Shown piece by piece: positions 1-64,000 of a DNA stretch of 64,000 nt (the stretch's first letter is position 1; every line of letters begins with the position of its first letter). Location: positions 2,048,001 to 2,112,000 of the forward strand of contig OY969763.1 in the NCBI GenBank assembly GCA_963702845.1, given 5' to 3'. The DNA comes from an uncultured Verrucomicrobiae bacterium. GTDB taxonomy: Bacteria; Verrucomicrobiota; Verrucomicrobiia; Limisphaerales; Palsa-1400. The notes beneath the pieces are model-generated. The model had not been told where the DNA came from, made no database searches, and saw only the letters and a list, made by a program, of their open reading frames with translations. The position numbers and the translations under genes are program-made.

Positions 1-994
1 GCGTCAGAAGATTTTGCCAGCCGAATGTTCGCAACGTGCGAACGAAGCACGTGACGACACAAACAACAATCGCCAACGCAACGATGCGGTGCACCATTTG
101 CAAAACGATCTGCGCCGGCGTGATAAACCCGTAAGCTTCTGAAGCGAGCCGCGTCTGGTTGTAGTGCGCCACTGAATCAGCGTCGGTCGCCGGCCACCAT
201 TTGCCGTAGGCGAGCGGGAAATCTGGAATGGCGAGGCCCGCGTGTTGATGGCGCATCGTGGCGCCGAGAATTAACTGCGCCAAAATCAGAATTGTCGTGA
301 CCGCATATAAGACCTTCACCGAACTCGCCACACTGCTGGACTGAAGTCTCTTCCAGAAATTTGTCTGGAATAACGCGATTGCAGAAACGAGGCAGAAAAA
401 CATTTGCGCGAGTGTCGCGTGAAAGATACCCAGTTCATCTTTCATTTCGGTAACACGCAAACCGCCGAGCACGCCTTGAATAACGACTGCGAAGAACGCA
501 ATCACCCCAAGCGTGCGCATCCATTTTGGGGAAGGTTCACAACGCGGCCAGACGAAGCTCGCAACCACGCCGATTAAACCGATCGCCGCGAGCAACAGGT
601 CTTCTGACAACCTGGCCGGACGAGCGATGGCGGCGCCAATTCCAGCAATTAAAAAGATCGCGCTGATCACGCGTAGGAATTTGCGCGACTTATATCCATA
701 CAGCCACAGGGCCAGAATGCTCGTCAGCAACCCGACTCCGGACGCGATCAGCCGATGGCTGTGCTCATAGAAAATCCCTCCGACCCATTTGCTGATCGGA
801 AAGAAAAACATGTTGTAGCCATAGGTGTTCGGCCAATCGGGGACGGCCATGCCCGCACCGTGGCTCGTGACTAATCCTCCAACCCACACGAGCGCGAAAG
901 TCATGACCGCAGTCAAAAGCGAAAACACGCGCAAAGGCGTGTTCACACTTCTCGGGCTTGCGTCCGAGGGATGATTTGAGACGGAATCGGACAC
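1..994 (-). CDS. ctaA: Heme A synthase COX15/CtaA family (3' end runs off the window)
   Basis: My translation from GTG at 994: ...VWVGGLVTSHGAGMAVPDWP...IFYEHSHRLIAS..., matching the CtaA motifs GxxVxxxxAGxxxPDWP and E-x-x-HR; hydrophobic. Not in the ORF track because no stop lies in the window. Confidence 0.88.
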   Translation of the reverse strand, partial: MSDSVSNHPSDASPRSVNTPLRVFSLLTAVMTFALVWVGGLVTSHGAGMAVPDWPNTYGYNMFFFPISKWVGGIFYEHSHRLIASGVGLLTSILALWLYGYKSRKFLRVISAIFLIAGIGAAIARPARLSEDLLLAAIGLIGVVASFVWPRCEPSPKWMRTLGVIAFFAVVIQGVLGGLRVTEMKDELGIFHATLAQMFFCLVSAIALFQTNFWKRLQSSSVASSVKVLYAVTTILILAQLILGATMRHQHAGLAIPDFPLAYGKWWPATDADSVAHYNQTRLASEAYGFITPAQIVLQMVHRIVALAIVVCVVTCFVRTLRTFGWQNLLT

Positions 995-1000
995 TAGCTC

Positions 1001-1711
1001 TTACTTCGGAACTTCAACGGTGAAATCGGCAGTGACCGGTGCGCCTTCGACCTTAACGGTCTTGGTTTCGCCGGGCTTGGTGCCGTGTGCCTTCAGGTGA
1101 TAAGCCGTCAGGGTGTAATCACCAGGAGGAACATTCTTGATCGTAAATTTGCCATTTTCATCAGTGATGGCGAAATACGGATTATCCACAACGCCAACAT
1201 AGGCCAGCATCCAGTCATGCACGTCGCACTTCACTTTAACGAGCACTTGCGGATGGCTGAACTTGCGCTCGTCAGTCTGACCTTGGAGCGGTTGTGCAAA
1301 ATTGAATTCTTCGCTCGACTCCTTCGGCAACGCATGGACGTTGTGCATGATTGCGTCGGAGTTCTTGATTTGAATCGGCTGATTCACCATCGCCCCGACG
1401 ATATACGGCTGATACATGCAGCTGGTTTGATTGAGTACAACGGGCGTGGTCGGAGCGTCGAACTTTTTGCCTTCCGCGCCTTTGGAGATATAAACGAAAA
1501 CGTTCGCCAATCCGCCGTCGCTCGAAACGACATAGCGCCGAGTGCTCGCAGGCGTCGTATGGAACGCGCCGCAATTCTGGTCGAACTTAATCGGAGTTTC
1601 AGGTGGCGGCGTGCCTTTGAGAGTGATTTTACCAGTGATATCGCCTGCGTAGCTCGATGCAGCTGCGACCGTCAATGCAAGTGCCGTCAGTGAAGCGGAA
1701 AGTTTATTCAT
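1001..1711 (-). CDS. Secreted protein with cupredoxin-like/carboxypeptidase-regulatory-like domains, of the type found in cytochrome oxidase loci
   Basis: Signal peptide MNKLSASLTALALTVAAASSYA; motifs NxD...HNVH, KCDVHDWM, TDENGKFTIKNVPPGDY; 6 bp upstream of ctaA. Start moved to the ATG at 1711. Confidence 0.7.
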   Translation of the reverse strand: MNKLSASLTALALTVAAASSYAGDITGKITLKGTPPPETPIKFDQNCGAFHTTPASTRRYVVSSDGGLANVFVYISKGAEGKKFDAPTTPVVLNQTSCMYQPYIVGAMVNQPIQIKNSDAIMHNVHALPKESSEEFNFAQPLQGQTDERKFSHPQVLVKVKCDVHDWMLAYVGVVDNPYFAITDENGKFTIKNVPPGDYTLTAYHLKAHGTKPGETKTVKVEGAPVTADFTVEVPK

Positions 1712-1800
1712 AGTGTATTCAATATCTGAATAATTGTTAAAAACTAGCATCGTGCTAAGTGAGTGCAAGAACTTTGTGAAACTTTTCACAAGCAGTTCGC

Positions 1801-2346
1801 TTACTCGGGAAGATTAGCAATAAAACTATCCTGCGTGCGCCAATATCGGATAAGTCGGATGCGCTTGGGTTCGGTGCTGTGCGCGAGCAGATCAACGTGC
1901 GGATTCGTTCGCGACTTCGCATGCGTAGAGATCGTAAATCGTGCGATGTGCTGCTCATTTTCCATGCTGCCAACGGCAGTCATCGTGCGTGAGACTAGTT
2001 CGTCCAAAGAGCCTGTTTGGAAAGGATGGATGTTGTTTTCGCCGGGAGCACCGTGCGGCTTTTCAGCGAATCCCATGGTTCCATAACATCCCATCACAGC
2101 TTCTTCTGTTGTCGCCAGCGGCACAGAAGAAAGAATGTCATGCAAAATTGCCGGAATGTCCGCGGGTAAATAAGTAACTACATCTTCATGTCCCATCGCT
2201 ACCTCTTGCTCGACTGGTTCCGCCGCAGCTTGATTAGACCGCGACAAACCGCTTGGACGCGACTCTGTTCGCGGGCGATTTGCGACAATAAAACCCACGG
2301 CCGCAGTCAAACCGACTGCAACCATCACGATGGCGAAAGCAAACAT
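1801..2346 (-). CDS. Hypothetical protein with N-terminal membrane anchor
   Basis: ORF with an N-terminal hydrophobic helix; no family recognised. Confidence 0.5.
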   Translation of the reverse strand: MFAFAIVMVAVGLTAAVGFIVANRPRTESRPSGLSRSNQAAAEPVEQEVAMGHEDVVTYLPADIPAILHDILSSVPLATTEEAVMGCYGTMGFAEKPHGAPGENNIHPFQTGSLDELVSRTMTAVGSMENEQHIARFTISTHAKSRTNPHVDLLAHSTEPKRIRLIRYWRTQDSFIANLPE

Positions 2347-2484
2347 GGATGTGACAATAGGGGAGCGGATTACGCTCTCGCAACGCAAAACTCTACGATG
2401 ATGACTTCGTTAGGCGTCGAGTTCGCTTCCAGGAGATTTGTTGATTCCGGGCGTTGATCAGGCAACTTGGTAGCGACCCGCAAA

Positions 2485-2841
2485 ATGAAATGTTTCAAAC
2501 ATCCCGTCGAAGCCCTTGGCGTTTGTGCTCATTGCGGCCGAGGAGTTTGTGCTGGTTGCGTGACGGATTTGAACGGCGCGCGCCTGGTCTGCTCCAATGC
2601 TTGCGCCGAAACCTTGGGACGGAATGAGAAAGCGCTCGAACTAATTTTGCAAAAGAGTCTGCAGACTGCAAAAGCCAGCGCGTTTTACTGTTACCTATGC
2701 GCCGCACTTTCCTTCGGTGCAGCGATTGCCGCCTATTACACCGCGCCAGTCCCGTTTCTCATTTGGTTTGCCGCCGGATGTGGTGCGGTGCTGCTGACTG
2801 CTGGGATTTGGTATAGCCGCGTCGCCCGTCGACAGCCATAA
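2485..2841 (+). CDS. B-box-like zinc-finger membrane protein
   Basis: CxxH...CxxCxxxxCxxC...CxxxC at the N-terminus and two C-terminal TM helices. Confidence 0.65.
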   Translation: MKCFKHPVEALGVCAHCGRGVCAGCVTDLNGARLVCSNACAETLGRNEKALELILQKSLQTAKASAFYCYLCAALSFGAAIAAYYTAPVPFLIWFAAGCGAVLLTAGIWYSRVARRQP

Positions 2842-2864
2842 CATCACACGTGCTTAGGACCTAA

Positions 2865-4298
2865 TCAAAGCGTGCTCTGCACCTTCCGTCGCGCGATGCG
2901 CCCCGTGGACTCGGTCAGCAAATTAATCCACATCTGCGCTTCCTTGGAACCGGCATCAAATGGATTTAACATGTGCAACGAGTTCCCGCCTTCCGCCCCA
3001 ATGATTTCCCAATCAATGTAGTAGGAGCAGCCTTCGTTTTTCAGTAACTGCATGGCTTGGGAACGAACGGCCGCACGGGTGTTAACCGGGGCGGCTAAGG
3101 TCGCTTCGTTGATTTCCTTCTGCGTCAACTGCCACGGCTTTGGCGTATTAGCGAGCGACAGGCCGAGGCTGCGTGCCGGGTCGACCTGGTGGAATTCGAG
3201 GTCCTGGCTCTTTAGCCAAGGATGGTTCCACGCGATTTTTTCCTGTTCGCAAAATTGTTGGAGCAGCCAGCGCTTGGTGATCCAGTCCACTTTGCCGACG
3301 AGCGTTTCCGGCTTCGTCGCGAGTGCCTGCAATACCTCACCCCAGATTTGGATGAGATCGTCCGTTTCCTGGTCGCGGCCTTTCAATTCCGACTTCGCGG
3401 CGGCGTGGTATTCCATCAACAAATGAACCGCATCCGCGCAACGCCCATCGGAGAGCTGAACCAGCCACGGGCCTTCAGGTTGATGCGATAAATTGCGGAA
3501 CGCGACAACCGCATCGGCCAAAACAATCTTCGGCACAGCATTCAACTCCAACAAATCGAGAACAATCGAAGTGGTGCCCACTTTCAGCAAAAGCGATGTT
3601 GGCAGAACGTTGGTGTCGCCGTGCAGCAGATGCAGTCGGCGATACTTGCGCGCATCGGCCAGAGGTTCGTCACGCGTGTTGATGATGGCGCGATTGAATT
3701 GCACCCACTCGAACAAATCGTTGTTGATGTAGTCAGCGCGCTGCGACATCTGGAACACGTTGTCCATGCCGGGACGCGCAAGTTCCCCGCGAGTTTCGGC
3801 AGCCATCGTTGCACCAACACGACCCGCGCTGACGTAAAGCATGCGTAACGTCAGGAAAGCGAGTAGGGAATGGACGTTCGTTTCCGTCAATGGCGCGCTG
3901 CGGCGGACGAGATAATTTTCATGGCATCCGAACGTCGCGCCGGAGTAGTGATCGATGTTGTTGCGAATGAAATTAATTTCGCGCTCAAGCCGCATCGATT
4001 TGAGCGCGTTCATCAAAATCGTATCACCGGCCTGGTCGTAGCGGAGGATATCAACGAGGCTCAGACATTCAGGTGTGCAATACTCCAGATGGCCCATGTC
4101 GATGTAGCAGCGGCCGCCGTTAAAAAGAAAACCGCCGTTCCCGGCGGGTTCATCCCAATCACGTTGGTGAACGTCGATCAGTCCATAGCGTTGGTCGCGG
4201 AAAACCCAATCGCGCACCCGAGTGATTGCGCTGGGCGTTCCCGGAAAATCATTCGTTAAACAACCGTATTCGGTCTCAAGACCAACGATGCGATTCAT
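2865..4298 (-). CDS. pafA: Pup/UBact-protein ligase PafA family
   Basis: GLETEYG, NGGRCYID..HLEYCTPEC, GCHENYL, RDEP..D..KYRRLH; position after prcA. Confidence 0.9.
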   Translation of the reverse strand: MNRIVGLETEYGCLTNDFPGTPSAITRVRDWVFRDQRYGLIDVHQRDWDEPAGNGGFLFNGGRCYIDMGHLEYCTPECLSLVDILRYDQAGDTILMNALKSMRLEREINFIRNNIDHYSGATFGCHENYLVRRSAPLTETNVHSLLAFLTLRMLYVSAGRVGATMAAETRGELARPGMDNVFQMSQRADYINNDLFEWVQFNRAIINTRDEPLADARKYRRLHLLHGDTNVLPTSLLLKVGTTSIVLDLLELNAVPKIVLADAVVAFRNLSHQPEGPWLVQLSDGRCADAVHLLMEYHAAAKSELKGRDQETDDLIQIWGEVLQALATKPETLVGKVDWITKRWLLQQFCEQEKIAWNHPWLKSQDLEFHQVDPARSLGLSLANTPKPWQLTQKEINEATLAAPVNTRAAVRSQAMQLLKNEGCSYYIDWEIIGAEGGNSLHMLNPFDAGSKEAQMWINLLTESTGRIARRKVQSTL

Positions 4299-4350
4299 AC
4301 TACCTATCCAGAAAATCTAAAAACTCACGCTAAAGTGCTGCTTCTCTTCA

Positions 4351-4382
4351 CTTCAGCCTTCAGCATTCATACTTTAGCCTTA
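4351..4382. repeat. Imperfect heptamer tandem repeat (CTTCAGC-like, 4 units) between prcA and pafA
   Basis: cttcagc cttcagc attcata ctttagc. Confidence 0.5.
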
Positions 4383-4384
4383 TT

Positions 4385-5125
4385 TCATAACCCCAACTCA
4401 GCCGCGCCCTGCGCCTGATACCGCGCCGCTCGCGCACCTTCTCGTGCCAACCAGCCAACTTCGACAACGCGGCCTTTTACAACCTCACGCCAACCCGCTT
4501 TTCGTTCCTGCTCGCTCGGCATTTTGTCGTCGAAATGTTTGTTCTCAACCAACATCCACCACGCCTGCATCAGGACTTCGGCAATTTGTTTACGATCCGT
4601 GACATTTTTGAAATTCTCATTCAACCATTTTTGCGCTGAGGCTTCACCCTCGGGCGTCGACGCCGCAGTGACGATCCCGCCAATCTGCATTTGAAATGAA
4701 CCATCGAAATGCAATCGGAACAACAGATCTTTGGCGGGCTCGTTGCCTAATTCGACCAGCAGCAATTCCACGAGAAACGGTGCGCTGTAAATTTGTTCGA
4801 AATTCGTTTTAAGCTGCGGGCTGAGTCCGAAGCTGATCAGTCGTCGCAGGCTGACATCTTCCGGCGCGCGGGTGAAAGCTTCCATGTGCGCGGCGTCGAT
4901 CGCCGCCTGGCGAATTTTCTCGATGTCCGCTGGATGGCCAAGGCCGGCGAGGCCGTGGCGGTCGAACAGCTCGAATACTTTTGATTGCCCGCTGCCGACG
5001 CCTACCAAAAGTATCCCGTCAGGCAAGCTGGCGGCAAAAACCGGCGCACCGCCCTTGAGCTGTTCGCGGACGTAATCACGGCGATTCGCGACCGCCTCTA
5101 ACCACCGATATGGTTCCTCTGTCAT
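4385..5125 (-). CDS. prcA: 20S proteasome alpha subunit
   Basis: N-terminal EEPYRW...RRDYVREQL, KVFELFDR; lies between the beta subunit and pafA. Confidence 0.85.
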   Translation of the reverse strand: MTEEPYRWLEAVANRRDYVREQLKGGAPVFAASLPDGILLVGVGSGQSKVFELFDRHGLAGLGHPADIEKIRQAAIDAAHMEAFTRAPEDVSLRRLISFGLSPQLKTNFEQIYSAPFLVELLLVELGNEPAKDLLFRLHFDGSFQMQIGGIVTAASTPEGEASAQKWLNENFKNVTDRKQIAEVLMQAWWMLVENKHFDDKMPSEQERKAGWREVVKGRVVEVGWLAREGARAARYQAQGAAELGL

Positions 5126-5167
5126 GATTTCTTTGTTTGTAGGAGAGAGGTAACGAGTCTCTAATCT

Positions 5168-5941
5168 CTACACGCCTAAAAATTCCTTCTGTTTCGCGTC
5201 CGCAATCGTTTCAACACCGTTTTCAGTCAGCAACTTCAACGTCGCAAACGTGTCACTCGCTGGATTGACGCCGCCAGTAGCAGAGTCGAACTCCGAAGCT
5301 GTCATCAACAGCCTCAAAGCAAATTTCACGGCCTCCTTGGTATTCATCTGCGAAGGTTTCGGTTTGCCGTAATTTTCTTCGAAGCTCAGGATGCTGCGAA
5401 TGGTGCCGGATCCAGAACCCGACGCCGCATAGCCAACAGCCTGGAACTGCGCCCCGAGCGGATCGTAGAAGAAAATACGCGGTTGGGCAGGGGAGACCGT
5501 GTGGTCCACGCCTGCGAACAACGGCACAACAATCCCAACCCCTTGCATCGTCATCGGAAGATTTTCGCGCAAAAGTCGGGCAAGAGCACGCACCCGCGCC
5601 GGCAAACTCAGCGGTTGCAGCTGGCTGCGTCGATAATACTCAAAAGACGTCTGCAACGTCCGCGCCATTTCGAAGGCCGTGGCCGGCACCCCGGCAATGG
5701 CGAGCAAAGACGTCGAATCAATCTCGATGATTTTATCAACGCGATCAGTGACAATCACGTTTCCAGCCGTGGCACGACGATCCCCGGCCATCAACACGCC
5801 ATCGGCACAGTGGAATGCGAAAACCGTGGTTGCCTGGGTTTGAACGGGAGCTGCCGCCGAAGATTCAACTCTGGACGGCGACACTCCTTGTGTCTTAAGC
5901 AGTGCGAAGAAATCGCCTGCAATAGCGTAACTGTGACTCAT
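5168..5941 (-). CDS. prcB: 20S proteasome beta subunit with propeptide
   Basis: TTVFAF (catalytic Thr1), AGDRRAT, VDKI, GSGS, DSATGG: Ntn-hydrolase motifs. Confidence 0.92.
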   Translation of the reverse strand: MSHSYAIAGDFFALLKTQGVSPSRVESSAAAPVQTQATTVFAFHCADGVLMAGDRRATAGNVIVTDRVDKIIEIDSTSLLAIAGVPATAFEMARTLQTSFEYYRRSQLQPLSLPARVRALARLLRENLPMTMQGVGIVVPLFAGVDHTVSPAQPRIFFYDPLGAQFQAVGYAASGSGSGTIRSILSFEENYGKPKPSQMNTKEAVKFALRLLMTASEFDSATGGVNPASDTFATLKLLTENGVETIADAKQKEFLGV

Positions 5942-6108
5942 TGGCCAGTGCGTTGGCGGTATCGTTTCGCCTGGTCGGGATCGACCTTGCGCATGCGTTT
6001 GAGCAATTCTTCAGTATTGGGTTTCTCTACTTTGGGAGCGCTGGGCCCCTCACCGCCGCCACCGCCACTCGGGGCGACCGGGCGATTTTTTTGAGCTTGG
6101 TCAGGCAT
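5938..6108 (-). CDS. ubact: Ubiquitin-like protein UBact (56 aa)
   Basis: My translation: MPDQAQKNRPVAPSGGGGGEGPSAPKVEKPNTEELLKRMRKVDPDQAKRYRQRTGQ. The C-terminus matches UBact (LLKRMR.VDP.QA..YRQRTG[QE]); ATGA overlap with the prcB start. Confidence 0.92.
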   Translation of the reverse strand: MPDQAQKNRPVAPSGGGGGEGPSAPKVEKPNTEELLKRMRKVDPDQAKRYRQRTGQ

Positions 6109-6300
6109 AATATTTAGCTTCTAAATTTTTCCCTAAACGCCTTTCACTAAAGTTCGCAGAAATTCAAAAGAGTTCAAGAGCCCTCTATCAAATATACATA
6201 TACGGAACCGTTGATATAAAAGGATATAGGTGCCCACCCTGTACGCCCCATGAAGGATTAAAACCCCCGTCTGCCCGCTCGGACGGTTCGCCCACCGAAA

Positions 6301-6342
6301 CGCGCCAGCGTCTTGGACTGCGCCAGCCCTATGTCGCTTTTG
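6301..6342. repeat. Possible degenerate REP-like element
   Basis: cgcgccagcgtcttggactgcgccagccctatgtcgcttttg resembles REP-type intergenic elements I associate with this lineage; single copy in the window. Confidence 0.3.
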
Positions 6343-6424
6343 CCCCATGACCGATCCTGTCTGAGCGGCGATTCTGGGGGCGACGACCAAATCGTCACGG
6401 TCCTTAACGAGGTGCTTACATGCA

Positions 6425-6453
6425 TTGACACATTAGCTACTTCACAATATACT
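6425..6453 (+). promoter_or_regulatory. Near-consensus sigma70 promoter
   Basis: TTGACA (6425-6430), 17-nt spacer, TATACT (6448-6453). Confidence 0.65.
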
Positions 6454-7019
6454 GCCCTGCTTCGGCACGTGTGTGTCGATTAACTAATGAACAGAAAGGC
6501 CAACAATGCAGCTAACCGTGAGGCCAAGTGGGGCCAAGCGCAACTTCGCAGCCGCAAATGCGGGGAAAGTTGCGAAATTGGCCTCCAATGTAAATACCGG
6601 TTGGTATCGACTTGTACCGGTCAGTATCGATTTAAAAAAAGAAATATTTTGTTCCTGCCACCCTCTGGCCGCATTAGGCACGAAATGGCACTCTTTGGCA
6701 CAGCTTGGTCGCACTTTTCCGCAAAAATATTTTTCACAGTTGAGCCCCCCTGACATTTGCAAGGAGCCCCGGTGCCAAACATCCTTTAAATGTTTGACTC
6801 CGGTAGCAGCTTCAGCTAGTCTCGCCTCCGCAGTTCGGCCAGTGCCGATCGACCAGGAGGATCTACGACCCAAGCGCGGAAATCAGTTTCGCCACAGTTG
6901 CATACCCATAGCAACCGGCTCGCCTCTTTTTGCCTATTTCAGTCCCTTGCGGGTTTTGTGCCGTTTTACGGCCAAATATGGACGTTTTCGTCCATTGCTG
7001 GTGGACAGCAATTTTCAAA

Positions 7020-7035
7020 CCACAAGATGTGGTGT
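7020..7035. promoter_or_regulatory. Palindromic operator, NrdR-box-like, upstream of smc
   Basis: ccacaagatgtggtgt (ACCACA-aga-TGTGGT palindrome) resembles the NrdR consensus acaCwAtATaTwGtgt; no second box found. Confidence 0.3.
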
Positions 7036-7081
7036 TTTTGTCTTTACACACTCGCACCAAACTTTATAACTACGCCAAACC

Positions 7082-10000
7082 ATGTATCTGAAGAATTTAA
7101 CGGTTTTAGGGTTTAAGTCCTTCGCGGACAAGACTTCCCTGAACTTTCAGCCGGGTGTAACCGCCATCGTAGGCCCCAATGGCTGCGGTAAGAGCAACGT
7201 CTCGGACGCTATTAGATGGGTACTCGGCGAACAATCGGCCAAAGCTTTGCGCGGCGGCGAAATGGCCGACGTCATCTTTAACGGCACCGACAGTCGCAAG
7301 CCTCTCAGCATGGCCGAAGTGTCCCTGACCCTCGGCGGCGTCGACGCAGAACACCTTCAAGCCGCCGGTGTGGAGATTGCCTATGATGAAGTGACTTTGA
7401 CCCGGCGCGTATTCCGCGATGGCGGCTCCGAATACTTCATCAACAAAACCCCGTGCCGCCTCAAAGACGTTCAGCAACTGTTCATGGGCACCGGCGTTGG
7501 CCGCACCAGTTACAGCATCATGGCGCAGGGCAACATCACCCAGATCCTGTCCAGCAAACCGGAAGATCGCCGGCTGATTTTCGAAGAAGCCGCCGGCATC
7601 ACCAAATTTAAGGCGCAGAAAAAAGAGGCCATGCGCAAGCTCGAGTATACCGAGCAAAATCTGTTGCGCGTCCAGGACCTCATTAGAGAAGTGAAACGCC
7701 AGATCGGCTCGCTGCAACGTCAGGCCGGCAAGGCGCGTCGTTACAAGCAGATCATGGGCGACCTCCAGCACCTCGATACGCAACTTGCCCGTCATCAACT
7801 CGACGTCTTGCAGGGCGACATTCGTGAGCGCAATGAACGCACGGAACAGTTGCGCGAGCAAGATCGAAGGCTTGAGCCAAAGCGTGTTAACCGGCGAAAC
7901 CGAAATCGCCCAATTGCGCGAACGGCTATCCGAACTCGAACAAGAAATCAGCCAGGCCCAACAGCAAGGTTTGCAGCTCAAGAGCGAAGCAGATCGTAAC
8001 GAGAGCCGGATTCATTTTAACGAAGAGCGTTTGCGCGAGTTGGAGCAACAAAATGCGCAAGCGACGACTGAGATCTCGCAGGCTGACGAGCGCAAGCTCG
8101 CCGCTGAACAGGAATTAACACAAGTCACAGAACGCCTCGCCATCTCTGCCGAGACACTGAAGGAGTTGCAAGCAACCCTGGAATCGCGCCGCCAGGCGTT
8201 GGTTGCGGTTGAATCGGAAGCCCGCGCCCAACAGGAAACGCTCAGGCGCGTGCAGCAGGAGGCCTTGCAAGCAGGGCAACAACTCGCGCGCGTGCGCAAT
8301 GAAATCACCGCGCTCGATTTGCAGAAGGAAGGCAACGCGGTTCGGCTACAGAAACTTTCGGCTGAAAAGGTCCAACTCGAGCAGGAACGCGTCGGCCTGG
8401 AAGAACGCCTCAAAGAATTTTCCGCAAATTTCGAAGTCGAAATGCTCAATGCGCAGACGCATCGCGGAACGGTGCAGGAACGCGAGCAGCGCCTGAAACA
8501 AATCGATCAGGAACTCAATTCAGCCAATCGCCAGCTTCAAGACCTTCTCCGTCTGCAGGCCGAAAAACGTTCCCGCTTGAACGTTCTCGAACAACTGCAA
8601 AACGACCACGAAGGTTTCTCCAGCGGTGCTCTGTCCGCGCTGCGCAACGCCCAGCAAGTTCTAGGTTCGCTCGCTGACAAAATCCGCGTTCCGAATGATT
8701 ACGTCGTCGCCATCGAATCCGCCCTCGGCCATCACCTCCAATTGGTCCTGACCCAGGCCCCGGAATCCGCCCAGCAAATCATCGACGACCTGCGCAACGG
8801 CAAAAAAGGCCGCGCCAGCATCGCCGCTGTCGACCTCGTATCGCAGGTCTCCGAACCTGCTGTATCGCCGGTTTCCAAACCGGCTGACGGTGCGCCTTTC
8901 CCAACCGGCTCAGCATTGGCATTAGACGTGGTAGAATGCGACGATCCCATTCGCCCTCTACTGGCACGTCTGCTCGGCAACACTTTAATCGTCGCACGAC
9001 CTGTCCGCGGCAACTGCTGCCTGGAAACAAACCAACGGCGCATTCAATTTCGTCACCCGCACTGGTGACCTGCTCAACAGCAGTGGCATCTTCACCGGTG
9101 GTGCCGGCGGCAACGACAAAGCTTCCGCCTCAATTCTCGGTCGAAAAAATCAAATCGCCGAATTGCAGACCGCTGCCAACACCTTGCAAGAGCAAGTCAA
9201 TGACGCCAGCAAAACCAAAGGTGCGTTGCTGAGCGAACAGACCCAGTTGCAAGCCAGCCTGCACGAAGCGAAGACCGAACTGCACACGCAGGAAGTGGCC
9301 ATCGCTACTCGTAAAGGCGAGTTCAACGCCCTGCAGAATTCTCAGCGCGTCCTCGAGCAAAAAGTGCAGACGGTGGTTTACGAAATCACCAGCCTCGCCG
9401 CACAAGAGGAAGAAGGTTTGCGCAAGCGCCAGGGAATGGCCGACCGCGTCGGGGCTTTGGAAGAGCAGGAGCGCACCGCCCTCGAAGCAGTCCAGAATTT
9501 GACCGCTGCCCTTGAAGGCTTGCGTCAGCAACGCGACGCCGCAACCACGGCGATGACTGAAACCAAAGTCGCCTATGCTTCCGAAGAACAGCTTTTAGCG
9601 TCGCTGCGAAATCAGCAAAAACCGCTGGAGTCGCGCATCACAGAACTCGCGCACCTCGCAGAGCAGCGACGCAATGAAATTCGCGCCTTCATCGACCGCA
9701 AGGCGCAAGCAGACCGTGAAAACATTCAGTCGCGCCACGCGATTGAAGCGTTGCAACAACAGCGCGAACAGGTGAACAACCAGGTCGCCGATTTGATTGC
9801 GAATAAAGATACGCAGGAGGAACAGATCGGAACCGCAGAGGAAGCGCTACGCGAACAACGCCGTTGCCTGACTGAATATCAGCAGCAACGCGGAACCATC
9901 GAGGTCGAACTCGCGCAGAAGAACATGGCCGCGCAAAATCTGCGCGACCGCATGCAGGAAAAATACCAGATCAATCTGGATGAGGTGCGCAGCGAGTGCA

Positions 10001-10863
10001 TCACGATCACCATCGCCGACGAAGGCCAGCCACGCGTAAGCACGATGTCGCCCGAAGAAATGGCGGCCACCGGTGCGGCGACCGATTGGGATGCCATTTC
10101 GCAACAGGTCGCCGAGTTGCAAAAGAAGCTCGACGAAATGGGCCCGGTAAACCTCGTCGCCATCGACGAATACGAAGAAACCGAGCAGCGCTATCAATTC
10201 CTGACCAAGCAAAACGACGACCTCGTCCAGGCCAAGGTTCAGCTCAGCGAAGTCATCAACCGCATCAACGTCCAGACCCGCGAGATGTTCGTGGAAACAT
10301 TCGAGAAGATTCGGACGAACTTCCGCTCAATGTTCACGGAAATCTTCAGCGGCGGTAAAGCGGACCTGATCCTGCACACCGATGGCGATGTGCTCGAAAG
10401 CGGCATCGACATCGTTGCCCGCCCGCCCGGCAAACAGCTGCAAACGATTTCGTTGCTGTCCGGTGGTGAACAAACTATGACCGCCGTCGCGCTGTTGTTC
10501 TCCATCTATCAGGTCAAGCCCAGCCCGTTCTGCGTGCTGGACGAATTGGACGCGCCGCTCGACGAATCGAACGTCGGTCGCTTCATCAAAGTGTTGCAAC
10601 GATTCCTTGTGCACTCGCAATTCGTCATCATCACCCACAACAAGCGCACAATCTCAATGGCAGACGTGCTCTACGGCGTCACGATGCAGGAGCACGGCGT
10701 GAGCAAGATCGTCGGCGTGAAATTCCACAAATCCGAAGAACCGAAGCCACTGGAGCAATTGACCGATCGCAAACTCGCGCCCGGCGAAGCCCCAGGTGAA
10801 ACTTCAGCTCCGCAGCCCGAAGCTGCGCCGCCGCAGTCGCCCGAAGCGGTCATGGCAAAGTAG
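7082..10863 (+). CDS. smc: Chromosome segregation protein SMC (frameshifts near 7860 and 9000)
   Basis: GFKSF, GPNGCGKSN Walker A, coiled coil, hinge, LSGGE and LDELDAPLD motifs, spread over ORFs 7082-7999, 7785-9068 and 9163-10863. Confidence 0.93.
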
Positions 10864-10913
10864 TCCAACGCGCTTGACCGTAGTGCATGAAATGGGGTAT
10901 TAAAGAGAACGAG

Positions 10914-11828
10914 ATGGGTTTGTTTCCTTGCACTTCGTTGACGCGCTTGAGCGCCGTTTTTCTCACGGCTGTTCTGGGGTTCTGTGCGGTCGAATCGCGC
11001 GCAACGAAAATCGAATTTTCCGTCCCCACGTCAGAAGTCGAAGTTCCGGATTTGCAAAAGGAAATCAAGCAAGACGCGAAATCCGCTTTAAAATCGGAAG
11101 TGTCTTTCAAAGGCGCCGTGAATATTCCTCAGATGGCTGCACCAATTATGGCCGCGCCATCCGACAGTCGTGAGCGCGATCCGTTTTCGACCCCAGACAA
11201 GGATAAGGATAGGGACAAGGATAAGCAGAATCGCTACGGCAGAAGTTCTCAATCGGTTTCATCCGACGATGCGGAATTAGCGAAGAGGAATGCGATGATG
11301 GCCGAGCAAATCAAAGCGGCAAAACCGCTGGAGCAGTTGCGCAGTGAGGATTCGCTTTCCAGTTCGTCATGGCAAGTGAACCGCCGGGTATCCGAACGCG
11401 ATTCGGAAACGATTTCCAGTTCGCGCGAGAAATCGATTGGTTGGTCGACCTTGTTCAAAGAAGCGCAAGACGAACGTGATCGCAGACAACAAACAGCGCG
11501 CATGAACGACTTTCGCGCCCTGTATGGCACGCCCAATTCCATCGCGCCGATTGGAACACCGGCTCCGAATTCAGATCCGGTAAAAGATTCACTTTGGCAC
11601 GAACCCGGCATTAATTCTCATGACGGTCGGACAGAGTTGATGTCGCGTCGCGACGACCCGCAATACAACCAGCAGTTACCAGGTTCTCGCGGGAGCGGTG
11701 ATACATTTGATCCGGGTCCGGCACGTTCGGAATCGCGAGAAAGTCAGGTTGCGCCGGTGCGCCAATTTGAACAGCATCGCGGTGTTCTTGAAATGCCGCA
11801 AAGGCCCGGCGATATACTCAACCGGTGA
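10914..11828 (+). CDS. Secreted low-complexity hypothetical protein
   Basis: Signal-like N-terminus, charged and disordered body; possible promoter TTGACC-N18-TATTAA at 10874-10903. Confidence 0.6.
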   Translation: MGLFPCTSLTRLSAVFLTAVLGFCAVESRATKIEFSVPTSEVEVPDLQKEIKQDAKSALKSEVSFKGAVNIPQMAAPIMAAPSDSRERDPFSTPDKDKDRDKDKQNRYGRSSQSVSSDDAELAKRNAMMAEQIKAAKPLEQLRSEDSLSSSSWQVNRRVSERDSETISSSREKSIGWSTLFKEAQDERDRRQQTARMNDFRALYGTPNSIAPIGTPAPNSDPVKDSLWHEPGINSHDGRTELMSRRDDPQYNQQLPGSRGSGDTFDPGPARSESRESQVAPVRQFEQHRGVLEMPQRPGDILNR

Positions 11829-13007
11829 TCAGAGCCGAATGAATATTTTGCGGCGGTAGAGGAAGCGGACGACGCAAAACATCAAAGCCAGCGCCACAAC
11901 AGCGCGGACAAAATCCCCACTGTGCGACAGGTGCGAGTCGAAAAACTGCTGCACTTCGCCACCGACAAATCTGCCAGCAAGCTTGCGGAACCCAAACGCT
12001 GCTGAGACGAGATAGATGGTGATCGCATTGCTCCCAATCCAGACAAACGGAATCGCCCACTTCTGAATCTTCCAAATCTCGATCACCTGATAAAACACCC
12101 CGAGGAGAATGGCGCTGTAACCGCACGCAACGAGCACATAGGTCGATGTCCAAAGCATTTTAATGATCGGGAAAAATTGGCCCCACGAATAGCCAATCAC
12201 CAGACTGAGCAGCCCGGCACCAATCAACCAGATGGACTTTCGGGTGTCTGTGACCCGCGAATCGGTGATGAGCAGTCCCGCAAAAACGCCGAACAAACAA
12301 TTGGCGACGCTCGGAATCGTGCTGAGGATTGTGCCTTCAAATTTGTTCCCTGGCAGGAAATGCTGATCGATCCAATAGGCGAGATTCAGCCCATGCTCGA
12401 ACGACGGATGATCGACTCCCGGCATCGGAACGAATCGCAAAAGCGCCCAGTATCCCACCAAGCACGCGGCCGAAATGATTGCGAGCGCCTTTGGTCGGAA
12501 GAAACAAAACAGCAACGCGGCAAATAGGTAAGCGGTGCCGATTCGTTGGAGAACTCCGGCCAACCAAAATCCTCCGTAGCCCCACGCCATATATAGAACT
12601 CCAAAAAATACCAGCAGTGTGGAACGCATGATAATCCGACCGATGGTTGCGGCTCGGCCCCGTTCTTCGAGCATTCGCGGAACGGAGAACACGATGGAGA
12701 TTCCGACCATGAAAACGAACAATGGAAAAATCAGATCGTAAAAGTGAAAACCCACCCAATCGACGGGACCCGCCTCTGCCGCGACGACCTTTGGCTCGTC
12801 TGCGGCGTGTTCCATCTGGTCGAACAGGGTGCGCGTTACGACGTTGTCGCTGATTTTATGCAATGAACGAATTAGCTGATCACCCCCGACAATCCAGAAC
12901 ATGTCGAATCCGCGTAGCGCGTCGAGTGAGAGCAAACGCGCGCGGGCAGGGTGAACCGGAGTCGCAGCAGTGGCGACGGGGATGGTCTGGACCGGCTCAG
13001 GGTTCAT
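11829..13007 (-). CDS. HGSNAT/NagX-like (DUF5009) membrane acyltransferase
   Basis: RLLSLDALRGFDM, DLIFPLF.F..G, GVLQRI, EG.LST, PIIK.LWT.TY motifs. Confidence 0.85.
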   Translation of the reverse strand: MNPEPVQTIPVATAATPVHPARARLLSLDALRGFDMFWIVGGDQLIRSLHKISDNVVTRTLFDQMEHAADEPKVVAAEAGPVDWVGFHFYDLIFPLFVFMVGISIVFSVPRMLEERGRAATIGRIIMRSTLLVFFGVLYMAWGYGGFWLAGVLQRIGTAYLFAALLFCFFRPKALAIISAACLVGYWALLRFVPMPGVDHPSFEHGLNLAYWIDQHFLPGNKFEGTILSTIPSVANCLFGVFAGLLITDSRVTDTRKSIWLIGAGLLSLVIGYSWGQFFPIIKMLWTSTYVLVACGYSAILLGVFYQVIEIWKIQKWAIPFVWIGSNAITIYLVSAAFGFRKLAGRFVGGEVQQFFDSHLSHSGDFVRAVVALALMFCVVRFLYRRKIFIRL

Positions 13008-13053
13008 AAACCTGAGTGTAGGCGGAATGCTTGCGAACGCGCAACGACGGCGT

Positions 13054-13998
13054 TCAATGCCGTTTACGCGAACTCATTGCGGCGAGCTGTTTGTAAGCGT
13101 TTTCGTCTGATTGCAAATACGATTCCGGCAAGTAAAACGAAAAACCACGTGTGCTTCGTGTGCTCAAATCAGTAGCGTATTGTTCCAGAGTAACTTTGTG
13201 GTTCTCGCCTTCGCCGGTGAAAGTGGCGATCGTCGGATGGACACGGCCGATGGGCCAACCGGTTTCCTTGACGTAGAAATCGATGCACAAGCTCGGTTGG
13301 TAAACAGCATACGAATTCCAATAAGCTTGAGGCATTGCGTCCCAGCCGGCCTGTATCCACGGCTGCATATCGAGTGCAATGCGGCCTTCACTGGAGAGGG
13401 CGCGGGGGATTTTTGAAACGCCGGCGGCAACGGCGGCTTTTGTAAATGCGTCCACGTAAATGCGGTTCAGAGTAGGGGTTGGATCTGTGGGATTGTAAGA
13501 CTGATAACCGTCTTCGCAATCGGCGATGTAGAATTCGCCGTGGTATTTGGCAGTCAGATTCGCGCCAAGAACGGCGTCGGCCTGAACGATTGGAATTGCG
13601 GCATCGACGGCAGCTTTTTTGCCGTGTTCACCGACTCCGCGAGGGCAGCCCCAAAAACCGACTTTAAAACCAGCAGCTCTCCAGCGGTCCGCCCAACCTT
13701 TTTTGATCGCGTCGATGTTATCGTCGCGTTTATTGCCGGTATTATCGATCTGGAGCGCAATCCATTTCACGCCTGACTTTTTCATCTTATCACCAAAATG
13801 ATCAACCGGCATCGCGTCGGCTGAAGCAACTAAGACACCGGTTTCATCGAAGATGGAATTGCCCGGAAGACGCGACGGGTCCGCATTGGTGGGTTGCGGC
13901 GTCTTTGCTTTCGGTTGAGTGGTCGTTGCGTGCGACTGCACGGCGATTCCAATTGCGAGAATGGATATAAGAAGGGGTAATGGGCAGATGCGCGTCAT
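13054..13998 (-). CDS. Secreted hypothetical protein, possible glycoside-hydrolase-like TIM barrel
   Basis: Signal peptide; alternating beta/alpha pattern, IADCE and MPQAYW motifs. Confidence 0.5.
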   Translation of the reverse strand: MTRICPLPLLISILAIGIAVQSHATTTQPKAKTPQPTNADPSRLPGNSIFDETGVLVASADAMPVDHFGDKMKKSGVKWIALQIDNTGNKRDDNIDAIKKGWADRWRAAGFKVGFWGCPRGVGEHGKKAAVDAAIPIVQADAVLGANLTAKYHGEFYIADCEDGYQSYNPTDPTPTLNRIYVDAFTKAAVAAGVSKIPRALSSEGRIALDMQPWIQAGWDAMPQAYWNSYAVYQPSLCIDFYVKETGWPIGRVHPTIATFTGEGENHKVTLEQYATDLSTRSTRGFSFYLPESYLQSDENAYKQLAAMSSRKRH

Positions 13999-14099
13999 GG
14001 GTTGTTGATGTTCCGCTGTAACATTGTTGCAGATTCAGACGACGCAAGGGTTTTTGGAATTCAATCGCAGTCACTGATTATGACCTGGATCAACAATAT

Positions 14100-14132
14100 A
14101 AAAAAGCCGCGGACCGATTGCGGTCCGCGGCT
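14100..14132 (-). terminator. Rho-independent terminator after the Calx-beta gene
   Basis: Perfect 12-bp stem agccgcggaccg-attg-cggtccgcggct followed by a T-run on the minus strand. Confidence 0.85.
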
Positions 14133-14147
14133 GGAAGACTTCTGAAA

Positions 14148-17069
14148 CTATTGAAGGTTTTCGCGGAAACTGCCGATGATATCGATAAATCCACCGGGCA
14201 CGTTATCGGTGTCTTCGCGAGCGTGAAAATTGAAACGACCGCTCATGCGATGATTTGCCAGATCGATGCCGTCGATTGTGACAGTGCCATAGGTACCAAC
14301 GGTGTCGGAGCCGTTGCCGACCGCATACGAATGGCTGCCGGATAGGCCGCCGTTAATCAGAGCTACCACACCGTGCGACCCTGTGTTGTCCATCGAAACG
14401 ATCCCCAGTTGGAGTGGGTTAACAACAACGGTAAACAGGTGGCTGATAGTCGCTATTCCACTACCGCTTGTCCATGAGCCATTAATCGTAACCCCGGTGC
14501 CGGTTTTCGCGCCAATCACCGAACTTGCGATAGCCGTGAACGCAGCACCACCCACGGTGCCCTTCATCATTGTCGCACCTAAAACTGGCACTGCATTTGG
14601 ATCAGGCTTGTTGGCGATACTGAGCACAGAGGTGCCTTGCGTTCCAATGGTTCCGCCATTGGAAGGGCTGGTCAGGAACAAATTCACGGTTTCGGTAGCT
14701 TCGGTTGTGATGTCCTGGATGAGGCCGACTGTGATCGTCTTGCTGGTTTCAGTTGCTCCGAACGTCAGCGTTTGGGTGGCGTTGCTGTAATCGACGCCGC
14801 TGGTGGCTGTGCCGCCAGTCATCGTGAATTGAACGGTGATGCCGCTCGCGTTTCCGCCGGTGCGTTTCACCATGATGCTGGCGGTGCCGCCTTCCGTGCC
14901 GCTGTAAGTGGCTGCGGAAAAGCTAAAACTACCGGCGACATCGTCATCAGTGATCGTGACGGTGGAGGCGGTGACTTTGCCAAGCTGAACGCCAGACGGA
15001 TTAGACAATTGCACGGAGAAGTTTTCGTTCCCTTCAACGATGGTGTCCTTCAACAGAGGAATCGTGATGGTTTTCGAAGTAAGACCGGCAGTGAACTGCA
15101 GCGTGCCAGACGTCGTAGTGTAATCCGAACCGGCGACGGCTGAACCATTCACGGTGGAGTAGGCGACCGATGCTGCGCTCGTCACAGGACCGGTGCGAAC
15201 GACTTTGACGATGACTGACGCGCTGGATTCGCTGACGACGTAAGCAGCAGTGTCGAATGCGATGCTCGGTTCATCATCAAGGATGGTGATCGTTGCTTGC
15301 GCAATGCTGCCAATGGTACCGCCGCCGCCAGCGTGAGAGAGCGCGATGATGAACTGACGATTACCGTCATGCAGTGCGTTGTCGATGATCGGAATTGTTA
15401 TGGTTTTGGTGGTTTCTTTGGCATCGAACGTCAAAATGCCATTGCCGGCAACGTAATCGGTGCCGGCAATGGCGGTGCCATCGGCGGTTGAGAAACCAAT
15501 CGTTACAGCACTGGCTGTGCCGCCGGTTCGGCTTGCTTTAACGACAAGATTCGTTCCTTTTTCGGAGACAGAATAGGTGGCTGCCGAGAGCGCCATCGAG
15601 CCTGCGAGATCGTCGCTAGTGATATTGACCGTTGCCATGTAATTGGAGCCTAGAATTGCGGGCGCAGTGATATTCTGGAGGTAGACGTAGAATGCCTCGG
15701 GCAATTCGGAAAGGGTGTCGTTGAGGATAGGTATGGTAATGGTTTGGGAAGTTTTTGCGGGAGCGAACACCAAAGTTCCATTTGTCGATGTATAGTCTGA
15801 GCCCGCGTTGGCGGCGCCGTCGGCTGTGTAGAAATCGAGCGAGACCGCGCCCGTGCTGCCGCCTGTGCGCGAAATAGTGAGGGTAACCGATTTGCCGGTT
15901 TCGGTCGCGGTATTGACCACTTTGCTGAATTGGAAAGTTCCGGCTGCAACAGATTCGTTTTCCTTAATCGTCACAACAGCATCACTGCGCACGCCGAGAA
16001 CCGCTCCGCCGGTGACGTTCGACAAATGAACGTTCAGTGTCTTGTTTGAGTTGAGCATCGAGTTGTCGACAATGGCGACATAACCAGTCGCAATGTTTTC
16101 GCCGTCGTTGAAGGTCACAGTGTTAACGAGCCCGGTGTAATCAATTCCGCCTACGGCTGTGCCATCAGAGGTGGAGAAATAAACCGAGACAGAACCCGAG
16201 GTCCCACTGCGCGTTACCGTGATCGGAACAACTCCCGCGCCTTCACTAAACAAATAGCTGCTCGCGCTGAATTCAATGCGTCCATTGGCCGGCGGCGCTG
16301 TTTGCGTGACTACAGGAAATTGCGTTTGTTTAAAATATCCGGCGACCCCAGTAACGTGCGGATAAGCGTTCGTGTTCAACACGGTGCGTTTGAAAAAGCT
16401 GGCGCGGCCTTTGTAAGTATTTCCCCAACTTAGCATGTTTGCTGGCATCACAGCCGCTGTCGCCATGCCGTTCAGCGCGTCTGGTTCCAGGACGAACGGC
16501 GTCGAAAACACCCTGCTCCCGTCTGCATCCGTCACGTCGACGATCACGACGTCGTTTGTTGTTCCACCAGTAAAAGCATCCCACGTGAAAGTGAACGGTT
16601 GATCGGCTTCAATGGTTTGAGCGTCGGTCCAGTTGGCCACGCGCGGCGTTGGCGGATAAGCGTCAGGCGCGAGCGGAAGCACCGGGTGCACCGTGCCGTC
16701 ATTCGCGCCGGCAATCGTAAACGTGTAATTGCCCGAGGCGAAGGCGCGGTCGAGCAAGGTCTTGTTCGTGAATTGTCGTTCTGCAACAAAACCGCTGTCG
16801 AGATTAGACAGTGTTTGGGATGTAGCGTTCGGCGCTTTGACGCTGGCGCTTGTCACGCTGCTAGATGCTGTTGGATCGACGCTCGTCGAAAAGCGAAACG
16901 GAAGGTCGTTTGTGAACGATTGCGCTGCGGCTGCGTTTGTTTGAGTAAACTTTTGACCTTTGGCGACAAAATAATTGTCAACGTCGGCCGCCGCAGCGTT
17001 AATTGTTGGAAGAGCGGCGAAAGTCAGAGAGATGATTACAGTGATTGGGAGCGCTTTTTTGAGAAACAT
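14148..17069 (-). CDS. Secreted protein with five Calx-beta domains
   Basis: Signal peptide; five ~115-aa repeats of the F.a..y.v.E....v.RtGg...v.f.t.dGtA.aG.DY pattern. Confidence 0.85.
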   Translation of the reverse strand: MFLKKALPITVIISLTFAALPTINAAAADVDNYFVAKGQKFTQTNAAAAQSFTNDLPFRFSTSVDPTASSSVTSASVKAPNATSQTLSNLDSGFVAERQFTNKTLLDRAFASGNYTFTIAGANDGTVHPVLPLAPDAYPPTPRVANWTDAQTIEADQPFTFTWDAFTGGTTNDVVIVDVTDADGSRVFSTPFVLEPDALNGMATAAVMPANMLSWGNTYKGRASFFKRTVLNTNAYPHVTGVAGYFKQTQFPVVTQTAPPANGRIEFSASSYLFSEGAGVVPITVTRSGTSGSVSVYFSTSDGTAVGGIDYTGLVNTVTFNDGENIATGYVAIVDNSMLNSNKTLNVHLSNVTGGAVLGVRSDAVVTIKENESVAAGTFQFSKVVNTATETGKSVTLTISRTGGSTGAVSLDFYTADGAANAGSDYTSTNGTLVFAPAKTSQTITIPILNDTLSELPEAFYVYLQNITAPAILGSNYMATVNITSDDLAGSMALSAATYSVSEKGTNLVVKASRTGGTASAVTIGFSTADGTAIAGTDYVAGNGILTFDAKETTKTITIPIIDNALHDGNRQFIIALSHAGGGGTIGSIAQATITILDDEPSIAFDTAAYVVSESSASVIVKVVRTGPVTSAASVAYSTVNGSAVAGSDYTTTSGTLQFTAGLTSKTITIPLLKDTIVEGNENFSVQLSNPSGVQLGKVTASTVTITDDDVAGSFSFSAATYSGTEGGTASIMVKRTGGNASGITVQFTMTGGTATSGVDYSNATQTLTFGATETSKTITVGLIQDITTEATETVNLFLTSPSNGGTIGTQGTSVLSIANKPDPNAVPVLGATMMKGTVGGAAFTAIASSVIGAKTGTGVTINGSWTSGSGIATISHLFTVVVNPLQLGIVSMDNTGSHGVVALINGGLSGSHSYAVGNGSDTVGTYGTVTIDGIDLANHRMSGRFNFHAREDTDNVPGGFIDIIGSFRENLQ

Positions 17070-17184
17070 GGTTGGATTTAGCTTTGGTTGCCGCGCGACA
17101 GTGCCGATGCTTTTAGCTGCTGTCAATCAAAGACGTCGACTTTTTGGGTTGGCGTAAAACACATGTTGCGAGCTTGTCTGGACA

Positions 17185-18214
17185 GTGACAGATTCATCCA
17201 CTGTGTCAGCAGCTAACATTTTGATCGATTCAAGCCAGTTTCCAGAACAGGTCCGTAGCGACTTGCTGGGCTCGTTGCGCTCGCGTCAAATCAATCACAA
17301 GTTTCACTACGATTCATATAAGCAGGCGCAAAAGTGGCTGGCGTTGCACGAGGCTTATTCACCGGCGCGGAACGATGTCGATTGCCTGCGCATTTATGGC
17401 GATGCCTTTCGTAGGGCAATTCACCGCATAAGCGGAAACGTTCACGTCATCGGTTTAGGTTGTGGCGGAGGACAGAAAGAAGCGGCGCTGTTGAAACTGT
17501 TGAAGGAACGTGGTTGTGAGGTCGCGTATTCCCCGAGTGATGTAAGCGTGGCGTTGGTGCTTACCGCTCGAGCGAACGCCTCTGGTCTCGTCGATGATAC
17601 GCAATGTTGGCCGGTAGTTTGTGACCTGGCGCAGTCGATGGATATGGAAAAGTTGTTTGCTCGAAACAGCTCCGATGCTCCTCGCGTGATTACATTTTTC
17701 GGGATGATTCCCAATTTCGAGCCGGATGTAATCTTGCCAAAGTTGCGTTTGTTGTTGCGGGCTGAGGACACCTTGCTGTTTAGCGCGAATCTCGCGCCCG
17801 GCAGAGATTACGCTGAAGGCGTGCGAAAAATCCTTCCGCAGTACGATAATAAGTTAACGAAGGATTGGTTGGTGACGTTGCTGTTGGATTTGGGCATCGA
17901 GCAGAGAGATGGCGATGTCGTGTTTTCGATCGAGGACACGAACGAACGGTCACAAACGTCTGGTTGCGGATTTTGTTTTTAGTAATGCGCGCGAGATTCG
18001 ACTCGGGAACGACCGGTTTGCGTTCAAAACAGGCGACAGAGTGCGGTTGTTTTTCTCGTATCGATATCAACCGGCGCACATTGTTGCGCTATTGGAAGGC
18101 CAGGGAATTGAGGTGCTTGATCAGTGGGTAACGGTATCACAAGAAGAAGGGGTGTTTTTGTGCCGGTTGTCAGACGGCGCGCGCGGAGCAACGCGCCTAC
18201 CTAGAAGGCTTTAA
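17185..18214 (+). CDS. EgtD-like (Methyltransf_33) SAM-dependent methyltransferase, frameshift near 17945
   Basis: HKFHYD (compare EgtD PKxFYD), VIGLGCGGGQKE, FFGMIPNF, PQYDN; the C-terminus continues in ORF 17909-18214 (FFSYRY). Confidence 0.7.
18176..18200 (-). repeat. GTAG-type REP-like hairpin
   Basis: Minus strand reads GTAGGCGCGTTGCTCCGCGCGCGCC: a GTAG tetramer at the foot of a GGCGCG/CGCGCC stem, at a convergent gene junction. Confidence 0.5.
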
Positions 18215-19088
18215 GCGTGTCCAATACGGCGCGAGTGCGGGGGACTTCGTGAGTTCGAAATAAATCAGTTTTCCCTAGGGCTGCGAGCACGGCAAAGAAT
18301 GGTTCTGCGCAGCGCACTTCTTCACGGAAATATTCGAATGCATGCGGCAAGGCGTGACAGACCGGATAGCCAAGTGAGCGCAGACGGAAGGTGTTCAGGA
18401 ACACGTTCATTTGATGGCGCACGCGAACGGCGCTGTCCTGGAGGTTGCGGTAGTAGAAGCCGAGGCCGGGGTCGATGAAGATTTTTTTGACTCCGCACTT
18501 TTCGGCTAGTTCGATCTGTCGCGAAAAATACTCGTGCATCATCTCAGTGGAATCTGCAGAGAAATCAAAATCGGCGACTTCGCGGACGTTTGCGCCTTGC
18601 ACGTAGCAGATAATGACTGCGGCGTCGTGTGCGGCGGTCATGCGATAAATTTCATCAGAGTCGAGGGAGCCGGTCAGGTTGATCACGTCGGCGCCTAGTT
18701 CAAGACAGGTGCGTGCCACTTCCGGTTGATACGTTTCGATGGAGACGAGGTGTTTGCCGGCCTTGAGCTGTTTTAGGACCGGGAGGAGTTTGCTTTGTTG
18801 TAAGGCGGAATCGAGTCGCGCAGCGTGGGAGAGGGTGGACTCGGCACCGACGTCGATGATTTGTGAGCCTTGCGCACGCATCGTGTCCGCACGTTGCGCG
18901 GAAGATTCGGTGGTCAGGCAGACGCTTTCGCGATACCAGGAGTCCGGAGACAGGTTGACGACACCCATGATCGCCGGTTGGGAGTTGAACGCGAATGGCT
19001 GGTTGCCGATGGAGAACTCTCGGACGCGGGCGGCAGCCGCGGTGCGGTTTTTCTCGAGTAGATCAGCGAGGTATTCGAGCGTCAGCAT
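18201..19088 (-). CDS. Divergent dihydropteroate-synthase-like pterin-binding protein
   Basis: MGVVNLSPDS, IIDVGAEST, IDPGLGF and RTHEV match the FolP fold; the SRK motif is absent. Confidence 0.8.
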   Translation of the reverse strand: MLTLEYLADLLEKNRTAAAARVREFSIGNQPFAFNSQPAIMGVVNLSPDSWYRESVCLTTESSAQRADTMRAQGSQIIDVGAESTLSHAARLDSALQQSKLLPVLKQLKAGKHLVSIETYQPEVARTCLELGADVINLTGSLDSDEIYRMTAAHDAAVIICYVQGANVREVADFDFSADSTEMMHEYFSRQIELAEKCGVKKIFIDPGLGFYYRNLQDSAVRVRHQMNVFLNTFRLRSLGYPVCHALPHAFEYFREEVRCAEPFFAVLAALGKTDLFRTHEVPRTRAVLDTLKAF

Positions 19089-19172
19089 GGAAATTATTTA
19101 ACCGCAAAGAACGCATAGATACAAAGAATAGAAAGTGCATTCTGTCTGCGCTCAATCTATCTCTCTGGCGAA

Positions 19173-20585
19173 TTAATGTTTTGCGTTTGCCGTTTGCCAG
19201 CCGCCGCCGAGAGCGCGGTAAAGTTGGACGGCGGCGAGGTATTGGTTGAGGCGGTTCTGCAACAGGGCGCGTTCGGTGGGGAAAAGCTGTTGCTGCTGCT
19301 GCAGAACTTCGTAGTAGTTGGATTTGCCGAGGCGATAGCGTTCCAATGCAAGGCGCAGGGCTTCTTTGTAGGCGTCCACGGCACGAGCCTGGGCGACGGC
19401 GGCTTCCGCGGATTTTTGACGAGCGATCAAGGAGTTTGAGACATCCTGAAAGGCGCGCACGATTGTGTATTGATATTGCACAGCGGCCTGGTTGCGGATG
19501 TCTAGCGTCTCCCGATGACGAGCTCGCAAGCGGCCCCCCTGGAAAATCGGGCCGGTCACGCTCGCGCCCACGGACCATGCGAAACCTGCGCCGCCGGTGA
19601 ATGAAGACAAGTTCGTGCTGGCTTGTCCGATCAAACTGGTGAGATTTAGATTTGGGAAGAAATCGGCGACAGCGACGCCGACCTGGGCGTTGGCGGCACG
19701 GAGTTGAAATTCAGCGGTGCGAATGTCGGGGCGACGTTCAAGCAATGAGGACGGGAGGCCGGGGGGAACTTCTGGAGGTGCTTCAGCGTTCCAATTTGAA
19801 GTGCGAGCGATCGGGCCGGGGTTTTGGCCGATGAGAACACTAATAAGATTTTCTTCGAAAAAGATTTGTTGTTCGAGTGCGGGAATCAACGCGGCGTTGG
19901 CATCGAGCAGCGCTTGCGCGGCCATAGTCTCAAGTTTTGTTCCGATGCCGCCAGTCAGACGTCGAGTGAAAATGCGCGCGCTCTCCGCAAATGAATTCGT
20001 CGTGTCGCGGGCAATTTGAAGATCGCGGTCAAGAGCAACGAGTTGAAGGTAATTTGCCGCAACCTGGGCGATCAGTGAGACCGTGATGTCGTGGCGCGCC
20101 TCGTCGGTGGCGAGGTATTGTGCGCGCGCTTCTTCGGTCAGGCGGCGAACACGTCCCCAGACGTCGATTTCCCACGAGAGGTTGGCGTCGGCACCAAGAA
20201 AGCCGACGGTGTGCGCGGTTGGCGTGATGGAATTGCCGACTCCAATAGCATTCTTACCTTTGGCGGCCGCGCCGATGTAATTGATTTGCGGGAAAAGACC
20301 GGCGCGATTTTCGGCGATGATTTCGCGCGCCTGCTCAACTCGTGCGACAGCGATGCGCAAGTCGTAGTTATTGGTGAGCGCGATGCAGATGAGATGTTGC
20401 AGTTGCTCGTCGTGGAACACTTTCCACCACGGCAGATCGCCGAAGGAGTTGGTGACGGTTTCGGTTGAACCGCGAAATGTTGCCGGAGTGTTAACCTTCG
20501 GACGTTTGTAATCAGGACCGACGGCACAACCCCCAATGAGTAGCAACGCGAACAGGAACTGGATATAGCGGGATTTCATCTTCAA
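19173..20585 (-). CDS. RND efflux outer-membrane lipoprotein (NodT/OprM family)
   Basis: Lipobox GGC, GPDYKRP, PSSLLERRPDI, LYRALGGGW. Confidence 0.92.
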   Translation of the reverse strand: MKMKSRYIQFLFALLLIGGCAVGPDYKRPKVNTPATFRGSTETVTNSFGDLPWWKVFHDEQLQHLICIALTNNYDLRIAVARVEQAREIIAENRAGLFPQINYIGAAAKGKNAIGVGNSITPTAHTVGFLGADANLSWEIDVWGRVRRLTEEARAQYLATDEARHDITVSLIAQVAANYLQLVALDRDLQIARDTTNSFAESARIFTRRLTGGIGTKLETMAAQALLDANAALIPALEQQIFFEENLISVLIGQNPGPIARTSNWNAEAPPEVPPGLPSSLLERRPDIRTAEFQLRAANAQVGVAVADFFPNLNLTSLIGQASTNLSSFTGGAGFAWSVGASVTGPIFQGGRLRARHRETLDIRNQAAVQYQYTIVRAFQDVSNSLIARQKSAEAAVAQARAVDAYKEALRLALERYRLGKSNYYEVLQQQQQLFPTERALLQNRLNQYLAAVQLYRALGGGWQTANAKH

Positions 20586-20589
20586 GGTC

Positions 20590-23500
20590 TTAATCTACGG
20601 GTTTTTGCGTGCCGGCTCGTTTATGGCGGACGCGAGCCACAATTTTTTCCACGGCAGCAAACGTTACCGGAACCAGCAGGGTGTCGACAAGTGTCGCCCC
20701 TAACATTCCGCCGATGACAACGGTGCCGAGGGTTTTACGGGAAATAGCGCCGGAACCGGAGGCCAACCACAAGGGCATACAACCCAAAATGAATGCCAAC
20801 GACGTCATCAAAATTGGCCGCAAGCGGATGCGCGCACCCTCTAACGCGGCGTGGAAAACATCTTTGCCACGTTGCTCGTACTCGGTTTTCGCAAAGGAGA
20901 CGATCAGGATGGCGTTTTTCGCAGCGAGACCGATCAGCATGACCAAGCCGATCTGCGCATAAATATTGTTTTGGAAGTCGCGGATCGTCAGCGCCAGGAA
21001 TGCACCGAGGATGGCGGTGGGCGTTCCGAGCAGAACGCTGAAGGGCAGGGACCAGCTTTCAAATTGTGCCGCGAGAATCAGGAACACACAGGCAAGGGAA
21101 AGCGTGAATACCTGCCACGTCTTGACGCCTTCGGCAGCTTGCTTTTCCTGGAAGGACATGCCGAAGTAGCCGAAGCCCATGTCTTGAGGCATGGTTTGCG
21201 CGAAGACTTTTTCGAGTTCATCGTTGGCTTGTTGAGAGCTAATGCCCGAGGCCGCCGTTCCGTTGATTTGAGCGACCGGAAATTCGTTGAAGTGCATGAT
21301 GAACTCAGGACCAAACTTGCGTTGAACTGTGGCGAAGGCGGACAACGGCACGCTTTGGCCATTGTTATTGCGGACGTAGAAGAACCGAATGTCGTCCGGG
21401 CTGCGTCGATATTCGTCTTCAGCTTCAACATAGACCTGCCATTGGCGGCCGAAGCGGTTGAAGTAGTTAACGAAGGCGCCACCGAGGTATGCTTGTAACG
21501 TTCGATAAACCTCGCTCAGCGGCACGCCTTGCTTGAGCGCTTTGTCGCGGTCCACTTTGACATACAACTGCGGCACACTCGGGAGAAATGTCGTGCTGAG
21601 ACCGGTAAGAATATTGGTGTGCTTTTTGGCTTCAGCCATGAACTTGTCGAGATTCTGTTTCAGATAAGTTAAATCCTGCCGGCCAGATTTATCTTCGAGC
21701 ATGAACGTAAAACCGCCTGATGTTCCGACGCCGGGAATGGCTGGTGGCGAAAATGCGAAGGCTTGTGCTTCGGGAAGTTTGCCGAGTTCGGTTTTAATTT
21801 TATCGCGGATGGCAGAATATTGTTCTTCAGGCTTCGTGCGTTCGCCCCACGGCTGGAGGGTGACAAAGAAGAAGCAATTATAAGTCGCCTGCACCTGGCT
21901 CAGGAGACTGAAACCTTCGACCGTTGTGACGTAGCGGACACCTGGAATCTTCTGGATGATGTTCTCGATTTGTTTTGCGACGGCGTCGGTGCGCTCCAAT
22001 GAAGCGGCCTGCGGGAGGGTTGCCATTGCGAAGGCGTAGCCTTGATCTTCTTCAGGGACGAAGGCCTTGGGCAATCGTGAGCCCATAAAGACTGCCACGC
22101 CGCCGATCATCAAAAGAAAAATCAACGCGATGGTTGTCTTGCGCACGAGCGCGCCACTGACGCGCATGTATTCGTGCTGGGTGCGATCGAACACCCGGTT
22201 GAACCAATCGTAGAATTTTTGCAACGGTTTCGGCGCTTTGTATTCGCCGTGTTGGCGCAGCAACATGGCCGCAAGCGCCGGGCTCAAGGACATGGCGTTG
22301 AAGGCGGAGAGAAAAACCGAAATCACGATCGTCATCGCGAATTGTTGGTAAAGGCGGCCGGTGATGCCTGCAATAAACACCGTAGGAATAAAGACGGCAG
22401 CGAGAATCAGCGCCAGCGCGACCACCGGTCCGGCGACCTCGTGCATCGCGCAAAGTGCCGCTTCCTTTGAATCCATGCCAGCGTCGATGTGACGTTGGGT
22501 TGCTTCGACAACAACAATGGCGTCATCGACGACCAGACCGATGGCGAGCACCAGCCCGAAGAGCGACAAGGTGTTGATTGAAAAACCGAATAACGGGAAG
22601 AATGCGAACGTTCCGATGAGCGCGACTGGAATGGCGAGCAGGGGAATAATGGACGCGCGCCAGCCTTGCAGGAAGACGAAGACGACGATCACGACGAGGA
22701 CGAGCGCAATCCAAAACGTCTTCATGATTTCGTCCACACCGGCTGAAACGGCTTTCGTTGTGTCCAGCGATACGACGTACTCAAGATCGGACGGAAACGC
22801 TTTTTTGAGTTGATCCATCAACTTGGTCACTTCTTTGGCATCGTCGAGAGCGTTGGAGCCGGGCAATTGATAAATCGCCAACACCGCGGATGGGCGACCA
22901 TTGATTTTGCCAACGATACTATAAGTCTGTGATCCAAGCTCAATGCGCGCGACGTCTTTCAAACGCACCATCGAACCATCGGGATTGGCGCGCACGACAA
23001 TGTTGCCGAACTCCTCTTCCGTGACGAGACGGCTTTGCGCAGTGACCGTGTATGTGAATTCTTGTCCTTTCGGTGTTGGTGGGCCGCCGATTTGACCGGC
23101 GGGATTGACCGTGTTCTGCGCGTTAACGGCGTTGATGATGTCACTAACTGTGATGTTAAGCTTGGCCAGGTGGTCTGGCTTGACCCAATAACGCATTGCA
23201 TACTGTCCTGCTCCGAAGACGAACACATCCGAGATGCCTTTCAATTGTAGAACTCGATCAACGATGTTGATGTAAGCGTAATTGGCCAAAAACGTTCCGT
23301 CATGCGTTCCGTTCGGCGAAAGCAAACCAACGAGCATTAATGGGCTGGTCGGCGACTTGCGAAGTTGTGCGCCGAAATTGCGAACGTCGGCGGGTAGAGT
23401 TGGCTCTGCTTGATTGTAACGCAACTGCGTCAACATCTGGTCAATGTTCGGATCGCTTTTGACGTCGAAGTTCACGCCCATGCGCATCTGACCGTTGTTC

Positions 23501-23748
23501 GCGCTGATTGTGTACATGTAGTTCAAACCCTCGACACCGGCCATTTGCTCCTCAATCGGAGTGGCAACAGATTCGGCGAGCGTTTGCGCGTCAGCGCCCG
23601 GATAAGTTGTCGTCAGGCGCATTTCCGGCGGGACGATTTGCGGGAACTGCGCGACTGGCAACGTGAACATCGAAATGCCGCCGATGATCACCATGAGAAT
23701 GGCGATGACCATCGCGACAATCGGACGATTAATGAAGAAGCGATACAT
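20590..23748 (-). CDS. RND efflux permease, HAE1 family
   Basis: [35 protein letters not shown]; 1052 aa. Confidence 0.95.
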   Translation of the reverse strand: MYRFFINRPIVAMVIAILMVIIGGISMFTLPVAQFPQIVPPEMRLTTTYPGADAQTLAESVATPIEEQMAGVEGLNYMYTISANNGQMRMGVNFDVKSDPNIDQMLTQLRYNQAEPTLPADVRNFGAQLRKSPTSPLMLVGLLSPNGTHDGTFLANYAYINIVDRVLQLKGISDVFVFGAGQYAMRYWVKPDHLAKLNITVSDIINAVNAQNTVNPAGQIGGPPTPKGQEFTYTVTAQSRLVTEEEFGNIVVRANPDGSMVRLKDVARIELGSQTYSIVGKINGRPSAVLAIYQLPGSNALDDAKEVTKLMDQLKKAFPSDLEYVVSLDTTKAVSAGVDEIMKTFWIALVLVVIVVFVFLQGWRASIIPLLAIPVALIGTFAFFPLFGFSINTLSLFGLVLAIGLVVDDAIVVVEATQRHIDAGMDSKEAALCAMHEVAGPVVALALILAAVFIPTVFIAGITGRLYQQFAMTIVISVFLSAFNAMSLSPALAAMLLRQHGEYKAPKPLQKFYDWFNRVFDRTQHEYMRVSGALVRKTTIALIFLLMIGGVAVFMGSRLPKAFVPEEDQGYAFAMATLPQAASLERTDAVAKQIENIIQKIPGVRYVTTVEGFSLLSQVQATYNCFFFVTLQPWGERTKPEEQYSAIRDKIKTELGKLPEAQAFAFSPPAIPGVGTSGGFTFMLEDKSGRQDLTYLKQNLDKFMAEAKKHTNILTGLSTTFLPSVPQLYVKVDRDKALKQGVPLSEVYRTLQAYLGGAFVNYFNRFGRQWQVYVEAEDEYRRSPDDIRFFYVRNNNGQSVPLSAFATVQRKFGPEFIMHFNEFPVAQINGTAASGISSQQANDELEKVFAQTMPQDMGFGYFGMSFQEKQAAEGVKTWQVFTLSLACVFLILAAQFESWSLPFSVLLGTPTAILGAFLALTIRDFQNNIYAQIGLVMLIGLAAKNAILIVSFAKTEYEQRGKDVFHAALEGARIRLRPILMTSLAFILGCMPLWLASGSGAISRKTLGTVVIGGMLGATLVDTLLVPVTFAAVEKIVARVRHKRAGTQKPVD

Positions 23749-24906
23749 CTACTTTGTTGCCTGATTGGCGGCTGGTTGGTCCGCAGTGCTGTTCGAAACG
23801 AACGGCTCTGGGTTAACGACTGTTCCTTCCTTCGCTTTATCAACACCCTCAACAACGAGACGTTCGCCGGGTGCGAGGCCTTGCTCGACGACAATATTGC
23901 TTCCTATCGCTTCTCGGGCAGTAACTGGCTTCACATGGGCTTTGTTATCGTCACCGATGACAGAGACCTGGACTGTGCCTTGCAGCTCAGTTATGGCACG
24001 TTGTGGAATCAGGAAGACGTTGGTTCTGATTTGCGTTTGAGCGCGAATGCGAGCGTACTGGCCGGGACGCAGCAGGAGATTCGGGTTAGGGAAGAGCCCG
24101 CCGATTTGCAAGGTTCCGGTTGTTGGATTTACAGAGCGATCAGCGATGTAGAACTTGCCCTTGTATGGAAATACGGAATTGTCGCTTAGGATTAGCTGCA
24201 AGGGCAATTGATTGGTGTCGGCGTTTTCCGAATCAAGAAAACGGCGCCAATACTCCAAATACGATCGTTCGTTGACGGGGAAGTATACGCGGATGGGATT
24301 AATCGAAGAAGCTATGGTGAGCGCGTTGGCGTTCGGTCCGACAAGGTCGCCGATCTGCGAGAGAGCAAATCCAGCGATGCCGTTAATAGGCGATGTGATT
24401 TTTGTGAAACTAAGGTTGAGTTCGGCATTGGTAACCGCGGCACGGTCGGCTTTGACTTGAGCCATGGCGGCGAGATTAGCCTGGATTGCATTGTCGAGGT
24501 CCTCCTGGCTGACGGCCTGCTCTTTGGCCAGTGGCGTGTAACGTTGCACATCCAGTTCCGTTTTATGCAATTCCGCCTCGTCTTGCGCGAGTTTGGCTTC
24601 CGCTTGTCCAAGGACTGCCTGGAACGGACGAGGATCAATTTCAAAAAGCAACTGACCCTTCTGAACCACTGTGCCTTCTTTGTAATTTTGCGAAAGCAGA
24701 TAGCCGGATACCTGAGCGCGGATTTGGGCATTGACGGCTCCGTCAAGTGTGCCAATCCATTCCTGCGTGATGGCTACATTCGTTGGCGAAACGGTGATGA
24801 ACTGCACGACTGCCGGAGCGGGAGGTGGTGGTTGTTTCTTACTACAGCCGGAGAGAACTGCGAATGCTGCCGCCACAACAATCCCAGCGAAGAATTTCGT
24901 ATTCAA
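23749..24906 (-). CDS. RND periplasmic adaptor (MFP) lipoprotein
   Basis: Lipobox LSGC, IRAQVSG, LFEIDPRPF, ITSPING, LRPGQY. Confidence 0.92.
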   Translation of the reverse strand: MNTKFFAGIVVAAAFAVLSGCSKKQPPPPAPAVVQFITVSPTNVAITQEWIGTLDGAVNAQIRAQVSGYLLSQNYKEGTVVQKGQLLFEIDPRPFQAVLGQAEAKLAQDEAELHKTELDVQRYTPLAKEQAVSQEDLDNAIQANLAAMAQVKADRAAVTNAELNLSFTKITSPINGIAGFALSQIGDLVGPNANALTIASSINPIRVYFPVNERSYLEYWRRFLDSENADTNQLPLQLILSDNSVFPYKGKFYIADRSVNPTTGTLQIGGLFPNPNLLLRPGQYARIRAQTQIRTNVFLIPQRAITELQGTVQVSVIGDDNKAHVKPVTAREAIGSNIVVEQGLAPGERLVVEGVDKAKEGTVVNPEPFVSNSTADQPAANQATK

Positions 24907-24997
24907 AACACCAATTTTCTTTGTGGATGAAAAATGTCAACTCCAAGTTGATTTAAAAATTTCCACAACTGACTGCCGTCGAGGTAAATGAGGGAAG

Positions 24998-25074
24998 TGG
25001 CGCGCCCGGCGCGATTCGAACGCGCGACCCTCTGCTTAGAAGGCAGATGCTCTATCCAACTGAGCTACGGGCGC
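24998..25074 (-). tRNA. tRNA-Arg (anticodon TCT)
   Basis: GCGCCCGTAGCTCAGTTGGATAGAGCATCTGCCTTCTAAGCAGAGGGTCGCGCGTTCGAATCGCGCCGGGCGCGCCA: cloverleaf with encoded CCA. Confidence 0.96.
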
Positions 25075-25264
25075 AACAACGCTTTGTGAAAAGCGGATTC
25101 ACTATGCGCTTTTTCGTCGGAAAGGCAAATCTACAAAAGTTGTAGGTACCTAAGCTACAAGAATACAGCTATTTCAATTACTCGTCTGCAATTTAGTTGA
25201 CGGTGTAAAAATTTAGTCTCATAACTCTCACGTCCCCCCGAAAACCGCAGAAAACAAAACCATT

Positions 25265-26977
25265 ATGAAAAGTTACGTACTCTACCAATCGTATAAATCA
25301 CTCACCTCGTCAAAAATCTGGCAAAAATTATTCGTCGCAGGCGTTTTCGCTTTCGGCGTTTTGTCTACTCACGCAGCGTGCGGACACGCCGATAATTTTT
25401 CACACTCATACCCGGCCTATGACGCGACGTGGTCGCAAGATGACTGTGAACAGTATGCCGCCAGCGGCATCGGGCATTGTTACAATTTTGGCGGCGATGC
25501 CGGGTGGGGTGGCTCGATCGAAGGTGTCGATTGTTCCGCGTATTGCTCCCGTGTATGGGCTATTCCAGGCCATATCGGCCAAACGGTTACTGGTGCGCAT
25601 CCTTACAGCACTTATTCGTGGTATCCAAATGACGGTTCAATACCCACTCCGCCTGCGCACACTCACTTCGTAACCGTAAACAGCATCCAAGATATTCAGC
25701 CGTACGATTGCTTCGTTGTGAACGCGAACTTCGGCAATCTCGGAATTCATCACATGGGTCTGATCGAAAGCATCGACTATGAGGGTGGCGTTATTTATAC
25801 GCGCGAAGCCAATTGTTCCACTCAACCCACCAGCGGATGCGACGGCCCAGACGGCATCCACGACAAGGCATGGAACTATTCAACGCTCCTGGGAGGCGGT
25901 GCAGCCCGCATCATTCGCCGCAACGATTGGGGCGCGAGCACGAATAAATCCACCGTGGGTCCGATCGCCAGGAATTCAAACGGCGCACTGGATATGTTTG
26001 GCATCGGTAGCGATACCGCCGTCTGGCACGACGTTCAGGCAGGTCCCAACGGGAGTTGGAATGGATGGGCCACCCTGAATCAAACAGGTTCTGTTCCCGG
26101 TTGTGCCGCCACACGGAATCTGGACGGCCGTCTCGAAGTCTACGCCGTTGGTTCCGGCAAGAATGTCATGCGCAAAAATCAAACGGCCGTCGGTGGTAGT
26201 TGGAGTTCCTGGTCCAGCCTCGGTGGAACCGGCACGACCAATTTGCAAGTGATCACCAACCTCGATGGACGCATCGAACTGTTCGGCATCGGCACCAATG
26301 GCGATGTCTGGCACACCTGGCAATCGTCCGCCAACGGTAGTTTTGTCGGTAGTTGGTTCGATCGCGTTGGCAAGAAGATTAACCCAGGTTATGTCGTGGC
26401 CATGAATGCCGACGGAACGTTGGAGCTTTTCGGCGTCGCGAGCGATACGCACGTCTGGCACAACTATCAGACTAATGCCGGCAGCGGTTGGAAAGGGTGG
26501 TCTGATTTAGGCGGCACGAGTATGAACGCGCGCCTGGCTGTCGCAAAAGACGAAGACGGTCGCCTGGAAGTATTTGCCATCGGCAGCAACTCCGATATCT
26601 GGGTAAATTTCCAAACATCGCCGGGAGGAAGTTATAGCGGATGGTTTGACTTGGGCGGCAATGGAACCAAAGCCGGGTTTGTCGTTGGAATCAACGCCAC
26701 TGGTCGGCTTGAGATGTTTGGCGTGGGCAGCAATTCAGATCTCTGGCATTCGATCCAGACTACCCCCGGTGGTGGTTGGACACCGTGGAGGGACATGGGG
26801 CAAGCCGGTTTAAACCGTCAACTGCTGCTCGGTAACAATGCCGATGGCCGGTTGCAAGTCTTCGGCATTGGCTCCAACGGTCACGTCATGTCGAACTTCC
26901 AACTCACTCCTGGCGGGTCATGGTTCGGTTGGCTCGACATGGCTGGCGCGGGCACGAAGTTTTATTACGGGCAGTAG
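25265..26977 (+). CDS. Secreted NlpC/P60(CHAP)-like domain fused to a 7-blade PLL-like lectin beta-propeller
   Basis: YNFGG...GVDCSAY..RVW...HHMGLI...EAN catalytic-type pattern, then seven N.DGRLE.F..G....WH..Q..P.G.W..W repeats. Confidence 0.7.
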   Translation: MKSYVLYQSYKSLTSSKIWQKLFVAGVFAFGVLSTHAACGHADNFSHSYPAYDATWSQDDCEQYAASGIGHCYNFGGDAGWGGSIEGVDCSAYCSRVWAIPGHIGQTVTGAHPYSTYSWYPNDGSIPTPPAHTHFVTVNSIQDIQPYDCFVVNANFGNLGIHHMGLIESIDYEGGVIYTREANCSTQPTSGCDGPDGIHDKAWNYSTLLGGGAARIIRRNDWGASTNKSTVGPIARNSNGALDMFGIGSDTAVWHDVQAGPNGSWNGWATLNQTGSVPGCAATRNLDGRLEVYAVGSGKNVMRKNQTAVGGSWSSWSSLGGTGTTNLQVITNLDGRIELFGIGTNGDVWHTWQSSANGSFVGSWFDRVGKKINPGYVVAMNADGTLELFGVASDTHVWHNYQTNAGSGWKGWSDLGGTSMNARLAVAKDEDGRLEVFAIGSNSDIWVNFQTSPGGSYSGWFDLGGNGTKAGFVVGINATGRLEMFGVGSNSDLWHSIQTTPGGGWTPWRDMGQAGLNRQLLLGNNADGRLQVFGIGSNGHVMSNFQLTPGGSWFGWLDMAGAGTKFYYGQ

Positions 26978-26999
26978 AATCAAACTGCCTCTGGTTTTG

Positions 27000-27043
27000 C
27001 CGGCGCTGCGCTGAAGAGAGAAAAGCTTTTCAGTCAGCGCCGG
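27000..27043. terminator. Stem-loop after the lectin gene (possible terminator)
   Basis: ccggcgctg...cagcgccgg outer stem with inner ctgaa/ttcag pairing; no clean U-tract. Confidence 0.4.
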
Positions 27044-27211
27044 TATGAGCCCTCTCTGGCTTCAGGTTGTTGCATAAATATCTTAAGGCGTGGCTTGGGA
27101 ATATATGAGTGCATGAAGCGATTTGCCACCTATAAGCCTTAAGGGGTTTGACTATCTTTTTTTTTACCTTTCCAAGAGTAACGTCGCTAGTGAGGGGGCG
27201 GGCACTAGCAT

Positions 27212-28908
27212 ATGGAATGGTTGGTTCAAACATTGCGGCAGTATCCGGAAATTGCGATTTTTCTCGCGCTGGCGGTCGGGTTTTGGATTGGGAATCTCAA
27301 GTTTGGCTCGTTTAGTCTTGGGGTTGTTACGAGTGTTTTGCTTGCGGGGGTTTTGATTGGACAACTTAAAATTCAAATCTCGCCGAATGTAAAATCGACA
27401 TTTTTTCTGATGTTCCTGTTCGCCGTAGGTTACGGGGTCGGCCCGCAATTTTTTCGAGGTCTCAAAAGTGGTGGGTTAAAACAGGTGTTATTTGCAGTGA
27501 TACTGGTCTTTTGTTGTCTGCTGACCGCTGTGCTCATGGGCAAGGTCCTGGGTTACGATGCCGGGTCGACGGCTGGGCTTCTTTCCGGAGCCTGCACCAT
27601 TTCGGCTGTGTTGGGTGTTGCGTCAGACACGATCAATCAATTGGCGATAACGCCGAGAACAAAAAACGCAATTGATCGACAACATGCCGGTTGCGTACGC
27701 CGTCACCTATTTGTTTGGCACGGCTGGTTCAGCGTGGATATTGGCTTCGCTGGGGCCAAAAATCTTGCGTGTTGATTTGCCGAAAGCATGCAAGGAATAC
27801 GAAGAAAAGATGGGCGGTATGGCACCGGACGATGGCATCGGCGTCGGCTTACACAGAGTGGCTGGTGCGTGCTTACAGGGTCAGCGGTGCAAGCGAGGTT
27901 CGGGACAAAACGGTTGAGGCAATCGAGGAGAGCTTCCGTCCGGATCGTGTGTTTATCGGTCGAATACGCCATGGAGAGCACATTACTGACGCAGAGCCTG
28001 CATCAGTGATTGCCGAAGGTGATGTTGTTGCGGTTGCGGCGCGTCGCAGCGTGCTGTTGCCGATCGAGCACCTTTTTGGAAAGGAAGTTGATGATCGCGA
28101 ATTGATGGATGTTGCCACGGAAACGTTGGACGTGGTCATAACACGCAAGGAGATTGTCGGTCGCACCATCAAAGAGATTGCCGGCTCGGACAAGATGCGG
28201 GAACACGGACGTTGCGTGTTTGCAAAAAAAATCATGCGTGGTGGGATCGAAATGCCCTTGCACCCGAATACAACCATTGACCGGGGCGATGTGGTCACGC
28301 TTGTGGGCGCACATAAGGATGTGGAGAACGCTGTCACGTTGCTTGGCTATGCAGATCGTACCACGGATAAAACCGACATGACGTTCATGGGCCTGGGAAT
28401 TGTGATTGGAGCATTGATTGGTGCTATCACACTTCACGTCGGGAAAATTCCTTTAAGCCTGAGTACTAGCGGAGGTGCGTTGTTTGCGGGACTCGTTTGC
28501 GGTTGGTTGCGTTCGGTTAATCGTGCCTTCGGGCAAATTCCGGCGCCTGCGTTGTGGGTCTTCAATAATGTCGGGCTGTGCGGCTTCATCGCGGTTGTTG
28601 GAATCACTGCCGGTCCGGGCTTTGTCGCTGGACTGAAAAGCAATGGCCTCACGCTTTTGCTCGCGGGCATCGTGGTTACGACGGTGCCGTTTATCGTTGG
28701 TTTGTTGATCGGTAAATATTTTTTCAAATTTCATCCCGCGATAAATCTGGGAGCTTGCGCTGGAGCGCGCACGACCACCGCAGCATTGGGGGCCATCGAG
28801 GAAGCAGCGCAAAGCAAAGTGCCGGCGTTGGGTTACACCGTTCCGTACGCCGTTGGAAATACGCTCCTGATTATCTGGGGCGTGGTGATCGTGATTATTA
28901 TGAAATGA
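27212..28908 (+). CDS. aspT: AspT/YidE-family antiporter 1 (frameshifts near 27660 and 27840)
   Basis: [26 protein letters not shown], two TrkA-C domains, [22 protein letters not shown]. Confidence 0.88.
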
Positions 28909-28923
28909 TTTTTGGGAGGATTT

Positions 28924-30357
28924 ATGAAATCGATACAAAGTTACCTGGGCGCACCGACGAAGAAACGAACCGCCGGAAAACCGCGCGTGCAGAAGCACTT
29001 TAATGTTCCGTCGGGTCTTCTCGACCAGTTCAATCTCGAGATTCCGGAAGAATTTCCAGAGCACTCGATCAATCCGCGAGCTGCGATGAACATCGTGAAC
29101 AGCGAGTCGTGGACCGACGCCAATCCGATGCTCAACTTGTCATCCTTCGTGACGACGTTTCATGAACCTGAAGAAGCCGAGGTGGCCAAGCAGAACATCA
29201 TGAAGAATTACATCGACCATGACATGTACCCGCAGGTCTTCGCGATGGAGAAGAAGATGGTCAAATGGCTGCATCATCTTTGGAATGGGCCGAAGAATGT
29301 TGAGCCATACGGGACGGCAACGATTGGGTCGTCGGAGGCCTGCATGCTCGCCGGTTTGGCGCATAAATGGAATTGGCGTGAAGCGAGAAAGAAGGCAAAG
29401 AAAGACTTCAGCAAGCCAAACATGGTCACAGGCGGCAACGTGCAAATCGTTTGGAAAAAGTTTCTGAAGTATTTCGATGTTGAACCACGAATCGCGCCGC
29501 TCGAGGTCGATAACTACCGACTGACGACAAAGCATCTCGAAAAGCTTGTGGATGAGAACACGATTTGTGTCGTGGCGATCGCGGGCCAGACGTTCACCGG
29601 CGAGGACGACGACATCCAGGAAATTCACGATTGGCTGGATAAATATGAGAAGCGAACGGGGATCAACATTCCGATGCACATTGATGGAGCTTCGGGGGCG
29701 TTTGTAAATCCATTCCTATATCCAGATTACAAATGGGATTTTCGTTTGCCGCGCGTGCAATCAATTAATGCTTCCGGACACAAATTCGGTCTCACGCCTC
29801 CCGGTCTCGGTTGGATTGTGTTCAAGGAACGCAAAATCTTTAATGAGGATCTGGTATTTTATGTGAACTATCTCGGTGGCGAACACCCGACGGCGACTTT
29901 AAATTTCAGCCGTAACGCGATGCAGATCGCGGTGCAGTATTATCTGTTCTTACGTCTCGGACGGGAGGGATACACCGCGATCATGGAGCACGCGGTCAAT
30001 AATGCGGAGAGGCTGCGTGAACAACTGGTTGAGAGCGGCTACTTCAACATCATGAACAAAACGCAACGCATTCCAGTGGTGGCGTTGACGCTAAAACCGC
30101 AGTTCAAAAATTTCAGCGAATACGATGTGTCTTCAAAAGTTCGTGAGCGCGGTTGGGTGTTATCTGCTTACACGATGCCGCCGAATGCGGAAGAAGTGCG
30201 CTCGTTGCGCATTGTCGTTCGGCCTCATCTCAATCGAAATGTCGTCGATATGCTTGCCAAAGATATCATCGAGGCTTGCGATTTTCTCAAGCGATTTGGC
30301 GGACACGTGCACCCGCCGCACCTGCATCCGGCCGGTCGGGTAACCACGAAGTGTTGA
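28924..30357 (+). CDS. gadB: Glutamate decarboxylase (PLP-dependent, group II)
   Basis: NLSSFVTT, KNYID..YPQ, GSSEACML, HIDGASG, SINASGHKFG (PLP Lys), YLGG...LNFSR; RBS GGAGG before the ATG at 28924. Confidence 0.9.
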   Translation: MKSIQSYLGAPTKKRTAGKPRVQKHFNVPSGLLDQFNLEIPEEFPEHSINPRAAMNIVNSESWTDANPMLNLSSFVTTFHEPEEAEVAKQNIMKNYIDHDMYPQVFAMEKKMVKWLHHLWNGPKNVEPYGTATIGSSEACMLAGLAHKWNWREARKKAKKDFSKPNMVTGGNVQIVWKKFLKYFDVEPRIAPLEVDNYRLTTKHLEKLVDENTICVVAIAGQTFTGEDDDIQEIHDWLDKYEKRTGINIPMHIDGASGAFVNPFLYPDYKWDFRLPRVQSINASGHKFGLTPPGLGWIVFKERKIFNEDLVFYVNYLGGEHPTATLNFSRNAMQIAVQYYLFLRLGREGYTAIMEHAVNNAERLREQLVESGYFNIMNKTQRIPVVALTLKPQFKNFSEYDVSSKVRERGWVLSAYTMPPNAEEVRSLRIVVRPHLNRNVVDMLAKDIIEACDFLKRFGGHVHPPHLHPAGRVTTKC

Positions 30358-30402
30358 TTTGGGGAACAAGCGAAACGTAACTAATGTGGGAGGAGGAGGA
30401 AT

Positions 30403-32086
30403 ATGGAGTGGATCAGGCAAATCTTTAAGGCAGCCCCGGAACTGGCGCTTTTTATCGCGCTGTTCCTGGGCCACGCCATCGGACGATTCAAGTTCAAAAA
30501 CTTTAGTCTCGGGGGTGTCGCTGGATCGTTGTTGGTGGCGTTGGTTATCGGGCAAATCGGAATCGATCTGCCGGAGGCCTTGAAGGCGGTGTGTTTCGCT
30601 CTTTTTATTTATTCCGTGGGGTTTCAGAGCGGTCCCGAGTTTTTCGGCCGTCTCGACCGATCCTCATTGAAGCTGGTCATGTCGTCGGTGTTTCAATGTG
30701 TCGTTGCGTTGATTTCAATTTTAGTCATCGCGAAAATCTGCGGCTTCAACAAAGGGTATGCTGTCGGAATGGGGGCAGGTGCATTGACGCAAACGGCGAT
30801 GATGGGCACGGCAGGTGACGCACTAAACAGGTTGGGATTATCTGCCGCCGACACGACAAATCTCACGAGCGAAATGGCGGTCGCGTTCGCCATTACGTAT
30901 GTATTCGGCACAGTTGGTGTGATCGTTTTTCTGCGCAGCATCGCCCCGCGGTTGATGGGGACGGATGTTAAGAAAGCGGCGAGAGAGCTTGAAGCAGAAC
31001 TGTCCGAGGGTGGAGAGGTGAAACGGCCAGGTTACATATCACCGTTTGTCCCGGTGGTTGCGCGGGCGTTTGTGGTCAAACAGGCGGCGAGCAAGACCAT
31101 TGCGGAAATCTCGCAGCGCCTCGAGCGGGCATCGGTCGAGCGAATTCTTCGCGATAATACGGTCATCGAAGTGAAGCCAGACTTCGTTCTGAAGCCGGAA
31201 GATATTGTAGCAGTTACCGGGCGTCTGGCCTCGGTCGTTGCTGCGGGAGACTTCATCGGGCCAGAGGTGGAGAACAAAGAAGCGCTGTCTTTTTCGATCG
31301 AGGTGACAAACGTTGTTGTAACCAATAAGCACATCATCGGAAAGACGTTGGGCGAGATTCGAGAAAACATTGGGACCAGGGATGTCGAAGCTGTTTACCT
31401 GGTCAGCATCAAACGCCAGGGTTTAGCGCTGCCCATTTTACTCCATACGGTAGTGCGAAGAGGTGACGTCGCGCAGCTGGCCGGGCGCCCTGGTGAGGTG
31501 CATAAGGCGGCTGACCTGATCGGTCGCTCAGAGCCGACCGGAGCAAAAAGCGACCTCGCTTACCATGCTCTTGGCATTGTCGTCGGAATTTTGGTTGGGC
31601 TGATTACGATCACTGTGGGCGGCATCCCGATAACATTGGGTATAGGAGGCGGCGTATTGGTGGTGGGACTTTGTTTCGGTTGGTTCCACGCACGGTATCC
31701 GGTGTTTGGGACGCTGCCGCAGGCGGCGCAGTGGATTCTGTCGGAGTTCGGATTGAGTGCGTTCGCCGCGATAATTGGACTCACCGCTGGGCCCAAAGCT
31801 CTCGCGGCTATTCAACAGCAAGGGCTGATCCTGCTTGTCGCGGGAGTAGTTCTGACTTTGGTCCCAATTGTTGCCACCCTCTACTTTGGCCGGTTCGTGC
31901 TCAAGCTGCATCCAGTCGTTTTACTTGGAGCGCTCTCAGGAGGACAAACGGTTGCTGCGTCGCTTGAATGCGGTGAATGAGGCGACTGACAGCATGACTC
32001 CTGTCCTGGGGTTCACTGTGGCGTATGCAATTTCAAATGTGCTGCTGGCGGTCTGGGGACCGTTGATCGTTGCGATTGTGAAATAA
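30403..32086 (+). CDS. aspT: AspT/YidE-family antiporter 2 (frameshift near 31965)
   Basis: LFIYSVGFQSGPEFF, AFAITYVFGTVG, TrkA-C domains, PVLGFTVAYAISN; RBS GGAGGAGG. Confidence 0.88.
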
Positions 32087-32106
32087 ATAAACTGAAAGGG
32101 AATATT

Positions 32107-33831
32107 ATGTTCGGTCCAGCTACAACTACTCGCGCGCACCAAAAAGCGCTGCTCAAACTCAGTCCGTTCGAATTGAAAGATGAACTCATCGCACTCGCTC
32201 AGGTGGCTGAGCGTGATGAAGTCGCGCAGTTCCTGAACGCTGGGAGAGGCAACCCAAACTGGCTTTGCACCACCGCTCGAGAGGCGTTTGGCACGTTGCT
32301 TCGTTTCGGGCTGGAGGAGGTGCGACGTGGCGTGAACATTCCTGATTTGGGTACAAAAATCTCGAGTAGTCCGGGAATCGCAAAACGGTTTTCGGGTTTT
32401 CTTGAAGCTAACCTCAAAACACCCGGCATTAAGCTGCTTCGGGAAACGTGGGATTACGGCATCAAGGATTTGAAGTTCGATCCAGACGCGTTTGCCTATG
32501 AACTTGCCGAAGGAATTATTGGCGATTTGTACCCTGTTCCGGACCGCATGTTGAGGTGCACGGAGAAAATCGTGCACGAGTTTCTGGTGCAGGAGATGTG
32601 CGCCGGGCGACCGCCAAAAGGCAAATACGATCTTTTCGCCGTCGAGGGCGGGACGGCGGCGATGTGTTACATCTTCGATACGTTGATGCAGAATTCATTG
32701 CTGCATCGTGGAGATACGATCGCTCTCGGAGTTCCGACTTTTACTCCTTACATCGAAATCGCGCACATGGATCGATTTAAGTTTAAGGTTGTAAACATCG
32801 ATGCAAGCGTGGAATGCCGGAAGGACGACACTCACACATGGCAATATTCCGACGAGGAAATTGATAAACTTGCCAACAAGAACATTAAGGCGTTCTTCCT
32901 CGTCAACCCGAGCAATCCACCTTCCTATGCGATGCGGACCAGTTCCGTGAAGCGAGTGGTGAATATCGTTAAGAATAAACGTCCGGATTTGATTATTATC
33001 ACAGATGATGTCTATGGAACATTTGTGCCGGGGTTCAGATCGTTGATGGCTGAGTTGCCGCGTAACACTATTGGCGTTTACTCGTATTCCAAGCATTTTG
33101 GTTGTACGGGCTGGCGACTGGGCGTGATTGCAGTCCATCAGGACAATATCTTCGATGAGATGCTAGCCAAGTTGCCGACAGCAACGCGCAAAGCGCTGAA
33201 CCACCGTTACGAACCTATTACGCTGGATCCCGAGAACTTAAAGTTCATCGACCGAATGGTTGCAGACAGTCGAATGGTTGCATTGAATCACACTGCCGGC
33301 CTGTCACTACCGCAGCAAATGCAGATGGCGTTGTTCTCGTCCTTCGCGCTGCTGGACAGAGCCAACAGTTACAAGTCGCTTTGCCAAATTATCGTGCGAC
33401 GACGATTCCAGGCATTGGCCGAAGGTTTAGGGCTCAAGTTCCCGCCGGACGACACGCGTGCGTACTATTACGTTCAGCTCGATCTGATGGTGTGGGCTGA
33501 GAAGGAATATGGGGCGGACTTCGCAGCGTTCTTACGGAAGAATTACGAATGCACCGACGTGCTGTTCCGCCTGGCTGAACACTCCGGCGTCGTTTTGATG
33601 CACGGAGGCGGCTTCGGTGGTCCTGATTGGTCGATTCGCGTTTCACTCGCGAATTTGGCAGAGGACACATATCCGAATATGGGCAGATACCTCCGTGAAG
33701 CGGCTCAGGCTTATGTCGACGAATGGAAGGCTTCAGGCGAAAGTTCTGCGCCAACGCACCCGCGTCGTCGCGCACCAGTTTTTACGCGCGCGGGCGCTCG
33801 CCGGCACCATTCGAAAAAGACGCGGCGCTAA
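32107..33831 (+). CDS. aspD: Aspartate 4-decarboxylase (bifunctional aminotransferase)
   Basis: LSPFELKD, NAGRGNPNW, EGGTAAM, VNPSNP, YSYSKHFG.TGWRLG, DRMVADSR, NHTAGLS.PQQ, RVSLANL. Confidence 0.93.
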   Translation: MFGPATTTRAHQKALLKLSPFELKDELIALAQVAERDEVAQFLNAGRGNPNWLCTTAREAFGTLLRFGLEEVRRGVNIPDLGTKISSSPGIAKRFSGFLEANLKTPGIKLLRETWDYGIKDLKFDPDAFAYELAEGIIGDLYPVPDRMLRCTEKIVHEFLVQEMCAGRPPKGKYDLFAVEGGTAAMCYIFDTLMQNSLLHRGDTIALGVPTFTPYIEIAHMDRFKFKVVNIDASVECRKDDTHTWQYSDEEIDKLANKNIKAFFLVNPSNPPSYAMRTSSVKRVVNIVKNKRPDLIIITDDVYGTFVPGFRSLMAELPRNTIGVYSYSKHFGCTGWRLGVIAVHQDNIFDEMLAKLPTATRKALNHRYEPITLDPENLKFIDRMVADSRMVALNHTAGLSLPQQMQMALFSSFALLDRANSYKSLCQIIVRRRFQALAEGLGLKFPPDDTRAYYYVQLDLMVWAEKEYGADFAAFLRKNYECTDVLFRLAEHSGVVLMHGGGFGGPDWSIRVSLANLAEDTYPNMGRYLREAAQAYVDEWKASGESSAPTHPRRRAPVFTRAGARRHHSKKTRR

Positions 33832-33832
33832 A

Positions 33833-34240
33833 CTAAGCTGCAGAGTGTTGCTTGCTGGCTTGTAAAGCTTTGGCCATTTCGTCGTCGGCTGGAATCTCGG
33901 GATGTTCTTCCGCGCCTTCCAGCCGAAATAACGAAACCTTGGCTGGCAGCTCTCCCATTACTTTCATAACTTCTGCCGCGGTTCCAAAAACGAATTCCTC
34001 TCGGCGTTCACGAATCGGCATCTGGTAGAAATGGCCGAGCGCGAGCCATTTGCCCGATCGACCCAGAATAAATTCATTGGCGCGCAGCTGCATATCTTCC
34101 GGGTCATAACCTTCTTGCAGGACGACATAGGGCCCGCCGTGGTCGCGTGGGTAGATTTCATTCGCCCGTCGCCAGGACGCCAGGCTGGCGAGTCGAACGT
34201 CATGGAAGTTGTTGGTGATGTTTCTTAGGTTTGCATTCAT
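33833..34240 (-). CDS. Hypothetical cytoplasmic protein, last gene of the minus-strand operon
   Basis: 135-aa ORF of normal composition, 45 bp downstream of sulP. Confidence 0.7.
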   Translation of the reverse strand: MNANLRNITNNFHDVRLASLASWRRANEIYPRDHGGPYVVLQEGYDPEDMQLRANEFILGRSGKWLALGHFYQMPIRERREEFVFGTAAEVMKVMGELPAKVSLFRLEGAEEHPEIPADDEMAKALQASKQHSAA

Positions 34241-34285
34241 AAGCAGAAAGCCAGTTAGTTTGTGGAACCTTTCCTCTCCCGTGTG

Positions 34286-35977
34286 TCACGTCGCGCCGTT
34301 AAACTCTTCGACTGCGTCGTTAACCGAATGTAGTCGGCTTATACCTCCAAGCTTATCGTCAACTTTTTCAATCCGCAAACGGTCACGGACCGAAGAACGG
34401 GCTTCGACCGCCTGGAATCGGATGCCGCGTGCCCGGATTTCGTCGGCGAGAGTGCCCAGCGCGAGTGAGCCCTGCAAATCGACGCGTGGCGCGGCGGAGA
34501 GATCGAGCACGACCAATTTTGGCGGTGGCTCCTCGGCGTTGACGCGGTCGAGAATCGTTTCACAAACATGGTCGATGTTGAAATAGACCAAACCAGACTC
34601 GGGTCGGAACAAGAGCACGCCCGTTATCAGCTCGTTATCCGGATGACGCAGCCGGTCAGAAAAGCGATGCGTGCCTGGGATTCGTCCGAGCTGTGCGACG
34701 TGCGGTTTCGAAGCGCTGCGTAGCAGCTGTACAAGCGAGATCACTGCCCCGATCAAAACACCGCGCAGCAGGCCGGAACTCATAACGCCGACCAGCGCGC
34801 CCACGGCCACGAAGAACTCGGAACGATCCTCGCGCCAGAGCTGTTTCAGAGTCGAAAGCTTGAACAAACCTGCGACTGCCGCGAGAACGATTGCGGCCAG
34901 AACCGGCTGGGGCAACGCGCTTAATACGTGTGAGAAAAAACATACAACGAGGATCAAAAGACCTGCGGCGAGCGCGGTGGACAGTGGCGTGCGCGCGCCC
35001 CCGGTTTCGTTCACGAGCGATTGAGACATGCCACCGCTTACAGGTAAACCTCTGCCGAGCGCAGCCATTAAGTTGCTGGCACTGAGCGCGAGAAACTCTT
35101 GATTGGCATCCAACCGATAACCGTGCGTTGCGGAGAACATTCGTCCAATCGCGGCAGTCTCAACGGCTGCGAGCAAAAAACAGGCGAGGGCAAGGGGAAG
35201 TAATTGATTCAGATCGGACCACGCAGTGCCCGGCAATCCGAGAGGCGGTAGTCCTTTTGGGATTTCTCCGAGCAGTTTGACTCCATGCTGTTCCAATCCA
35301 AATACGGACGCAGCGACGATTCCACCGATGACGACAAACAAGCCAACCGGTTTGTTTTTCAAAAACAATTTCCCGAAAACCAGAATGGCCAACGCAATTC
35401 CGCCGACCAGTAATGCCGATGGATTGGTTTCTTTCAGGTGTTGGATGAAATACGCGCTGTTTCGCCAGAAACTTCCGTGCTCGCCGTGAAACCCGAATAA
35501 TTTCGGCAATTGCGTGCTGGCAAGAAACAGAGCGACGCCGCATTTGAATCCAGTCATGACGCTTTCGGAGATGAAGTTCACAATGGCGCCCGCTTTAAAA
35601 AGCCACGCGAGGAACCCGATCAGAGCAACCAATATGGCTGTCGTTGCGGCAAGCGCTGCAAACCTCGTGCTGTCTCCTCCTGCGAGCCCGCCGAGCGTTG
35701 TGCCGAGAAGCAAAGAGATCGCAGACGTGACCGAAACCACAGTATGAGTGGAACTGCAGAACAGCCAAAAAACCAACCCGCTAAATAAACATGCGTACAG
35801 TCCCGCCTGAGGAGGCAAGTTCGCTAAAGTGGCGTCGCCGAGTGCTGCCGGTAACAAATATGCAGCAAGCGTGATCGCCGCGATCGCGTCGTAACGCGCC
35901 CACCCCTTTTCGTAGCGAGGCAGCCAACGGAAGGCTCGAATCAAACCGGTCCTTACCAATGTGCCATTCCTCGTCAT
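34286..35977 (-). CDS. SulP/SLC26 anion transporter with STAS domain
   Basis: PQAGLYA, NFISESVMTGF, DANQEFLAL, SGGMSQS, C-terminal VVLDLSAAP.VD; ATGA overlap with the upstream gene. Confidence 0.9.
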   Translation of the reverse strand: MTRNGTLVRTGLIRAFRWLPRYEKGWARYDAIAAITLAAYLLPAALGDATLANLPPQAGLYACLFSGLVFWLFCSSTHTVVSVTSAISLLLGTTLGGLAGGDSTRFAALAATTAILVALIGFLAWLFKAGAIVNFISESVMTGFKCGVALFLASTQLPKLFGFHGEHGSFWRNSAYFIQHLKETNPSALLVGGIALAILVFGKLFLKNKPVGLFVVIGGIVAASVFGLEQHGVKLLGEIPKGLPPLGLPGTAWSDLNQLLPLALACFLLAAVETAAIGRMFSATHGYRLDANQEFLALSASNLMAALGRGLPVSGGMSQSLVNETGGARTPLSTALAAGLLILVVCFFSHVLSALPQPVLAAIVLAAVAGLFKLSTLKQLWREDRSEFFVAVGALVGVMSSGLLRGVLIGAVISLVQLLRSASKPHVAQLGRIPGTHRFSDRLRHPDNELITGVLLFRPESGLVYFNIDHVCETILDRVNAEEPPPKLVVLDLSAAPRVDLQGSLALGTLADEIRARGIRFQAVEARSSVRDRLRIEKVDDKLGGISRLHSVNDAVEEFNGAT

Positions 35978-36633
35978 AATTGAACCGGCAAATACAATAG
36001 TCGGACCGCTGCGAAAACGAATGCACCGAGGCCGAGGAGAAGAACGGCTTGATGAATCCAACCGGTTTGAAACCTCGATGCAGCCCCTGAGAAGAAGAGG
36101 GCGGCGGCGAGCGAGACGGTCAGCAGAACGTAGCTCCGCGAGTTCCGTCCGGCTTCACCAGCTTTCTCCCAGAACCGCTCGCTTTGGATTTCATCTTCGC
36201 GCGACTGCTCCAACAGCTTCGGCTGGTACAGATTGGTAACGAACGGATGAGGTGGCGCGTTAGAGTTTTTGAACGGTTGCATCGCTATCCATTTTTCAAA
36301 TGCGCTTTTGGCTTCGGCACGAAACCGCGTCGCGTAAAAGTCAGCGAGCGCTGCGTTCGAACTGGACCGAGCATTGACGTACTCGCTGAAAAGCATCACA
36401 TCGATCGATGCAAGTTGATAACTCTTCAATTGAGCGGTGACGCTGCGACGACTTGCGGTGGCCGACATATTCATCGTGCGTTGTGAAACCCCGCTCCAAA
36501 CTGCCGCCTGAAAAGAGCACCACGCTGTCCCAACCGTTGCGAGTGAAAGCAGAACTAGAGCGACGGCCTCAAAGACGGGTCCCCTGCGTTTCTTTTCATG
36601 GCCAATACTTTGCTTCTGGGCTTCGTCGCTCAT
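35974..36633 (-). CDS. Hypothetical membrane protein (about 3 TM)
   Basis: One N-terminal TM (LATVGTAWCSFQA), a helical loop and two C-terminal TMs; translationally coupled to sulP. Confidence 0.7.
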   Translation of the reverse strand: MSDEAQKQSIGHEKKRRGPVFEAVALVLLSLATVGTAWCSFQAAVWSGVSQRTMNMSATASRRSVTAQLKSYQLASIDVMLFSEYVNARSSSNAALADFYATRFRAEAKSAFEKWIAMQPFKNSNAPPHPFVTNLYQPKLLEQSREDEIQSERFWEKAGEAGRNSRSYVLLTVSLAAALFFSGAASRFQTGWIHQAVLLLGLGAFVFAAVRLLYLPVQL

Positions 36634-36654
36634 CTGATTACCGATGGAAACGAA

Positions 36655-37479
36655 CTAGTATTTTTCCGGCACGAATTTTCGGCCTTTTAGCGACGCCTGA
36701 TCGTCGTAGGCGTGTTTCGTTTCTCGTTCAGGGATCTCGATTTTGTCCCGCTTGATTTTTTTGTACGTAATCAGGCTGAGGAGATGTGAGATGCAATTCA
36801 GTCTTGCCCGTTTTTTGTCGTCGGAGCGCAGGATGTGCCAAGGGGCAAAGTCAGTATCCGTCGCCTCCAGCATTTTGTCGCGGGCGCGCGAGTATTCATA
36901 CCATTTACTGCGCGACGGCAGGTCCATCGGGCTAAGTTTCCACTGTCGCACGGGATCCGTAACACGCGCTTCGAAACGTCGTTTCTGTTCCTTGTCGCTA
37001 ACCTCAAGCCAGAACTTTATGAGGATGATTCCATTAGCGACGACGTATTTCTCAACCTCGGGGCAGCGTTTTAAAAAATTCGCATACTGCTCGTCCGAGC
37101 AAAACCCCATCACATGCTCAACCCCTGCGCGATTGTACCAACTCCGGTCGAAGATGACCACCTCACCTGCGGCAGGGAAGTGTTTTATATAGCGTTGAAG
37201 ATAAATTTGCGTTTTTTCGCGATCGGAAGGAGCAGGCAACGCAACGATGCGAAAGATACGAGGACTGACTCGCTCGGTGATCGCTCGGATAGTGCCGCCT
37301 TTTCCGGCGCCGTCCCGTCCTTCAAAAACCAGCATTACCCGTAGGCCTTTATGTTTGATCCAGTCCTGCAATTGGCAAAGTTGAGCCTGTAACCGGCGCA
37401 GTTCTTTTTCGTATTTCTTGCGTTTAAGCTTTTTGGATTCGTCTGAATCGCCTGCTTCTTTCGTCCCTTTATTCTTCAT
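36655..37479 (-). CDS. ppk2: Polyphosphate kinase 2
   Basis: FEGRDGAGKGG, FDRSWYNR, WKLSPMD, DDKKRARLN. Confidence 0.94.
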   Translation of the reverse strand: MKNKGTKEAGDSDESKKLKRKKYEKELRRLQAQLCQLQDWIKHKGLRVMLVFEGRDGAGKGGTIRAITERVSPRIFRIVALPAPSDREKTQIYLQRYIKHFPAAGEVVIFDRSWYNRAGVEHVMGFCSDEQYANFLKRCPEVEKYVVANGIILIKFWLEVSDKEQKRRFEARVTDPVRQWKLSPMDLPSRSKWYEYSRARDKMLEATDTDFAPWHILRSDDKKRARLNCISHLLSLITYKKIKRDKIEIPERETKHAYDDQASLKGRKFVPEKY

Positions 37480-37495
37480 AACGTTTCCCGGTCAA

Positions 37496-38953
37496 TTAGT
37501 GATGATTCATTGCAGTTTTGGTAGAAGGGATCGATGGCCAGCCGCCGCCCAGTGCTTGATAGAGTTGGACGACGCTGAGGAGTTCGTCTCGCCGCGCCGC
37601 GGCAAGTCGAAACTCTGCATCAAATAACTGTTGTTCGTTGTAGAGCACCTCGAGATAGCTCGTCACACCGCCGTCGTAGCGGACGTGCGCAAGGTCTGCC
37701 GCTGCTCGGTTTGCTTCCGTTAACTCCAACTGCTTCGCATAGAATTCCTGGGTCCGCTGGTAAGCAATAAGGCCGTCCGATACTTCGCGAAATGCGTTTT
37801 GAACAGTTCGTTGGTAAACAGCCACCGCCTCTTGAAATCGCGCCTTGGAGAGTTTGACTTCAGCTTGTAAACGTCCGCCTGTGAAGAATGGGAATGTTAC
37901 GGTCGGCCCGAACTGCCATACCTGCGATGGCTGGGCGAAAAGGCTGGTGAGTGATACGCTTTGGAACCCATACGTTCCTGTCAAAGTCAGTCGCGGAAAA
38001 TATGCTGCCTTTGCCTGGCCGATGTCTGCGTTTGCCGCGATCAGGTTTTGCTCAGCAGACCGAATATCTGGTCGCCGCTCCAACAGCGACGATGGCAGCC
38101 CCGGAGGGACACTAGCCCTCAGCGGCTGCTGCACCAACGAAATGCCCCGTTTGATGGGTCCCGGATTTCGGCCCATCAGAATGTTCAAAGCGTTCTCAGT
38201 CTGTTCAATTCGTCGAAGCGTATCGGCGATGGAAGCCTCGGTCGTAAACACGAGCACTTGCGATTGATAAACATCCTGCATTGCCGCGACGCCTCCTTGT
38301 TGACGTGAGACAGTGAGATCCAGCGAGTTGGTGCGACCGACATAACTGGCTCGCGCAATTTCCAGATCAAGATCGAGTGCCAGTAGCTGAAGGTAAGTCG
38401 TTGCAACGTCCGAGACTAAAGTCTGACGAACTGTGTTTTGCGCCCATTCTGCGGAAAAAAGCTTTGCCAGGGCAGCTTCGTTCGCGCGACGGATGCGGCC
38501 CCAAAGGTCAACTTCGTAGCTCGGAGAAAAAACAAACACTTCGCCAAATGTGGACTGTGGTTGTATGCCTAGGGGAAAATCTCCTCCCTGCTGCGAAAAG
38601 CGTGTGTTCACGATTTCTCCGCCGGCATCGATTTCTGGAAAATATTGAGAACGGGTGATTCGAGCCGAAGCCTCGGCTTGAAGAACACGGGCTGCGGCAA
38701 TTTTTATGTCCCAGCTATTCTTTAGTCCCTCGGTAATGTACGCCTTTAGTTGTGGATCTTCGTAAACATTCCACCAGCAAAGGTCCCCAAAAGAATTTGT
38801 CCCGGACGTTAGCGATGTATCTGACGCTGCACGACGGAAGGTCGCCGGTGGGTTGGTGGAAGGTCTTTTGTAATTCGGCCCCACTTTGCAACCCGTCGTG
38901 ATCGCGACAATTAGACCAAAGGAAAATGCGAGTTGCTGAAGAATTGGTTTCAT
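37496..38953 (-). CDS. RND efflux outer-membrane lipoprotein
   Basis: TTGC lipobox, GPNYKRP, PSSLLERRPDI, LYQALGGGW. Confidence 0.92.
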   Translation of the reverse strand: MKPILQQLAFSFGLIVAITTGCKVGPNYKRPSTNPPATFRRAASDTSLTSGTNSFGDLCWWNVYEDPQLKAYITEGLKNSWDIKIAAARVLQAEASARITRSQYFPEIDAGGEIVNTRFSQQGGDFPLGIQPQSTFGEVFVFSPSYEVDLWGRIRRANEAALAKLFSAEWAQNTVRQTLVSDVATTYLQLLALDLDLEIARASYVGRTNSLDLTVSRQQGGVAAMQDVYQSQVLVFTTEASIADTLRRIEQTENALNILMGRNPGPIKRGISLVQQPLRASVPPGLPSSLLERRPDIRSAEQNLIAANADIGQAKAAYFPRLTLTGTYGFQSVSLTSLFAQPSQVWQFGPTVTFPFFTGGRLQAEVKLSKARFQEAVAVYQRTVQNAFREVSDGLIAYQRTQEFYAKQLELTEANRAAADLAHVRYDGGVTSYLEVLYNEQQLFDAEFRLAAARRDELLSVVQLYQALGGGWPSIPSTKTAMNHH

Positions 38954-41900
38954 CAGTGTCCCTCCTTGTGGTTTTCACCTCCTGCGACCACGACGTTCGA
39001 GGTAGCAGATGCCGGTTTCTTGCGCTCAATGATCTTCTGCACAAAAACGTAACAGACAGGAATGATGAACAGCCCCAGGACCGTTGCGATGGTCATGCCG
39101 AAAACAACGCCTGTACCCATGGTGCTGCGGGCGGCGGCTCCGGACCCGGAAGCCAGCATCAACGGAACAGAACCGAGGATGAACGCGAATGAGGTCATCA
39201 GGATCGGTCGCAGCCGTAACTTGGCTCCTTGTATCGCCGCTGGGATGATGTCCATTCCCTTCTCATGTTCGGCTTTCGCAAATTCGACAATCAGGATTGC
39301 GTTTTTCGCTGCCAATCCGATCAACATCACTAATCCGATTTGAGCATAGACATTCAGATCAAAACTCCGGACCAGCATGCCGATCATCGTGCCGAGAATG
39401 ACTGTTGGCGTCGCAAGCAAAACAGAGAAAGGCAGTCCCCAACTTTCGTACTGCGCCGCGAGTAACAGGAAAACAATCACGATCGCCATGCCGAAGATGA
39501 TCGGCGCCTGGCCTTCGGATTTTTTTTCCTGCAGGGTCAACCCGGACCATTCGTAACCAATGCCGCTCGGCATCGTTTTCATTACCTCTTCAATCGCCTT
39601 GATCGCTTGAGCTGAGCTGTAGCCCGGCGCCGGCGCACCCATGATTTCCGCAGCGTTATAAAGATTGAATCGCATGACGAAGTTCGGCCCGGTCATCTTG
39701 CCGATTGTGACCAGCGTGTTCAGCGGCACCATGTTGGTGTAGTTGTTGCGAACATAGAACTGGCCGATGTCGCTGGGCTGGCTCGTGAACTGCGGCTCTG
39801 CTTGAAGGAACACTTTATAGACGCGGCCAAACCGGACGAAGTCGTTTACGTATAGTCCGCTTAAATATGTCTGCAACGTCGAGAAAACGGAATCGATTGG
39901 AACACCCAACGTCCGCGCCTTTTCGCGATCCAGTTCGACTTTCACCTGCGGCGTTGCTGGATTGAACGTCGTGGTGATGCGGCCGAGTTCCGGGCGTTTG
40001 CTCGCGGCCGCCAGGAACTGCTTAATATTTTTCGCCAATTCATCAATGCTTCCGCCGGTGCGGTCTTGCACCTGCATAGAAAAACCCGAAACGTTGCCGT
40101 AGCCGGGCAGGGGAGGTGGTCCAAAGGAAAAGGCCCGCGCATCGGCGATGCTTTGGAATTTTTTATTCCATTCCATAGCCAAGGCTTTGGCATGGAGCGC
40201 AGAACCCTTCCGTTCGTCCCAATTTTTGAGGCCGACAAACATGAGCGCCGCATTCGGGAAGTTGAGCGAGTTCATGATATTCATACCGGCCAGTCCGACA
40301 TACGAGCGCACCCCTTCGGTGTTCCCGACAATCTCTTCAACTTGTTTAAGAACCTGGTCCGTGCGCTGCAACGACGTGCCTTCCGGCAATTCGACAGACA
40401 CGAATAAGTAACCTTTGTCCTCATCCGGAATGAAGCCGCCGGGCACGAATTTGCCGATGATAAAGACGCCAACAACTACGGCAACCAGCAGTAACATCGA
40501 GAGCGATGCCTTTCGGCTCATCCCTCCGACCAATGCGCCATACTTATTGATCGTCCAATCAAATCCTCGATTGAACAGTTTGAAAAATTTTGCAACCGGC
40601 CCGCGCCCGGGTTTTGGTTTGCGCAACATTTTCGCCGCCAAAGCCGGGCTGAGCGTCAGCGCGTTGATGACTGAAAACACCACAGCAACCGCGATCGTTA
40701 ACGCAAATTGCCGGTAAAGCTGGCCTGTGACACCGCCCATGAACGCTACCGGGACGAACACTGCGCAGAGCACCAAACCGATCGCCACGACCGGCCCCGA
40801 AACTTCTTTCATCGCCTGCCTCGTGGCTGCGGTCGGATCAAGTCCATGTTCGATGTGATGTTGTACCGCTTCAACGACGACAATGGCGTCGTCCACGACA
40901 ATACCGATTGCCAGCACAAGTCCGAACAAAGTCAGAACGTTGACGCTAAATCCAAGCGGCGGGAACATGATGAAAGCGCCAAGCAACGAGACAGGAACCG
41001 TCAACATCGGAATGATCGTTGCGCGAAAACTTTGAAGAAAAATGTAAACAACAACCAGGACCAGCACCACAGCTTCCAGAAGCGTGTGAATGATTTCGTG
41101 CATAGATGCTTCGATCGGCAGGGTCGAATCCAGCGTGATATCGTAGATCATGTCAGGTGGAAACTTCTCTTTGGCATCTTCCAAAATCTTTTTTACGTTC
41201 GCCGCCGTTTCCAAAGCATTTGCTCCAGGAGCCAAATAAATTCCGATTGCACCTGCGGGTGACTTGTTCAGTCGAGCGCGAAGATCGTAGGTTTGCGCGC
41301 CAAGTTCGACGCGACCAATGTCTTTGATCTTCACCTGGGAACCATCCGGATTGGATCGGATGATGATCTCGGCAAATTGTTTTGGGTCCTTGAGCAAACC
41401 GAGTGTGCGAACGTTGAATGTCGTTTGTTGTCCTTTAGGAGCGGGTTCGGCACCGATGCGTCCCGCCGGCGCCTGAGCGTTTTGTTCTTTAAGCGCTTTT
41501 TGGATGTCGTCCGGTGTGACTCCAAGCGACGCCAGCTTGTCAGGACGCAACCAGAGTCGCATCGAATAATCCTGCGCAGTGAAGTTTTTAACATCGCCGA
41601 CGCCACGCACGCGTTTGATCGCGTCAACCAGATTGATGTCGCAATAATTGCCGAGAAAAACTGCGTCGTAAGTTCCTTTCGGCGACGCCAACGCCACCAC
41701 CATTAAAATGTCCGGACTCGAACGATTAACGACAATGCCTTCTCGCTTCACCGCATCAGGCAATTGGGCTTCCGCCTGGCCGACGCGGTTTTGTGTATTT
41801 ACCTGCATGATGTCGACGTCCGTCCCGACATCGAAATAAACATTGAGCGTCAGCTTGCCGTCGTTGGCGTTGTACGACTGGATGTAGAGCAGTTTGTCGA

Positions 41901-42114
41901 CACCATTAACCTTTGATTCAATAGGCGTAGCGACGGATTCCATCACTGCTTCTGCAGCAGCGCCGCGATACGTTGTCGTCGCTTGAATCAGCGTCGGGCT
42001 AACCGGAGGGTATTCGGAAATCGGTAACCGCTTCAGAGCCACAAACCCGACGATCACGGTGAGGATGGCGATGACCATCGCAACAATCGGACGTCGAATG
42101 AAAAAGTCCGCCAT
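38953..42114 (-). CDS. RND efflux permease, HAE1 family
   Basis: [38 protein letters not shown]. Confidence 0.95.
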
Positions 42115-42117
42115 AAC

Positions 42118-43307
42118 CTATTGTTTCTCCGCCGCGTTTTCGGTCTTCTGCCCAGCCGAGCCAGCGGGCACCGGTTCCACCACCGCGCCGTCGCGGAGTT
42201 TCTGCAAACCTTCAACAACAACGGGCTCGCCAGCTTTCAATCCTTCTGTAATCAAAACAGCCCCGCCGATTGTTTCGCCGACAGTCACCGGCCGTTGCAC
42301 TGCTTTGTTCTCAGGCCCAACGACCCAGACGAAGTTTTTTCCCTGCAATTCGGAGATTGCGCCTTCAGGAATGAGAATGCTGTTCTGCCGAACGCCGAGA
42401 TCGACTTCCAATCGTCCGAACATTCCGGGGCGAAGACGCTTTTCTGTGGTTCGGAAATTCGGCGCGGACTCGCAATGTTCCAGTCTTGGCGTCAACAGCA
42501 CGATCCATGAACACGATTTTCCCTTTGTCTGGAAGTCGCGAGCCATCTGCCAAAATGAGATACACTGGAACCTGTTCCAACTTCTCTCCTCTGACGCTGT
42601 AACTCCTGTTGCGCCTTGAGGTATTGAACTTCGCTGATCGCGCAATAGAACCAGATCGGATCAAGCTTCGAAATGGTCGCAAGCAATGTCGGCTGTCCCT
42701 TGCCAACCAGTTCACCAATCGACACTTGTTTTGCGCCAATCAGACCAGTGATCGGCGCGCGAATGTCGCAGTAACCCAAATCCAACTGCGCCGTCTCCAC
42801 ACGCGCCTGCGCCGAATCAATCTCGGCATTGGCAACATCCACCGCAGCAAGTGCGTTATCCAGGTCCTGTTGTGGAACAGCCTTTTTCTTTGCAAGGGGA
42901 GTAAGGCGTGCAACGTCAGTCTCGTGCTTCGCTAAAGCTGCTTTGGTTTGAGCGAGCATGCCTTTGGCAGCAGCCAAACGTTCCTTGAACGGCTTTTGAT
43001 CCAGCAGGAACAATTGATCTCCTTCGTGCACCTCAGTGCCTTCGATAAAAAGCATTTTGTCGACGAATGATTCGACACGCGCGCGTATCTCGACGTTTTG
43101 CGGCGAGTCGAGTTGACCGATGATTTCTGTTTTCATCGGAGCGTTTGTTGTCGTGACTTTCATTACTCCAACCGTTGGCGGCAGTGGCGCTGGCGGAGCG
43201 GCCTTTTTGCAACTGGTGGCTACAAGAAATAGGGAAGATGCGCAGGACAATATCAGTGCTTGCCGAACCCACGGCATCGTGTTCCTTTTTGATGCAATTG
43301 CTTTCAT
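42118..43307 (-). CDS. RND periplasmic adaptor (frameshifts near 42590 and 42450)
   Basis: ATSC lipobox, IRARV, IRAPITG, DRAVDAKTGTL, LRPGMF, spread over three overlapping ORFs. Confidence 0.87.
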
Positions 43308-44011
43308 ACGGTAGTTGGAGGGCTAGGAGGTTGGTCAGAGCGGGACGCTAAGACCTGAAGCGGTTGCACAGCTCCAGTGCGCCAATTGAAGAGAATCGCC
43401 AGCAGGCGAAAGCCAAAGATCACAGCCATCGAAATCCACTCCGCAACCCTGGGTTTTACAAGAGTTCGGTACTCAAGCGAAAGGAACACCGCGCAACCCA
43501 GCAGCGATGCAATGACGTAAAACTGTCCCGGTTTGAAAAGCAACGGCTCTTCCCGGGTAAGGACGTCACGCAGCAAACCGCCGCCCGAAGCATTTACGAC
43601 ACCAACCATAATTGCTGAAGGCACACTCATTTCGGCATGAAGTCCCTTTAGCAACCCAACCATAGTATACGCGCTCAACCCAACAGCATCCAACACGGCG
43701 ATAACCCGGTGAAAACGAACGATCCAGTGGTTTACCACCCAGCCCAAAAAGCACGCTAAGACTATGATAGGCAGAAATTGCCAATTCTGTGTGAGCGCCG
43801 GAGGTCCGTTCTGGAGAAAAATGCCATCGCGAATCAAGCCGCCACCCGCTCCCGTGACCAGCGCCAGAATAAATACGCCGATGAAATCGTATCCCCGCCG
43901 CATTGCTGCGATAACTCCCGACATCGAGAACAACAGGATCGCCACCAGGTCAAAGCCAATCGGTATCCGGATCTGGTTCTGTTGCAAATATTCCCGAAGT
44001 TCGTAGCTCAC
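43304..44011 (-). CDS. TRIC/UPF0126 (YadS-like) trimeric channel family protein
   Basis: Duplicated GGG.xRD motifs (GAGGGLIRD, SGGGLLRD), DAVGL; about 7 TM. Confidence 0.85.
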   Translation of the reverse strand: MSYELREYLQQNQIRIPIGFDLVAILLFSMSGVIAAMRRGYDFIGVFILALVTGAGGGLIRDGIFLQNGPPALTQNWQFLPIIVLACFLGWVVNHWIVRFHRVIAVLDAVGLSAYTMVGLLKGLHAEMSVPSAIMVGVVNASGGGLLRDVLTREEPLLFKPGQFYVIASLLGCAVFLSLEYRTLVKPRVAEWISMAVIFGFRLLAILFNWRTGAVQPLQVLASRSDQPPSPPTTV

Positions 44012-44135
44012 ATTTTAGACTCCAGCGGCCCAAATATCTCGGACCGAAGAAAACCCGTTCGTTCTATTATTTAGTTTGCCACCGTTCTTTGACTGCCGTG
44101 ACATGTCAGTCGCATGCGCTGCTCGCCAACTTGGT

Positions 44136-45618
44136 TTAGTCTTCGAAAAGCTTCCAATTGAACCCAAGCTGAAGCCGAAACACATTGCCTGTCATCACTG
44201 TCTTTTACTTCTTTCTTTCCATACAGACCCTCAAATCCAATGCTCAGTCGCTTTCGGAGTTGATAGATCACGTTAAGCGCTAGAGTAGAAGGTTTTGTGG
44301 TAGGCCAGTGGGCCCTCAGAAAATTCGTTATCCAAATGGACGTATCCGACTGTTGCGGTCGACCGCCATTTATCCGTCCATTGATGGGTATAACCCAGCA
44401 TTCCGGAGAAGCATTTCATAGCCTCTAGTTTGCCCGAACTGTCGAAAGCCGCATCGCCGCCGTTAAATCCAGGGTAGGTAAAGTTGTCGTTCATATAATG
44501 AAAATAGCCACGACCGTAGGTGCCCTGCGCCTGTAGAGAGTCCTTGCAAAAAACGTTAAGACTTGTGGCAGCCATCAAGCCGTAGCCAAAGACGCTTTGC
44601 TTTCCAAGCTCTGGACTATCAGCACCAATATCGCGAAGAATTGCAGCGACTTGGACATGCCCGATTTTTTTGTCTTCCCATCGGAAGTTCAGGCCGCCAT
44701 CCGGTGCGTGATTCTCGGCGCATGACATTCGGAACATTGACCGTGTCAATATCAGAGGCAGGCTGCTGAATACCAAAGTTCACCTCCCAATGTTCGTTCA
44801 ACGCCAGCAGATACCGCACAGTCGCTTGTCGTGCGAATATCATTGAGTTCGGCCCTTCGAAATCGACAGTGTCCGGCCAAACGTCCGGATCTTCGAAAAT
44901 GCTGTAATGTAAAGCCGGCGGTAACATTGTAGTACTGTCCCCAGAGTTGCTTCAGGCGATAGCCAGCTTGAATACCTGTCCCGCCGCCAAAGAAATCGTT
45001 GTCGTAATAAAATCGCGGGTCGCCCGGAAAGTCAGGAGCCCTCACATCGACGCTCAGCGATGACCCGCGAGTGTTTGCATTAAATTGATTGCCGTGTCCG
45101 TAAGTTGACTCGCCTTTAACTGGAATTTGTGCAGTCACAAAGCGGTCCGGATTCCCGGAATTGCGATTATCGTCAGTAAAATCGGCCCGCACTCTTGCAT
45201 TGAATTTGAGAAACGCGGGCGTGTTTGGGATTGGGATATAACCCTTGTATTGCGGATCGAGAGTAACGTTGTCGGGACGCGGCGCGGATTGCTGGTAATC
45301 TTTGCCTGTTTCACGTAGAGTGATTTGGCTCGCCTGCGGCGCGACCGTAATTGTTGGCACCACGAAATGAACCCCTGCCTTGTTCGTTATCCCGAGTGTT
45401 GCAGCTACGGATTGTAGCGACGGCGGCTGCTCTTCTTTTTTTGCCTGCGGTTGTTCTTTTTTTAAATCATTAATCTGCTGCTGCATATTGGTGACCATTT
45501 GCTGCATCGCTTGCAGTTGTGCCTGCAACTGCTCAATAGATGGGGTTTGCGTCTGTGCTCTCGCGACGCATGTTAGCGTCGCGCACAGAGCGATGAGGAG
45601 TCGTTGCTTGATTTTCAT
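44136..45618 (-). CDS. DcaP-like outer-membrane porin with N-terminal coiled coil (about 4 frameshifts)
   Basis: Signal peptide, Gln-rich coiled coil, DRFVTAQIP, YYDNDFFG, PDTVDFEGP; reconstructed C-terminus ...GNVFRLQLGFNWKLFED* with TAA at 44136-44138. Confidence 0.75.
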
Positions 45619-45619
45619 G

Positions 45620-46834
45620 TTATCGAGAACTGATCCGGGCGTTTACGTGGGGAGAACCGAAAATGTTTAAACCGAGCTGGGTATCGATGTAGTTGATCGC
45701 TTCCGTCGCTCGTATGCTGTTGCCCGCTTCGTTAAGAGGAGGCGCAAAACCAACGATCGCCATTTTCCCTGGCACTACGGCTACGATCCCGCCACCAACG
45801 CCGGTTTTGGCCGGAAGACCTGCGGTGTAAGCCCATTGACCCGATTCATCGTAGAAACCCGCCATGGTCATGACAGCCAGAACGCGAGGGACGTGTTTTT
45901 CGTCAAGGCAACGCTCCTTGGTTTTCGGATTAACGCCGCCATTGGCCAGCGTCGCTCCCATCATCGCAAGCTGCTTCGCGGTCACGCCGATCGAGCATTG
46001 CTTTGTATAAACATCACAAGCCTCAGGCCCGTCACAAAAAAGGTTTTTATTGTTCAACAGAATCTCTGCGATACCGCGATTGCGGAAATTCGATTCAGCT
46101 TCGGATTTATAGACTTCGTCGATCAGTTTGAGTTCTTCGCCGGCAAATTTGCTTTGGTAAGCGAGAATTTTTTGCCATCGGTCATCCGCGCCGCTGGCTT
46201 TGACCAGGCTGACACTGGCGATAGCCCCGGCGTTGACGAGAGGGTTGATCGCTTTGTTATCGTGCAGGCCCAACGCAACAATGGAGTTGAACGGCATTCC
46301 TGTCGGTTCCACTCCGATTTTCTTTAACACCGCTTCCTCACCGAATTCCTGCATCACTTGCGCGAGCGTGAACACTTTCGAGCAGGATTGGATCGAGAAC
46401 GAATAATCGACATCGCCGGCGGTATACACGTGTCCGTCTACCGTCACGATCGCAACTCCGAACAACTTCGAAGGAACACTCGCGAGATACGGAATATAAT
46501 CCGCGTTTTTGCCCGAGTTGTCGTTTTGAAAACGCTGATGCGCTTCATCGACGACTCGTTGCAATGTATCAGCCGACGGCATATTTGCCGCTGTTGTGCT
46601 CGACCCCGCCGGTTCCAAAGGCGTTATCTTCGTCGGGGCCTCATAAGTAATTGTCCCCGATGTCGCTGTCTGTATCGGTGCGGTCGAACCTATATGAGTC
46701 GTCGTGCTAATGCTGGTATAACTCGGCGACCCTTTTTTGTTTTCTTTCGTTGAGCATGCAACCAGCAGTGAACAGCACAACGCTGTGACCGCTGTGCCGA
46801 AAACAAAACGATGAATGACACTAGTTGATTTCAT
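45620..46834 (-). CDS. glsA: Glutaminase A with lipoprotein signal peptide
   Basis: ADYIPYL, FSIQSCSKVF (SxxK), EPTG.PFNS, NPLVNAGAI, PAKTGVGGG, GNS; N-terminal LLVAC lipobox and Ser/Thr linker. Confidence 0.92.
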   Translation of the reverse strand: MKSTSVIHRFVFGTAVTALCCSLLVACSTKENKKGSPSYTSISTTTHIGSTAPIQTATSGTITYEAPTKITPLEPAGSSTTAANMPSADTLQRVVDEAHQRFQNDNSGKNADYIPYLASVPSKLFGVAIVTVDGHVYTAGDVDYSFSIQSCSKVFTLAQVMQEFGEEAVLKKIGVEPTGMPFNSIVALGLHDNKAINPLVNAGAIASVSLVKASGADDRWQKILAYQSKFAGEELKLIDEVYKSEAESNFRNRGIAEILLNNKNLFCDGPEACDVYTKQCSIGVTAKQLAMMGATLANGGVNPKTKERCLDEKHVPRVLAVMTMAGFYDESGQWAYTAGLPAKTGVGGGIVAVVPGKMAIVGFAPPLNEAGNSIRATEAINYIDTQLGLNIFGSPHVNARISSR

Positions 46835-46855
46835 AACATTCCCCTTTGGTTCGAA

Positions 46856-47914
46856 TTAATATTGATAGAACAGTTCTTGCAGCTGTTTAGGTTCCTGCGT
46901 TTGCGTCAGCCCGAGCATAAGAAGAATGCGCGCCTTTTGTGGATTGAGTTCCATCGCCGCAATGAAACCCATGTCGTCGTCCTTGATTTCGACATTCCGA
47001 TCCACGATTCCGCTACCCACGCGCGAACTGCGAACCACAGCCACTCCCTGCTGCGCCGCTTTTTTCAAAGCCTCTAATGCGGCGTCAGTCGTGTTGCCGT
47101 CGCCCACGCCAGCCAGGATAATTCCCTTGGCGCCGCGTTTTACAGCGTCTTGGATCGTGTTGCCTCCGAAGTTCGCGTAGGAATAAACAATTTCGACATA
47201 CGGCAGTTTGTCCACGGTGAGATCGTCAACTGAGAACTGGCTTTGTGTTGTGCGCTTTGTCGTCAGCGGATCGTAGAAGTAGGCCTTGCCCACATTCATC
47301 ACCCCCGCAACTCCGCGATTGGGCGATTTAAAAGTGTCCAGGTGCGTCGTGTGTGTTTTCGTTGTCTCGCGACCGTACTGGAAATTGTCATTGAGAACGA
47401 CTAACGGTCCGAGACCTTTTGCACGCGGATTTCCAGCCAGGGCGACCCCATTGTACAAATTCGCTGGCCCATCCGCGCTGATCGCCGTTGCCGGACGCAT
47501 TGATCCGACCAGGATCACGGGCTTGTCACTCTTGACTACCAGGCTGAGGAAGTAGGCCGTCTCCTCCATTGTGTCTGTTCCGTGAGTGATCACGACCCCA
47601 TCAGTGTCGCCGGCCAAAACTTCATTAACCCGTTTCGCAAGCTTCAGCCAAACCTCGTGGTTCATCGTTTGCGAGCCGATGTTTGCCACCTGTTCGCCTG
47701 AAAGTTCTGCAAGGTTGGTCATGGCCGGCACGGCTTTGATGAGATCATCCACGGAAAATGTCCCGGATTTATAGCCGGCCTCCGCTGTGCTTGATTGCGC
47801 CCCGGCAATCGTTCCACCGGTGGCAAGAATCTTGATTTTAGGTTTCCCATCGGCCGCGAGCGTTATCGCCAAAGCCGCCAACACCCCAATCGCACACACG
47901 TGTAATCTTTTCAT
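46856..47914 (-). CDS. ansB: Type II (secreted) L-asparaginase
   Basis: Signal peptide; ATGGTIAG, HGTDTMEET, SADGPANL, LNPQKARILL. Confidence 0.92.
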   Translation of the reverse strand: MKRLHVCAIGVLAALAITLAADGKPKIKILATGGTIAGAQSSTAEAGYKSGTFSVDDLIKAVPAMTNLAELSGEQVANIGSQTMNHEVWLKLAKRVNEVLAGDTDGVVITHGTDTMEETAYFLSLVVKSDKPVILVGSMRPATAISADGPANLYNGVALAGNPRAKGLGPLVVLNDNFQYGRETTKTHTTHLDTFKSPNRGVAGVMNVGKAYFYDPLTTKRTTQSQFSVDDLTVDKLPYVEIVYSYANFGGNTIQDAVKRGAKGIILAGVGDGNTTDAALEALKKAAQQGVAVVRSSRVGSGIVDRNVEIKDDDMGFIAAMELNPQKARILLMLGLTQTQEPKQLQELFYQY

Positions 47915-48332
47915 ACGACTGCGACGCTATTCCTCGGCCGCGTTTCAGAACATCATCGTTCGGTTGTTAATGCTCATCATCTGAACGTGTCTGTCCTCCT
48001 CAGCTTCTTCCTTAACAGTTGAAATAGGCATCGCAAGCTTGCGGAGACATGGGTAGGCATAGGAAAACTGTTTGTATAAATTCGCGAATCACGAGCCATC
48101 AGTAATTTCCCTGAGGCGTGCTACCAGGATGTCTGACCTCGCAATACCAGAAAGGTGTTATAGGAGTCTGATTGAGGCGTTGGGAATCAGGCTTAGGGTA
48201 CTTTTGACGGGGGACGTTTTCGTTTCGTGTGTGAGAAACTCCACAAGCAGCAAAGGCTTGGGGCATTTGTCTCGGAACGGGATGTCGAGGAGATCGCTAG
48301 GAAAGTAAACATGTTAGAACAAGGAGGAGTCC

Positions 48333-49469
48333 ATGAGCGTAAACATTATTGATATGGTAAAGAGCCAGCTCGGGGGAGCTGCGGTTAACAAACTAAGTTC
48401 GTTTCTTGGCGAATCGAGTGAGAACACCCAGTCCGCACTTGGGGCGACCATTCCAACGTTGCTGGCGGGCCTAACCCATGCCGCGTCAACGCCCGAAGGC
48501 GCACAGAAGTTATCGGATGCGGCTGCGGAACATGAAAATGCGTTGTCGAATTATGGTGATTCGATCTCTTCGCAAGGTGAGTCTATCGCGAGCAAAGGTT
48601 CTTCGGCGTTGAGCTCGTTGCTTGGAGGTGGAATGTCATCGGGCATTGCATCGGTTCTTGGTCGATTCACGGGTTTAAGTGGTAGTACCACCAGCCGTCT
48701 CATCGGTTTGGCGACGCCACTCCTTTTTGGCATCCTGGGCAAGTATCAGCGCAGCACGGGACTTAATGCCACCGGGTTGAGCGGTTTTCTCAGCAGTCAA
48801 AAGCAGAATATCACGGGAGCAATGCCGGCAGGATTGAGCAGCATGCTGGGCAGTATTCCCGGGCTCAGCGGGTTTGCCAAGACGGAAGCACCCGAAGTCG
48901 GTGCCACGGAAAAAACCGCGTATGAACGACCGACTTACGATACGTCACGCAAGGTCGAGGCTGAGCCTGTTGGCGCAAGCGGCAAGAAATGGGGGATTGG
49001 AGTTGCGGCAGCGCTCGCAGCCCTCGGATTGGTGTGGGCCGTCTCAAATCATCGTCGCGCTGAGGAACCGCGAGTTGCTCAAACGACACCGATGATAACC
49101 GAGCCGGCGGGAAGTCAGACACCGCAAGTGTCTTCACTGAAAAGCGGATTGAACGAGACGCTTTCCAGCGTGAATACAACCTTGAATGGAATTACAGATC
49201 CGGCCTCGGCCGACAAAGCGATGCCCGAACTGAATCAGTTGAACGGCAAACTTACCGATCTCCACTCGAGCTGGGACACGTTGCCGGATGCGGTAAAGTC
49301 TACTGCCGCATCGCCGATACAGTCGATGTCAGGAACCATTAATGACAGTATAGCCAAGGTCCGAGCCATGCCCGGCGTTGGCGATAAGCTCAAGCCAGTG
49401 CTCGACGAACTTGATAAGAATCTGTCCGGTTTTAACATGGCGAGCCCAGCTCCAACTCCAGCTCCGTAA
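48333..49469 (+). CDS. DUF937-domain membrane protein
   Basis: N-terminal DUF937-like helical repeats, one TM, C-terminal helical domain; RBS AGGAGGAG. Confidence 0.75.
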   Translation: MSVNIIDMVKSQLGGAAVNKLSSFLGESSENTQSALGATIPTLLAGLTHAASTPEGAQKLSDAAAEHENALSNYGDSISSQGESIASKGSSALSSLLGGGMSSGIASVLGRFTGLSGSTTSRLIGLATPLLFGILGKYQRSTGLNATGLSGFLSSQKQNITGAMPAGLSSMLGSIPGLSGFAKTEAPEVGATEKTAYERPTYDTSRKVEAEPVGASGKKWGIGVAAALAALGLVWAVSNHRRAEEPRVAQTTPMITEPAGSQTPQVSSLKSGLNETLSSVNTTLNGITDPASADKAMPELNQLNGKLTDLHSSWDTLPDAVKSTAASPIQSMSGTINDSIAKVRAMPGVGDKLKPVLDELDKNLSGFNMASPAPTPAP

Positions 49470-49864
49470 GTGAAACCTGGCGTGTGGTTGAGGGCGTTCA
49501 AACGACGGCCTGAGGTGTTTTGCATTTTGTGAGCATCTCAGGCCGATAGTCCTGCCGACGTTGACTTATCCACGATACGCTCTCTTTGATGCTCAGGAGT
49601 TCTTTCCGGGAGGAATGTTTTTTTCGACAGTGTGTTCGTCAATACAGCACGACTGTTATCCGGGCCGGAGAGTTAGAACTTGCTTTGTAGTTATTCATAT
49701 ACTGGTGGACGTAGTTCCTTCATTGCACGCCTGCCAGCATTTCATGCCATCTATCATTTGACCTGCTTGCTGCCGGTTCCAAGCTAGGCGCTGGATTGGG
49801 TTTATTGCAAGGGGTGGGGCGGTGTTGTATTTTGAACCTTCAGGGAAAGGAAGTAGGTTTGAAA

Positions 49865-51264
49865 ATGGGCATTCGCCATATCTTCGGCGCACCAGTATTT
49901 GCGGATGAAGAGCAAACGCGTCGAGTATGGGTATTGCATGTCATCCTCTGGACCTTCCTGCTTCTCGGCATCGTGGCGTTTGTGGCGAACATGTTGATAT
50001 TGCCTCAACACAAGGCGCGATGGATAGGGCTCACTGCCTCGTTCGGTCTCATTAGTGTTGTGTTGATTTTGCTAAACCGCCGCGGTCGCACGCGGATGGC
50101 GGCTGTTTTGTTGCTCGCGGTGCTTTGGTTGATGTCGGTGGTGCTGGCTTTGATCTCGGGCGGCGTTCACTCAGTTGTCAGTTTAGCCTGGGTCGTTTAC
50201 GTGCTGGTGGCTGGACTGCTGTTCGGCGACAAAGCGGGAGTCATTGCGGCGATTGTTTTCAGCCTCCCCGGGTTGACCTTCCTGGAGCTGGAAGCGGCGG
50301 GCCGGCTCCCCACCAGCAGGTTGGCTCATACGCCACTTTCACTTTGGGTAGTTCAAGTCTTTTTACCTCGGGCTCGTAGCCGGTTTTCAATTTTTGGCCA
50401 ATCGCTCAATCAAGGCCGCCCTGGAACGCGCGCGACACGAGTTGGGGGGTACGGCGGCAAACTGAAATAGCTTTGCGGCAATCCCGCGACGAATTGGAAA
50501 CGCGCGTTCGGGAGCGCACCGCTGAATTGCAGAATGTGAACAAGGAACTGGAGGCGTTCACTCATTCGGTTTCTCATGATTTACGCGCCCCATTGCGAGC
50601 CGTGAATGGTTTCACCAGTATATTGATCGAGGAACATGCTCATGGCATGCCCGCCGATGCTCAGGAACTATTATCCGGCATCAAGGCCGGTTCGCAGAGG
50701 ATGGAGGAACTGATTCGGGATCTTTTGAACCTGTCCCGAATCGACCGCCAACCATTGATTACCCAGACCGTGAACCTCACCAATCTTGTCCATAAAACGT
50801 TCGAAGAACTTCGCGAACAACGACAGGGTCGTGACATCGAGATCCAAGTGGAGCGTTTGCCGGACTGCATCGGAGACCCTTCCTTGCTGCAACAGGTGTT
50901 TGTTAATTTACTTTCTAACGCCATCAAGTTTACTGCCCGTCAGGAGAAAGCTTCGATCGTCGTGGGCTCCAAAACTGAAGCGGGAGATACCATCTACTTT
51001 GTGAAGGACAACGGGGTCGGTTTTGACATGCGTAATGCCGAAAAGCTCTTTGGCGCTTTTCAGCGCCTGCACAGCGCCAAACAGTTTGCGGGAACCGGTG
51101 TCGGTCTCTCAATTGTCCAACGCATCGTCCATCGTCACGGCGGACGAATCTGGGCCGAGTCGGCAGTGAATCAGGGCACGACCTTTTATTTTACGCTGCC
51201 GCTTTCCAAAACCGGTGACGGGAAGTGGGCGAGTCAAAAAGGATTCACTCCTCAACATGGTTAA
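49865..51264 (+). CDS. Membrane sensor histidine kinase (frameshifted around 50360-50470)
   Basis: Multi-TM N-terminus; SVSHDLRAPL, NLLSNAIKF, DNGVGF, GTGVGL. Confidence 0.82.
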
Positions 51265-51380
51265 TTTTGCGGGGCCACTTGTCTCTCCCGTCTGGACAAA
51301 TTCCTCGTCGAATTAGTGAGAATCCAAGATCTACTCGTCGCAATCCGAGTAAATGCTTGGATTCTCCGTGTTTGATACGA

Positions 51381-51647
51381 TTAAACCTCAACGTTTCGAT
51401 TACGCTTGGTGAACATGCGATAGACCCACAGCAAGATAACCGCGCCGACGATCGATGCGATGAAACCCGCCGACTCGCCTGTACTATACCAACCAACGGC
51501 GCGTCCGAGGTAATACGCGACAAACGAACCCGCGATACCAAGCAGTGCTGTGATCACAAACCCGCCCGGATCCCGGCCCGGCATCAGCAATTTCGCGATG
51601 ACACCGACGATCAAACCGATAACGATCATTCCTAATATTTGCATCAT
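51381..51647 (-). CDS. GlsB/YeaQ/YmgE family stress-response membrane protein
   Basis: IGLIVGVIAKLLMPGRDPGG...LGIAGS...SIVGAVILL. Confidence 0.9.
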   Translation of the reverse strand: MMQILGMIVIGLIVGVIAKLLMPGRDPGGFVITALLGIAGSFVAYYLGRAVGWYSTGESAGFIASIVGAVILLWVYRMFTKRNRNVEV

Positions 51648-51710
51648 AATAATTCCTCCTGTTTGTTAAAGCGTACGTGGGTCGCGAATTTCAACAACAC
51701 CACTGGCGTG

Positions 51711-51727
51711 CTAGGAAAAAACCCTAG
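51711..51727. promoter_or_regulatory. Inverted repeat CTAGG-N7-CCTAG between divergent genes (candidate operator)
   Basis: ctaggaaaaaaccctag. Confidence 0.35.
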
Positions 51728-51929
51728 GTCTATATCATCTGGTCAAAACGGGCTTGCCTCGATTTGGCGGAGAGGGAGTGCCTGAGTGCGTATGACGCAT
51801 CGGGCTCGGCATGAATTTCAAGGTCTACCCTCAAATATTATGCAATACCGGATGTCACGAACCGCAAAGCCCCTCGGATTGCGTTTCCGCCACCGCAACC
51901 TAGTTTACCAACTCAGGAGGAATCAAACT

Positions 51930-52757
51930 ATGAATTCAAAGGGTATTTCTTTTCGGGTTGTTGTCGCCTCGCTGTTCCTGGCGGCTTTCACATTTATAAC
52001 GCTGGCGGCCGATACAACGACGGGTAAAACAAAAGCATCTGGCGCCGATAAAAATGCTTCAACGGCAAAAGTGGATATCAACACCGCAAGCGAAGCCGAA
52101 TTACAGACACTTCCGGGCGTCGGCAAATCAACCGTTAAAAAAATCATTTCGCACAGGCCTTATGCGTCGGTCTCGGATCTTAAGAAAGCGGGCGTTTCCG
52201 CGAAGTCGATCCAAAAAATTGAACCTCTCGCCAGCGCGGGAGCAGCAAGCTCACGAATATCTGAACCCGCCGGCGCGGCGCCAACAACCAGCCGGTCCCA
52301 TTCTGCAAACGCTGATGCCACGGGCAAAAAGGCCTCGACGGCAAAAGTTGATCTCAACACCGCGAGCGAAGCCGAATTACAAACGCTTCCGGGCGTCGGC
52401 AAATCAACCGCTAAAAAAATCATGTCGAACAGACCTTACGCGTCGGTCTCGGATCTTAAAAAAGCCGGCGTTTCCGCAAAGACGATCCAAAAAATTGAGC
52501 CTCTCGCAAGTGCAGGAACTGCAAGCTCACGAATATCCGAACCCGCCGGCGCAGCGCCAACAACCAGCCGGTCCCATTCTGCAAACGCCGATGCTGCGGC
52601 CGCCGACAAAGGGATGGTTTGGGCTAACACAGATTCGAAAGTGTTCCATCGTCCCGGCGACCCCTGGTATGGCAAAACGAAACAAGGCGCGTATATGACG
52701 GAGAAAGAAGCCATCTCCGCCGGTTATCACGAATCAAAACAATCAGGGGAGAAATAA
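51930..52757 (+). CDS. Secreted ComEA-like protein with two helix-hairpin-helix modules
   Basis: Signal peptide; two copies of VD.NTASEAELQTLPGVG...RPY.S..DL; C-terminal VWANT.SKVFH..G..WYGKTK.G.YMTE.EA...G domain. Confidence 0.85.
   Translation: MNSKGISFRVVVASLFLAAFTFITLAADTTTGKTKASGADKNASTAKVDINTASEAELQTLPGVGKSTVKKIISHRPYASVSDLKKAGVSAKSIQKIEPLASAGAASSRISEPAGAAPTTSRSHSANADATGKKASTAKVDLNTASEAELQTLPGVGKSTAKKIMSNRPYASVSDLKKAGVSAKTIQKIEPLASAGTASSRISEPAGAAPTTSRSHSANADAAAADKGMVWANTDSKVFHRPGDPWYGKTKQGAYMTEKEAISAGYHESKQSGEK
52056..52595 (+). repeat. Intragenic tandem duplication, 276-bp period
   Basis: Copies start at 52056 and 52332; proteins nearly identical, with many synonymous differences. 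Confidence 0.9.
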
Positions 52758-52762
52758 AGGCT

Positions 52763-53158
52763 ATGGGATTATTGGATACAGTCATCGGCAAACAGGCCAC
52801 AGGCGATCAGGGTGGTCTGGCAAGCAGCGTCATGCACCTGTTGACTGAAGGCGGGGGCGGCGGCTTAAACGGCCTGGTGCAGTCCTTTGAATCGCAGGGC
52901 CTGGGTCAAATCGTTTCGTCCTGGGTTGGCAAAGGAGAAAATAAGCCGATCTCACCGGACGAGGTCGAACAGGGTCTGGGATCCGAGCGCCTTCAGCATA
53001 TTGCAGGTCATTCGGGGATTCCCGTTGAAGATGTCAAAGCGGCTCTCGCCAATATACTTCCGGGCCTCATTGACAAACTCACACCGGACGGCAAGGTGCC
53101 CGAAGGCGGATTATTAGAAAAGGCACTATCCATCCTGAAGACGCGGACCGCGAGCTGA
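52763..53158 (+). CDS. YidB family protein
   Basis: GGLNGLVQSF...GLG.IVSSWVG.GEN.PISP...LP..IDKLTPDG. Confidence 0.88.
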   Translation: MGLLDTVIGKQATGDQGGLASSVMHLLTEGGGGGLNGLVQSFESQGLGQIVSSWVGKGENKPISPDEVEQGLGSERLQHIAGHSGIPVEDVKAALANILPGLIDKLTPDGKVPEGGLLEKALSILKTRTAS

Positions 53159-53192
53159 AAGTCGACGCGAGAATGGTTATTGGCCCATACTG

Positions 53193-53320
53193 TTATTTCA
53201 CCTTCTCGATGTCGCCGGGTTTCCAGGTCTTGTTGATGGCGGCTTCTGTCGGACTATAGAGTCGGAGGATGGCGAAATATCCTTTGCCGGGAACGGTTGC
53301 CACCAGTTGTCTTCCTCATC
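53193..53320 (-). pseudogene. C-terminal remnant of a DUF1254/DUF1214-family gene
   Basis: Minus strand encodes ...DNW/ATVPGKGYFAILRLYSPTEAAINKTWKPGDIEKVK*, the typical DUF1214 C-terminus, with no upstream body. Confidence 0.7.
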
Positions 53321-53384
53321 GGGTTCGTCCTAAAGTGCTTGGTGAGCAATTGCTGGAAAACTTTCAGCCGTTCCATCAAGCTGT

Positions 53385-55100
53385 TTATCCGTAGCGGTGC
53401 GATCGGCCCTCGATCAACCCTTGTAGAAGCGATTTCGCAGGGACAACTTCCGGATTGCGGCGTGGAAGGCGAATCCAGAATCGACTACCTTTGCCGGGCT
53501 CGGATTCAACACCGAAGCTTCCGCCCATCCGCTCCATGGCTTTCGCCACAACGGCGAGCCCCACGCCAGTGCCCTCATAATCGGAAGCAACCCGCTCGAA
53601 CAATTTAAAAATGCGCTCCTGTTGTTCTGGCTCGATGCCGATGCCGTTATCTTCCACCCAAAGTTTTACAAAGGAACCTTCCTGTTCGGCGCGAATGTTG
53701 ATGCTGGGAGTCCGCTCCCTGGGAACGAACTTAACCGCATTGGAAAGAAGATTACCGATGCACTGCCCGAGCAAGGTGGGATTGGCCTGCACATCCGGCA
53801 ACGGGGAATCGACATCGAAGCACCCTCGTTGTTCCGGCGGAAATTCGTTGACCAATTGATGCACCAATCGGTCAAGCGAGACTGTATTGATAGGGGATTC
53901 TGAACGCGACGCCCGGTTATAAGCCACAACGTCGTTCATCAAATTGTTCATGCGAGAAGCGGACACAGTTATCCGGTCCAAATACTCCTGCCCATCGGAA
54001 TCGATCTTGTCATGGTAATCTTCCTTTAACAGCTCGACAAAGCCAGTGATCGCCCGCAACGGGGCTTTCAAATCATGCGAGAGCGAGTGAGAAAAAACTT
54101 CCATCGACCGGTTGGCCTCGCGCAGTTCATGATTGGCCTGGCGCAATTCCGCTTCAACGACGTGACGCGCCCGGATTTCCTTGCGCAGCGAAAAAATCCA
54201 AAAAAGGAGCAGCGCACCGACAGCGGCCGCCGCCACGAGCAACTTCTTGATTCGCTCGTTTAGCAGGCCAACCCGCTGCGCTCCCTGCAGCTCGAACTGT
54301 AGATGTTTGCTGAAAATATCGTCTCTTTCATTGGTGGAAATCGTTTTCAGGCCCTTGTTCAAAATGCCTTGCAATACCGTGTCGGGACGTTTCATGACAA
54401 ACCGGAGAGGAAAGTCGAATTCAGCGATCAAACCGCAAATCTCCAGTTTGGCGCCCGGATGTTCTTCTAGATACTGGCTGGCTACGAAAAGATTCGCGAC
54501 CGCCACATCGGCCTTCCCCTTCGCGACCATCTCGAAGCAATCCGCTTGCGTGCCGGCCAAAATAATTTTGGCAGAGGGCAGCCGTGCGGCCAGCTCCTGT
54601 GTCTTAAGGTGCTTGCGCGGCATGGCAATTCGAGCCTGACGAAGCATTGAAACGTCAGCAAATCGATGACTGGCTTCGGGCCCAACAATGACGGTCTCAG
54701 ACTTGGAATACGGCTCGGTAAACACATAGCCTTCTTCCCGAACAGGTGACCATGACGCGCCGGTAACCAAATCCAACTGGATCTGTTTCGCCAGCGCAAA
54801 CACTCCTTCCCAGGAATTTGTGTGGACAATTTCAAACTTCAAGCCCGTACGGTCCGAGATCACTTGAAGAATATCGATGTCGATTCCGGTCGCCTTTCCA
54901 TCCGCTCCGAGATAGGAAAACGGTGGCCAATCGGTCGTGGTTCCGACGCGGAGGGTTGGGTGATGAACAATCCAATCCCGCTCTTCCTCCGATAAAACAA
55001 CCCGTTTATCAGTCGAACCTGGCAAAGCAAACGAGCTAGTTGTAGACAAAAACACCCCGACCCAGATCGTGATGACTAAACGCATAAACATCACTGTCAC
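53385..55100 (-). CDS. Histidine kinase with periplasmic PBP2 (BvgS/EvgS-like) sensor domain
   Basis: LSEEERDWI..HPTLRVG...WPPFSY, G.DID; then TM, SHDLKAPL, NLLSNAVKF, GTGVGL. Confidence 0.87.
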   Translation of the reverse strand: MTVMFMRLVITIWVGVFLSTTSSFALPGSTDKRVVLSEEERDWIVHHPTLRVGTTTDWPPFSYLGADGKATGIDIDILQVISDRTGLKFEIVHTNSWEGVFALAKQIQLDLVTGASWSPVREEGYVFTEPYSKSETVIVGPEASHRFADVSMLRQARIAMPRKHLKTQELAARLPSAKIILAGTQADCFEMVAKGKADVAVANLFVASQYLEEHPGAKLEICGLIAEFDFPLRFVMKRPDTVLQGILNKGLKTISTNERDDIFSKHLQFELQGAQRVGLLNERIKKLLVAAAAVGALLLFWIFSLRKEIRARHVVEAELRQANHELREANRSMEVFSHSLSHDLKAPLRAITGFVELLKEDYHDKIDSDGQEYLDRITVSASRMNNLMNDVVAYNRASRSESPINTVSLDRLVHQLVNEFPPEQRGCFDVDSPLPDVQANPTLLGQCIGNLLSNAVKFVPRERTPSINIRAEQEGSFVKLWVEDNGIGIEPEQQERIFKLFERVASDYEGTGVGLAVVAKAMERMGGSFGVESEPGKGSRFWIRLPRRNPEVVPAKSLLQGLIEGRSHRYG

Positions 55101-55246
55101 AACTTCCCACCGCTTGCGCTTGGTTCAAAGTGGTAAAGCAGGCTAGGCGTCCCCTCTAGTGAACAGACATGCGTTCTCTGGCCGCTCTCGGCATTGTTCT
55201 TAAAAGTGTTCCGGCGTTTTGCACCGACATGACACTTCACTCGCCT

Positions 55247-55636
55247 TCATTGGCCCAACAACGTAATGAACCAAATAAAAATTAAGGCAAAAATAACGAG
55301 ACCAACCGTCGTCACCGCATTTCCAACTCTGCACACGCGTTTGAACTTCGAATATATCTGCGCGGCCTGTTCATCTACCGGTACCCAGCGAGGGCATGAA
55401 GACGCCCATTCGCGATTCAGTTCCGATCTGGCCCAGCTACCGGCCCATAAACTTGCCGCCGGTGGAACCCAAAAGAAGCCAATTGGGCAACCGTCCCTTT
55501 GCCATTCCTCTCGATGCAGGGCAAACTGAATGCGCAGCAATAAGTCAAAATAATAGAAACCCGCCATGCTGGCAGCGGTACCAAAAACGAAGGAGATCCC
55601 TGGAAGGGAAATGATAACAATGGTCAGGACACTCAT
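55247..55636 (-). CDS. Small two-TM hypothetical protein
   Basis: N- and C-terminal hydrophobic helices around a Trp-rich loop. Confidence 0.55.
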   Translation of the reverse strand: MSVLTIVIISLPGISFVFGTAASMAGFYYFDLLLRIQFALHREEWQRDGCPIGFFWVPPAASLWAGSWARSELNREWASSCPRWVPVDEQAAQIYSKFKRVCRVGNAVTTVGLVIFALIFIWFITLLGQ

Positions 55637-55734
55637 TAACAGTTGTATTACGCAACCGAATCGTTGGATATCGCTGTTATGGTCTTAAACTGACGTTTTT
55701 CCAGTGTCGAGGTTAAGCTTCTCTTGTCGATCAA

Positions 55735-55780
55735 CTCTGCGGTGCAGGGTTCGTGCGACCGGCCAACTCATTCCGGTGGA
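55735..55780. repeat. 46-bp direct repeat, copy 1
   Basis: ctctgcggtgcagggttcgtgcgaccggccaactcattccggtgga, identical to 56520-56565. Confidence 0.92.
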
Positions 55781-55796
55781 TTAAGCGTTTAGAGGC

Positions 55797-56303
55797 TTAA
55801 AGCTTTTCCTGAAGTTCGATCTTAAGCGCTTGAATTTTCGTTGTTTCACTGTGCACCACCAAATCTCCTTTCGCCTGCCATTCATCTGCCTTTTGCGAAT
55901 ACGGCAGCGCTCGCTTCAAAAAATCCAACGCAACCTCAGGCGAACCTTCCGCCGCGTGCACGCGCCCGATCTCGTAATAGCAACTGGCACGCATATTGTC
56001 TCGGGTCCAAAGAACAAGAAAATCCTTTGCAGGGTCGCGCTCGCTTTCCTGCTCTAAAAGCTCAAGTGCGCGAGCAAAACATCCGATTCGTTCCTTTCCC
56101 ATCTCCATCCAAACTCCCAGCGTGTGCCAGCAAAGCGATGCTTCGAATCCATTCTCCGCGGCTTCTTTGACAGCTTGCCGATAATTCTCCGTGTGATGGC
56201 GCCGCATCACTTCATCCTTCGTCTCATGACAAGCCGTCATCTGTTGCACAAACGCAACCATCGCCAGACCGAGCCGCCGATTGACTGGTTCTTCATCCGC
56301 CAT
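55797..56303 (-). CDS. TPR-like hypothetical protein
   Basis: CWHTLG...FARALEL and CYYEIG.VH...G....AL.FLKRAL helical repeats; start at MADEE. Confidence 0.65.
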   Translation of the reverse strand: MADEEPVNRRLGLAMVAFVQQMTACHETKDEVMRRHHTENYRQAVKEAAENGFEASLCWHTLGVWMEMGKERIGCFARALELLEQESERDPAKDFLVLWTRDNMRASCYYEIGRVHAAEGSPEVALDFLKRALPYSQKADEWQAKGDLVVHSETTKIQALKIELQEKL

Positions 56304-56519
56304 CGCACAATTCAAAACCGAGCAAAAAGCCGATACAAGGAAAGAGATGGCTGGAATGTTACTTTTGCACAACTGGTTTCGAGCAACCAGCGCGCAAACA
56401 ATACGAATTGCGGACAACCGTTCCCGAGCAGTGACCGAATACTGAGGGAATTCTGACGAATAGTGATTTTTCACCTTGAAAAGTTTCCCCAAAAATCCGA
56501 AATTCTCCCTGTCAAACAG

Positions 56520-56565
56520 CTCTGCGGTGCAGGGTTCGTGCGACCGGCCAACTCATTCCGGTGGA
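56520..56565. repeat. 46-bp direct repeat, copy 2
   Basis: Identical to 55735-55780. Confidence 0.92.
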
Positions 56566-56810
56566 ATGCAGCGCCCCCGCCATTCGGGCCTTTCTCGGTG
56601 AGAGAGGGTTTATGCGAATGCGTGAAAACGCGTCCGCGATATAACTCAAAACTCTAAAATCCTAAGAATCCTAAGAACTCGTCAGTGAACGCTTGTCGTT
56701 CGCCGACACAACATGCCGGTTTGGCAGTTGCAGAATGTCGTAGCCACGTGTGCATTTGCACCTCTCGGTGGCCGTTCATGCTTCGCCCAAGCCGACGAGA
56801 AAGGTTAGCA

Positions 56811-57182
56811 ATGCACTCAACAGACACTAAGTCCAAGTTCCTCGAGTTCCGCGGCAAAGGCTGGAGCCTTGCCCGCATCGCTAAACAAATCGATGTTAGC
56901 GTCCGCATCTTGGCCGACTGGAACCAGCAACACCGCCAGGAAATACGCACGCTCCGCGCCATCGAGATCGAAGCTCTTCAGGAAAAGTTTCTCGCCACCC
57001 ACGAGCAGGAACTCAGTTCTCTCACCGCCCAACTCCAGCGCATCGAGCAAGCGATCGGCGACAGCAAACTCCAATTCGTCGAAACTAAAGACTTATTCCG
57101 ACTGGCTGACGTGACCCGCGCCGAAATCCGCAAAGTCATCATACCCACGGAGCCGGATGATAAATCGCATGCACAAAACTAA
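56811..57182 (+). CDS. Helix-turn-helix plus coiled-coil protein
   Basis: KFLEFRGKGWSLARIAKQIDVSVRILADW HTH pattern; RBS GAAAGG. Confidence 0.7.
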   Translation: MHSTDTKSKFLEFRGKGWSLARIAKQIDVSVRILADWNQQHRQEIRTLRAIEIEALQEKFLATHEQELSSLTAQLQRIEQAIGDSKLQFVETKDLFRLADVTRAEIRKVIIPTEPDDKSHAQN

Positions 57183-57184
57183 AA

Positions 57185-57502
57185 TTGCATCGTTTCTGCA
57201 TCATTTTTGCATCATTTCCAAAATGGAGGCCGTTACAAAGTGCAACGGCGGCAACGGTTGGTCACATTCGGTCACGTTCAGTCATCTTTGGTCACGTGTA
57301 CCATTGGCTCGCCTCCTTCTTGTCGCGCCGGAGCGCCGCGCGAAGGCGGACGCGCCCGTCGCGCGAAATCCCTTACCGGTCAAATTCGGTAAAGAAACGG
57401 TAAAGAAATGGTAAAGTTTTACCCCCTCAGAAATGTGAACACTGATAAGAACGAAAAGGTAGTGCTTCCGAAAAAATCTAAAAAAGGTAATCAGAAGTAA
57501 TC
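57185..57502. repeat. Cluster of different 10-11-bp tandem repeats
   Basis: (t/c)tgcatc(g/a)ttt x3, ggtcac-n4 x4, ggtaaag-n4 x3, gtaatc x2. Confidence 0.8.
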
Positions 57503-57571
57503 TCCTGCCCATGAACACAGCGATAGCGCTAAGCCGCTTGCTGAGACGCGCCGCTCTGTTAACCTGTGCGC

Positions 57572-58258
57572 ATGTTCAAGCCGGGCGATTTATTCGACCT
57601 TACCCAAACCGCGCATCGCGACCTCTTTGAAGGTTGCGAATTCGCCTGGGAGGTGTTGCCCAAAATCTCGGCCTACATCGCTTCTCATATTCAACCCGCG
57701 TTGCACAACAGTTGCGAGGGGCGTGCTTTCATCGGTGAGAAAGTTTACATTGGCAAAGGAACGGTCGTCGAAGATGGCGCGATGATTAAAGGTCCGGCGA
57801 TCATCGGCGAGAATTGCCAGATTCGTCACAATGCTTATATCCGCGAGGACGTTATCATCGGCAACGACTGTAACGTGGGTAACTCATGCGAACTGAAGAA
57901 CTGCGTTTTATTCAACAACGCCCAGGTGCCGCACTTCAATTACGTCGGTGACTCGATCCTCGGTTACAAAGCGCATCTTGGTGCGGGTGTAAAAATTTCG
58001 AATTTCAAACTGTTCCACGACAACATCGTCATCGACGTCGACGGCAAACCATTCGATACCGGACTCCGCAAATTTGGTGCCTTGCTTGGCGATGAGGCCG
58101 AAGTCGGCTGCAACGCTGTGTTGAGCCCCGGTAGCGTGATAGGCCGACGCTCCGTTATTTACGCCAACGTCGTTTGGCGCGGAATTTTGCCAGCCGACAT
58201 GATCGTTAAAAACAAAGCGACGCAGGAAATCGTGGAACGCCGAATTCGCACCCCTTAG
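57572..58258 (+). CDS. GlmU-related left-handed beta-helix acetyltransferase
   Basis: Hexapeptide repeats, GNSCELKN, PHFNYVGDSILG, RKFGA.LGD. Confidence 0.85.
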   Translation: MFKPGDLFDLTQTAHRDLFEGCEFAWEVLPKISAYIASHIQPALHNSCEGRAFIGEKVYIGKGTVVEDGAMIKGPAIIGENCQIRHNAYIREDVIIGNDCNVGNSCELKNCVLFNNAQVPHFNYVGDSILGYKAHLGAGVKISNFKLFHDNIVIDVDGKPFDTGLRKFGALLGDEAEVGCNAVLSPGSVIGRRSVIYANVVWRGILPADMIVKNKATQEIVERRIRTP

Positions 58259-58269
58259 CAAACGTCACG

Positions 58270-60330
58270 ATGATAGGCTTTGTTGATCCAGAACCCGCCG
58301 GCGCCGCCAGCACTCTCATCGCTGATGTGGAGAAAATCTTTTCTCCCGACGGCATTTTGTCGAAGTCGCGCAATTTTGAATATCGCCCGCAACAACAGGA
58401 GATGGCGGTTGCCGCGGCGCGCGCTCTGGAGAATAAAGAGCACTTGGTTGTGGAAGCCGGAACCGGTGTCGGCAAGAGCCTCGCATACCTGATTCCATCT
58501 ATTTTGTTCGCGATCGGTCACGGCAAAAAAGCCGTCATTTCCACGCACACAATTAATTTGCAGGAACAGCTCATCGAAAAAGACCTGCCGATGCTCGCGA
58601 AAATTCTGCCGGTCGAATTCAAATTTATCATGGTGAAGGGGAGGCATAATTATTTGTGTACCCGCCGGCTTCAACGGGCTATGCAGCAGGCCGGTTCATT
58701 GTTTACGTCACCCGAGCACCGCGAATTGGAACGCATTTACGAATGGTCCAAGAAAACTACCGACGGAAGCCTCTCGGATTTCGAAATCGAACCTGATCCG
58801 AAAGTCTGGTCGCACGTGTGTTCGGAACGCGGTCTGTGTTCACCGAAACGGTGCGGGCACGAATCCGATTTGGCGAAGGAAGATCGCGTCTGTTTTTTTC
58901 AACGCGTTCGCAGCCAGATTCTCGGTGCCGACGTCATCGTCCTGAATCACACCTTATTCTTCATGCATCTCGGCGGGATCGATGAAGAGGCCGAAGGTGG
59001 AATTCTCTTCAAGAACGATTTCGTTGTTTTCGATGAAGCGCACACCGTCGAAAAAGTCGCATCCAAACACATCGGCATCGGCGTATCGGATGCGCAGTTG
59101 CGTTACACGATCAATCGCCTCTGGAATCCCCAGACGCAAAAGGGCCTCTTGGGAATAATGAATCGCGGCCCGATTCAACTTATCGGTGAAGTGCTGGACG
59201 AAAGTGAAAAGTTTTTCGCAACCGTCGAGGCAACGTGCGAAGAAATGTCCGGCGAGAACGGCAAACGAGGGCCGAGACCACCGCGTTGGTCTGAGTTGCG
59301 AATCCGCCGCCCAGATCTCGTTGAGGACAACATCACGCTGCCTCTCCAGCGCCTTCGCGAAAGCATCAGCGAGTTGGTGAAAACCAGCGAGGACAAAGAG
59401 ACCGGGCAGGAATTGCAGGAGTGCAATCGCCGCCTCGCCGAACTGCGCGAAGGCATTTCCCATTTTTTGCGGCACGATACCAAAGACCATGTCTATTGGG
59501 TTGAGCGTTCCGGAAAAACGCAAAGGACCATCGCACTGAATGCTGCGCCGGTAAACGTGTCCGGTTTCCTGCGCCAACGTCTATTCGGGTCAGACACATC
59601 TGTCGTTATGACCAGCGCGACCATGGCGGTTTCGCAAAAAGAAGGCAGCGCCTCAGCCGGTCTTGACTACTTCGCCAAACAGGTCGGGGGAGAGAGTGCC
59701 ACGCTGTTGCAAGTCGGTTCGCCCTTCGATTACGAAAAGCAGATGACTGTTTACGTCGCAGGCAAAATGCCGGACCCGCGCGAACCCGCTTACGAAGCGC
59801 AACTGATTCATTGGATTGAGCACTTCGTCGAGAAGACTCACGGCAAAGCCTTCGTCCTGTTCACGAATTTCAAATTGATGTTGAAGGTGGCTGATGAGAT
59901 GCAAGATTTCTTCCGCGATCTCGGCGTGGAATGTTTCGTGCAAGGTAAAGGTGTGCCGCGTTCGCTCATGCTCGAAAAGTTCAAGCGCGACGTTGATTCC
60001 GTCCTGTTCGGCACCGACAGTTTTTGGCAAGGCGTCGATGTCCCCGGTGAAGCGCTCTCCAATGTCATTATCACCCGGCTGCCTTTTGCCGTGCCTGACC
60101 ACCCACTTATTGAAGCACGAATCGAAGCCATCGAAGCGCGCGGCGGTAATTCGTTCATGGAATTTTCGCTCCCTGAAGCGATCCTGAAATTCCGCCAGGG
60201 CGTTGGTCGTTTGATCCGTACGAAAACTGACAAAGGCATCGTCGTAGTTCTCGACAATCGCGTCTTAACGAAGAAATACGGTCAGGCCTTTCTGGATTCC
60301 GTGCCGAAATGCCCGGTCGAAATTGTCTGA
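58270..60330 (+). CDS. DinG/YoaA-family ATP-dependent DNA helicase
   Basis: EAGTGVGKS, LQEQL, KGRHNYLC, DEAH, TSAT, FWQGVDVPG, QGVGRLIR. Confidence 0.92.
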   Translation: MIGFVDPEPAGAASTLIADVEKIFSPDGILSKSRNFEYRPQQQEMAVAAARALENKEHLVVEAGTGVGKSLAYLIPSILFAIGHGKKAVISTHTINLQEQLIEKDLPMLAKILPVEFKFIMVKGRHNYLCTRRLQRAMQQAGSLFTSPEHRELERIYEWSKKTTDGSLSDFEIEPDPKVWSHVCSERGLCSPKRCGHESDLAKEDRVCFFQRVRSQILGADVIVLNHTLFFMHLGGIDEEAEGGILFKNDFVVFDEAHTVEKVASKHIGIGVSDAQLRYTINRLWNPQTQKGLLGIMNRGPIQLIGEVLDESEKFFATVEATCEEMSGENGKRGPRPPRWSELRIRRPDLVEDNITLPLQRLRESISELVKTSEDKETGQELQECNRRLAELREGISHFLRHDTKDHVYWVERSGKTQRTIALNAAPVNVSGFLRQRLFGSDTSVVMTSATMAVSQKEGSASAGLDYFAKQVGGESATLLQVGSPFDYEKQMTVYVAGKMPDPREPAYEAQLIHWIEHFVEKTHGKAFVLFTNFKLMLKVADEMQDFFRDLGVECFVQGKGVPRSLMLEKFKRDVDSVLFGTDSFWQGVDVPGEALSNVIITRLPFAVPDHPLIEARIEAIEARGGNSFMEFSLPEAILKFRQGVGRLIRTKTDKGIVVVLDNRVLTKKYGQAFLDSVPKCPVEIV

Positions 60331-60436
60331 GCTTGTCAAGCAGCAGAGGCTTACATCTGACCAAGGATTACTTACTAGCGGCCAATCCGCATATAACCCC
60401 TTGTCATCGCATGCCCATCTGGCACATCCTAGAATC

Positions 60437-60841
60437 ATGGCTGAGATAGCGAAATTTGTTCATCGAAATGCGGCGACGATTACGCCACGAGTTCTAAAAG
60501 GCATTCACAAAAAACTGCCGTTTCTAAAGCTCAAGTTCGCCGACATCAACGACCACAATTATCCGCACTTGTCGGACCAACTCGAATTTCTCGCCGACCT
60601 GGTCGAAGACGTGGCCGAAGGTATTGACGACGACATCCCGTATACTACGGTGGCCGCTGCGGCGTTCGCGTTGGTATATGCGCATCGCGAGATGGATTTG
60701 ATCCCGGACTCCGTTCCCGAATACGGCCACGCCGACGACTCCGCGGTAGTGCGCGCCGTTTTAATCGAGAACGAAAAAGTGCTCGCCGCCTACGCCGCGC
60801 GCCACAGCCTCAATTTCGAGCGCGTGTCTCTGAAACCCTGA
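60437..60841 (+). CDS. YkvA/DUF1232 family protein
   Basis: ALVY....DLIPD.VP..G.ADD. Confidence 0.75.
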   Translation: MAEIAKFVHRNAATITPRVLKGIHKKLPFLKLKFADINDHNYPHLSDQLEFLADLVEDVAEGIDDDIPYTTVAAAAFALVYAHREMDLIPDSVPEYGHADDSAVVRAVLIENEKVLAAYAARHSLNFERVSLKP

Positions 60842-60936
60842 GTTTCAGAATGATTTAGTGATGGAAGCAGCTTATACACTGCTTCTTTCATGTTTTTTTC
60901 TTCTTAATTTTCGTTTCTTAACTTTTAATTCATTCC

Positions 60937-61763
60937 GTGGATCAACGCCTGCGCAAATCCGGCATGTCGCACTCGACATGGACGGAACAATTTATAAGGG
61001 CTCAACCCTGTTTGATTTCAGCAAGCCATTCCTGGCTTCACTGAAGGGAATGGGAATTGGTTATACGTTTCTGACGAATAATCCGTCCAAAAGCGTTAAA
61101 GACTATTTGGCCAAACTCGCCGACTACGGAATCAACGCAACGCCGGACGAACTCTACACGTCTGCGCAAGCGACCATCGAATACCTGCGAACCCAATATC
61201 CGAAAGCTCACCGCATTTTCGTGTTAGGCACGGCCAGCATGTGCGAGGAGTTTGCCAAACATGGCTTTTACTTGTGCGAAGACAGTCCGAAGGATGAACC
61301 GGACCTGGTCGTTGTTGGTTTTGACATGACACTCAGCTACGCGCGCCTTTGTCGTGCGGCATGGTGGATAAGCAAAGGTAAGCCATTTATCGCTACAAAT
61401 CCTGACCGCGTTTGCCCAACAGATCAGCCTACGGTGTTGGTTGATTGCGGAGCCATTTGCGCCGCGTTGACCGAAGCGACTGGCCGCAAGCCCGACGCAG
61501 TCATGGGCAAACCCGATCCAACAATGCTCCGTGGAATCTTGGCAAAGCATTCACTCAAGCCCGACGAACTCGCGATGGTGGGCGATCGCATTTATACGGA
61601 CGTCGCGATGGGACACGCCGCTGGCGCGTTGGCCGTTCTTGTTCTGACTGGTGAGGCAACTGCTGACGATGCCAAAAACGCTTCCGAACCGCCGCATCTG
61701 ACCGTACCCAGCTTGAAGGAATTTGGTGAATATCTGCGAAAGGCACGCTCTTCGAAAACATGA
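60937..61763 (+). CDS. HAD-IIA (NagD-like) phosphatase; probable 1-nt indel just after the GTG start
   Basis: DMDGT, LTNN, ATNPD, GKP, MVGDR..TD. GTG at 60937 would read MDQRLRK then IRHVALDMDG after a one-base correction. Confidence 0.85.
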
Positions 61764-63211
61764 GTGTTACACGTTCAACTGCGATTCAAAACTTAACTAG
61801 CGAAGTTCTCGACGTCCTCGTCATCGGCGGCGGCATCGTTGGTTCCGGGATCGCTCGCGACGCAGCCATGCGAGGTTTGCGCGTTGGTCTCATCGACCAG
61901 CTTGATTTTTCTTTCGGCACCAGCAGCCGCTCCAGTCGTTTGCTCCACGGCGGTATTCGCTACTTGGCACAGGGTAAAATTGGTCTAGTGCGACAAGCGA
62001 GTGTCGAGAAAATGAGGCTCGGCCAAATTGCGCCGCACCTCGCGCAACCCTTACCGTTCAATTTTCCATGTTATCGCGGTTCGGCATATCCCTGCTGGCA
62101 ATTGAAGATCGGTGTTCGCATTTACGATTTGCTTTGCGGTGGAGGAAATTTCCAACGTTCCAGCGGCATGAACCCGCGCGAAACCGCGTCGCATCTGCCT
62201 GGCCTTGCCGAAACCGATCTCGTCGGATCCGCTCGCTATTTTGATGCCCTCACTAACGATGCGCGCATGGTGCTCGACACTTTACGTTCCGCCGCCAAAT
62301 ACGGCGCGATTTGCGCGAACTACGTTCAATTTAAAAACGCACAACGCAACGGCGATTTTTGGAACTGTGAACTTCGTGACGACCTCGTTGGACAATCACT
62401 GACAGTCAAAGCGCGCACGGTGATTAACGCAACCGGTCCGTGGGCCAATGCTGTTCCACATAGTCATGTGCAACTGCGACTGACCAAAGGAATTCATCTC
62501 GTCATTCCGAAAGAACGATTGCCGATGACCGAAGCCGTCGTCATGACTGAAGGCGCGCGTGTCCTGTTTGTTATTCCGTGGGGCGAACGAATTATTTTGG
62601 GCACGACTGATACCGATTATTCCGGTTCGCGCGAAAAGGTTTTTGCTGAACCCAAGGAAATTCAATACGTCCTCAGCGTTACTAATCGATTCTTTCCTCG
62701 CTCGAAACTTTCAAACGCTGATGTCATTAGCACATGGGCCGGCCTGCGACCGTTGATTAACGGCGGCAAACAAGGAACGCCTTCCGATATTTCTCGTGCA
62801 CACCAAATCCGCAACCCAGAACCGGGTTGGTGGGATGTCGCCGGCGGCAAGCTGACGACCTATCGCCTCATAGCCGAGGAGACGATCGATGGCGTCGCCA
62901 AAGAACGCGGATTGAAACTTCCACGTTGTCGCACGGCAACGGAGCCGCTTGTCGAAGCAGCATCGAATAAATACAGCGGCATTCTTCCGCCAACTTTCAG
63001 CCGGGAAGCCGTTGAATATTTTTGTCGCGAGGAATGGGCTATCAATCTTGATGACGTCATGGTGCGCCGCAGCGGTTGGCACTACTACTATTCCGACGCT
63101 GCGGCCAAAGCGCAGCAAGTGGCCGATTGGATGTCTGAAATTTTAAGTTGGACGCCGGAGCAGAAAAAGGCGCAAATACTGCGATACAGCCAATGTTCGC
63201 AGCCGTCGTAA
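61760..63211 (+). CDS. glpD: FAD-dependent glycerol-3-phosphate dehydrogenase/oxidase
   Basis: DVLVIGGGIVG, GTSSRSS.L.HGG.RYL, KGIHL, GTTD, AGLRPL, GGKLTTYR. Confidence 0.88.
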   Translation: MSVTRSTAIQNLTSEVLDVLVIGGGIVGSGIARDAAMRGLRVGLIDQLDFSFGTSSRSSRLLHGGIRYLAQGKIGLVRQASVEKMRLGQIAPHLAQPLPFNFPCYRGSAYPCWQLKIGVRIYDLLCGGGNFQRSSGMNPRETASHLPGLAETDLVGSARYFDALTNDARMVLDTLRSAAKYGAICANYVQFKNAQRNGDFWNCELRDDLVGQSLTVKARTVINATGPWANAVPHSHVQLRLTKGIHLVIPKERLPMTEAVVMTEGARVLFVIPWGERIILGTTDTDYSGSREKVFAEPKEIQYVLSVTNRFFPRSKLSNADVISTWAGLRPLINGGKQGTPSDISRAHQIRNPEPGWWDVAGGKLTTYRLIAEETIDGVAKERGLKLPRCRTATEPLVEAASNKYSGILPPTFSREAVEYFCREEWAINLDDVMVRRSGWHYYYSDAAAKAQQVADWMSEILSWTPEQKKAQILRYSQCSQPS

Positions 63212-64000
63212 ACTGGTTCAAACCGCCGCCGCCCGTACCGTTCCGCAACGGGCATGAAATAAAACGGCTCTATCCGCAATTCCGCTGGACCGCTTTTCAT
63301 TGCGCATTCCTTGCCTACGCCACGTTCTACGTCGTGCGCAACAACCTGTCGCCTGTGGAAATGGAAATGCGCGGTTCCTTGCATTACGACAAGGACATGA
63401 TGGGCATGATCATCGCCGGCACATCGCTCGCGTATGGGGTCGGCAAGTTTGTGATGGGAACGATTTCCGATCGGTGCGATCCGCGCAAATACATGTTCAC
63501 CGCGTTGCTCCTGACAGCAGTTCTGAACGTCGCATTTGGTGCCGCGCGCAATTTTCACGTTCACCTTGTTCTTTGGACCTTAAACGGTTTGGCGCAAGGC
63601 ATGGGCTACGCACCGTGTGCGCGCGTGATGGCACATTGGTTCAGCGTTCGCGAACGCGGCTTGTGGTTTGGGCTTTGGAATATGTCGCACAACGTGGGCG
63701 GCGCTATTGCTGGCGTGCTCGCAGCATCGTGCGCCGGGTGGTGGGGTTGGCCCTCTGCTTTCTACGTGCCGGCGGTGATTGCTGCGATTGCCGCGTGTTA
63801 TTTGCTATGGCGCGTGCGCGACACGCCTCAGTCGGTCGGATTGCCTTCGATCGAAGAATTCAAGGACGATTACCCGCCTGAAGAAAAAGAATCGCACGAA
63901 CGCGAGTTGACGATGCGGGAAATCATCACCACCTACATCCTGCCTAACAAAATGTTGTGGCTGGCTGCAATCGCGAATTTCTTTGTCTACATCGCGCGTT
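63193..64000 (+). CDS. GlpT/PgtP-family MFS organophosphate transporter (runs off the window)
   Basis: My translation: ...YATFYVVRNN...AYGVGKFVMG.ISDR...QGMGY.PC.R...WF...ERG...WN.SHNVGG...RDTPQSVGLP. Confidence 0.88.
   Translation, partial: MFAAVVNWFKPPPPVPFRNGHEIKRLYPQFRWTAFHCAFLAYATFYVVRNNLSPVEMEMRGSLHYDKDMMGMIIAGTSLAYGVGKFVMGTISDRCDPRKYMFTALLLTAVLNVAFGAARNFHVHLVLWTLNGLAQGMGYAPCARVMAHWFSVRERGLWFGLWNMSHNVGGAIAGVLAASCAGWWGWPSAFYVPAVIAAIAACYLLWRVRDTPQSVGLPSIEEFKDDYPPEEKESHERELTMREIITTYILPNKMLWLAAIANFFVYIAR

What the first reader, a model, noticed from the sequence alone, without database searches (positions are those of the whole stretch)
27212..47914. Candidate two-track amidase/decarboxylase acid-survival island (Asn-Asp-Ala and Gln-Glu-GABA) with its own porin, channel, pump and PPK2
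Seen: two operons converge with stop codons 1 bp apart (33831/33833). Plus strand: aspT-gadB-aspT-aspD. Minus strand, 11 closely spaced or overlapping genes: ansB-glsA-porin-TRIC-MFP-RND-OMF-ppk2-membrane protein-sulP-hypothetical. Established: Gad and AspD consume a cytoplasmic proton per turnover, AspT exchanges Asp for Ala, asparaginase and glutaminase release ammonia, and DcaP porins pass small anions. Inference: a complete symmetrical relay. Porin entry is followed by periplasmic deamidation (ammonia buffering), antiport, proton-consuming decarboxylation and product export, with TRIC, SulP and PPK2 balancing charge and energy. The parts are known separately; I do not know this combined architecture to be described.
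Basis: partly seen in the sequence, partly recalled or inferred. Interest (0 to 1): 0.85.

Follow-up and report, generated by a model that had tools for sequence, protein, structure and literature searches.

The report
Exported amidases feeding decarboxylase-exchanger cycles
This bacterium and five other genomes keep genes for two signal-peptide-bearing amidases, a DcaP-type porin, two amino-acid decarboxylases and AspT-family exchangers together, which likely turn outside glutamine and asparagine into GABA and alanine to remove cytoplasmic protons and energise the membrane, using an AspT-type carrier where textbook systems use GadC.

Summary
The 15 genes are real and correctly named. The core (AnsB, GlsA, DcaP porin, AspT, AspD, Gad) recurs as one co-oriented run in five other genomes, so the convergent layout here is a rearrangement. 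Three features depart from known systems. The YbaS-like glutaminase has a lipoprotein signal (105 of 120 homologues have a signal-like N-terminus). No GadC was found here, and AspT-family carriers sit beside this Gad clade even in genomes with no AspD. The Gad clade replaces Glu89 with Met (81 of 81) and ends Lys-Cys. Best reading: periplasmic deamidation feeds decarboxylation/antiport, consuming one cytoplasmic proton and likely generating membrane potential per turnover. 'Acid-survival island' is too narrow: deamidation is proton-neutral above pH ~4.5, a haloalkaliphile carries the Gad-AspT pair, and composition is host-like. TRIC, SulP, PPK2 and RND roles are unshown. About nine frameshifts break both aspT genes, the porin and the MFP; essential genes are broken too, so assembly error is likely. 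This scan noted Gad plus AspT before on other DNA (e1-5206950); a look-up for the exported-glutaminase front end returned nothing. New variant of a known kind.

The parts
27212..28908 (+). aspT1: AAEx-family exchanger, clade A (hairpin motifs T-I-S and R-T-T-T); predicted Glu:GABA exchanger, possibly also Asp:Ala; two frameshifts near 27690 and 27840 as assembled
28924..30357 (+). Glutamate decarboxylase of a distinct clade; intact; keeps Asp86, Lys276, Arg422 (E. coli numbering), has Met for Glu89 and a Lys-Cys end
30403..32086 (+). aspT2: AAEx-family exchanger, clade C (T-Q-T and Q-T-V-A), 36% identical to aspT1; likelier Asp:Ala type; one frameshift near 31965
32107..33831 (+). AspD, aspartate 4-decarboxylase; intact
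33833..34240 (-). 135-aa soluble hypothetical; homologues beside the cluster in G633 and G098
34286..35977 (-). SulP-STAS anion transporter; substrate unknown (bicarbonate or dicarboxylate are guesses)
   Evidence: 69% homologue in the G771 cluster
35974..36633 (-). 219-aa membrane protein, three predicted hydrophobic segments, unnamed family (DUF4337-like lead)
36655..37479 (-). Polyphosphate kinase 2 (TIGR03707 type)
   Evidence: 74-77% homologues beside the cluster in G062, G633, G771
37496..38953 (-). Outer-membrane factor (NodT type)
38953..42114 (-). RND permease (HAE1 type); substrate unknown
   Evidence: 81-88% homologues in L215, L217, L164
42118..43307 (-). RND periplasmic adaptor; at least two frameshifts near 42500-42600
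43304..44011 (-). UPF0126 protein (prokaryotic TRIC cation channel family; Pfam name Gly_transporter)
44136..45618 (-). DcaP-type porin with N-terminal coiled coil; four frameshifts as assembled; intact in relatives
45620..46834 (-). GlsA, YbaS-like glutaminase (54% identical) with a lipoprotein-type signal (Cys27) and a Ser/Thr/Pro-rich tether; predicted periplasmic
46856..47914 (-). AnsB, type II asparaginase with signal peptide; predicted periplasmic

Best explanation
This is a conserved gene cluster that likely runs an amide-fed decarboxylation/antiport cycle: glutamine and asparagine would enter through the DcaP porin, be deamidated in the periplasm by the exported GlsA and AnsB, be imported as glutamate and aspartate by AspT-family exchangers, be decarboxylated by Gad and AspD, and leave as GABA and alanine. 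Shown: the genes, their families, the N-terminal export signals, their co-occurrence, and that no GadC was found. Established: each decarboxylation consumes one cytoplasmic proton, and Asp(-)/Ala(0) exchange by AspT is electrogenic and generates proton-motive force. Inferred: aspT1 (clade A) exchanges Glu for GABA and may also serve AspD; aspT2 is the likelier Asp:Ala carrier; the amidases mainly supply substrate and ammonium rather than buffer; the cycle serves pH homeostasis under mild acidity and membrane energisation when respiration is limited, not only extreme-acid survival. TRIC, SulP, PPK2 and the RND pump are accessory genes with untested roles.
For: The full core lies in one co-oriented run in L023/G062, L025/G063, L077/G098, G771 and G061. 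In a 301-genome order sample, AspT over cut-off and this GlsA type occur in the same 4 genomes. An AspT lies within 1.5 kb of gad in 48 of 80 clade loci vs 1 of 29 canonical Gad loci. GadC was not found in this genome. Among 50 Gad-clade genomes chosen for a nearby AspT, GadC is over cut-off in 1 and AspD is missing in 20. Four genomes (G084 complete, G086, G090, G092) have a single AspT, beside gad, with no AspD or GadC. 105 of 120 GlsA homologues have a hydrophobic N-terminal extension, 93 with a lipobox-like motif; E. coli YbaS has none. A porin follows glsA directly in 13 of 21 metagenome loci with room. AspT/AspD generate proton-motive force (PMC12462496, passages). Periplasmic deamidation before uptake is known in C. 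jejuni (PMC4178425, passages). No GabT over cut-off and no urease were found in this genome.
Against: No activity, expression or transport was measured. Both aspT genes and the porin are frameshifted as assembled. Transporter assignment is not clean: clade A also sits beside aspD with no Gad nearby (L110, L113), and clade C and its sister group occur in genomes with no AspD (L028, L047, L100) or with neither decarboxylase (G633). Asp86, which restricts E. coli Gad to acid pH, is kept in 81 of 81, so the enzyme may still be acid-gated. Signal peptides were judged by a simple heuristic and by eye. The 50 genomes were selected for a nearby AspT, and many are incomplete MAGs. Exported GlsA also occurs with canonical Gad plus GadC (L169, L170) or alone (L172, L173).
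Confidence: 0.55

Rival explanations
1. It is a dedicated acid-resistance island, induced and useful only at low pH, with ammonia from deamidation as a main buffer, like E. coli AR2_Q.
For: GlsA is YbaS-like (54%) and YbaS is active at pH 4-6 (PMC6250119, passages). Gad keeps Asp86. Related loci carry a small ion channel (L079), a Na+/H+ exchanger (L099) and carbonic anhydrase (L102). Many hosts are soil Acidobacteriota and Paraburkholderia by record title.
Against: Deamidation is proton-neutral above about pH 4.5 (established chemistry). H. salifodinae IM328, isolated at pH 8.5, has the same Gad and AspT types. Glu89 is Met in 81 of 81 and the penultimate His is absent; changes at these positions broaden the pH range of E. 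coli Gad. This counter-evidence concerns the Gad-AspT pair, not the full cluster.
Confidence: 0.22
2. The amidase-porin half is mainly a nitrogen and carbon scavenging unit (NH4+, Asp and Glu uptake) that can be joined to different downstream routes; the decarboxylases are an optional add-on.
For: In G633 the same ansB-aspT2-glsA-porin block follows dcu and aspartate ammonia-lyase, and neither AspD nor Gad was found (89% complete). In L155 ansB heads its own unit. Periplasmic AnsB and GGT feed growth in C. jejuni.
Against: In this genome and five others all four enzymes are clustered. Exchange-coupled export of GABA and Ala discards the carbon and the alpha-nitrogen.
Confidence: 0.11
3. The copy in this genome is decaying after a rearrangement: enzymes are intact but the exchangers, porin and adaptor are true pseudogenes.
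For: About 9 frame changes in about 18.5 kb of cluster genes against 5 in 25 kb of housekeeping genes. G771 also has broken aspT1 and aspD.
Against: The essential genes secY, rplN and rpoC are frameshifted too (3 of 33 genes), and SMC in the window is split. The excess is not significant (one-sided binomial p 0.085 for 9 events). G771 is also a single-contig assembly. No in-frame stops were reported in gad or aspD.
Confidence: 0.08
4. The Gad-like enzyme acts on aspartate or sulfinic amino acids (giving beta-alanine or hypotaurine), so AspT still carries aspartate-like substrates and there is no glutamate track.
For: It sits beside Asp:Ala-family exchangers. B. fragilis Gad accepts such substrates (PMC12961736, passages).
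Against: All glutamate-site residues tested are kept (Phe63, Asp86, Gln163, Phe317, Ser318, Arg422 in 81 of 81). Loci with gad plus glutaminase but no AspD exist (L046, L099, L101).
Confidence: 0.04

Closest known systems
Glutaminase-dependent acid resistance AR2_Q (YbaS/GlsA, GadB, GadC; E. coli, Brucella, Bacteroides; PMC6250119, passages)
   Same: YbaS-like glutaminase clustered with a group II glutamate decarboxylase; Gln to Glu to GABA; an ion-channel gene nearby in some members.
   Different: No GadC found; AspT-family carriers instead; glutaminase carries an export signal; DcaP porin; a parallel Asn/Asp track; Gad has Met89 and a Lys-Cys end.
AspT/AspD proton-motive cycle of Tetragenococcus halophilus (TC 2.A.81; TIGR03801/TIGR03802; PDB 8XW5, 8Y1X; PMC12462496, passages)
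   Same: AspD and AspT over their cut-offs; aspT2 directly before aspD; Thr130, Tyr167, Leu431, Phe434, Gly439 and Thr496 positions kept.
   Different: Two AspT types; aspT1 has Ile for Gln131 and Arg for Asp495 and pairs with Gad; upstream periplasmic amidases and a porin.
Periplasmic deamidase plus uptake systems of Campylobacter jejuni and Helicobacter pylori (secreted AnsB, GGT; Dcu, Peb; PMC4178425, passages)
   Same: Asn and Gln are deamidated outside the cytoplasm and the acids are imported.
   Different: Glutaminase is GlsA-type rather than GGT; products go to decarboxylases with product exchange rather than to catabolism.
Acinetobacter baumannii DcaP porin (PDB 6EUS)
   Same: Best fold match of the intact homologue; N-terminal coiled coil.
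   Different: 19% identity; selectivity untested; here linked to glsA.

Membership tests
AR2_Q (GlsA-GadB-GadC) | Group II PLP glutamate decarboxylase with intact active site | tested here: met
   TIGR01788 over cut-off; Lys276, Asp86, Arg422 kept
AR2_Q (GlsA-GadB-GadC) | GadC antiporter | tested here: not met
   No TIGR00910 match at E 0.001 in the 89.8% complete single contig
AR2_Q (GlsA-GadB-GadC) | YbaS-type glutaminase without export signal | tested here: not met
   YbaS-like catalytic domain (Ser66 and Lys69 kept) but 84 extra N-terminal residues with a lipobox
AR2_Q (GlsA-GadB-GadC) | His465 plug and Glu89 that shut Gad above pH 5.5-6 | tested here: not met
   Met at 89 in 81 of 81 (Glu in 29 of 29 controls); most C-termini end Lys-Cys; functional effect untested
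AR2_Q (GlsA-GadB-GadC) | Amino-acid-dependent survival at pH 2.5 | not testable with these tools
   needs cells
AspT/AspD cycle | AspD (TIGR03801) adjacent to AspT (TIGR03802) | tested here: met
   755/435 and 568/547 bits, 20 bp apart
AspT/AspD cycle | Aspartate-site residues of T. halophilus AspT | tested here: inconclusive
   aspT2 keeps Thr130, Gln131, Tyr167, Thr496 but has Thr132, Phe163, Ala498; aspT1 keeps Thr130, Ser132, Tyr163, Tyr167, Thr496 but has Ile131, Arg495
AspT/AspD cycle | Intact exchanger reading frame | tested here: inconclusive
   Frameshifted as assembled; housekeeping genes too; no reads of this strain
AspT/AspD cycle | Electrogenic exchange measured | not testable with these tools
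   needs proteoliposomes
Type II periplasmic asparaginase | TIGR00520 over cut-off, signal peptide, catalytic Thr motifs | tested here: met
DcaP porin | PF19577 and DcaP barrel fold | tested here: met
   On intact homologues; the window's pieces are 61-86% identical to the modelled one
TRIC channel | UPF0126 duplication; cation conductance | tested here: inconclusive
   Matches solved prokaryotic TRICs at E 1e-14 to 1e-19, but the same family is named Gly_transporter; conductance untested
Horizontally acquired genomic island | Atypical composition, att repeat, integrase | tested here: not met
   only patchy distribution supports lateral gain

The most novel reading that the evidence does not exclude
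A widespread, uncharacterised third route for amino-acid-driven proton removal and energy conservation: an exported YbaS-type glutaminase, often a lipoprotein, works beside a DcaP porin to feed an AAEx-family Glu:GABA exchanger (Arg in hairpin 2) and a Gad clade naturally active near neutral pH, in parallel with an Asn-Asp-Ala track, letting soil and sediment bacteria charge their membrane from amides without respiration.
Probability: 0.3. Interest if true: 0.75.

Novelty: new variant of a known kind. Interest (0 to 1): 0.5.

Why it matters
If right, it adds a Glu:GABA activity to the AAEx family, whose aspartate site is now solved, so the Arg and Ile changes are directly testable. It means surveys that require GadC miss many glutamate-decarboxylation systems in environmental bacteria. 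It puts a GlsA-type glutaminase in the periplasm, which I did not find in the searched papers. A natural Gad without Glu89 and His465 is a candidate neutral-pH enzyme for GABA production. It also predicts that some soil Verrucomicrobiota release GABA, alanine and ammonium from amides.

Tried and rejected
Composition, tetranucleotide and att-site tests found no island signature. The repeat search found no repeat pair at the convergent junction among those listed. Promoter scans and FNR/CRP-like patterns upstream of aspT1 and ansB gave nothing useful. Sequencing runs: no RNA holder listed; one soil DNA run with a 0.07 share, whose short pieces could not test the frameshifts. Plasmid collection: 1 record with this Gad at E 1e-150, with no annotation under the match. 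The second RND pump at 19173-24906 has a closer paralogue elsewhere in the genome (61%) and lies beyond a tRNA and a lectin-like gene, so I left it out, although it is the better match to the RND genes in L023 and L054. The 219-aa and 135-aa proteins got no Pfam or NCBIfam family; an Atlas search with a homologue gave unnamed clusters and a DUF4337 lead (27% of members). Sequence search of the PDB missed DcaP; the fold search found it. A first all-against-all ORF clustering was swamped by shadow frames and was replaced by tblastn maps. The Castellaniella paper (PMC12915299, passages) does not describe this cluster. The primary H. pylori deamidase paper was not seen. No complex prediction was run. 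Acid-soil enrichment could not be tested because no pH data were available.
Full report
What is there. All 15 genes are present in the stated order. Gad, AspD, AnsB, GlsA and PPK2 pass their NCBIfam cut-offs and are intact; aspT2 passes TIGR03802, and the two pieces of aspT1 score 199 and 397 bits. The two stops are 1 bp apart. The host is a 6.03-Mb single contig, 89.8% complete; named homologues point to Verrucomicrobiota, probably Limisphaerales (inference). Gad, GlsA, AnsB, AspD and the porin are single-copy.

Frameshifts. aspT1 has two frame changes, aspT2 one, the porin four and the MFP at least two. In 33 housekeeping genes (25,052 bp) there are five, in secY, rplN and rpoC. Nine in about 18.5 kb is not a significant excess (p 0.085; 0.13 for eight, 0.052 for ten). 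A close metagenomic relative has an intact 481-aa porin (L155). Assembly error is the likelier cause, but no reads of this strain were available.

Conservation. The Gad query gave 129 relatives in GTDB genomes, of which the best 80 were kept (69-86% identical). Within their 10-kb flanks: AspT 66, AspD 23, OMF 14, SulP 11, RND 10, GlsA 8, porin 6, PPK2 6, TRIC 5, AnsB 4 of 80; many loci are cut short by contig ends. The full core of AnsB, GlsA, porin, AspT, AspD and Gad lies in one co-oriented run in five other genomes: L023/G062, L025/G063, L077/G098, G771 and G061, whose two contigs join by a 55-base exact overlap inside aspT2. G062 and G061 read aspT1-gad-aspT2-aspD-ansB-glsA-porin-tric (G062 has a second aspT2), which is the window's order with the ansB half turned round. 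G771 adds ppk2, sulP and an 84% identical RND in the same run. In L155 ansB heads its own unit behind an unrelated gene, so the split is not unique to this assembly. Partial forms exist: L079 lacks ansB, L158 has no Gad within 21 kb, and G633 joins ansB-aspT2-glsA-porin to dcu and aspartate ammonia-lyase with neither decarboxylase found.

Distribution. AspD over cut-off was found in 0 of 60 relatives, this GlsA in 0 of 30 family members, and this Gad clade in 0 of 400 phylum genomes, where the best other Gad is 48% identical. In a 301-genome order sample AspT over cut-off and this GlsA type fall in the same four genomes, G000, G633, G653 and G771; G653 and G098 share a 108,071-bp contig and appear to be one genome. 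Composition is host-like and there is no att repeat. Lateral spread with amelioration is my inference from patchiness and 70-85% identity across phyla.

AspT in place of GadC. No GadC was found in this genome. I searched 50 of the 80 genomes, chosen for a nearby AspT: GadC is over cut-off in 1 (any match at 1e-25 in 5) and AspD is missing in 20. An AspT lies within 1.5 kb of gad in 48 of 80 clade loci and in 1 of 29 canonical Gad loci. A tree of 105 AspT proteins with at least 430 aligned residues, read at the binding positions of T. halophilus AspT (PMC12462496, passages; mapped through), separates types. aspT1 belongs to clade A (n=44, support 1.0), with T-I-S in hairpin 1 and Arg at the Asp495 position. 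Five clade-A members sit beside gad in genomes without AspD, and in four of these it is the only AspT. A second Arg-bearing clade (n=20) lies directly beside gad in every member. aspT2 falls in a group (n=24, support 0.96) that keeps Gln or Glu at position 131 and includes the exchangers found directly before aspD with no gad nearby. This fits a Glu:GABA role for aspT1 and an Asp:Ala role for aspT2. Against a clean split: clade A is the only AspT in many aspT-aspD-gad operons and sits with aspD alone in L110 and L113; eight aspD-linked members of the aspT2 group also carry the Arg; and relatives of aspT2 occur without AspD. Kin are not independent, so I give no statistic.

The Gad. It forms one clade of 81 (support 0.91) and keeps every catalytic and glutamate-site residue checked, including Asp86. 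It differs from 29 canonical controls by Met for Glu89 and Ser for Ala61 (81 of 81), and most members end Lys-Cys rather than His-Thr. In E. coli, His465 closes the site above pH 5.5, Asp86 limits activity to acid pH (PMC12961736, passages), and Glu89Gln with a C-terminal deletion extends activity to pH 7 (PMC4335662, passages). The signals are mixed, so the pH range is open; a terminal Lys or Cys could act as a plug (speculation).

The amidases. GlsA is 54% identical to E. coli YbaS but has 84 extra N-terminal residues: a hydrophobic stretch, a lipobox-like Cys27 and a Ser/Thr/Pro tether. Of the best 120 homologues, 93 have a lipobox-like motif and 12 more a hydrophobic extension; 15 do not meet the heuristic, several of them looking like truncated start calls. 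By eye, 21 of 26 metagenome loci show a signal-like N-terminus and the other 5 are cut by contig ends. A porin follows directly in 13 of 21 loci with room (two more have it overlapping or upstream) and ansB precedes in 10 of 19. AnsB has a signal peptide and is type II. The porin models as a DcaP barrel; anion preference of DcaP is recalled, not tested.

Mechanism. Net per glutamine: Gln(out) + H2O + H+ gives GABA(out) + NH4+(out) + CO2, and likewise Asn to Ala. Above about pH 4.5 the deamidation step takes up no proton (established chemistry), so the gain comes from decarboxylation and from anion-for-neutral exchange, the cycle that drives ATP synthesis in T. halophilus. The same cycle protects against acid, so the two readings differ in when it runs. 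Haloalkaliphilic H. salifodinae IM328 (PMC11256830, whole text) has the Gad and clade-A AspT, and the label prefixes of two more carriers (L058, L060) occur in soda-lake papers (search listing only). That argues against an acid-only role for the pair. No GabT over cut-off (best 268 of 507 bits) fits GABA export; no urease was found; KdpB is present. For the accessory genes I can only offer leads: carbonic anhydrase, an ion channel and a Na+/H+ exchanger occur in related loci; that SulP proteins can carry bicarbonate or dicarboxylates, and that E. coli keeps the RND pump MdtEF in its acid fitness island, is recalled.

Novelty. Seven full-text searches found no paper on this cluster, on Gad with AspT, or on a periplasmic GlsA-type glutaminase (listings only, except the papers named here). 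The AR2_Q survey (PMC6250119, passages) has no mention of aspartate, porin, asparaginase or signal peptide in its main text; its supplements were not read. The library lacks most subscription journals. This scan noted Gad plus AspT on other DNA (e1-5206950) and long-form decarboxylases with AspT, porin and TRIC (e1-2333312); look-ups for the exported-glutaminase combination returned nothing. Verdict: a real, conserved, apparently undescribed combination of known mechanisms with two testable departures; new variant of a known kind, interest 0.5.

Noticed in passing
L109:8922-11762, L121:12337-15156, L120:2546-5267, L026:16-1968: Long (about 945 aa) Orn/Lys/Arg-type decarboxylases beside AspT and AspD; the best PDB match is 9N0N/9N0O (E 1e-226), which earlier scan notes call a glutamate decarboxylase. 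They may fill the Gad slot in loci that looked aspD-only.
   Followed up: partly
L215:487-9128 (G633): dcu, an aspartate ammonia-lyase with a 150-aa N-terminal extension, then ansB-aspT-glsA-porin with no decarboxylase found in the genome.
   Followed up: partly
L169, L170: 9974-13713: Signal-peptide GlsA joined to canonical Gad and GadC, so exported glutaminase also occurs in GadC systems.
   Followed up: no
L028, L034, L037, L047, L050, L074, L088, L093, L100, L111, L115-L119: Tandem pairs of divergent AspT paralogues after gad or before aspD; possible heterodimers or split substrate roles.
   Followed up: no
L077, L106, L215, L104, L216: DUF3302-HlyD-OMF, DUF3300-DUF2950, bestrophin-like and AI-2E genes recur near these clusters.
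   Followed up: no
   Followed up: partly
window 2865-5941: PafA-like ligase and proteasome alpha- and beta-like genes (Pup/UBact-type system) by sequence appearance; not scanned.
   Followed up: no
window 7082-10863: SMC gene split into three frames, consistent with assembly indels.
   Followed up: partly
window 19173-26977: A second RND-MFP-OMF pump, tRNA-Arg(TCT) at 24998-25074 and a secreted protein with lectin-like repeats (four related stretches elsewhere in the genome) flank the cluster.
   Followed up: partly
window 48333-55100: DUF937, YidB, a double helix-hairpin-helix protein and two histidine kinases (one split) lie on the ansB side; a regulatory link was not tested.
   Followed up: no
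L022, L106 (G061): A record titled Bifidobacteriaceae carries a porin, OMF and an 86% identical Gad in a 4.9-Mb genome; probably mislabelled.
   Followed up: no
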